64,000 nucleotides of DNA. Origin: Negaprion brevirostris (taxonomy: Eukaryota). The notes beneath the pieces were generated by a model. It did no database searches. It had not been told where the DNA came from and worked only from the letters and a program-made list of their open reading frames with translations. The position numbers were made by a program, and so were the translations under genes. Where the stretch lies: contig JARDVH010000110.1 of assembly GCA_030324005.1 (NCBI GenBank), forward strand, positions 41,947,373-42,011,372, written 5' to 3'. Of this stretch, positions 1 to 64,000 are shown one piece after another. Within the stretch, counting starts at the first letter, position 1; each line of letters begins with the position of its first letter.

Positions 1-660
1 TTTGTTGACATTGCAGGAGAGATTATTGTCGTCGCACCATTTTACAAGATTCTTTATTGCTTTCCTGTATTCCATTCTACCATTGTTTGAGATCTGACCC
101 ACTACGGTCATCTGAAATTTGAAGAATTTCATTTGAAAATTGAGTTGGAGGGGAATTTGGTCACACAGTCATAGGTATATAAAAAGAGTACAGTAAGGGG
201 CTGAGGACAATGGTATTGAGGGCGATTGTGAAGGAGGTGTTGTTGCCTACTCTGCAATCTGTGGGTTAGGAAGTCTAGGATTCAGTCAAAGAGGGAGGAG
301 CAGAGCCCCAGGCCACAGAGTTTGGAGTTTTGTAGGAGTAATGGTGTTAAAGGCTGAGCTGTAGTCAATAAATAGGAGTCTGACATAGGTGTCTTTGTTA
401 TCTAGGTGTTCCCGGGTTGAGTGTAGGGCCAGAGGCCTGTGGACCGGTTGCAGCAATAGTCGAACTGTCGTGGGTCCAAGTAATCTGGGAGATCAGAATT
501 GTGTCATGACTAAGCTTTCAAAACACTTTATAACAATAGATGTCAGAGTCACCGGACAATACTCATTAAGTCACAATGCCTGGCTTTTCTTTGGTGCTGG
601 AATGATGGCCATCTTCTTTAAGCAGGTAGGGACCTCAGATGGGTGTAAGGAGGTTGAAGA
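1..660 (-). mobile_element. Rex1/Babar-type LINE reverse transcriptase fragment (decayed)
   Basis: The minus strand translates to [24 protein letters not shown] followed by degenerate WILDFLT- and LSPLL/LYTYDCV-like segments, typical of Rex1-clade RT. Frameshifted. Confidence 0.75.
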
Positions 661-859
661 TGTCTGCAATTACCCCTGTTTTTATTTCAGATTTCAAGCA
701 TCCACTACTTTGCTTTTATTATTATACCAAGTTTGGGTTGTACCATGACCATTCACCTCCAGATATCTTGGTCCAAACATTGATAAAGCACTGAATTCCA
801 GAGGTGAAGCAAGCATTATTGCCATTAAATCCATTTAACAGAGTGTAGCATCAAGGAGC

Positions 860-1287
860 GAGAGTAAAATTGAAGTGAATTGGAATTGAGACAAACTCTT
901 CAATAGTTGAAGTCATGCCCAGCACAAAGGAACATGGTTGTTGGAGACCAAACAGGTCTACCCAGGATGTCACTGGAGTAGTCCTTCAGGGTAGTGTCCT
1001 TGGCCCAACCATCTTCAGCTGCTTCATAAATTACCTTTCTTCCATCATATGGTCAGAGTGAAGATGTCCCTGATGAGAGCACAATGTTTTGCACCATTTG
1101 CTATTCCTCGGATATTTGAAGCAGTCCTAGTCCAAATGCAGCAAGGCCTTGACAATATCGAGGCTTGGGTTGAAAATTGGTGGACAATGACCATCTCCAA
1201 TAAGAGAGAATCTAATCATTGCTCCTGGACATTCAATAATATTACCTTCGCTGAATACCCCAATATCATCATTCTGCGGTTACCATT
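860..1287 (+). mobile_element. CR1/L2-group LINE RT fragment (5' piece of an interrupted copy)
   Basis: Degenerate G(V/L)QGSVLGPTIFSCFIN motif at ~975-1035 followed by a decayed FADD-like segment. The copy resumes at 2429-2476 and 3444-3975. Confidence 0.75.
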
Positions 1288-1576
1288 NNNNNNNNNNNNN
1301 NNNNNNNNNNNNNNNNNNNNNNNNNNNNNNNNNNNNNNNNNNNNNNNNNNNNNNNNNNNNNNNNNNNNNNNNNNNNNNNNNNNNNNNNNNNNNNNNNNNN
1401 NNNNNNNNNNNNNNNNNNNNNNNNNNNNNNNNNNNNNNNNNNNNNNNNNNNNNNNNNNNNNNNNNNNNNNNNNNNNNNNNNNNNNNNNNNNNNNNNNNNN
1501 NNNNNNNNNNNNNNNNNNNNNNNNNNNNNNNNNNNNNNNNNNNNNNNNNNNNNNNNNNNNNNNNNNNNNNNNNNNN

Positions 1577-2428
1577 TGAACATCTCGCCAAGGCCATCCC
1601 CACACCCCCACTTCTTGCCTTCAAACAACCGCACAACCTCAAATAGACCATTGGCCGCAGCAAACTACCCAGCCTTCAGGAGAACACGGACCATGCCACC
1701 ACAAAACACTGCCACAGCAACCTCTGCAAGATGTACCGGATCATCGACATAGATGCCACTATCTCATGCGAGGACACCATCCACCAGGTACATGGTACAT
1801 ACTCTTGCAATTCGGCCAATATTGTCTACCTGATACGCTGCAGGAAAGGATGTCCCAAGGCATGGTACATTGGGAAGACCATGCAGACGCTATGACAACA
1901 GACAAATGAAAACTGCTCAACAATCACCAGGCAAAAGTGTTCTCCTCCTGTTGGGGAACACTTCAGCGGTCACAGGCATTTGGCCTCTGATCTTCGGGTA
2001 AGCAATCTCCAAGGTGGCCTGCACGTCACACAACAACGCAGAGTGGCTGAGCAGAGACTGATAGCCAAGTTTTGCACATGATGACGGCCTCAACCAGGAT
2101 CTTGGGTTCATGTCACACTATTTGTAACCCCCACGACTCGCCTGGGCTTGCAAAATCTCACGAACTGTCCTGGCTGGAGACCATACATACCTCTTTAACC
2201 TGTGCTTAACATTCTCTCCGCTCACATTGTCTGTACCTTTGAGATTTGATTACCTGTAAAGACTCGCATTCTAACCATTATTTTGTAAATTGAGTTTGTG
2301 TCTTTATATGCCCTATTTGTGAACAGGACTCCCAGTTACCTGCTGAAGGAGCAGCACTCCGAAAGCTAGTGGCCTGTGCTACCAAATAGATCTGTTGGAC
2401 TCTAACCTCGTGTTGTGAGACTTCTTAC
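1577..2428 (+). mobile_element. Penelope-like element 3' part (GIY-YIG endonuclease, 3' UTR and terminal repeat)
   Basis: Translates to YSCNSANIVYLIRCRKGCPKAWYIGKT...PVGEHFS...AEQRLIAKF...DLGFMSHYL, a GIY-YIG signature with stops. Ends in TGTTGTGAGACTTCTTAC like other copies in the window. Confidence 0.85.
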
Positions 2429-2476
2429 AAGAGCGGATCAGTGGCTAGGAACCCTGTGGCAAGTAACTCACCTACT

Positions 2477-3443
2477 TGTAAGATTTTGATAATTCTACTA
2501 ATTTTTAGAATCTGTTATATCTATGAATTTATTTTGTAATCATTGCTTAAATTAATCAGTTTGAACCTCTGCTAGTTGGAATGCTTTACAGGAGGGCTTG
2601 TGTTTGTGAAGAAACCAAATTGTTTTATGACTGAGTTCCTTTTGAGCCTTGAGCTGAAGTAGTGACATTTGTCTTAACAGCCCTCAATACAATCAGGTAT
2701 TTTTTCAATTCCGTTTCAAGCAATGGCTAAAAACATTGTGAACTTAGGACAATACCTTATGTTTAAACAAATCATGTATTGCTTTAATTGATTTGTACCA
2801 GAGAGGACTTCTACTCTCTGATATTATGATAGGCAGTGGCCTTAACTGTTAATTTTTACAACTTTAGTGTGGGTTAAATATGCTGACATGAGAATGTGAT
2901 TTTATTTACAGCTTCTATGTGTCTGGTAGAAAATATACATTTGTTTGTAATGGAATGTAAATGTCTGTGGTCTGAACAGTTTAATGCTATGTTTCAGTTT
3001 ACAATCCAAAAAGCAGAGGTTCCAAAGCTGGGGTGACATGGGATAATTTGCACCCTATAGCCAAAAGGGGGGATGAATTTGGACCATCTGCAAAAAAGGG
3101 AATTGCTGAATAATGAGACTAATGTATGAAAATTGAAAACTTTGTGTCTTTGTTGGCACAGTGATACCATTGCTCCTGGGTATGACTCTTTTGGACATAG
3201 TTCAATATCACCTGAAAAAAAGAGACACCAGTTGTGCTGACAACACTAAGAATTTCTGAGATCTTGAGAGACTTGCATATTGTCTTCATTTTTTCTTTGC
3301 TAAATCTATGTAAAATACTGTTTTATAAATTTTACTTGATTCATAAATATTAGTTATTCATACCCTATAGGTCAAGCACAACTGAGGATCCTAGTCAGAC
3401 CTCAAATATTTTTCAATTAGAAGGGTTTTATTCAAACATTACA
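2477..3443. mobile_element. Solo-LTR-like insertion (~967 bp)
   Basis: Begins TGTAA and ends TTACA (TG...CA inverted termini). Flanked by TACT/TCCT, a 4-bp TSD with one mismatch. Interrupts a LINE whose sequence rejoins as CACC-TCCT-GACTCCCCAAAGCC. Confidence 0.65.
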
Positions 3444-3975
3444 TCCTGACTCCCCAAAGCCTGACCACCATCTACAAGGTACATCAGGAATGGATGGAAT
3501 AGTTTTCCCTTATCTGGATGAGTGCAGCTCCAACAACAGTCAACAAGCTTGACACCATTGGGAGCTTGATTGGCACCCCATTCACAATATTCAGTCCTGT
3601 GACCACAGATGCACAATATCAGTAGTGTGTACCATCTACAAGATGCATTGCAGGAACGCATCAAGTCTCCTTAGACAGCACCTTCCAAACACATGACCAC
3701 TACCACCTAGAAGGACAAAGGCAGTAGATACATGGAATACTCCTGGAAGTTACCCTCCAAGCCTCTCACCATCCTGACTTAGAACTATATCACCTTTCCT
3801 TCACTGTTGCCAGGTCAAAATTCTGGAACTCACTACCTAATAGCACTGCGGGTGTACCTACACTACATGGACTGGACTGCACTATTTCACAAAGGCTGGT
3901 CACCACACTTTATCAAGGGCCATTAGGGATGGGCAATAAATGCTGACGAAGCCCACATTCCTTGAATGAATTAAA
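3444..3975 (+). mobile_element. CR1/L2-group LINE 3' end
   Basis: LTPQSLTTIYK-like ORF2 C-terminal remnant, then the 3' tail AGGGATGGGCAATAAATGCTG...CCCACATTCCTTGAATGAAT. Confidence 0.75.
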
Positions 3976-6900
3976 AACAGTGAAGGATTTGCCATTAACC
4001 TGAGCTCAGCAGCTCCAGGCTCCACATGAAGTACACTTTCAAAAATCTCAACTGGCATCCTAGGGAGATAACAGAAAGAGAAAAAAATAGTCCTAACTGA
4101 TTTCAGCATTACCCACAAAGTTTTTGACATGTTCCACTTCTGAAAGATGCAGGATGGTATTGTGGCAGTTAGGCTTCTACTCACTAACAAATGGAGCCTG
4201 TGCCATAAGTGCATGGATACAAACGTTGTCAGGTCAGGAAAATGTGATCAATGATCCGAGTAGCAACATTGCACAGGAGCTGTGTTGACCCAGTCTCTCA
4301 TTGTAACTCTGCTAGAAACAAATGGCATTTCGCTTTACCCTGGTTTTGAGGGAAGGAGGATCAGGATCAACAGGAGACCAGGAATGTCATTTTGTTTTCA
4401 AGAATGGTTGCAACACAGAGTTTGATTCTTGAACCGTGACTGAAAAAAATCTCAAAATTTGGACTTAATGTCTGAATCACTTGTTTCTATAAAACAAGAC
4501 TTATGTCTCAGCATGCTCCTATAGTCAATTGCTTTTAATGCCAAATTATTTGCTTGCAAAATACCTCCCAAAAGTAAGTGAGCAGGATAGGTGAGGAAAC
4601 TGTGCTGAAGTCCAGAAATGCCTCATTCAGTTGAATTTCAAATTAAGCATCAAACACTCATCAAAAGCAGCAATGGAGACACAAGGAGAAAGCATAGCAA
4701 GAGGATTTGAGTATAGGGATAGGGATGTTGTGCTGCAATTGTATNNNNNNNNNNNNNNNNNNNNNNNNNNNNNNNNNNNNNNNNNNNNNNNNNNNNNNNN
4801 NNNNNNNNNNNNNNNNNNNNNNNNNNNNNNNNNNNNNNNNNNNNNNNNNNNNNNNNNNNNNNNNNNNNNNNNNNNNNNNNNNNNNNNNNNNNNNNNNNNN
4901 NNNNNNNNNNNNNNNNNNNNNNNNNNNNNNNNNNNNNNNNNNNNNNNNNNNNNNNNNNNNNNNNNNNNNNNNNNNNNNNNNNNNNNNNNNNNNNNNNNNN
5001 NNNNNNNNNNNNNNNNNNNNNNNNNNNNNNNNNNNNNNNNNNNNNNNNNNNNNNNNNNNNNNNNNNNNNNNNNNNNNNNNNNNNNNNNNNNNNNNNNNNN
5101 NNNNNNNNNNNNNNNNNNNNNNNNNNNNNNNNNNNNNNNNNNNNNNNNNNNNNNNNNNNNNNNNNNNNNNNNNNNNNNNNNNNNNNNNNNNNNNNNNNNN
5201 NNNNNNNNNNNNNNNNNNNNNNNNNNNNNNNNNNNNNNNNNNNNNNNNNNNNNNNNNNNNNNNNNNNNNNNNNNNNNNNNNNNNNNNNNNNNNNNNNNNN
5301 NNNNNNNNNNNNNNNNNNNNNNNNNNNNNNNNNNNNNNNNNNNNNNNNNNNNNNNNNNNNNNNNNNNNNNNNNNNNNNNNNNNTTATGCTTGACTCCACA
5401 GTGGGTTCCACTGTCGGGGGTTGAGAACCCCTAGGAGCACCATGGAGCAGCCCAACACTTGTATTTATATTCTGCTTTATTTTGTATATTGCATTTTGTA
5501 TTCTGATTTAGCGTTTCCCTTAAGGTTTGTGTTTGGTTTATTAAACCTTATTTCAAGTGTAAAGACTGTCCTGTATTTTGAACACCAACCCCCTCCCCAC
5601 CCCCAACAGATATGTCAGAGTCTGTTGTTGCTAAAGATTCCATAAATCTGCCGCAGGATCTGCTTGGTAGCAGACAAGTAACTTTCTGACAGCTTTGCTA
5701 TGTTTTCTTTCTTTCCTGTTGCAACAGCAAATCTCTGGCAGGATATGACTTTTGCTCACACACTGTACTCAATTGGACCCACAAATTATTTATTGACATA
5801 GCTAATTAAGTTGTTCAAGGAAACACCATGCAGTGATCTGTAATGCTTCTCTGTCTTCTCAATACAACGTTTAAAGGTGTTTAATACAGCAATGAGTAAC
5901 AGTCCTGTTTATGTTATTTTAAACTTAACAAAATCTACTGTATCAGTTATTTTTCCCTGTATGGAAAGTGTTCTTGGACGAAACATTGCATTTTAGCATT
6001 AAGTTCTTTTGAGGATATAATCATTCTGGCCACCAGGAGTCCCACTAACATCAATTATGCATTTGGCATCAGGATAATTAGTCCATATGCACAAATCAGT
6101 TTTGAAATAGACCTGTGGGAGCAGAGCCAGGATGCAAACTCACTCTGTCTAAAAAGACTTAGTCTGGAAAGTTTCCATAATAACATCAAGGTGCCATTCT
6201 TATCCTATAGCATAATTGGTTCATTATTCTAAAAAGTCAACTAAATTCACTTTAATGTCTCTTTCATTTGATTTAATTTCCCTTTTGTTCTTTACTCATG
6301 CACAGTGCCCCATAATTAACTTGCTAATTTTCTTACTTTTAATGCCTTGGTTTTCAAGATTTTCTTCCAGTTTACCTTTAGTTGCACTATTATTTACTCA
6401 TAATTTGCTCTTTCCCAATATGTTGCTGTAGTTTTTGTCCTACTTATGTCACTCTCCAACTTTTTTTTTTACGATCACCACTTCTAAGATGCTCTCCGAC
6501 TTACTTCAGTCTGTTCTGGTGCATTATCCATCTCAAGATCCTACAGTGATTCTTTCCCTGTCGAATTTCTTGAAAACTAACTAGTGATGCTAAAGAGTCA
6601 TTTTTTATCTGTTAAAACATGATTCCCTTTTCTCCTCCTGCTACATCTTCCTGTCAAATTTATTTGGAGTCAATGGGAGACTCCCATGATTATTATTACT
6701 CTGTGCCACTTCAAATGCTGGATAATTCAGCAAGTCTGGCAGCATCTGTGGAGAGAGAAACAAGAGTTATCTCTACTAGGGGGAATGGGTCCCTTCTTAT
6801 CTCTTAACTCAATCATTCAGGTCCTGTATCTTTTGTAGTCCTTCTTCCTTCTATCATTATGTGGGTTTATTAAAAAAGCAAAAGTAGGCAAGCCTACAAT

Positions 6901-7419
6901 GTACACGGCATATATATTAAATCCATTTTCAAAAGTAGAAAAGGAGGGCAAAACACCAGCCATACAAAAGAACTTAGAAATAATTCAAGACGAACTNNNN
7001 NNNNNNNNNNNNNNNNNNNNNNNNNNNNNNNNNNNNNNNNNNNNNNNNNNNNNNNNNNNNNNNNNNNNNNNNNNNNNNNNNNNNNNNNNNNNNNNNCAAT
7101 GCCTTCTCCCATCTAATCCAAGCTCCAACAACAAGCCTAGTCCCAGGATAGATCGGATTCTCAATGTTCACAATAACCTGTTGTTTCTTTAACCTCATCC
7201 TCCTCTCCATAACCCCCAGCACCCTACACCAGGAATGACACTAGCCCCATCACCAACTACTGCTCAATATGGAATTGTGTAACTACGTATGATCGTCATC
7301 ATATTTAACTATTGTGAAATCCACTTTAACCTTCATGAGATTGTAGTTTCTTCTGGTGTTCATACTCAATCCATATTTTAATCAGCTAGATTTTACTTGA
7401 TCTATGATCTTAATAGAAG

Positions 7420-7712
7420 TCTTAACAACCAGAGGGCAGAGATTTAAATTAAGAGGCAGTAGATTTAGAGGGAATTTAAGGAAAAATCTTTTTACCCAGA
7501 GGATGATGAAAATCTGGAACTCATTGCTTGAAAGAGTGATAGAGGCAGGATTCCTCACAACACTTAAGAAGCATTTAGATGAGAATTTGAAACACCATAG
7601 CATACAAGGCTACAGACTATGTGCTGGAAAATTAGTTTAGAATAGACAGGTGCTTGATGGCCAGTCCAGCCAAAGGGCATCCTTCTGTGCTGTAAAATTC
7701 TATGATTCTATG
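7420..7712 (+). mobile_element. CR1 (HER1-like) LINE 3' end
   Basis: TRGQRFKLRGSRFRGNLRKNLFTQRMMKIWNSL is the canonical CR1 ORF2 C-terminus. Ends in a (TTCTATGA)n-type tail. Confidence 0.85.
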
Positions 7713-8067
7713 ATACTTCATAAGGCCCCTTCTGATTCTGCAAAGTAGCACTGTGTTGTCAGCATACCCCAAGTTTGTTATGTTCATACCTTCAGTTACC
7801 CCTGAAAGTGTATCTGATTCTCTGAATATTTGTTTTGTGTGTGGATTGAATAATTTTGGTGACAGTACACAGCTTTGTCCTCCTCACTTGAAATATATCT
7901 GATTGTTCTTCTTCTAGTCTGATGTTCACTATAGGTTTGGAATAAATCTGACATTTTTACTGTCAATGTCACATTTCAGCAACACATCTATTAGCTTTTG
8001 AACAAACACTTTTTATAGCTTATGAAGCATCTGTAAATCATTTATTTACTTCTAGATTTTCTTTGTT

Positions 8068-8380
8068 CATGGGTTATGGGTCACTGGCTACGCCAACATT
8101 TATTGTTCATCCCTGAGGCAATTAAGAGTCAACCATATTGTTGTGAATCTGGAGTCATATGTTGCCTAGACCAGGTAAGGACCACAGATTTCCTTCCCTA
8201 AAGAACATTCAGGTTTTTACAACAATCAGCAATAATTCCATGGTTATCGTTAGACTTTAATTCCAGATTTTTATTGAATTCAACTTTCATCATCTGCCGT
8301 GGTGGGATTCGAACCCAGGTCCCCAGAGCATTATTCTGGGTCTCTGGATTACTAATCCATCTCTATGCCACTACCTCCCC
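8068..8380 (-). mobile_element. tRNA-derived SINE with CR1/L2-like 3' tail
   Basis: The minus strand has a tRNA-like head with the B box GGTTCGAATCCC and a tail (GGATGAACAATAAATGTTGGC) resembling the LINE end at ~3925-3975. Confidence 0.7.
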
Positions 8381-9471
8381 ATAGGGGATATATAATTTAA
8401 GAGCAATCTTCAGTAATTATCTTGAACAAGTAGATAAGTTTTTCTATTTAAAACAAATAATAAGATATCCCTCTCTTGTTCTACTTCAGATGTAAATCCA
8501 GACCATCTTTCACCAATTTCTGTTTTAAATATGTGATTACTTCTATTATGATTTAACAGAAAGAACGATGACTCATTAAGCTTATAGTTAGTTCTAAAAT
8601 GATTGAACTCTATCGCTTTAGATTTCTTGGATAACCTGAATGCATCAAGTCACCCGGAATGTATGCTTTGGTACATATTTTGATCACAAGTTTCTGTAAT
8701 CACTTCTCATTCTGTTTCTTGAAGGACTTTTAGATGTTTTGTTGTTGCTACATTTATGCTTGAAGCTTTTCCTGTACTCAGTAATGTCAAAGCATTCTTT
8801 TCTCCAATGTTAATATTTGGTCTTTCATTTGCCTTTATATCTTAAGCAACTCCATCAATTTGGAAATAAATGGTGGCGAGCCAGTGACACCCATGTCCCA
8901 TTAATGAAAAAAAGATGCAGTGCCAAAGTCAGAAAAATGTAAGTTAGCCAGAAGTAATTTTGTGAAGGAAATTAACAAAAAAAAATGCAAGTTTGTACCA
9001 AGGAAAAAGTTCACAAGATGCTGCATTCTATCAATTTTTCTATTGGCTACAGAAACCTGGATAAGGAATAAAGATCTCGGGAAGAAAACAGAAGCCTCTG
9101 AAATGTGAATGCTATGAGATATACTTAAAATTCCATCCACCCATCATAAGACAAATAAAGATGCTTGAAATTGGAAGACCAAAAATACAAAAAGTGATAT
9201 CCAGCATTGTCAGCATTTTAGCCATTTGATCAGAGCTGAGAAGCTCTCCTCTAGCAGACAAAGAAGATGGTAGCAGAGCAAGTAGTTGACAGAGATGTAC
9301 TTGGATGGTAGTTGTCATAAAGGAGCTACAGAGGATGTGCAGGCTGCTGTAGTGTTGTCTGGAGAGGGAGCCTGCCTTGCCAGCATCTCTAGGTCCCACA
9401 CAAATCTCCTAAACTCCAAAAAAGTAACTTAAGTGTGAGAGGAATGCTTGAACTGACCCACAGGTGGAGAT

Positions 9472-9512
9472 GGGCAGCATGGTGGCATAGTGGTTAGCAC
9501 TGCTGCCTCACA
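9472..9512 (+). mobile_element. HE1/V-SINE 5' end (rest in gap)
   Basis: GGGCAGCATGGTGGCATAGTGGTTAGCACTGCTGCCTCACA matches the shark HE1 SINE head (A box). Confidence 0.75.
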
Positions 9513-11779
9513 NNNNNNNNNNNNNNNNNNNNNNNNNNNNNNNNNNNNNNNNNNNNNNNNNNNNNNNNNNNNNNNNNNNNNNNNNNNNNNNNNNNNNNNN
9601 NNNNNNNNNNNNNNNNNNNNNNNNNNNNNNNNNNNNNNNNNNNNNNNNNNNNNNNNNNNNNNNNNNNNNNNNNNNNNNNNNNNNNNNNNNNNNNNNNNNN
9701 NNNNNNNNNNNNNNNNNNNNNNNNNNNNNNNNNNNNNNNNNNNNNNNNNNNNTTTAATCTCACCAATCTTCCCAACAAATTATATTTGTATCCGTGGATT
9801 TTTTTAAAAAAACGTGAGACTGGAGTTAGATCTTTTGATTTGTCCTTGATAGTAAAATAATTGATTTGAAACTTTTTTTTAATTGAACCAAATCCACATG
9901 AAAGTCCAATCCCAAATAATCCAGCTAGAAATAACCCACGGACGTTCAATTTATCTCCCGTGCTAATAGTAGGCGCTATGGCCAGGAACCACTTGGTTCT
10001 ATCCGCCAGTTTTAAACAAGATTATAATTTACCCCTTTGTCTCTTATACGCTGTGCCCCGAACAATTTGCGTTAACGTTGGCAGGATATAGTTTTAACAG
10101 GATTAGATCAGAAGTTCACACGTGTTTGAAAGAAATAGTGCGATTCGACGGATAGTCGTGGCTTTCGAGTTCTGCGCTTTACGTGGAGCTTCTCAGCTTC
10201 AAACAGTTAGCTCCCTGCCGATTTGTTATTGACCCTCAACTATCAAAGCAGTTTTATGCTTCGTATTGAAATACGCGAAAAAAAACTAATAAACAATTCT
10301 CTAGAATAAGTTGTGTCTAATACGACAAGCATTTTGACGCAATGCAAGTTTAAAAACATGGAATTTAGACCAGAAGGATTTCAATTGATTCAGTAACCCA
10401 TCTAAAATTGAAAATGTAACAACCTTTCCGTTTTATGTTATATTGATCGAATATATTTTCTTCGTGGTCCAGAACAGAATTTAGATTATGTTTACAAATG
10501 TTACTGTAAAAAAACAACTGGAATAGAGGTAGTTTGCAACAAAGCTCTGTACTGTAAAATAATTATTCTGAACTAAACGCCGCGGATCTGCTAAAGTAGT
10601 ATTATTTAATTTGCTAAAACACCCCCCCAAATTTGTATCAGTACATTTCAATCAAACCTTCACAATATTCTACTCCATTGGAAAGGGACTTGACCTAGCG
10701 TGATTCTTAATTAATCCTCGATGAAACGTTTAATACCCAAACTTAAAACATACTCCGTAATTCTATGTTTCTAAAGCTATTTGAAGAAAAGCATCCGCCA
10801 CTCAATTAGCTTCACCGGTTGGGATGTATTACATCCGACTAAGTTCAGCTGCTCAATTACAATCCCCTTGCAACTTTCACAATCCAATTGGAGCACTCTG
10901 ATATGTAACAGCATAACGTCCCCCCAAAAGAGCAGAGCTACGACTTGCAAACATAATCAATCTTTGTATTTCTAGGTTGTTGTAAGTACGCGGGTTGGAC
11001 TGGCTATACATTGAGTTTGTAAAACCATTAAATACTGATGTGAAGCTTAAAAGTCTCATTACTTTATGAGAATTGCTGAACTATTCCATCACCGTTCAAA
11101 CAACAAGATTTAATGTAAGCGTACGTTTGTGTAACGATTTTTATCACAGTCGAACCTTAAACAAAAAACAGTGATGAAGGATGGGTTATAAACGCTAACC
11201 AGCTTAATGAGATCAATTTGTTAAAGGTGAGGGATGATTAATGTTATATTTGGTAGCGACTTTGGGAGGGTATTCCCAATAAATGTGAGAGGGTTAGTTG
11301 AAAGTTCTAGTCTCGAATAGTGAGTGACATGAAGTAAAGTCCAGGTTTTGAAAAATAGACTGTCTGCCAAAATACCTACCTTATAGGATAATCAGATGTG
11401 GAAAACCACAGAGGTGTAAAATAGGACATGAACTTTGAAATATATGTTAGAGAGTTAACGCGGTTTATGAAAACCGGATAATGGATGTGATGGGTTGGAA
11501 CTCCGAAGGATAGCATTCGATTCCAGCGGGGATTTGTATTGTCTCATTAACAAGTCAAGTCAGATAGAATAGATTAAAAGCCAAAAGTAGGTAGTCGTGG
11601 TGACTAGAATTGAAAATGTGCGAATATGGAACTTAAATGAAGGAGGCGCCAATGAAGCATTGACTAGATAGGCTGCGTGGACTGGTTGGGCTGTTTTGTA
11701 CTGTGTAACCAGGAGGCTGAGTGGTTTGAGAGAGTTTCAAATAATAAGTATGGTAGACTCACTACGGAATCATGCGAAA

Positions 11780-12185
11780 CTGCGCGCAGGTAATTGCGCT
11801 AGCCCGAGTTAAAAAGCCCACTCAGATAGCAATGTTCATTCTAAAGTCGCCACTGAGTGTGATAGACTGTCTCTTAAAGAAGAGACGTTAAACTGGAGTC
11901 CCATGGGTCCTTTCAGCGGATGGTGATGATCCCATGGCACTATTTTGGCTATTGAACGAACTGGGGACAGGAATAGGCCCCTTCGAGCTTGCTCTGCCAT
12001 TCGTTAAGATCATAACTGATCTGATTGTAATCCCAAATCCACATCATTGCTGAATATGGGTGCTTGTTATGAGCAAATTGGTTGTAGTCATTCCTACATT
12101 AGAGGACTAAATTTCGAAAGTACTTAACTGGTTGTGAAATGCTTTGTCCTGTGGTTGTGAAAGGCATTATATAAATACAAAACCC
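11780..12185 (+). mobile_element. DeuSINE (SacSINE1/AmnSINE1-like), with a short LINE-tail insertion at ~11965-12045
   Basis: Deu-domain-like segments GAGACGTTAAAC, GATCCCATGGCACTATTT and GCAAATTGG...TTCCTACATT, plus the tail AAGTACTTAACTGGTTGTGAAATGCTTTG...GTGAAAGGCATTATATAAATACAA. Confidence 0.65.
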
Positions 12186-14029
12186 TTTCTCCTAAGACGC
12201 ATCCTGTATGTTTTAACAAGTTCATGACTTTTTAAAACTACACTAATATTAAAATTAACTCGCATGAAAGTGTATTACTAATAACTTTAAATAACACTTA
12301 CCCAAATCTATACACTTATCATGGCCCGAGATATTTAGTTGAGTATCCCAAATTTACCAGAGGAATTATGAACTAGTTGCTCTAATTGTTTTTAAGCATG
12401 TATCGTTCACTTACAGCAAAGAGAGTAGTGAACCTCAATGGGGCGAGAGATCACTAAGACTAAGGTCTCAGCGCCTTGGGTCTACAATTTGCAGAAACTT
12501 TATCACACTTCACATTGTCCATTGCTGCTGATCGTTTTGCGGTGTTAACGCGTAATAATATCTGGAGCTGACGTGTGGTTTGATCACTTTACCAAAAAAA
12601 CTCATCACAAGCTAGCACGTTTCTCTTGCAGTACTGTGAGTTGACGACAAGTTCGTTAGGAAGTACCTGGATACATATCTCTACGGGACGAATGGATCCC
12701 CGTTAATAAGTGACCAGNNNNNNNNNNNNNNNNNNNNNNNNNNNNNNNNNNNNNNNNNNNNNNNNNNNNNNNNNNNNNNNNNNNNNNNNNNNNNNCCATC
12801 ATGTGACGGAAGTTCTACACATTTCCGCCGATTGTGCGCCGGTTTCAATTTCCACCTGCACCATCGGTGGTGGTTTGACACATGGTCCTCCTAGTTCCTC
12901 AAAGATTGTTGTTTTGTGCATCGCATCACTGAATTTGTACATAATTGTACTGAGATTTTGATTACGCTTCTAATTGTATTGAAGACCACCGTTCTAATCG
13001 ACTCTACAGACTATTCCCATTACTAATGGAAATCTTACTTGTTAATTTTTATAATGGTTTTCAGTGAGCTACAGTACTTCTGTAACCAGCGGGAAGTCAA
13101 AAGTGCGAGACTACTTTCTGGAATAGTCTCTCACCACTTGCCAAAATTTAGCTCACACTTGATTTGATGACCTTGGATAAGTGTTATGCCATTGCCATCG
13201 GTACGATGTTTAAAAAAAATTACATCCATGTAAAAATAGCTCTCGCTCTAATTTGCGTTTGTTCGCCTTGGACAACGTTGGGGCAAACAGTTTGATTCTA
13301 CGAAGCACCTTTTATCGGGGCGGGAAGTCCCAAATCCTTCCCATACAACGAATTATAGAGGTGCGTTGACACGTGACCAGACATTTTGCAACTTGCATTC
13401 TTCTATTGATTTTTGGGGGAATGTTAATCTAAGGTCACTTTAATAGTGCCATGAGATCATTAGCATTCACTTCAATTGACAACGGAATTTGGTTTAATAT
13501 CTAGGTGCAGAACATCAGTACCACACCGAGGTGTTGGTTTAAATGTTACGCTTAAATTCAGCACTGCGGCTTGAAGCCATGATGTAGTATCTAAAATCGG
13601 ACAAGTGGTTACTGTAGAAGGAGCAATGTGTGCTCCAATACTATAATTTTCCATTTGAAATAGACTACAATGAATGAAACTGATCGTGTGAATAAACACA
13701 CTTTGAAAATATACTGTCTAGATAGCCAGAGGACAAAGTTTCTGAAATGCAATCGAAACTAAGAAAAGCCGCAATTCACAACTCTAATCACTCGCCAGAA
13801 ACAAGTTAAAATAAGCCGTCCATACAATGCTAGATTAGTCCCAATTAACAGTACTTCCAGAGAAGATAAAACACTGCTTTGCAACCACACGATAAAATAA
13901 CCCAAAGTTAGATTTTAGTCCATATAATTAGTATGCTAGGGGTAGGTGAGCCTCCCGAAATGAGCAGGGGCTAAGTGGTGTATGGAGTGCGCATAAAGCT
14001 ACCTAATTATGGAGATATTCAATAAATGA

Positions 14030-14240
14030 CTATTGGCTATGTGTTAACAATCCTTTTGAAATTCATTAGGCCTTTCTAGTCTACGATTGGTTGATGTGTC
14101 TTGTTTGCACTTTGCCCGGCCCCGAACTGGTTAATTCCCAACAGAAGTATTTTCCCGACTGTTGTGCAGCCTATATAAAGTGGAACAACTCTCCCGACCC
14201 TTAACTTTCGGGCTATTTCAGTGAATTCGATACTACGACC
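14030..14240 (+). promoter_or_regulatory. wnt8a core promoter
   Basis: TATATAAAG at 14172-14180, ~60 nt upstream of the ATG. Inverted CCAAT (ATTGG) at 14032-14036 and 14086-14090. Kozak-like ACCATG. Confidence 0.7.
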
Positions 14241-14308
14241 ATGAATCTTGCCCAAGTAACTGTTTGCTTCGCACTGGTTTACAGTAGCATAACTCCAACC
14301 GCGTTGTG
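14241..14308 (+). CDS. wnt8a: wnt8a coding exon 1 (signal peptide [23 protein letters not shown])
   Basis: ATG in Kozak context, hydrophobic leader, TG|GTAAGT donor. Confidence 0.85.
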
Positions 14309-17300
14309 GTAAGTTGAGCCTCTTAAAGCATTTTAATTCCGGTGCCTAACTGCAAAGTGGGGTATTCCCATTATACAGAACTAAACTTCTTGCTGTGTTC
14401 TTTTTACAGGTCGGTAAACAACTTTTTGATGACCGGACCAAAGGTGAACTGAAATTGTCTTAGACACAAACAAGTTTTAAGGTCTCGTCTATGATATTTT
14501 AGACACATTAATGGATTCATGGCTTGTCTGTATGCCTTCCATTAGCAACCAGTAACATTTTCTAATTACCGAGAATAAATAAGTTTCCCTTTAAACGACT
14601 AGTAACGCCTCGATTTTTCAAAGCTATTTAACTTTAGGAAGACGTGCGCAAAAGTAACAAAGTTTCGCATCAAACTGTAGGTAGTTCTTTCATTTACCCA
14701 ACGAGTAAACGAACTCAACTTAACTTAGGAACAAATTAAGAGGGGCAGCCCCCCAGAAAAAGAAGGGGGGATGGCCCGAACAGAAACTAAAGTCTAAAGG
14801 AAACTTAACTTACAATCACATTTTGATGTAATGTTTTAAGGGTCTATAACACACCCCAGCCCCTGCGGCGCCCAGCGGGCACGGAAGGCATGAACTGCGC
14901 CCGTGGACACCGTATGTTCCCTCTCCAGGGACACCTGGTTGCGAACGTAGCCGCGGTAATCAAACTGTAGGTATCGCATTAAAAATCTGGCTTCACGTCG
15001 CTTTGTAAGAAGTATATGAACGGATTGAGCCTACTTTTTTTGGTAGGCATTTCTGACCTATTCCAGCAGTGTTGCTGCTGGAGCTGAATCTGGGATTGAC
15101 GAATGTAAACACCAGTTCACCTGGGACCGCTGGAATTGTCCAGAGAGCGCACTGCAACTCTCCACGCACAATGGTCTTCGGAGCGGTAAGAACTAACTCT
15201 GCCCAAGCTCACAGTTTCCAGGTAGCATTTTACTCGTTACTAATTTTAATGTGCTTTTTATTAGCTACCAGAGAAACATCCTTCGTGCATGCAATAAGTT
15301 CTGCAGGTGTCATGTATACCTTGACGAGGAACTGCAGTATGGGGGATTTCGACAACTGCGGGTGCGATGAGTCAAGAAGTGGTGAGGCTGGTAGGTTGGG
15401 CAGTCTTGGCAGACCTTTTCCGTTCCTTCCCTAGCTTCCTTTGAAGGAAAGGCGTTTATTGTGATCCACTTTAGACGCGCTGTTTATTTCAAGTCAATTT
15501 CGTAGTCATTTCTGCGCCTCATGAGTCTGAACATCTGTTTCTGCAGGTGGACGAAGCTGGGTTTGGGGTGGATGTAGTGATAATGTTGCATTTGGAGAAC
15601 GAATTTCTAAACAATTTGTCGATGCTTTGGAGACCGGGCAGGATTCTAGAGCTGCCATGAACCTTCACAATAACGAAGCGGGAAGAAGGGTAAGTATATG
15701 CGTGAATGAGTGTTTCTAAATTGTTTAAATTATTCGCATTTACTCGATTATTACNNNNNNNNNNTCTGTATAGATGTTTTCACTTCCAGTACATCAAATT
15801 AATATCAATAAACCGCATCGTAGTGTTCACGGATGATGCATTCTTGGAAACACTAACTATGGGTATACACCCATAAAGGTATGGGCAATTCGTCTGTCCG
15901 TACTCGTACTGTCATTCCTAGCTTTTGGTAGCTAGTTATCATTTCTTTCAGGAATTGAGAATGTCTTTCCGGGACTGGAGTGAAAAAATTCAACCATCTT
16001 TCTGCCTGCTCCGTAGCCAGTGGCGTACCCGTCTCCTTAGATTCCTTTTTTTTCACCCCCTCCCCCTTGGGGGCTGTCTTTTTTAATTTGTCACTAAAAT
16101 TAATTTGATTTCGTTTACTACTTTGGTGCTTTTAAAAGAACTCTCAAGACGACCTTGTGCTACATTCCGGATATTAATAGTCTGATGCTTCAGGTTGAGC
16201 AAACATTGGGTGGAATGGGGGCGGGGAAAGATGACGAGGTTTTGCAGGTGTATTTAGTCACTAGTCTGGATAATCAATGGGGAGAAACTGTTTCTGTTGG
16301 CGGGAGGATCAAAAATCAAATGACGCCGATTTAAGGTGATTGCGTTAAGAAGCCCTTGCCTCTTTTGGCAGTCAGTGGTTAGGATTCAGAATATACTGTC
16401 TGACTATGGGTTCAATCAAATATTAGAATTGGATATATCCAAAAGAGTTGGAGCCAGATGAGTTGCTTATAGGGAGCTTGGAAGAAAACGGATGTCCGAG
16501 TGATCTGCTTGTGTATTGTAACCATTGTTGCTATCTATGCATGTACTTTCCAGCTGGGATTTCTGGATGGGAAAGTGTTTTTGGCTATTTTGTTCTCCCT
16601 GCCCATTGTGGTGATCTGAACTCGGATCAACCAGTTCGGAGAAGAACAGGCCTGGAACCTCCAGTTTACAGATCACTGTATATACTCGTTTGAGTGACAA
16701 ACGGTTGGACAAAAATTTGTCTTGATTGGAATGGGGGCGGGCACAATGGATGAACATTTGTTACTTAGCCAATAAATGACTTGGCTACCTTTTGCTATAG
16801 CGCTGACCTCAAAGCAATAACCCATTTGTGGCAGTGATGGAGCCTAATTACATCTATATTGACGTATAATTCTACAATAGTTCTGATCTAATATGAACAC
16901 TGATTATAGTTATGGTGTTATGGATTAATGTTCCTTAGGCTGTCAAAGAGACCATGAAGCGAACCTGCAAGTGTCACGGCGTGTCGGGGAGCTGCAGTAT
17001 CCAGACTTGCTGGCTCCAGTTAGCTGATTTTCGAGATATTGGGAACTTCCTGAAAGTGAAACACGAACAAGCTGTGAAGATCGATTTGGAGAAGCGGCGC
17101 ATGAAAGGAGGGAACAGCGCGGATAACCGGGCAGCGATAGCGGATGCGTTTAGAGCAGTGCCGCGGACAGAACTTGTCTACTTGGAAGATTCTCCCGATT
17201 ACTGCGTCCGGAACTTCACACTGGGATTGCAAGGAACCGAAGGAAGGGAATGTCTCCAAAGTGGCAAGAATCTCTCCCAATGGGAGAGGAGAAGTTGCAG

Positions 17301-17496
17301 GCGGTTGTGTGGCGAGTGTGGACTCAAGCCAGAGGAGAGAGAAACGGAGATCATCAGCAGTTGCAATTGCAAGTTTCACTGGTGTTGTACTGTCAAATGT
17401 CAGCAATGTAAACAAATCGTAACCAAACATTACTGCTCTCGGCGAGAGAGGCACAGACCTTTCAACAAGCGCAAAAATCGGGCCCAGAATTGGTGA
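14241..17496 (+). CDS. wnt8a: Wnt8a, six coding exons: join(14241..14308,14410..14443,15047..15185,15265..15390,15547..15689,16939..17496), 355 aa
   Basis: All introns are GT-AG and the phases join into an open 1068-nt frame. Signal peptide followed by [22 protein letters not shown] (lipidated Ser) and the C-terminal Cys array. Residues [28 protein letters not shown] and [15 protein letters not shown] favour Wnt8a over Wnt8b. Confidence 0.95.
14410..14443 (+). CDS. wnt8a: wnt8a exon 2 (34 nt, [12 protein letters not shown])
   Basis: TTTTTACAG acceptor, conserved Wnt8 motif, AAG|GTGAAC donor. Confidence 0.93.
15047..15185 (+). CDS. wnt8a: wnt8a exon 3
   Basis: [46 protein letters not shown]; donor G|GTAAGA. 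Confidence 0.95.
15265..15390 (+). CDS. wnt8a: wnt8a exon 4
   Basis: [42 protein letters not shown]; TTAG acceptor, G|GTAGGT donor. Confidence 0.95.
15547..15689 (+). CDS. wnt8a: wnt8a exon 5
   Basis: [48 protein letters not shown]; CTGCAG acceptor, AGG|GTAAGT donor. Confidence 0.95.
16939..17496 (+). CDS. wnt8a: wnt8a exon 6 (terminal coding exon)
   Basis: TTCCTTAG acceptor, [19 protein letters not shown]...[13 protein letters not shown]...NRAQNW*. Confidence 0.95.
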   Translation, partial: AVKETMKRTCKCHGVSGSCSIQTCWLQLADFRDIGNFLKVKHEQAVKIDLEKRRMKGGNSADNRAAIADAFRAVPRTELVYLEDSPDYCVRNFTLGLQGTEGRECLQSGKNLSQWERRSCRRLCGECGLKPEERETEIISSCNCKFHWCCTVKCQQCKQIVTKHYCSRRERHRPFNKRKNRAQNW

Positions 17497-18056
17497 GAGA
17501 CCCATGAGTTCCTCTAATGGTTTTAAAATCGACGCAAGACTTCAATGACTTGCTACTCACTGCGTTCATTTTTAACTAAACTATGTCCCGTCGTTCTTGT
17601 GGCCCGTTTGCAGATTATTTTGCGCAACATTATGGAAGCAAGACGTTCTAACTAATGTTTNNNNNNNNNNNNNNNNNNNNNNNNNNNNNNNNNNNNNNNN
17701 NNNNNNNNNNNNNNNNNNNNNNNNNNNNNNNNNNNNNNNNNNNNNNNNNNNNNNNNNNNNNNNNNNNNNNNNNNNNNNNNNNNNNNNNNNNNNNNNNNNN
17801 NNNNNNNNNNNNNNNNNNNNNNNNNNNNNNNNNNNNNNNNNNNNNNNNNNNNNNNNNNNNNNNNNNNNNNNNNNNNNNNNNNNNNNNNNNNNNNNNNNNN
17901 NNNNNNNNNNNNNNNNNNNNNNNNNNNNNNNNNNNNNNNNNNNNNNNNNNNNNNNNNNNNNNNNNNNNNNNNNNNNNNNNNNNCGGGACGAAATTTGTAG
18001 AACATTCGGTTTTGTAACATTCTGGATAAGTAGACAAAAGTTGACTCGTATTTTCA

Positions 18057-18062
18057 AATAAA
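18057..18062 (+). terminator. Candidate wnt8a polyadenylation signal
   Basis: First visible AATAAA after the stop codon, with T-rich sequence ~25 nt downstream. Part of the 3' UTR is in a gap. Confidence 0.55.
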
Positions 18063-20599
18063 TTCATTTGCCAACTTAAAATTGCATTTTGTCCTGAACT
18101 TGACCAACTCGAGCGGGTCCTACTGTTTTGAGAGCTGATATAACTTTATTGGATAGTACAAGGAGGCTGAAGAAGCGACCTCAGCTTGAAGTGTTTCACT
18201 TGAACATTTCTTTCAGGTCTTTAACGGGTAAAGGCGCTTAACAGGGACGTTAGGCAGTGAGCACTGAGCCACATGAGATATTAGTTTAAATATATGCCCA
18301 GTTAAGGAGGGCTGGCAGAAACGCGACTTGAGAACTGGGCATTGCTTAACAGAGAATCGATGCAGATTCATGAGCGCATGGTTGATAACTCGAATAGGGC
18401 TTAGTGCAAGAAATGACACGAGTTTTGGAATGACATGTTTATGGAGAATACGGAAGGCTAGCCAACAGTTGAAATAGTTGAGTTTAAAAGTAACAAACAT
18501 AAATACGTATTAAGCAGCAGATGAGCTGTTGATGTATAAATGGGTGATCTTAATGCGGCTGAAGCTTCATCGGAGTTACGAACAGATTGGCAACTGCAGG
18601 AGGCTGAAACAGATGGACGAAGTTGGTAGTTATTTAATTGGGGGAAATTTCTGATCATATACTGGATGTTAGATGAGCAATTCATTTAGACAAATGAAGA
18701 GATGGCAAGGTAGTTAAAGGATTGCAAATTAAGTACAGTGCTATCCTCGAATTATTGAAAAAATGCGGAATTTTGTACTAAAACTGGTCTTTTCTATTTA
18801 ACTGCTTTTGGTTAGCGCCAATGCGCATAATAACATCATAAAACGTTAGGGCATGGGAACAGATTCTTGGCTTCATCAATTCCATGATGGTGCTATCCCG
18901 AAAAGCCACCTAGCCTAGTCCTGCTCACTCCCTACTCCATTACCTTTTTTTTCCCAAGCAAATAGCTGACTGCTTTCATACTCCCTAGTGTGTAGTTTTT
19001 AAAAAAAAATCAAAGCGAATCACAGTTGTAACGTTTCTACCTTCGATTTCAATAGATGTACTGACGGGTGAATCTAATTGTCTCATACTTCGAAATGGAA
19101 AGCAGCACAAGTCACCCATTTTCATTACTCTAAGGGAATACAGCTATTCCTTTTGAACTTGATCAAAAAAATAACTAACTTTTTCCTGTGTCTGTCAGCT
19201 TGTTCGCGATATAATGCTACTTTTGCACAATTTTCAAAAACACTAGCTTAGCGTATTTCAGGAGTTGTGCATCATTAGTCATTTAGTGTCAGATTTTTGA
19301 AACGGAAAGCTATCGGGATTTAAGACCTAAAAGGAGCTGCGTGTATACGTGGAACGATTAACCAAATAAACTGGTTATCCAAAGGTTGGAAAAACTCAGG
19401 TCTAGCAGCATCGGAAACTAACTTCAATGCAAAAGTCACATGGACTCGATTTTAACCCTTTTTGCTCTCCTCGGAGACCAACTGCAGTATTTTACCTTAG
19501 CGGGATAGAATGGTATTCACCTTTCCTGAATTGTGATCAACCTCGATGTATCTATTTTAGATTCTAAACAAGTAGATAGTTTTTTAGTTTGTTGCATGTG
19601 ACGGTTGCCAAATAGTACTGACCATTTCTTTGTGATCTTCTAGGCGGGTTTAGGGAACAATTGGGCTTTCTATAGAATGCATGTTTACGTGTAATCGATC
19701 AGTATTTTGTCAGACGTTCCATTTGTATACAAGAGCATCCTCATGCATTTAGATTACAATACTCATTTGTTTCCCTTTCAGCTCTGGCTCAAAGTTTTTT
19801 TTTCAATTTAAATACATTGAAGAGAACGGCTCTCACTAATACCACCCACCCCTAATTTTAGGGCTAATATACTGCAAGTATAAAATAATGATGACTGCTT
19901 GTAGACATGGAATTACAGGTAAATCATTACACAATGACGTTGCAGTACGTAGCAATTGTATAGCAGTGTTGATTTGGCTAGACTTGGCTACAGTGCAGCT
20001 AGAGCAGGACTGTTGGTAATTGCTATTCAGGAACTCTTGTTAGCAATTGAATATCCAGCAATTGAATTGAGTGCCAATAGAATATCCTTTAGACTCATAA
20101 AAAAAAATGTTGTGAATAGTGCACCTGAAATATGAATCAATCATCACTTTTTACAGCTACTGACTGGTTTGTATTTGTAATGCATTTTAAACAAATTATT
20201 GGAGTCTTCCTGGTACCAATGGAACTTCAGCCCAGTAAGGTGAAAACAAAAGGACAAAGTTCACATTTCAGAAATCAAAGTGGGAGTTGAGGTAGAAGAG
20301 AAATTAAACAGTTCAGACCTAATCAAATTTGGGGAACGTTGTCTAAAAAGACTGAATGGAAGAGGAAGGGTAGTTCTGATAGTAATGGCTCAGAAGATCA
20401 GGAAATAAAATCAGTATGAATCAGCTATAGTATTCTGGTTTTTAACCACTCTACCTATCCATGAAAAATTTGACAATGAACAGGGTGGGCCTAGAAGAGA
20501 ATAGATATCTTCCTGGTATTGTATGGTCCTTCCATGATAACATACACTGTATTCTATTCAAGGGATCTACCTAAAACACTTGATCACAAATGGGCCTGT

Positions 20600-21320
20600 A
20601 TCTTAACCCTTTTCTGTTTTATCTTTTCTGTTGTCCTTCCTGACTTGTGTTTTCCCTGCCACCAAGAAAGAAGTGTACTGTGACTAGATGGTAAACTCGA
20701 CTCTATCAAGGCAAAAGTGTAGAATTCTGATGATGCCCAGACATTAGCTCTGGAGGTCCATGGATTGTCTGTTCTATGACAGGTACTTTCTGACAAGGAA
20801 AATGCTAGTAATGGAACAAGGTGTTGCATATCTGCCACTGGGGGAAAAAGTCAGAAAATTCTGCTATTTTGGATTTGTGGTAACTGATAACCTGTCTTTT
20901 AATGAAGCGTTCAGTAACAGCATTGGAAAAGCAGCCACAAACAGGCATGGAAGAACACAAACTGACCCACAGAACCAAGATGTTTTCTAAGGTCTGTATC
21001 CTCAGTATGTGGCTCAGAAAATCGGAGTAGAATGGGTATGAATCAGCTGTGGTGTTCTGCTTTTGGACCATTGTACCTTACTTCCCACAAAAGTATTTGA
21101 CAGGCTGCTCCTGCTCATTAATAGGATACCAAGAGGACATCTGATTTTTCTCAATGGCAGTAAAGCCTAGAGAGGTTACACCTACCAAGAGGAGAGAAAA
21201 AAAAGCTCAATCTCCTCCATCTCCAATGTCTTTGGATCCTCCTAGATCACAAAAGATGAAGTCACCAATGAAGTAGTCCATTTTAAGGTAAATGTGCCAA
21301 GATGCCATACTAAATCAAGC
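20600..21320 (+). mobile_element. RTE-clade LINE remnant
   Basis: FCYFGFVVTDNLSFNEAFSNSIGKAAT matches the RTE post-RT region (F.YLGS...IGKA). Heavily decayed. Confidence 0.6.
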
Positions 21321-21674
21321 AAAGGCTTTGCTAGCTTGAGCATGTCCACAGGACAAAAGATTGTAGCATACCTTTGTTGGTGCAACTATCGGAGGTGGAA
21401 GTAACCAAACACACCTGAAAATTAATGGCCAAAGACAAACATTTTTTTGTGACACGGAATAAATCTGTAGTGAAATGCAAATACTTCTAGGTAGGTGCAA
21501 TTATTAGACATCAGGTGGATAGAATTATTAGTTTCCCCTTTGTTTACCTTTTGAATCAATCTCAATTGGTAATAAGTAATCTCCACATTCAATGCAGTTA
21601 GCATGGATGTCACTCTGTATAATATGCACTAACAGAACATCATGTGAAGCAAAGGAACATGGCACTATTTAACT

Positions 21675-21693
21675 CTTTTGGCTAAGATCAAGT
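21675..21693 (+). other. U2 snRNA 5' fragment (19-nt exact match)
   Basis: CTTTTGGCTAAGATCAAGT is identical to vertebrate U2 snRNA around nt 14-32. The flanks are not U2. Confidence 0.7.
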
Positions 21694-22744
21694 CCAAGGA
21701 AGGTGTCACCTTGACAAGGGAATCTTGTCAGCTTGGATCTTGTTTGTCTTTCTTGAAGACCTTGAATTGGATTCAATGGGATTTTGAATTTGGTTTGTGG
21801 AGCAAGCACTGGCTTTGTAAGTTTAAAAAAAATTTAAAATGACCACCTTCTGAACAGCAATTAGATATAGACAACAAACACTGGTTGTGCTAGCCCACAG
21901 CCTATGAATGAATACATTAAAAAAATCTTAATTTTAACATGAACCTATGTGCCAGCAAAGAGAATGCAAAATAGCATAGTATCATTTCAGATAAGACATC
22001 ATAAGTAATACAACATTTAAATAGAATGTTTTTAAAGTACTACATAAAATATTTTATGTACTCAAGTTTCAACCAAGCTGTCTCCTTCTACCAAACGTGT
22101 TGTAATCAGCCCCTATTTCCCTATCACAGAAACACACACCTATCTTCTGCCACTGCTCATTCACTCACCTGGCACCCTCTTCCCAACCCTTCCTCCACTC
22201 CCACCCTCTCTTTTTTAACTGTTCTTATCACCCACACTCACTTAACCCTACCTTTGCCTCCCACTAGTTAAATTCTTCCATCCATTTTCATGTCCCCATT
22301 TACTCAACTTCCCCTGCTCCTGCCCACTCAGGCAACACTTGCCTCACTTCCCACCCACCTCAATCTTTCCCTCACTCCCCATCCAGTCCCACTCACTTAT
22401 TTCCTCTTCCTTCTGTGTGTCCTCCCCAATGTGCAATTCTCAACCCTGCCAGATTCAGTGACTCATTGCTGATATTGTCAGTGGATGCTGTAGCAGCTCC
22501 TAGGGTTATACCACTTAAGTCTACATCACCAGCAGACCAAGACAGTCCCCCTGTGAGGTATGAGCTGGGCATTTGGATAGTGGGATCCTGAATGGACTGA
22601 GCTAGAGGTAGTGTAATGCAGTGAGTGATGGCAAGAGCAGGATGTTTTTTTTTCTAAAACTCTGTACCTTGGACTAGCCTGGTAGGTCAGAATGTGGATT
22701 TCTGAGAAGCCAATCTTGGTAACCTGCTGAACAAAAATTTTATT

Positions 22745-22990
22745 TGTTTGTGTAAGCCTACTTGTGATAGTAATAATAATGTCATCAATGAAATAACTGT
22801 GAAAATCCCCTAGTCACCACACTCCAGCACCTGTTCGGGTACACTGAGGGAGAATTTAGTATAGCCAATGCATCTAATCACCATGTCTTTTGGACTGTGG
22901 GAGGAAATCTATGCAGACTCCGCAAAGTGGCCCAAGCTGGGAATCTAATCTGAGTCCCTGGTGCTGAGAGGCTAACCATTGTATTGCCTC
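22745..22990 (-). mobile_element. HE1/V-SINE
   Basis: Reverse complement of the HE1 head, V-domain remnants and the tail CTAGGGGATTTTCACAG...GTAGGCTTAC. Confidence 0.75.
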
Positions 22991-24050
22991 AATGTCAGCA
23001 TTGCAGACCCAAATATGTGTTGCATACAGGGAGATATCCTGTAAAGAAGGACCTGAGTCCTCTCTGTCCCCTTATGCTACAATTGCACTGCATATATCAC
23101 AAGCATCAGCTTAGGTTGTTACGTGAGCAAGTTTAAAGGGTAGATATTTCATTAGCCAAAAATGCACAACTTTACATGGCAGGTTCACATAACCACAGTC
23201 CATCAGAGAATATGGCATATTCAGGGATGTTTGCAGCAGATTCCTCCATTCCAGAGGCTGAAATGCATCATTGCCTCAGACAGGCTGAGACAGTACCCAG
23301 AGAAGGAACATGGCTGCAATGAGCATGATTTATCTTTACCTAATTTGCTCCTTCCACCACAATCTTACAATATCATAAACATTCTAGTAACTGGGACAGG
23401 TATTTCTGCAGATTCAGAAATGCAGAAGTCTGTAGCAAGTCTACCTCTAGCCCACCTGCTGGAAATGAGTCATTTGAATAAGAGGTTTTTCAAATTTTAT
23501 GGTCATGAAACAGTCAATTATTTTGCAAACTCTTGTCCTTGAGATAACAATGAAATGCTAAATTTGGTAGGATAAGATATGACATACAACCACCAAGAGG
23601 AAACAGTGGAACACCAAACAATGGTGATGCACATATCTTTAGAGTTATCAAGAAGTTAGTAGAATTGCAATTGGGCTGTCTGCAGAGATCATTACTTCTA
23701 AGATTTTGCATCGCAGTTCAACAGCTGGCAGGAGTGAGTTTTGGGAGCTTAATAGAAATTATGACACTAGGTGACAATACTTCAGTGATATTTGTGTTGA
23801 AGATGTAGGCAGGATTGCTAATTTTAAATGACATTTTTACGTTGCAATGAAATCTCTTCCAGGTAAGTTTGCAGAATGGCTCTTGAAGTTGTGAATAGAT
23901 TCTTGCATACAGCCTCTGTTTTCATTTTGCTGGTTACCATAATACAGCAGAGTGCTAGTTTCTTCTGGAACATACATAATGCCACTTTACAAGGCAAAAC
24001 TGTGCAAAATATACCTTATCCATGACATACTGTGGTATGGGATTCTCACA

Positions 24051-25126
24051 GTGAGAACTCTCTCAACACCGATTAAAGTTCAACTATTTGAATAAAAGCC
24101 ACTAGCTTTTGGAGTACTGCTCCTTCGTCAGGTGAGTGGGACTTCTGTTCAGAAACAAGGCATATGAAGACAAACTCAATTTACAAAATAATGATTATCT
24201 GTAAAGACTCACATTCCAACCAAGTCTTAAAGGTACAGACAATGAGTGGAGAGAGCGTTAAGCACAGGTTAAAGAGATGTGTTTTGTCTCCAGCCAGGAC
24301 AGTTAGTGAGATTTTGCAAGCCCAGGCAAGTCATGGGGGTTACAGATAGTGTGACATGAANNNNNNNNNNNNNNNNNNNNNNNNNNNNNNNNNNNNNNNN
24401 NNNNNNNNNNNNNNNNNNNNNNNNNNNNNNNNNNNNNNNNNNNNNNNNNNNNNNNNNNNNTAGTGAGATTTTGCAAGCCCAGGCAAGTCATGGGGGTTAC
24501 AGATAGTGTGACATGAACCCAAGATCCTGGTTGAGGCTATCCTCATACGTGTGGAGCTTGGCTATCAGTCTCTGTTCAGTGACTCTGCATTGTCGTGTGT
24601 TGTGAAAGCCGCCTTGGAGAATGCTTACCCAAAAATCAGAGGCTGAATGCCTGTGACCACTGAAGTGTTCCCCAACAGGAAGAGAACACTCTCTTGCTTG
24701 GTGATTGTCGAGCAGTGTTAATTCATAGCATCTGCATGGTCTTCCCAATGTACCATGCCTCGGGACATCCTTTCCTGCAGCGTATCAGGTAGATAATGTT
24801 GGCCGAGTTGCAAGAGTATGTACTGTGTACATGGTGGATGGTGTTCTCACATGAGATGATGGCATCTGTGTCAATGATCTGGCACATCTTGCAGAGGTGT
24901 GGCAGGGCTGCGTGGTGTCATCTTCACAGTTCTCCTGAAGGCGGGATAGTTTGCTGTGGACAATGGTCTGTTTGAGGTTGTGCAGTTATTTGAAGGCGAG
25001 ATGTGGGGATGACCTGTGAGATGTCATTGATGAAGATGAACATGTTGAAGGCTCCGGAGAAGATGTCGTAGCTCCTCCGCTCCAAGGAAGTATTGGATGA
25101 CAAAGGGTACTCTATGTGCCATGTCC
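24051..25126 (-). mobile_element. Penelope-like element 3' part (same family as 1577-2428)
   Basis: The minus strand carries the same GIY-YIG region (WYIGKT, LPVGEHFSGH, EQRLIAKL, DLGFMSHYL) and terminal repeat. Clearly homologous to 1577-2428. Confidence 0.85.
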
Positions 25127-25138
25127 CATTGGGATTCT

Positions 25139-25340
25139 TGATGTGGAGATGCTGGCGTTGGACTGGGGTAAACACAATAAGAAGTCTCAACACCAGGTTA
25201 AAGTCCAACCAGTTTATTTGATAATAAACCCACAAGCTTTTGGGGTCACTCACTTGATGAAGGGGCAAACCCCGAAAGCTTGTGGATTTACTATCAAATA
25301 AACTGGTTGGACTTTAACCTCGTGTTGTGAGACTTTTTAC
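25139..25340. mobile_element. Fold-back mini-element made of two inverted Penelope terminal repeats
   Basis: Arms of ~70 bp are reverse complements. Flanked by CATTGGGATTCT (25127-25138) and CATTGGTATTCT (25341-25352). Confidence 0.75.
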
Positions 25341-25845
25341 CATTGGTATTCTCCCAGGGCTGTGTAAGTACCTGAAGTATGGTTTTAAAATGCTCTCCTT
25401 AGCTAGTGTTACAGGGTGCAACAAGAAGTGTCAGGAGATATGACTACAGAANNNNNNNNNNNNNNNNNNNNNNNNNNNNNNNNNNNNNNNNNNNNNNNNN
25501 NNNNNNNNNNNNNNNNNNNNNNNNNNNNNNNNNNNNNNNNNNNNNNNNNNNNNNNNNNNNNNNNNNNNNNNNNNNNNNNNNNNNNNNNNNNNNNNNNNNN
25601 NNNNNNNNNNNNNNNNNNNNNNNNNNNNNNNNNNNNNNNNNNNNNNNNNNNNNNNNNNNNNNNNNNNNNNNNNNNNNNNNNNNNNNNNNNNNNNNNNNNN
25701 NNNNNNNNNNNNNNNNNNNNNNNNNNNNNNNNNNNNNNNNNNNNNNNNNNNNNNNNNNNNNNNNNNNNNNNNNNNNNNNNNNNNNNNNNNNNNNNNNNNN
25801 NNNNNNNNNNNNNNNNNNNNNNNNNNNNNNNNNNNNNNNNNNNNN

Positions 25846-26337
25846 CGTTGTTTGCAATGGGCAAGGTAATAGAACACACTCAAACCAATGCTTGCAAAAC
25901 TCAAAGCACAGTGCCCAACATTAGATGTGGTTTTGTGATTGGGCAACATTTGCTAAATAATCCTCAGTGTGCTGAAAATTATGCTGACAACCAATTGAAG
26001 ATTGAGAGTCAGGCTTGCAGTGTGGCATATTTGCATGCACTGGAAAATTGCAGACAGAAATAACACATACACACACTTTTTGCGCCTTTTTCAGCTAAAC
26101 AAAATAAGTAATAGCCTTTGTCTGGTTCATTTCTCAGGGCAATGCCTGACTAACCAAGCTGCCTGGTTTAGATTTTCAAACAATGTTTGGCAGTTAAGTG
26201 TCAGTCACCATTAACTGGTGCATTTTCCATGGCAACGCTTTGACTAGAGTTCACTTGCCAACCAACTAGCATTCCCTTCTCTCACAATACAAAGTTTTTG
26301 TTTCCCCGACATTGATATTCTTGTGATTGTCCTGATA
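25846..26337 (+). mobile_element. Second Penelope-like family, endonuclease C-terminus and 3' UTR
   Basis: IGQHLLNNPQCAENYADNQLKIESQACSVAYLHALE resembles the SAI..HL...FKI......LE C-terminus of PLE GIY-YIG domains. Ends at GTCCTGAT. Confidence 0.6.
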
Positions 26338-27329
26338 ACTATTACTGCATTTCATAATTTATCACTATTAATTTGGAATATAAAACAGTACAGCTGCATT
26401 TACTTATTGCAGNNNNNNNNNNNNNNNNNNNNNNNNNNNNNNNNNNNNNNNNNNNNNNNNNNNNNNNNNNNNNNNNNNNNNNNNNNNNNNNNNNNNNNNN
26501 NNNNNNNNNNNNCTTATTGCAGTCTCACACATTTCCTGATTCAACTCATTTGTCATGTCTCCATCCTAATTATGTCACACTTTTTCACACACCTGCCTCA
26601 CGGTTGTAAAGCTTGCTAAGTACCACCTATTCTTTAAAATTATACTAATTATTTTTGTTCTCTCAGGATAATCAGGGCCCCTAAAATTGTTTCCCAGTTA
26701 CATATACAATAAGGTGTTGCATTAATAATTTGTAATTTCTGAATCATACAATTGATTAGAGCTTTTAAGTTTTCAGATATGGAGTCAACAGGTTTTAGGG
26801 GCACTGGACCAGCTATTAATTAATTATATTAATAAACACAACCTCACTTTATTGAATGGCCTCAGCAGGAAGCAGTCTAGACCTAAGTGGAATTTCAAAG
26901 CAACCTGCCAATGAGTATTATTATTCCTGGGGCTGTGGGCCAAGATGGAAACAGGCTACTGGGCAATGTATCAGCCAGCAAATTTATTCTACTAATTAAC
27001 AGAGCCAACCAAAAATTAGTTTAAAAATGCATTCATCCTGAATGTGTGGACTCATCCTTGGGAGCAGTGGATCATCAAGCTATTTAATATATAAATAAAT
27101 GTAATCTCAATAAACCCAATGGAACTGCACATAAAACTGGCCAGTCAACAAAAAACTAAATCTACTTTAAATAATACAATCAGGCTACATCAGCCATTAA
27201 TTAAAACATTGAATAAGTTTGCTCAAATTCTAACAGAAACTAGAAATCTATTTAAAAACTCAAAACAAAGTATGTCAGCTCCAAAGGCCTCAAACACCCC
27301 TTCCAAGAGAAACAGCAGCTGACTTGCAC

Positions 27330-27685
27330 TTATTTCAATTTAGTATCATGGGAAGATCCTTGGGATCAAGGATGGCTTGCTTCTTCTATTCTTGTTCAAT
27401 GAGTTCTGAGATAATTGATAAGTCCAATGTGTGATCTGCCAGTCAAATAGTGCTTGAAAATTTGGGTAGATGAATTGCTGAGAGTTGAGCACTCTGATAC
27501 CATGACGTCACCTCTGTGTGTTCCTGATGATGCCTCTCAATGTGTATGGTGCTGGTTCAAATGAATCTTTTCCATTTTGGTCAGTCACAAGCCAGGGAAT
27601 TCCATGAGTTGGTGAGTAAAGTACGTCCATAGTCATTCTTGGGAGTATGCCGCTATGACCAAGCTCCCAGTAGGGCAGTTGCTTT
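27330..27685 (-). mobile_element. RTE-like LINE 3' end
   Basis: Decayed 3' region with the GGGAGTATGCCGCTATGACCAAGCTCCCA segment typical of RTE tails read in reverse. Interrupted by a CR1 tail at ~27687. Confidence 0.45.
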
Positions 27686-28039
27686 TGAACAAAGAACAGA
27701 GAAAATTACAGCACAGGAACAGGCCCTTTGGCCCTCCAAGCCTGCACTGACCATGCTGCCTCACTTAACTAAAACCCCCTACCCTACCGGAAAGAACCAA
27801 TTCCAATTCCTTTACGCTTCCAAGTATCCTCTATATTAATTGTATATTCTGATGCTTGTGAGCCCTCTGTTACTTCAAAATTTTTGGGATTGAATTCCAT
27901 TTACCACTTTTCTACACACCTGACCAGTCCACTGGTATATTTTTTGCTTTCCATTTCACCATCAATGAAATGACCAATTTCTGTACCATCTGCAAAACTC
28001 TTTCTTAATCATGCCCCTACATTTAAGTCTACATTTGAT

Positions 28040-28545
28040 TTGATTTATTATTGTCACGTATTAACAAATAGCAAAAAATATTGTTTCTTGCTATATAGAG
28101 AAAGCATACTGTTCATAGAAAGGAAACAGTGCAGAAGGTAATGTTATAGTCAAAGCTAAGGTGCAGAGAAAGATCAACTTAATGCAAGATAAGTCCATTC
28201 AATAGTCTGACAGCAGCAGGGAAGAAACTGTTTTTCAGTCGGTTGGTACGTGACCTCAGAGTTTTGTATCTTTTTACCGACGGAAGAAGGTGGAAGAGAG
28301 AATGTCCGGGGTGCGTGGGGCCCTTAATTATGTTGGCTGCTTTACCAAGGCAGCGGGAATGTAGACAGAGTGAATGGGTGGGAGNNNNNNNNNNTGATGG
28401 ATTGGGCTGAGCAGGAGCCATACCAAGCTGTGATACAACCAGATAGAATGCTTTCTGTGCTGCATCTGTAAAAGTTGGTGAGAGTCATAACTAAGAGTTT
28501 TTAGTCTTCTGAGAAAGTAGAGGCTTTCTTAACTATAGTGTCTGT
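28040..28545 (-). mobile_element. Rex1/Babar LINE 3' end
   Basis: CLGKAANIIKGPTHPGHSLFHLLPSVKRYKTLRSRTNRLKNSFFPAAVRLLN is the typical Rex1 C-terminus. (CAAAT)n-like tail. Confidence 0.85.
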
Positions 28546-29324
28546 ATTCTCAACAAGATAAGCTGACAATTTACACACGACTAATAATAATGCTGGTTCT
28601 AGTCAGTCAGGGGTGAAGTTCAGAGAATATGAACAAACTCCGTGGTTGAGGGAGGTATTGAGTTGACAGATTTACAGAATTATCCCAATCTTACGAATTT
28701 CCTTGAAGGGACAAAGGATGGATGGCAATTAAGTGGAAGTGTGATTGGATTTTTGGCTCCATTATGAAAACAATGCAAATAACACCAGGACACCATGACA
28801 AGACTGCATGCAAACAAACAAATAAACTTTGCCTGGGATGGCTGGCCTGCTGTGCAAGATCAATACAATCAAAATTATATTGCAGAGCCTGGCATCACCA
28901 ATAGACTTTAGGGCAGCACTGTGCCCATATAATGGATTAGCTCTGAATGCAATATCAAATTACATCTCCATGTGGACAAATCAAGAACCCAAAGTGGAAA
29001 CATTAACAGTTACTCAGCCTGGCAAAATGTTATCAACAACCATGTTTCAACTCATTTCAAAGGACCATATGAAACTTAATTTTTGGAACTGTTAGAAATG
29101 ATAATTATTCCTCAATCAGTGATGCAGTGGGCAAATATGTTCCATGATATTGTGTTGCGTTGGTGGTAAGTTAGATCGCTGGACTGTGAGCTGTTAGCTA
29201 CTCTCAGCCAAGCATTAACCAANNNNNNNNNNNNNNNNNNNNNNNNNNNNNNNNNNNNNNNNNNNNNNNNNNNNNNNNNNNNNNNNNNNNNNNNNNNNNN
29301 NNNNNNNNNNNNNNNNNNNNNNAT

Positions 29325-30470
29325 GGATTGGATTGCTTGGAGCCAGGTGTCAGGCATGCAGATGTGATGGCCTACCTAGCAGAGTTGGTTTTGAGTGATT
29401 CATGCCTTGATGTTGGGCATATTGCCATGGGAGAGGATGCTGCTCTCGGATCGTCTTTCTTGCCACAGAAATTGGAGGATCTTGTGAAAGTTAATAATAC
29501 ATCTTCGGTGCTTTAGGGGCCTGCTGTAGGTTGTCCAAATCTCCAAAGCATATGGGAGCGTGGCTACTGGCGGACTTAAAATCCTGATCTCAAAATATCT
29601 TCTTGCCCATCAGCCAAAGGCTGAGCTGGTACACAGGAGGTTCCCAAGTTTTGGAAAATGGTCCACATTTTCCAGGATCTTGCTGTTGATTTTAATTGAC
29701 GGAGGAAGGTGTTGTGGTGTAGGAGCTGGTTGGAGGAGGACTTTAGTTTTCCAGGTGCTTAGTAAAAGGCTCATTTGTTTCCGAGAAGGAGTCAACAACG
29801 ACCTGGAGGTCAGTTTCTAAGTGAGTGCACACAGTGTCATTAGTATACTGAAGCTGGATTGAAGTTAGCATAGAGTGGAAGTTTTCCAGTCTGTTCTGTA
29901 AATTATATCCATGCTTATGGGTAATTTGCTAGAGGTGAGATGTGTCATTCCAGTGAGAAAGATGGAGAAAAGGTTGGTGTAATGACAGACTTGTTTGATT
30001 CCAGTCCACACCGAGACAGGGTCTCTGGTGGTTCCATTTGTAACATTCATGGCTTTCATGTCATTATAACATAGATGGTGACAATTTATGATAGCAGCCA
30101 AATTTGAGGAGGACATTCTATAAGCCCTTGCAGTTGACAGAGTAAAAGGCTTTTGTGAGGTCAGAAAAGGGCTTGTAGATGTTAGTCCTTTATATTTTTG
30201 GATTTGCCATGAAGTGCGGATCATGAATGAAAATTGCACTGCAACTCTGGAAGGAGCTCTTTGTCCAATGGAAGCAGACAACTGAGAAGGATCTTGCAAT
30301 GATCTTCTCTCTGGGTTACTTTTCATGAATATGATCACAATCACAGCATCCCTGACATCCCTTGCCATGCACTCCTTTTCCTAAATGAGGGATAATAATA
30401 GACATGTGGTCTCCTCTCCAATTGGAGAGACCAAATGCTGTCTGGGTGACTGCTTTGCAGAACAACTCCC
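29325..30470 (-). mobile_element. RTE-clade LINE RT region (frameshifted)
   Basis: RDAVIVIIF, TGIKQ and KTKVLLQP...LENVDHFPKLGNLL segments match RTE ORF motifs. Confidence 0.75.
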
Positions 30471-30482
30471 ACAAGAAAAACC

Positions 30483-31050
30483 TTGAGCTTCCTGTCACTT
30501 GTCATTTCAATCCTCCATCTTGCTCCTACTCTGACATTGTCCTCGGCTTGTTACAGGGTTCCAACAAAGCTTAATGCAAGCTCCAGAATAGCATCTTATA
30601 TTTTGACTTCCACTCTATAACCTTGTGGATCCAACATTAAATAATATTAGATTATAATATGTATTTCCATTGTTTCATTTATTTCTTTACTCATTCATTT
30701 TGCCTTTAAGCAGCTGCCATCCTGCCATTTACACCCAATGTGCACACTTCCAAATTGAACGCATCATTTTGTTTCTTTATTTTACCCATTACCACAAAAT
30801 TTTCTGTCAGTTAATCTCTTCTGTTCTCCACCTTCTCATGACCTTCCTGTTTACTCTCTGCATTTGCAACCTGTCCAGCCTTCGCCCTCCCCCCACACAC
30901 TTGCTCAAAGCTTATTTCATTTCTATCTTTCCCCAGTTGTGTTGATGGATCATCATCAACTCAAAAGATCAATTCTCTTTAAAAATGCTGCCTGACCTCC
31001 AGCAATTATTTTTGATTTCAAATTTCCAGCATCTGCAGTATTTTGCTATC
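30483..31050 (+). mobile_element. Third Penelope-like family, endonuclease C-terminus and terminal repeat
   Basis: ELPVTCHFNPPSCSYSD followed by HLIF/NIK-like remnants, a pyrimidine-rich UTR and the terminal GCTGCCTGACC...TTCCAGCATCTGCAGTATTTTGCT. Confidence 0.6.
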
Positions 31051-34000
31051 TTGTTGTAGCGGACAGCTCTAATTCGTTACTTAAATAATTTCACTGTGTA
31101 ATTTAGCTTTGAAAAGAATGTCCAACAACAAATTAATCAATTAAAATGCAATTAAGCTCAGGAGCAATAGGACAATGACAAGTTACTCGGTTAATTCATT
31201 ATCTCACACCCTGTTACAATGACCACATCATATCTACTTTCTTACAAACCAGTATTTCTTTGGACTCTCCACTGTCAATGTAAGGGAGGTGGGATAGTGC
31301 TCAAAAAAAAATCCTTTTCACTTCCTATTTCTAACTAGGTCTTCCAAATCATCAGATTTACTTCAGCATTACTCCTAGTTGTGTGAAACCTTCTTGTTTG
31401 AAAATGAATGTGCTAATATGGGCACTGTGGAAAATAAAAGAGGCTTGAAGAGTCATATTCGACTCAAACTTCAACTTTGTTTCTCTCGCCAGATCCACTG
31501 AATATTTCCAGCATTTCCTGTTTTTACTGACTTTTGGTTTCTGGGGAACTAGCAGTTATAATTAAGTTACTTTATAACAGATCTGAGAAGTTGAAAATCT
31601 TTAATTTTGCTCTGTAGATCTAATACACATTCTTCTATCTGCTATTAAAGTGATCTAAAAATTTAAATAAATTGTTTTGTGTCACCCTGAGTTTTTTATA
31701 CCCACTGCTTGTTAACATAAATAAGGATTATCAATCACAGAAAACAACAAATGGCACATTCCCTTTTACCCAAGTGACAAGACATCTTTTCATATGTATC
31801 CCAATCAATTGGTCACACATTATTCTACTGACACAATTTTTAACTGAGTTTAACTTTAGCAGCTCCTTTTGAACTGAAACAAAGAGCATGTTTCCTTTGA
31901 TTTGTAAAAACTCTTCCTTTTAAATAACAATAACAAGTGGGCATTGATCAACACAGTGTTAAACCTAACAGTTATGCTTGCTCTCTAAAACTCCTGTAAA
32001 AATTAGCATTAATTTTTTTCACATGATCAGGACCAGCTGAAAAGCTTGAAGCAAATGGTATGTTTAAATACGCATTAGGACTCGTTACTCCTAAGAGTTA
32101 TGTTTGATTATATTGTTTAATGAACTTGTTGTTCAATTAAACATTGATTATGATGATATGAATGAATAGTATACAAAGGATCCCAGCAAAAAAGTTACAA
32201 CAGAAGATTTAAGGATTTAAATTTAGCTTGTTGTCAAAACAGACTTTAGAAGCCTCATGTTCTCTCCTCTTCCAATCCCCACAGATTCATCCACACTTAC
32301 AATGATTGTATGCTTCCCATAGAAGATTCCCTCTTTGACTGCCTCTATCTTAATGTTGGCTCTCCCTTTTTATGTCGTTTCACAGCTATCACCATTGCTG
32401 CCACTTTGACCACTGAACAAATGGCACTGGTGAGCTTTCCAGAAAGTGTATAAACAATGGAAATCCATGCAAATCATTTCCACATTCATTAAGTGTTTAG
32501 CTAATAAATGAGATACGCAGTAAAATTAATCTAATTATAATCTAATCTATTAATAATCTCTCATTTCTTACAAGTGTCAATATGGCTAATTTTCACATTT
32601 CTTATCCAAATACATGATTATTTTAGAGTTCATGGCAATATATACATTTGATTCTGCATCAATGGGCTATTGCATCAATAGAACAAGAAAGCATCATTCT
32701 GACTTCTGGATGTCCTAACATGCTTTACAGCCAATTAAATATTTTTGAAATGTACTAACTGTTGTAATGTAGTAACTAAATGGTGCAGAATGACACCAAT
32801 GGCACAGGTTCAATTCCTATATTGTGTGGGATAATTTTTGGAGGCCTTATCTCCTCACTTTGCTCCATGCTTGCGGAGTGGTGCTCCTCAAGCTACAAGG
32901 AGTGAAACTGTTGCACTCTAGTAGAGAGATGCCTATGGTCTATNNNNNNNNNNNNNNNNNNNNNNNNNNNNNNNNNNNNNNNNNNNNNNNNNNNNNNNNN
33001 NNNNNNNNNNNNNNNNNNNNNNNNNNNNNNNNNNNNNNNNNNNNNNNNNNNNNNNNNNNNNNNNNNNNNNNNNNNNNNNNNNNNNNNNNNNNNNNNNNNN
33101 NNNNNNNNNNNNNNNNNNNNNNNNNNNNNNNNNNNNNNNNNNNNNNNNNNNNNNNNNNNNNNNNNNNNNNNNNNNNNNNNNNNNNNNNNNNNNNNNNNNN
33201 NNNNNNNNNNNNNNNNNNNNNNNNNNNNNNNNNNNNNNNNNNNNNNNNNNNNNNNNNNNNNNNNNNNNNNNNNNNNNNNNNNNNNNNNNNNNNNNNNNNN
33301 NNNNNNNNNNNNNNNNNNNNNNNNNNNNNNNNNNNNNNNNNNNNNNNNNNNNNNNNNNNNNNNNNNNNNNNNNNNNNNNNNNNNNNNNNNNNNNNNNNNN
33401 NNNNNNNNNNNNNNNNNNNNNNNNNNNNNNNNNNNNNNNNNNNNNNNNNNNNNNNNNNNNNNNNNNNNNNNNNNNNNNNNNNNNNNNNNNNNNNNNNNNN
33501 NNNNNNNNNNNNNNNNNNNNNNNNNNNNNNNNNNNNNNNNNNNNNNNNNNNNNNNNNNNNNNNNNNNNNNNNNNNNNNNNNNNNNNNNNNNNNNNNNNNN
33601 NNNNNNNNNNNNNNNNNNNNNNNNNNNNNNNNNNNNNNNNNNNNNNNNNNNNNNNNNNNNNNNNNNNNNNNNNNNNNNNNNNNNNNNNNNNNNNNNNNNN
33701 NNNNNNNNNNNNNNNNNNNNNNNNNNNNNNNNNNNNNNNNNNNNNNNNNNNNNNNNNNNNNNNNNNNNNNNNNNNNNNNNNNNNNNNNNNNNNNNNNNNN
33801 NNNNNNNNNNNNNNNNNNNNNNNNNNATCCACTAACATGTGAAAATGACTACAATTTAAAAGCCTTCACCTAGCTCACAAATCTTTCGAAGTAGAAAGGC
33901 AGGAAAATATGGAGTAAGCTATCAAGGCAAATTTGCCAGAAGAGATGAAATTTAGAATCTAGATTACCTATTTCACCACTGCAAGAAAATATATACTAGA

Positions 34001-34194
34001 AGCATAGAATTGTGCCAGACAATATGAAGCATTATCAAGATGTGCTAGTTCTTTTGAAGAGAAATCCAGTTAGTCCCACTCTCCTCCCCCTTCCCCACAA
34101 TGTTGCATTTAGTCTCTTTCAATGATTTAATCTAATTTTCTTTTTGGAAATTACTGAATCAGTATAATATGATTCAGTAATATTACTGAATTTA

Positions 34195-34495
34195 GTCAGT
34201 GGTTAGCACTGCTGTTAACAGCACCAGGGAAGCGGTTCAATTCTAACTTTGTGCAAACTCCACACAGTCACCCATTCTCCCTGTGTCTGTGTGGATTTCC
34301 TCTGGGTGCTTACCAGTTTCCTCCCACAGTCCAAAGATGTACATGCTGGGTAGACTGACCATGGTAAATTGCACCTTAATGTTCAAATTAGTGGGGTAAA
34401 TATGTGGGATTATGGTGATAAGGCTTGAGTAAGATGCTCTGTCAGAGAGTCGGTGCAGATTCGATGGGCCAAGTGGCCTCCTATGATTATCCATC
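34195..34495 (+). mobile_element. HE1/V-SINE
   Basis: CAGTGGTTAGCACTGCTG head, V-domain TCTCCCTGTGTCTGTGTGGATTTCCTCTGGGTGC, CR1-like tail GATGGGCCAAGTGGCCTCCT. Confidence 0.8.
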
Positions 34496-34599
34496 ATATA
34501 TGTGAAATTTCTCTATTTAAAGAGTTAACATTAAGTTAAGATGACTATTGGATAAATAAATATATATCAAAAAATGGATCCGTAACATTAGCAGTTAAC

Positions 34600-35465
34600 A
34601 GAGTCTATAATGACTGAGTGGCTGTATACTTAGACTGATTAGAGAAAGCCAACATGATTTGTAAGGGTTGGTCACATTTCATGAAACTATTTAATTTTTT
34701 TGAGAAAGCAAGTAAGGCAGGGGAGTGTCTATACATGTAGTTTATATAGACTTCTAGAAGGCATCTGATAAGGCTCCTTGTAAAAGACTATTAGTTAGAA
34801 ATAAAGGTTATGGAATCAAAAGCAAAACATTGACTGGGTTAGGATATTGGTTAGATGGTAGGTGATACAGAATTGAGATCAAATGTTTATGCGCAAATTG
34901 GAAGATGGTGACCAGTAGTGCCAAAACTTTGGCAGATGGATTTCAATGCAGCTAATTATGAGGTTATTCATTTTGGACAAAAGGATTAAGTATTTTTCAA
35001 ACAGTAAAAAGTTATTAACAATGGAACTCCAAAGAGACTTATGGGTCCCTGCACACAGATCACTAAAAATGTAGCAGTTAGGTACAAAGGTAACCAAAAA
35101 AGCCAGTAAAATGTTAGTCTTTATAACTAGAAGGCTAGAATAACAAGGACAGAAAGCTTTACTTTATTAGAGAGTTGAGGGTTAAGGATACATAACCATA
35201 AAAATTACAGACAGGTTATTCAGGAGAGCAATACTTTTCACACAAACTGTGGGAGAATTGTGGCACTGTCCCCCAGTATAAGCAGTAGATAAATGCTAGT
35301 TCAAATAATAACAAAATCTAAGACCAGTAAATTTTTGCTAGTCAAGGGTATTAAGGGATTCAGAGTCATGATACTGAATGGAGTTAGGATATGTATTTTA
35401 TTTATATCCTTGAATGGTGGAATAGGCACAAGAAGTTGAATGGCCCATTTGTATTCCTATGTTCT
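34600..35465 (+). mobile_element. CR1 LINE, internally deleted RT to 3' end
   Basis: Degenerate SQHGF/YIDF.KA.DK motifs and a (CCTATGTT)-type tail. Confidence 0.65.
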
Positions 35466-35830
35466 TGGTTCATTCTGATTTAAGCTAGATCTCCAAATTG
35501 CAGTTCAACTTTACCTTTTAGAATTCTATAAAAGGTAAGAATTTGAGTGTTCTCCATCACTGCTCAATAAGTGCTAGGCATTTACAAATAATCAGTTTTA
35601 CAGATGCTATATAATAATAAACAGTACACATTTTGAAGGTTGCAGTCAAAAAAGATAAGCTCCAGTATGAACATAGTTTCATCAGATTATATAATTATTA
35701 CAGGTCTACACGATTATGTAGCTCAGAATTTTGTAAGATTAGACTAGTTTAATTCAATTTGCATGTTACTTTATAGTCTCAGGTTTATTAGCAACAAACA
35801 GATGTCAGGTCACAAATATGGGGTTGGTTT

Positions 35831-35932
35831 AAAACAAAAACTGAAAAATGCTGGAAAATATCAGCAGGTCTGACAGCATCTGTGGAGAGAGAGTAGAGCC
35901 AACATTTTGAGTCCAGATGACCATTTGTCAGG
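35831..35932 (-). mobile_element. Penelope-type terminal repeat fragment (GAAACGTT hammerhead family)
   Basis: AATGCTGGAAAATATCAGCAGGTCTGACAGCATCTGTGGAGAGAG is homologous to 6710-6770, 31445-31525 and 41487-41584. Confidence 0.6.
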
Positions 35933-35934
35933 GT

Positions 35935-36128
35935 TGCTTTAGCTTAGTTGTTGGGCAGCTAGTTTGTGAGGCAGAGCAATGCCAGCAGTATAGGTTCAAT
36001 TCCTGTACCAACTGAAGTTTTCATGAACCCCCGCCTTCTCAATCTTGACTTTCACCTGAGGTGTGGTGATGCTCAGGTTATATCACCACTAGTCTATGGT
36101 CATCTGGGATTATAGCGACTTTACCTTT
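35935..36128 (+). mobile_element. tRNA-derived SINE (second family; related copy at ~32780-32943)
   Basis: TAGCTTAGTTG A-box-like head, GGTTCAATTCC B box, and the tail CTATGGTCATCTGGGATTATAGCGACTTTACCTTTA. Confidence 0.55.
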
Positions 36129-37374
36129 ATTGGTTAAGGGAAAATACTCAAGTAACAATTTCAACAATTAGGATCATTATCATTTTTTTTCAAATTCAGG
36201 TAATTTTTTTAGTATTTGAATATTCCCTGTAGCAAATTAGCAAACATCTCTACCATCTTATTAAATGGAGAGATGCAATAATTTGAAGATTAGCAAACTA
36301 AAAAAAAATCTTTTTAATAATCAAGATTCTTCTTACAGATCACTTTTGAATAAGAAGAACAAAGAACAAGAATCATTTGTTATTGGTTGCTGGTGTCAGA
36401 TCCTTGGGAAATTAGGATTGTACAGGTATTATTATCATGATGACAGCTAGAGTGATAACACCAAATGCCCTCCTGAAGAATTGCATGCCAAACATTACCT
36501 GTTTCAGGGATTTGACGCTGAATTTCACAGATTTTTTCTTTTTGTTACTCAAGTGGCAATTTCACATAGTTTTGGCTTTTTCACAATTAAGTGCCATTGC
36601 TATCTTCTTTTCTGCCTCCAACTTAATGGTTGATTTCACAAGTTATACAGGAAATGCAGTATGCTAAATTGATTAAAAATCTGTCACTAGTTTACTAAAT
36701 GATGCCACTTTCTCCCACATTTGCCAGCATCACATTTTCATGAATGTCATAAATACATTTTAACTTTGTTTTGATTAATTTTAACTTTTTTAAAAATCCA
36801 TTTACAGTTCAAGAAATCAACTGAAAATCAATTTCACATTTATCATTTATTCAGGTTTAATACATCCATAGTATAGTGTCATGAACTGCTGTGACACAAA
36901 GAGGTGAGAATTATATCAGTATGCTCTGAAACAGGTTTAGAGATAAACAACAAGAATGAACCTTGGACGTAAGAAGTCCTGAGGTCAGTCTGACATTATT
37001 GGATTTATTTTAATTGGACAAGTTTGATAAGAGGAGATGTGATCCAGCTACTGAAACTACTCCATTTATATCAGTGACTTCTATAGGATCTCATCTACAT
37101 TTAAACAATTGCAAGTTTGTGCTTGCATTTTTGATTTAAAACATTCAAAACCACTAGCATTTTTAGGACAAACTGCTTTTAGGCTAGCTTGCTGAGAAAG
37201 TTGAAATGAAGGACCCATTTCACTGTCTACAACAGAAAGGCAGTCCAGCACCAATCCCAGTCTGAAATATTCTCATTAACATGATACTTGAGATGAAAAG
37301 GCTAACTAAAATAGCTGAACTCTCAAAGCTTGCTTAAAAATTCATTTGATGTACATATTAGTGACAAAAAGTTT

Positions 37375-37640
37375 GTTTATTTATTTTTGTTATATACAGA
37401 CTTACGTTAACACTGCAGTGAAGTTACTGTTAAAATCCCCTAGTCACCACACGCCGCTGCCTGTTCGGGTATACTGAGGAAGAATTTAGCATAGCCAATG
37501 CATCTAACCAGCACATCTTGCGGATTGTAGGAGAAAACCCATACAGACATGAGTAAAATGTGCGGAGTCTGCACAGACAGTGACCCAAGCCAGGAACTGA
37601 ACCCAGGTCCCTGGTGCTAACCACTGTGCCATCGTGCCAC
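37375..37640 (-). mobile_element. HE1/V-SINE
   Basis: Reverse complement of GGCACGATGGCACAGTGGTTAGCACCAGGGACCTGGGTTCAG, with the same tail as 22745-22990 and 49160-49447. Confidence 0.8.
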
Positions 37641-38399
37641 TCAAAGTACTTAATTGGCTGTAAAGTGCTTTGGGATGTCTTCAGTTGTGAAAAGCAATAT
37701 ATTAATAGAGGTTTTTCTTTTCCTTTCTTCCAATCCTAATATATAAATCAGTAGTTTACTACTAACATAAGTAGTTTTTTTATAGTATACATTGTAGCAA
37801 TACCTTTAGTATGTTATTCAATAGCAGGAAATAATACAACATAACCAACTGACGTCAGAAGGCTGATGATCATCAAATAAATTCTCCTACTGATATTAGT
37901 GGTTACCCTCATCAAATACTGTCTCCCTCATCTTTCAAAATTGTTGTCATTACACTTCACATAAAAAAACACCAACCTTGCTCCTTCTATACTTGCAAAT
38001 GACTACACCATCTCTAATTCCACATTGTAATGGTGGTGTAATGGTAATGTTACTGGACTAATTATCCTGAAGCCCAGGCTAATATTCTGCCAAAGTAAGT
38101 TCAAATCACACCATGATATTGTCCCCACGCTAACATGCTGGGGACAAAGGTTCAAAATTCCACACATAGCTGGTGGAATTTATATTGAATTAATATAATG
38201 CAGGTTTCTGTGGTCCAGTGGATATAACATTCAGGACAGGGCAGAAGCATTTTATCACAAAAAATTAGCATTTTAACTTTGTTTTGATTAATTTTAACCT
38301 TTTTAAAAATTCATTTACAGCTCAAGAAGTCAATTGGAAATCAATTTCACATTTATCATTATTTGGGTCAAATACATCCATAGTATAGTGTCATGAACT

Positions 38400-39012
38400 C
38401 ATTAAGGCAAATGGAATTTTGGTGTTTATTGCAAGTGGAAAGGAATATAAAAGTAGAGAAGTTTTAAAGGAGCTGTATAAGGCCTTGGTGAGACTATATT
38501 TGAGGTGTGTACAGTTTTAATTTCTTTATTTGGAAAAATATATAATTTCAATAGAAGCAGTACAGATAAAGTTCACTTGACTCATTCCTGGAATGAAGGA
38601 TTTATCCTATGAAGAAAGGCTGAACAGGATGGGCCTATAGGCATTAGAATTTAAAAGAATAAGAAGTGAGCTTATTGAAACAGAAGATCCTGAGGGAATT
38701 TGATAGGGTGGACACGAGGGCGGTGTTTCATCTTGTGCCAGAAACCAGAACTAGGAGGACGCAGTTTAAAAATAAGAGGTCTCCCTGTTGACGCAGAATT
38801 TTAATCTGAGGATAATTAGTATGTGGAGTTCTCTTCCCCTGGAAGCTGGGTCATTGAATATTTTCACACAGAATTAGCCTTTTGATAGACAATGGAGTCA
38901 AGGATTATGTGGGGAAGACATCAAAATGGAGCTGAGACCACAACCAGTTCAACCATGATCTTACTGAATCGTAGAGCAGGCTTGAAGGGCCTAATGGCCT
39001 GTTCCTATGTTT
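38400..39012 (+). mobile_element. CR1 LINE 3' fragment
   Basis: KANGILVFI...LYKALVRLYL...SYEERLNRMGL motifs and a CCTATGTT tail. Confidence 0.75.
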
Positions 39013-40707
39013 CAATGTTCCAAAGTCCCTGAACATCCTGTCACCTTCCAAATCCCAACATATCTATCCCACAACTTTATGTTAAAATTTTTCCAAACAT
39101 CTACCAAACAAAATAACTACCATTGATATGAAAACGTGCAACAACTTATGTTAATATGCAATTGTTCATGTTACTCTTGGTCACAGTTTTCTCTCCCTAT
39201 CATCATCATCAAGTGACTTGTTCTGAAAAATCTTTACGTATAGGTATTAAGTTATCATGTAATGTTGACCACATCATCTCATAAATCAGGAGAAAATCTC
39301 TTAAAAATCAAGTATTTAGTATAAAAAAACATGAGCACTATTTTCTCAATTTGACAATTATTTGTAAATCTCATGAGTGGTTTATTTAATCTCTGACAGG
39401 TCATATGAAACTACACCCAGTCTTGCAGTTTGCCAATGGTTATAAAAGCAGACCCAGAGTCTGGTGCTCAAAGATCCTTGATCTCCAACAGTCCTCATTC
39501 CAATTAGTTCCTGCTTCCATTACAAATTAAGGCTGATTAACATTCTCATTAGGAAGGAAATCAAGTTTCATGCCTTTAAATTTGTTAGTTCTGCCGTTTT
39601 GATCATTGGAAGTGTGAATTCTGTGTACTAGTTCCCTAGATTAACATTTCTAAAACTGTCTCAGTTATCCTCTCAGCTGATTTGTAGACACAAATTTTCA
39701 TGGACTTGCGATTCTACTACTGGGATATAGTCAGATTTTACAGTGTAAACACTGGAAACGAAAGGCCAAGTATCTTGAGAACTGCAAGAGCATTAAATAT
39801 AAAAGCACTTATAATTATACTAGGCCTTCAGTGCTACTGAGTTTCCACATAATGAGTCACTTACATAAAATGTCATCAATGGTGCTCAGCCTAGCAATGT
39901 GGGCCATCTTAGTGACAGAAAGCCATACAAGTAGATAGAAGTAACATAGATACGGCTATGCTTTAGTATTTAACCCTCTGGATGCTAAAATAATTATTTT
40001 CCTTGCACTCAAAAATATTTTGGTAGGAAAATCATATTCAGTATATTATTATTTTAAATTATAAGAAATGGAATCAAATTAAGTGAATTTCAAATCAATT
40101 ATAAATCAATCCATACCATAAAATATTCTATTTCTTTACCTAACATGAATGTAATAGGAGCCTTCATATTATGCAACAGTGTAGCAAAATTTATAAGCTA
40201 TCTGGTCATTGTCAAGCTGCAACTGTTAATATGATTAATGTATGCTGTGCCTTTACCAAAAGTGGGATACTTACCTCTTTAAATGAGATGAGTGATGTTT
40301 TCTAGGAAACAGTTGGAGGCTAAATACAAAATTTAAAAAAAACAGCAGCACCTTTGGGTCTCTGCAAGAGATCAACAGACAGTGTTGCAACCCAGTCGCA
40401 ATCTGATACCCCAAGCAGCAAGCAAAAGGAAAATGTTGGAAAATGCTTTTCAATTTAAAGACGCTCAAAGTTAAATCCTACCTGAAAACAATAATTCATA
40501 TTTGTGCAAGTAGAAAATTAGTTCTCGAATTACATAGTAGCCTGTGAAAAATCCCAAGACTTTAAAACCCTCCAAGAGGAGTTTACTTTTAGTAAGAAAT
40601 TGTGTCTCTCCTGATAAGATCATAAGAGTTGGCAGCCCTGAGTGTTAGAACAGGTCCCAATGTAATGCCGTACAAAGTTGAACAGATCATTGCTGTTCAT
40701 CATCAAG

Positions 40708-40933
40708 GTAAGAAGTCTCAACACCAAGTCAAAGTCCAACAGGTTTATTTGGTAGCAAAAGCCACTAGCTTTCGGAGCGCTTGCTGCCCCTTCATCAGGA
40801 CTCACTTGACAAAGGGGCAACGAGTGCTCCAAAAGCTAGTGGCTTTTGCTACCAAATAAATGTGTTGGACTTTAACCTGGTGTTGTGAGACTTCTTATTG
40901 TGTTTACCCCAGTCCAACGCCAGAATCTCCACA
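40708..40933. mobile_element. Fold-back mini-element of inverted Penelope terminal repeats
   Basis: Arms of ~90 bp are reverse complements. Direct repeat TCATCATCAAG at 40697-40707 and 40934-40944. Confidence 0.8.
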
Positions 40934-41420
40934 TCATCATCAAGATGAACATACAAAGACTGCTTTGGAGTGCTGATGGTGCCTAGCAAACTGTATTATA
41001 GCAAGAATCAGTGTCATTGAGGTGAGAAAATATATTGTGTGTCGTCTTGGTTCAGCTGACAACATTCTCGTATCTGAATCAGTAAGTCGTGCGTTCCAGC
41101 CTCACTGTGTACTTCAATGTAAAATCTAGGCCAACCTGTTAGTGTAATACTGAGGCTGTACAACACTGTCAGAGGTTCTTCTTTTACTTTATGTATTAAA
41201 TTAAGAACTCATCTGCCTCTGAATTGTTGGCTGTGAATTGGCTTTGTCAGATCTCAGTCATGGAAGATGCTGAATGATGACAAGAGTATACGTTTGTTAT
41301 TGGAGATTTTATTGTTACAGCTTTCAGCGTCTGAATGCATTAAGCACATTTTTAAGTAGGTTGTTTGAATGGCCTCATGGATAAAGGCACTACACGTAGA
41401 ATCAAATTCATACTGATCAC

Positions 41421-41584
41421 TAAAAGCAAAATACTATGAATGCCAGAATTCTGAAATAAAAACAGAAAATGCTATTCGTGCTGATTCTTCAGAAGAGTCA
41501 TACAGACTCAAAACATTAATTTGGTTTCTCTCTCCAAAGATGCGGCCAGACCTGCTGAACTTTTCCAGCATTTTCTGTTTTTAG
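41421..41584. mobile_element. Fold-back remnant of the GAAACGTT-family Penelope terminal repeat
   Basis: AAAAACAGAAAATGCT and AGCATTTTCTGTTTTT form inverted arms. Degenerate flanking repeat TTCATA(CT/AA)GATCAC at 41407-41420 and 41585-41598. Confidence 0.6.
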
Positions 41585-44500
41585 TTCATAAAGATCACAT
41601 TTCATTCTCAATTTGTGTGCTGGCATGTGCTAAATTAAACTCATCCCTATTATATTTGGCTTTTATGCCTCTGGGGTAATATCTGCAGAAATTAACCAAG
41701 CATCGTCTTCCGTTTTCTGTCCAATGACACTTGCCACAAAGTGTTTGTGTAAGTGTCACATATGAAGAACTGGAAAGCAGCTCACAGAACAAATAGATTG
41801 AAAGGATAGACTGTGAGAATGAGGAAAAAGGGATAAGGCTGCAAATTTGTCATTTATATTCTACTGTCTCCATATTTTTCCCTGTGTGAATCCTACCAAG
41901 GTGTCAGTATACTTGAATTTAAGATTGACTCAGAGCGTAGAATTATTTACAATTGCCAGTTGGAGGTTAAAAATGCACAAATGTTAGATCTAACACAATC
42001 TTTTATTGTGAGTATAAACAAGGCCGCAGCTTCTGCAGACTGACAATGATAGTTGGAATCTGTAGTTAGGCTCCCTGTGGTGTGAATCATGACATACAAA
42101 TGAACTGGGACTAACAGTGAGCAAAGATCGGCAGTGGGAAGGATCATATTTAAGCTCCCTGCAGTGAAGTTCCTGGTGGAAATGGGGCCTATCACCAGGA
42201 TGTATTGCAAGTTAGATGGTGGTACAACTTAGACTGAAGATCCCTGCAGTGTAAACTGTAGAAGGATTGGGCTCTGAGACACAAAAATAGCATACATATG
42301 AGTGATGATACCAATCTTCTAGCAAAATAAATCTACTCATTTATCTAAGTCTGCAATAAAAATCAGTGCATCAATTTATTTTGTCAGGAAAATCAGTTAA
42401 AGTGATAAATAGTGGGTGTATATTGAAATCCTGTAAAAGCAGAACACAGCACAAAATCTTGTCCTATTTAAAAACTATCAAGCCATGATTTCACCTCCTG
42501 GGACATTTTTGATTTGTTCTGGTATGTAGGGATCACTGGCAAGTCTAAATTTGTTTTTCATACTTGCTGCTTTATGAAGGTGGTAATAAGCCTTTTCATT
42601 GAACCAATGCAATCCAATAACGTCAAATTGGATAGTGTAAGACTTTTGTTTCCATTTATTGAAGGAATAGCAATGATTTTGACTCCCGGTCACAATCCAG
42701 AAAACAATCAAGTGTGGATGTGAGCCTGCCCCTACTGACAAGTAGCTTACCAACAATTACTGCCTAGGCCCACATGATGCATTTGGTGTTGTCATACATG
42801 AATATATTTCATCTCTTCCAGAGCAGAGGCAGAATAATTAATTATCCGTTAAATTTTCTGTTAAAATATATTTTTTCCAACTTATTTATATATTGCAATC
42901 ATTGTTCTATTTCACTAGTTACAGTTATAGCTATCAAAAACATTTTAAAAGTCCAACAGATTTTCTTGAAATCTGTTGGAAAAGTAGAGGAGGTCTGAAA
43001 TGCTTGCTACTCCAGTAGAATCCTAAGAAAACAGGAGCTTCCATATCAATTCTTTTTCATTTATCTTTTTATGTTATTTATCATACTGATAGCTTTACAA
43101 ATGCAACAATTTACTGGATATCAAAAGACTTGAGGAAATATTAGCAAAATCTCCTTTGCTGTTCTGACATTGTAAACAATGTGATCAATTACATGACTAG
43201 GAAACCCAAAAGGTTTAATTTCCTTAGCTTTTGTTGCCTTTATTGAATTTGACCGACAGTTCCATTCAGCAGATCAGCATGGTGCCTGTTTACTAATGAC
43301 ATTTGCAAAACAAAGACAGTCACGGTCAAAAGTCAGTTGTTTCATCAAAACTCAGCCCATTTTTTTGTGGAAACCATCTAAAAGACTGAATCCAGAAAAA
43401 CATAGTGGGAACAAACAGCTGTAATAACAAGCAAACATGCTATGGAGAGGAAGAAGTATTACACCAAGCATGTTTGCATTATGTTTTTAAGTAGGTAGGT
43501 TAAGGTTAACTGAATGGTACTTAACACTTGCACAGCCCAGAAGTCTTCCAGACGTAGGGAACTTACCCCAATGTATGATTTGACGAGGGATCCCTATTTA
43601 GTGCCATACAAAACCCACCAAAATGAGGTCAGTTTAGTGCAATGGACACTGAACTCCAAATTCTACAAGGGAAAACATTTCCCTATTTTGAAGGCCATGA
43701 TACTCTCATGCACTGAGCTCATTCAAGGTTCAGATACTATATAAATATCATAAGACAAGCATCAGGAGACCTGCAATTTAAATAAGAACTTCATTTCAGA
43801 GGTGCTCCATACTGAGGTTTGTCAGATTTGTGAGAATTACATTTTTTGACGACTGTTTTTCACTGGCCAAACTAAATATTCTACATGATAATGAGTTTTG
43901 TTTTTTGCTTGGGTTTCTGCAGATTGACATTCTCTGGGTACCAATCTCCAACAGCAGTTATCTTGCTGCCATCATTGACTCTGCAGCTGCAAGAACAAAC
44001 CTCAGTCAACCTATAAACTGGATTGAAAGGAAAAGGAATTCTTGCAGGGGGTGGTGAAGAACAGCTGTGATGGTATCTCAGACATCTGGTACCCACTGAC
44101 AGTGGCCCAGCAGTCACTCCCATATTGGAAGACATATGTTTTTTCCATCTACAATTCACCAGGAAGCAGTCAAGTTGACTGACTACTTGTCCACTAACTT
44201 TGGAGGAAATTCTTCCTCATTGTTCAAATCACCAAAGTATTGAACTTTTATGCCACCTACTCATTTTTAAAAATGTATGCTTTCATAGGATTTGGGCATC
44301 ACTGGCTAGGCCAGCATTTGTTGCCCATCCCTAATTGCCGTTGTGAAGGTGGTGAGCAACCATCTTGAACCACAGCAGTCCAAATTGTACACCCATAATG
44401 CTGTTAGGAATGGAGTTCCAGGTTGACCCAATGCAGTGAAGGAACAGTGATATTGTTCCAAGTCAATATGGTATGTAGTTGGAAGGGAATTTCAAATCCC

Positions 44501-45113
44501 CTCTGTTGACAATTCCAGCTCAAGGAATCATTTACATGCCATTTCATCAAGCAGATCACTGCAATCTTGTTAGTCAGGACATCTCATATGTCACTTTCCT
44601 CAAAAGAGGCACCAACTTGAGAACTTGCAGCACCCCTTGTAACTGAATTATCAAAAATGTGCAGCCCATTTGACGACACATATCTAAGCATTAGATACTA
44701 GCAATTCTTTAACATATAGGAACTCCAAAAGATTTGTGTCATGCTTCAGAATTTTTTAAATCATTGTTTTTCATGACAGAAAGAATTTTGGGATTGAGTT
44801 ATGTATAAATTTTGTGTTTTAAAGCCAAGTGAGTCCTTGATAGTTTTTGAATAAACAGGCTGAACCCACTGATAAGATATATTAGAACTAAACAGGTGAG
44901 TTTGTGAGTATCACAACTGATACAATGTGAAAATTAATTGTATAATTCCAGGTCCATTGGTTGAAATAACCCCCAATCATTTTGAAAAACAACAGAACAT
45001 ATTCCCTTCAAACCCACACTGAATGGGAAAGATAAGAGGTAGCTGGTTTTATTGGCAGGCCTACTGGTGAGTCTCTTACCAGAGGAAGTCAGCATCACTG
45101 TCCAGCTGTCATT

Positions 45114-45526
45114 GTAAGAAGTCTCACAACACCAGGTTAAAGTCCAACAGGTTTATTTGGTAGCACAAGCCACAAGCTTTCAGAGCACTNNNNNNNNNNN
45201 NNNNNNNNNNNNNNNNNNNNNNNNNNNNNNNNNNNNNNNNNNNNNNNNNNNNNNNNNNNNNNNNNNNNNNNNNNNNNNNNNNNNNNNNNNNNNNNNNNNN
45301 NNNNNNNNNNNNNNNNNNNNNNNNNNNNNNNNNNNNNNNNNNNNNNNNNNNNNNNNNNNNNNNNNNNNNNNNNNNNNNNNNNNNNNNNNNNNNNNNNNNN
45401 NNNNNNNNNNNNNNNNNNNNNNNNNNNNNNNNNCAACACCAGGTTAAAGTCCAACAGGTTTATTTGGTAGCACAAGCCACAAGCTTTCAGAGCACTGCTC
45501 CTTCATCAGGGCATATAAAGACACAA
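45114..45526 (-). mobile_element. Penelope terminal repeat(s) spanning a gap
   Basis: GTAAGAAGTCTCACAACACCAGGTTAAAGTCCAAC... is the same terminus as the other copies and recurs on both sides of the N gap. Confidence 0.75.
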
Positions 45527-46304
45527 TCTCATGACTGACATGTCACTGACCAGAGGAAGTCTTAATCACATCTTAGATGCCTGGGCCAATCACAATCTGG
45601 CCCAGGCAAAGAAGTTTTAAACAAAAGATGGTGAGGTGCAGGCCTGGGGTCTACAGCTGGGAATCAAAATGCAGACGATAGGCTGTATCATGTGTTCAGA
45701 CTAAGTGGATTTGTGGTAAATTATTCTTGTGGAGACTTGGGACCACAAATGCGACAGTTAAAAGCATTGTTTCAAAGAAGGAATTTCTTTATATAAAGAA
45801 GTAATAAAGTTTAACAATAACAGTAACTCAGCAGAATAGTAACAACAGGTCACCCTCTAGCAGAAAAGCCCATCAAAGACTGCACGTGCTCAGAAGCCTC
45901 AACAGATGCCAGTAAAACAATTGCATTGGAGCAAGGCTTTTCAGAACACTGTACTCAAAATACCATTCTGTAACACGTCTCCTCTCTTACATTTCAATTC
46001 CCCATCAGGACAGAAATACAACAAAAGTAATATGAAAGTCTGTCAGGAGCTTTGTGGTTATGTTGCAACCTACACCACTCTACTGGTGAATCTTGTAATG
46101 GACGACCTTGAATTGTAGGTGAAGAGATAGCTTGAGAATCTGTACATCAACGTTCCTCTTCCATTCCTCCAGCAGAGTCAACACGCAAACCTGGAAACAC
46201 AGGAACCACTTCCCACAGCAACATTACTTTCTGCCATTTTATCTGTAACAGTTGTTAACTCTGAAATTTTTCCTGACTCTAAATCATAATGTAAACAAAC
46301 TTAC

Positions 46305-47047
46305 GCCAGAATTCTTCCAAAAAAGTTCTAAGTAGCTCACACTGGATTTTTCAATGGGAGTTCAGAGAAGAATCTCGCACACACTATGCACTGCAGAGTT
46401 CACTAACGTGTATATCATTACAAATTAGTGTCTCCACCGGAGGGGCTGAAATTGGCTTGCGCTGATCTGCTAGCACCAAGATCGGCACATATGCAATAGC
46501 CCCGCACTGCCAGCCTCCTGATTGCCAGCCAGCTCGATTGCCTACAGCACTGTGATCCTCGCAATGCTGGCCCCCACCTCCCCCCCCTCCGCCCCCTCAC
46601 CACCCATTCCTCTAGGGGAGCGGCCTGATTGTACCCCCTTTACTTCAACGGCATCAGGCTACTCGCTCCTTTAAAGTGGGGAGCTATTGTGAATCCCGCT
46701 GGAGTAAAATACTCCAGGCAAGGGCGGAGGAGGACAATAGCGGGCCCAGAGACTTCATTCCCAGCGTGGATATGATGCTGCTGGAAATCTGGCGCTGGGA
46801 GATGCTATCAGGTAGGAATGCATGCGCGAATCCTGCGCATTGGCTGCTGCGAGATTTTCCCAACCCCCTGCGTTGAAAAATTAATGCAGCGAAATTGGAG
46901 AATCATTGCCAAGACCTTGCACCATAATTTTTCGGTCCTGCCCGCCATGGAAATTGCAGCGGGCAGAGGCAGACTGTGCAAAGGTCCATTGATTTCAAAT
47001 GGGATTTCCCGGTTTTTGGAGCGTGGACAGCTGGAAAATCCCACCCT
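46305..47047. mobile_element. Two adjacent GC-rich non-autonomous DNA-transposon (MITE-like) elements (~46305-46910 and ~46918-47047)
   Basis: Imperfect terminal inverted repeats (GCCAGAATTCTTCC...GGAGAATCATTGCC; ATTTTTCGG...CTGGAAAATCCCACCC) and an abrupt GC/CpG rise. Confidence 0.45.
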
Positions 47048-47069
47048 TGGTGTCTGCAAACAACTCTTC

Positions 47070-47540
47070 CATGTTGCAAGATAAATTCTATCAAAATTAT
47101 TCCTGGTAACCACCTCTGGTTACTATCAAAGTTCCTGATCTAAACCTGATCATGTGGTGTTAATTGTCTCTCTCTGACGTGGTAGTTGTGTCCCTCCTGC
47201 TGTTTCTCTTGTCTCCTGCTCACTTTTGCTCTGAGATCTGGGTGACGCAAATACAGATGAGGCTTTGATCTTCTACCAAACAGCAATTCCACTGGAAAGA
47301 GCAAAGTTGTGGACTGTGGCGTGATACAATACGGAAATAAAAATCTTGAAAGCTTTGTACTCAGAGTTTCACCTGCCATTCTCTTCAATCTCTTCTTCTG
47401 TATTTGAACAGCTCACTCCACCAAACTATTTGAAGCCAGATGAAATGGTGCAGTATACACATGGCATATACCATTCTTCTGCATAAATTTGTGAAATAAC
47501 TTGCTTGCAAGCAGTGCACCTTTATCCAAAACACCTGTAA
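47070..47540 (-). mobile_element. Gypsy/Ty3 LTR retrotransposon integrase remnant
   Basis: DKG...FHKFMQKNGICHVYTAPFHLASNSLVE*AVQ (cf. SDNG...NGI.H..TAPYHPASNGLAERAVQ) and KLSRFLFPYCITPQSTT..PVELLFGRR. Confidence 0.8.
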
Positions 47541-49159
47541 GCATGTGACAGTGGTGAGGGAGGGTATGATGTGCAGTCCGAGGCATGGACGGGTTAATAA
47601 GGGATCCGAGGGAAGACAGAGAATGGGGTGGGGGACATGTTTGAGTAGAACGGGGAAGAGTCTGGCTTCCTGTATGTGGTGCAGTGTAGTGGGAACAGTC
47701 AGTCAAGATAAGAAAAGAGGGACCAAAGGGTAATGTCATACTGTCTCTATGCAAGTCCAACACAGGGTGTTAGTTGATAAGAGTCCTTACAGGGCTTTTA
47801 GGTCACCCTCAGTATTTCAATTATCCCCACTGAGAGTGATTTCAGACAATGTTATGGTGCATAGAAAGGAGGGCAAGCTGAACCTGTAAGTTTTCAGCCA
47901 TGTCCTACAGAGTGGTGAGCACAACACTGAACACTGATGTGAATATTCAATTAAAAGTGAACACAAAAACACAACATTTTTTCTTCCACAATAAAATGTC
48001 CCTGACTCCCGTAACCAACGTCTGCCAACCTCAAAATGTGCCAGTACATTTAGCTCTGACTAAACTAGTCCTGATAAATAATATAAATAAAAATAACAAT
48101 AGTGTACACACAAATAACGTGCAACAATTGTAATGTGAAATATTGGTGGTCACAATGAACAGCCTCCCTGTTTGTCTAGGAGGCTCTTTTGCAGTCTGTC
48201 CATAGCTGCTGCATTGTCAGCTAACAGCAGGTTTCACACTCCAAAGCTTCCCCTGCCCTGTGGTCATACCTGAGTCTCATGCTTGCTTCTAGCACCTTAG
48301 ATTTAATCATAATTGTGTGGGAATCAGCAAATGCAAGACTGTGGAAGTTGTGCCCACTTCCTGTACTGCGCCATGGTTAAAATTCTGCTATAAGAATCTG
48401 CAAAAATAGCCTACTCTTGCTCCAAATTCTTATTTTCTTTATGAGAAAGAATTGGCCCAAGGCAGTCATCTATTTAGACAGTCTGATTCATCATGACATG
48501 ATTAATATTATCAGTTGAAAGGTAACCTTCAGCTCCTACAAGAACAGATTTATGGTATTCACTGTTCTATGTTCACCCAATGTTAATTCCCTGATCAAAT
48601 ACCCTCTTTATCTGGGATTACCACAACATCTGCATTACCAGCATTATCCAACATCAACTTTCATATGTCTTTTCTGATCATTATCAAACAACCCAAGTAA
48701 GATGCAAAAATGTTTTTTTTCCCCTATTTCACATATATCTCTGCAACAATATTGGCCTCCCAGAGGCTTGCCCTTGGTGATAGGGTAGGGTGTGTATTCT
48801 CTACTAGGAGACATTTCATCAGTAGAAGTAAATACGTTTACTTCTAAGTTACTTATTGTACAAACCCCATTTCTGCTAGACTACGCGTTGTCAATGTGAG
48901 TACTTCCAGCATTTCAATACATGTCTACTCTTGTCACATATATTTTGCTTCTGCAATTCCCTAAGGAGCAGATGGGTTCTTGGTCTTAGAGATCAAGTCC
49001 ACCTGTTTCCTTTCTATCTGCCAACCATTTGCTGTGACTTGTGAATGCTAAAGGACTTGTGTGGGACAGACCCTTGAAAACTAATAAATAGTATGATTAC
49101 TATTAACAAGGACTTCTCAAGCAAATTTCCTAGCCTCTATAGTCCATATGAAAGCTTCA

Positions 49160-49447
49160 ACATGGTGGCACAGCACTACTCCCTCACCAGGGACTCAAGT
49201 TCTATTCCCAGATTGGGTCACTGTCTGTGCAGAGTTTGCACGCTCTTCCAATATATGCGTGGGTTTCCCCAGGGTGTTCCAGTTTCCTCCTACAGTCCGA
49301 AAGAAGTGCTGCTTGGTTGCATTGGCCATGCTAAATTCTCCCTCGGTGTACCTGAACCGGCGCCGGAGTTTGGCAACTAGGGGATTTTCATAGCAACTTC
49401 ATTGCAGTGTTAATGTAGGCCTACTTATGATACTAATAAATAAACTT
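49160..49447 (+). mobile_element. HE1/V-SINE
   Basis: Head CATGGTGGCACAG, V-domain GGGTCACTGTCTGTGCAGAGTTTGCACG, tail ACTAGGGGATTTTCATAGCAACTTCATTGCAGTGTTAATG...AATAAATAAAC. Confidence 0.85.
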
Positions 49448-63467: not shown

Positions 63468-63785
63468 TTTTTATTGATACTCATTTACAGCTATGTTATT
63501 TTATAATTATGGTTCTTTACATTTCTCCCACTCCCCTCCCTTCCCCACTCCTCCCCTTCCCCGCTCCCTCCCTTCCAGACTCCTCACACCCATATGAAGG
63601 TATTTAAGACATGGCACATCTGTCGTACTCTCGCAGAAGCCCAGGGCGACAAAAAAAAGCAAATTACCTAAAAAAGCAAATTACTGCTAATGCTGGGGAG
63701 CGGGGGCTCAGTGGATCTGGAGAGAGAGAAATAAGAGTTATTGACCATTGCTGGTGTTGAGCCCGCTCTGCCAAGTCTGACTGGC

Positions 63786-64000
63786 TGCAGATTGTTACAG
63801 GGTTCAGTTGCGGAGTTCCACACTCAAGTGTGCAGCAGATTGTTACAGGGTTCAATTGCGGGTCTCCACTCTGTGCAGCAGATTGTTACAGGGTTCAGTT
63901 GCGGGTCTCCGCACTCTGTGTAGCAGATTGTTACAGGGTTCAGTTGCGGGATTCCACACTCAGTGTGCAGCAGATTGTTACAGGGTTCCACAGTGTGCTG
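63786..64000. repeat. Minisatellite, ~43-48 bp unit (GCAGATTGTTACAGGGTTCAGTTGCGGG...CACTCAGTGTGCA), at least 4.5 copies
   Basis: GCAGATTGTTACAGGGTTC recurs five times at regular spacing up to the window end. Confidence 0.9.

Follow-up and report, generated by a model that had tools for sequence, protein, structure and literature searches.

A Penelope-like element inserted at four loci

The window, by which we mean the whole 64,000-nucleotide stretch analysed, carries four insertion loci (A to D, Table 1) of one Penelope-like element (PLE). A sequence-only reading of this DNA had described five dispersed hammerhead repeats; the motifs are genuine, but they are parts of these four loci rather than independent repeats. 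Its assignment of them to Penelope was supported by endonuclease fragments upstream of two copies, by the tail, by inverted copies and by target-site duplications. A broken GIY-YIG endonuclease lies about 210 nt upstream of the hammerhead at loci A and B. As shown by tblastn, residues 461-643 of protein P0005 align at 73-76% identity at locus A, and residues 428-643 match the main copy of locus B. The 5' end of locus A falls inside an N gap (1288-1576), and loose contig ends accumulated at its 3' end (2427-2428) in four of four runs. The main copy of locus B is interrupted by a gap of 100 Ns and includes 57 nt that are duplicated in the assembly there. Target-site duplications were found at loci B and C; the flank of locus A is not visible, and a search for a duplication at locus D found none. 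The hammerhead sits about 210 nt past the endonuclease stop and about 60 nt ahead of a sharply defined 3' end, which a 38-nt tail can extend.

The endonuclease fragments are 72-80% identical to their best shark protein matches, and 18 of the 20 protein matches at E ≤ 0.001 were named from four shark genera. On this protein homology, the earlier attribution to a shark family is likely. Loci A and B, like P0005, show two cysteines between GIY and YIG. A CX2-5CxxC linker, which is common to Neptune and Nematis (PMC8557442), is complete in P0005, P0002 and P0007; its last Cys is altered at locus A, and a frameshift splits it at locus B. Among vertebrate PLEs, Neptune and Poseidon were the only clades that Li et al. 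2026 (bioRxiv 10.64898/2026.07.22.740005) found. Judged by this motif, in a window without an RT core, the element likely belongs to the Neptune clade. Neither the endonuclease fragments of the window nor eight other fragments had a Pfam match, and a PDB sequence search with the protein profile returned 0 matches. The family tail, used as a DNA pattern, gave 0 loci in metagenome, prokaryote genome and viral contigs; protein-guided scans of metagenome and viral contigs likewise gave 0.

Table 1. Features of the four insertion loci, in window coordinates
Feature	Position	Strand	Remarks
Locus A, PLE 3' part (linker, GIY-YIG endonuclease, 3' UTR, hammerhead, short end)	1577..2428	+	tblastn
Locus A broken endonuclease reading frame	1578..2127	+	Stops; frameshift near 2075
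c1 minimal hammerhead	2337..2371	+	Core change A6C, private to c1; predicted cut after 2368
Locus B target-site copy 3	24038..24046	-	9 nt, exact
Locus B main copy, 5'-truncated (RT thumb region to short end + 4 tail bases)	24047..25129	-	tblastn
c2 minimal hammerhead	24100..24134	-	Descriptor match; core change G12A, at CpG
Locus B target-site copy 2	25127..25138	-	Between fold-back unit and main copy
Fold-back unit B'	25139..25340	.	Long-tail arm on minus strand, short-end arm on plus strand
Unit B' 38-nt tail extension (long end)	25139..25176	-	Long end at same base as in unit C
c3b 3'-half hammerhead	25231..25246	-	Stem II 3' strand onward, G12A; same strand without CUGANGA half
c3 minimal hammerhead	25251..25284	+	Descriptor match; core change C3U, 4-bp stem II, H17=U
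Locus B target-site copy 1	25341..25352	-	12 nt, 11/12 identical to copy 2
Locus C target-site duplication, left	40700..40707	+	8 nt; 11 nt counting 3-nt overlap with tail end
Locus C, free-standing fold-back unit, two back-to-back hammerheads	40708..40936	.	Short end left, long end right
c4 minimal hammerhead	40763..40798	-	Core intact, 5-bp stem II; inversion junction cuts stem I to 1 bp
c4b minimal hammerhead	40803..40841	+	Absent from the sequence-only reading; core changes C3U, G8A, G12A
Unit C 38-nt tail extension (long end)	40899..40936	+	Long end at same base as in unit B'
Locus C target-site duplication, right	40937..40944	+	Pairs with left copy
Locus D, short 3' end fragment	45114..45530	-	244-N gap splits fragment; 5' end approximate
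c5b 3'-half hammerhead	45173..45189	-	Gap edge; identical to c5
c5 minimal hammerhead	45478..45509	-	Core intact, C11.1U wobble; descriptor match

Hammerhead motifs in the window

We searched the window with a descriptor for minimal hammerheads that allowed at most one core mismatch and required at least 4 bp in stem II and at least 1 bp in stem I. It returned exactly the five motifs of the sequence-only reading, all of which read as reported; four spans were exact, and only 24099-24138 on the minus strand was slightly wide (exact span, 24100-24134). Twelve first-order Markov control windows gave a single match in total (mean 0.08 per window). A strict descriptor, which required an exact core and a stem I of at least 3 bp, gave 0 matches in the whole window: an exact core, a stem I of 3-5 bp and a stem II of at least 4 bp never occurred together, which bears out the remark that no copy is fully intact. 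Beyond these five, the window holds a sixth full-length copy, c4b, and two 3'-half copies, c3b and c5b. Over 63 nt the c5b region shares 100% identity with the copy on the far side of the N gap; it is either an assembly duplicate or a tandem copy. An Rfam scan of the window (E ≤ 1) gave three matches, none of them a hammerhead, although this is a weak test as Rfam models are not designed for minimal motifs.

The layout was rightly recognised as that of the minimal type I hammerhead of PLEs, and fits the published consensus (PMC4209133). The core (CUGANGA + GAAA) is exact in two of the six full copies, carries one change in three and three changes in one. In the two copies with a perfect core, c4 and c5, stem I is down to 1 bp; at c5, with the family base at 2315 as reference, the 5' strand of this stem was lost in a 27-nt deletion flanked by two 4-nt repeats. 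An unpaired extra A after A9 (between 9 and 10.1), a palindrome at 15.2-16.2 without loop 3, and the UH cut site are present in all six. The 10.1-11.1 pair is G-C in five copies and G-U in one, and H17 is A in four and U in two. Cervera and De la Pena (PMC4209133) give four features in addition to their descriptor, all of them relevant here, among them the extra base, the G10.1-C11.1 pair and the palindrome. Stem I is retained in four of six, and stem II in six of six. The claim that stem II changes yet stays paired is weak. Of the stem II cells 90% are paired, but covariation did not rise above shuffles: in these six copies both sides had changed in one of nine pairs, in a single copy, and 245 of 500 shuffles scored equally high.

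When three copies were cofolded with themselves by minimum free energy, c3 gave the dimer, in which helix III is intermolecular and 4 bp long; c1 and c2 gave no hammerhead dimer. The predicted monomer folds frequently lacked stem I. The copies in the window are predicted to be inactive, and are likely dead.

Variation across the family

The element family is very abundant. Its variation was read on a 371-nt stretch from the DNA-type contigs of four runs (15,112-33,455 contigs per run), with variants unlinked. The family majority matches every hammerhead core position. A6 (position 2343) is A in 97% of the family depth, so the A6C change of c1 is not the family state. Across the four runs N7 is C in 10-12% of depth and H17 is U in 8-9%; position 10.3 is G in 10-12%, which keeps a G-U pair. 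Among the 40 of 89 variant rows listed, G12A (7-10% of depth) and C11.1U (10-15%) are of similar order to the changes at the one CpG in the UTR that served as control (5-13% and 21-24%), and these rows do not show the core to be better conserved than its surroundings. The copies probably decayed after insertion, much of it at CpG sites. No contig covered the whole 371-nt stretch, and joints were seen in single contigs only, too few for a map of inversion points.

Fold-back units and their targets

Two loci hold fold-back units of about 200-230 bp, each with a 38-nt tail and its own target-site duplications. Unit B' has 62-nt arms that are 92% complementary around a 22-nt loop, and unit C has 82-nt arms that are 87% complementary around a 9-nt loop. 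Between the units the arms are 79-83% identical and carry different diagnostic bases. Because centres, diagnostic bases and arm pairs all differ, we infer separate origins for the two. The short end falls on the same base in four of five visible short ends, the fifth having 4 extra tail bases, and the long end falls on the same base in both fold-back units. The inner arm ends lie 1, 6 and 7 nt before C3, with the fourth inside stem II. Predicted transcripts of the units form a single long hairpin (-112 and -140 kcal/mol) in which both motifs are hidden.

At 24-25 kb one target site is present three times; its 12-mer has only two matches in the window at up to one mismatch, and its 9-mer exactly two occurrences. 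Locus C lies within a short TCA repeat; loci B and D show no evident microsatellite target.

Every copy in the window carries both sides of the hammerhead cut site, and the RNA that was copied is therefore likely to have been uncleaved.

Interpretation

We conclude, with a probability of about 0.85, that the motifs are mutated minimal type I hammerheads in the pLTR of an abundant PLE, likely Neptune and likely from a shark, whose copies in the window are predicted to be inactive; for cutting, the parent motif would likely need to dimerise or to be helped by the protein of the element. Over 15.1-16.1 lies a 4-nt palindrome, which would form a helix III of 4 bp only when two copies pair, and an uncleaved template would fit a ribozyme that is inactive as a monomer. 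It is improbable that the likeness is instead a vestige or coincidence, shared through descent from a single master while the RNA fold was under no selection. Covariation no higher than shuffles and the absence of an Rfam match speak for this, and the comparison of core and neighbour conservation draws on the 40 of 89 variant rows listed; yet the family majority fits the core throughout, at the published pLTR place of PLE hammerheads, and the controls gave only 0.08 matches per window. Co-option of one or more copies by the host, for instance for the processing of transcripts around the Wnt gene (15-17.5 kb), is more improbable still: although c4 and c5 keep a perfect core, both have lost stem I and c4 is locked in a hairpin, no locus offers a same-strand full-motif partner, and all copies lie at least 6 kb from the two Wnt exons found.

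What gives rise to the fold-back units? The two 3' ends are probably the two internal RT start sites described for the anole element. Both nicked target strands would then prime cDNA, one per start site, and the two short cDNAs would be joined close to the hammerhead's 5' half to give a fold-back unit. We put forward a fuller version tentatively, as a possibility that we would not yet favour: the units would be twin-primed Penelope products with cDNA from the short and long start sites, the place where the cDNAs stop and join would be set by the uncleaved hammerhead or by a 5' end of the RNA immediately ahead of it, and the same target would have been struck again, giving the triplication at 24-25 kb. 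The hammerhead would here act as a structural boundary and not as a cutter.

A rather unlikely alternative agrees with the main reading on what the motif is but departs from it on function, holding that the hammerhead is kept mainly as a folded RNA signal, either a protein-binding site or a point where cDNA stops or switches, with cleavage rare or incidental. The spanned cut site in all copies and the three inner arm ends just before C3 are in keeping with this, as are two results on the anole element, that ribozyme mutants insert unimpaired in vitro and that RNA reads ending at the cut site are lacking (PMC11167929). Against it, the arm ends number four and come from two units; locus D starts further upstream and loci A and B reach into the ORF. 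The family variants are seen at catalytically tolerated positions, N7 and H17, and PLE hammerheads do cleave in vitro, if weakly (PMC4209133). We consider it very unlikely that the PLE protein copies the fold-back units whole, as a non-autonomous element that propagates itself in the manner of a MITE or a retrozyme. The two are similarly built, each has a target-site duplication, and unit C stands alone, but their centres differ in loop length and breakpoints, the units differ in diagnostic bases, the hairpin transcript would conceal both motifs, and there is no retrozyme-like tandem array. A non-LTR retrozyme array was considered separately and rejected, since self-comparison of the window shows none and the only identical direct pair flanks an N gap.

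Literature searches found no shark Neptune PLE, although Repbase, Dfam and subscription journals, which were outside their reach, may hold the family; the sole mention of 'shark' with a Penelope hammerhead referred to the shape of the fold and not to the animal. A search on twin priming and inverted copies gave no title concerning PLEs. On the role of the hammerhead in endonuclease-positive PLEs, the contribution of this window is not functional. The abundant family is a large natural sample for cut versus uncut RNA templates and for the placing of inversion junctions, and junction counts over its many thousand shark copies could test the boundary model.

Comparison with known systems

Non-LTR retrozymes (Li et al. 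2026, bioRxiv 10.64898/2026.07.22.740005) share with our motifs the type I hammerhead derived from a PLE pLTR, and are reported there in the sole chondrichthyan sampled. They differ in forming head-to-tail arrays with a full hammerhead per unit, none of which was seen in the window.

The anole element PAc, a Poseidon of Anolis carolinensis (Frangieh et al. 2024, PMC11167929), has two RT start sites, an uncleaved template and a demonstrated protein-assisted cleavage. Like PAc, the present element has a hammerhead upstream of two fixed ends with an AC-rich tail between them, and its inserted copies probably come from uncleaved RNA. In contrast, PAc belongs to the Penelope/Poseidon clade without the linker zinc finger, and its ORF begins inside the hammerhead. 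Here the core ATG meets a stop at the cut site in copies with H17=A and within 16 codons in c5; because of these early stops, an ORF start within the core is unlikely.

PLEs as a rule have a tail of 30-40 bp and, next to them, a truncated copy in inverted orientation (PMC8557442). As in Neptune PLEs (Craig et al. 2021, PMC8557442), we found a C-terminal GIY-YIG with CCHH, a CX2-5CxxC linker, 5' truncation, an adjacent inverted copy and a tail of 30-40 bp at one end, but no microsatellite target evident at loci B and D.

The motifs compare closely with the minimal hammerheads (min-HHR) that metazoan PLE pLTRs carry (Cervera and De la Pena 2014, PMC4209133), an arrangement that has been published since 2014. 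Like these, our motifs are type I, with a CUGANGA + GAAA core, an extra base after A9, G10.1-C11.1, a palindromic 15.2-16.2 without loop 3 and a short stem I; they are placed after the endonuclease ORF, and occur mostly as single dispersed copies or as opposite-strand pairs 100-700 bp apart. That survey already lists turtle, rotifers and Schistosoma with the G-C-U-H form after GAAA. Stem II, at 4-5 bp, is at the short end of the published range. Its 56 motifs (Fig. S3) include no cartilaginous fish; the window adds to the catalogue a Neptune family, likely of a shark, that is not among them.

Hammerhead copies in the window

The sequence-only reading had listed five hammerhead motifs in the terminal repeats of a Penelope-like element (PLE), and their sequences were confirmed by direct reading of the window. 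A minimal type I hammerhead was described as stem I, CUGANGA, one base, a stem II of at least 4 bp, GAAA, a complementary pair, U and H. A relaxed version of this descriptor, in which the core could have one mismatch and stem I could be as short as 1 bp, recovered exactly these five motifs in the window, and gave one match in total over 12 Markov control windows. The strict version (no mismatch, 3-bp stem I) had no match in the window, in agreement with the earlier remark that no single copy is fully intact. A sixth full copy (c4b) and two half copies were recovered by a tail search and self-comparison.

Positions of the element loci, fold-back units and full-length hammerhead copies (changes in hammerhead numbering)
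Feature	Position	Strand	Description
Locus A	1577-2428	+	broken endonuclease frame, ending ~210 nt before the motif
Locus B	24047-25129	-	broken endonuclease frame, ending ~210 nt before the motif
Unit B'	25139-25340		fold-back with a short and a long end; arm complementarity 92%
Unit C	40708-40936		fold-back with a short and a long end; arm complementarity 87%
c1	2337-2371	+	core change A6C
c2	24100-24134	-	core change G12A
c3	25251-25284	+	core change C3U
c4	40763-40798	-	exact core, stem I of one pair only
c4b	40803-40841	+	core changes C3U, G8A and G12A
c5	45478-45509	-	exact core, stem I of one pair only

One half copy (45173-45189) lies on the other side of a 244-N gap from c5, to which it is identical over 63 nt. 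It may be an assembly duplicate, as a 57-nt duplicate at 24304/24461, flanking a 100-N gap, is likely to be. At 45509-45515 (minus strand) a deletion of 27 nt, between two 4-nt repeats, has taken the 5' strand of stem I from c5 and left its core exact. Locus D, which holds c5, is bracketed by a 13-nt exact repeat (45079-45091 and 45550-45562), set about 22 nt beyond either end; it is part of a 28-nt, 82% match and not a simple target-site duplication.

The earlier argument had been that stem II changes yet stays paired. The pairing itself held, with 85% of cells paired over the six copies compared to 29-53% when the partners were slid. The covariation did not: two-sided change occurred only at pair 10.3-11.3 (A-U in three copies, G-U in two, G-C in one), a score at least as high was reached by 245 of 500 shuffles, and the outer pair 10.5-11.5 was broken in three of the six copies. 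What had been the main structural argument is weak, and stem II pairing in these copies mostly reflects descent from similar masters.

Host element and clade

When the locus A frame was used as a protein query (P0001; X written for each of its two stops), 20 of 90 candidate proteins matched. The six best matches were 72-80% identical, and 18 of the 20 were named from Mustelus, Heptranchias, Scyliorhinus or Chiloscyllium. A related protein of 643 aa (P0005) combines an RT domain and a CX4CxxC linker with a GIY-YIG region in which two cysteines lie between the motifs. A CX2-5CxxC-type linker and a two-cysteine GIY-YIG are given as marks of Neptune and Nematis in the sections consulted of Craig et al. 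(PMC8557442), and the accessible text of Li et al. (2026, bioRxiv 10.64898/2026.07.22.740005) reports only Neptune and Poseidon from vertebrates. Because of these marks and this distribution, the element is likely to belong to the Neptune clade. Pfam gave no match for the endonuclease fragments of the window, and the Atlas pointed to GIY-YIG as a lead, with 31% of a single cluster. Stretches resembling the endonuclease also occur in shark gene models (P0002, P0008, P0014, P0016, P0018 and P0020; for example septin 5a, XRCC5 and PPP1R12A-like isoforms), as exonised copies or annotation artefacts.

The window also holds two exons of a Wnt gene (15057-15434 and 16939-17496, plus strand; Pfam wnt, E 5e-11 and 6e-45), which we take to resemble Wnt8, and two tRNA-Val genes (62814-62887 and 63395-63467, plus strand; anticodons AAC and CAC), spaced 581 nt apart and sharing 97% identity over 78 nt. 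A tRNA-like T-arm at 8300-8344 (minus strand; weak tmRNA match, E 0.028) is likely a fragment of a tRNA-derived SINE. Putative pieces of LINE reverse transcriptase and of an LTR-element integrase, at 1-1287, 28179-28484, 29865-30380 and 46776-47769, matched no Pfam family in any frame tried.

Variation across the family

No locus of the family was found in public contig collections, by tail DNA pattern (metagenome, prokaryote genome, viral) or by protein-guided search (metagenome, viral). Contigs of four of the 24 listed sequencing runs (X1, X3, X8 and X11, from organisms A-D) were aligned to window positions 2150-2520 at 80% likeness, giving 18,459, 33,455, 15,112 and 19,174 contigs, respectively; X1 may be the source of the window itself and is not independent, and the reference, a decayed copy, biases which contigs are recruited. 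A6 was present in 97% of depth across the four runs. Among the variant rows listed (40 of 89), where depth is not copy number and variants are unlinked, N7 was C in 10-12%, H17 was U in 8-9% and 10.3 was G in 10-12% of depth; majority lines of the loose ends also showed N7 = A and H17 = C. The family thus varies at the free positions N7 and H17; the variants listed do not show the core to be better conserved than its flanks. G12A (7-10%) and C11.1U (10-15% of depth) fall at one CpG, and one UTR CpG gave 5-13% and 21-24%. Loose contig ends accumulate at 2427-2428, and some continue into the tail.

Insertion anatomy and target sites

Four of the five visible short ends terminate at the same base, ~60 nt past the predicted cut, and the fifth has 4 extra bases. 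Two arms form long ends, extending 38 nt more and both terminating at one base. Of the inner arm ends of the fold-back units, three precede C3, at distances of 7, 6 and 1 nt, and one is inside stem II; no copy in the window starts or stops at the cut site. A short TG run (25188-25190 and 40719-40721) is 2 nt shorter in the minus-strand arm of both fold-backs than in the plus-strand arm, with identical bases missing in the two cases; this may be chance slippage.

An 8-nt duplication flanks unit C (11 nt if its 3-nt overlap with the tail is included). Locus B has three occurrences of its target site (25341-25352, 25127-25138 and 24038-24046), bracketing the truncated element and the adjoining fold-back unit; within the window the 12-mer is present just twice at up to one mismatch, and the 9-mer likewise just twice. 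The last three positions of the 12-mer may belong to the truncated copy, as its first bases, or to the target, with later changes in the third copy. This triple site suggests that the element struck twice at precisely one place. Was the adjoining copy the template? The arms of B' are 93% identical to each other and 76-79% identical to c2, and share bases absent from c2 (H17, 11.3 and bases after the cut site), so a different template is likely. PLEs tend to insert into or next to earlier copies, as stated in part of PMC6765202. Drawn from two fold-back units only, our reading of the hammerhead as a boundary and of the triple target is tentative, with a probability of roughly 0.3.

Ribozyme activity and comparison with known elements

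Minimal PLE hammerheads are described in portions of Cervera and De la Pena (PMC4209133) as not cleaving as monomers and cleaving weakly as dimers or trimers. For an anole element, the available sections of Frangieh et al. (PMC11167929) describe RT start at two sites bracketing the tail, cutting and extension of both DNA strands, hammerhead cleavage that requires protein, and uncleaved RNA as the main substrate. The shark motif would work as in these systems, and its fold-backs would arise from priming on both strands. Since a cut at the hammerhead site would detach the region where RT starts from the body of the element, cleavage is likely held off during productive transposition. Inactivity is predicted for the copies in this window: core changes are found in four, stem I is missing from two, three are part of long hairpins, and no copy has a full same-strand partner in its own locus. 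Cofolding gave a hammerhead dimer for c3 only, among three copies tried.

No paper on a shark PLE hammerhead was found in the literature searched. Type I hammerhead retrozymes are reported from one chondrichthyan in the accessible text of Li et al. (2026, bioRxiv). This kind of arrangement, a PLE with a minimal hammerhead, is already published: the 2014 survey (PMC4209133), in its machine-read columns, covers 56 motifs from 40 species, cartilaginous fish being absent there, and the part consulted lists the same G-C-U-H form and opposite-strand pairs as in the shark element.
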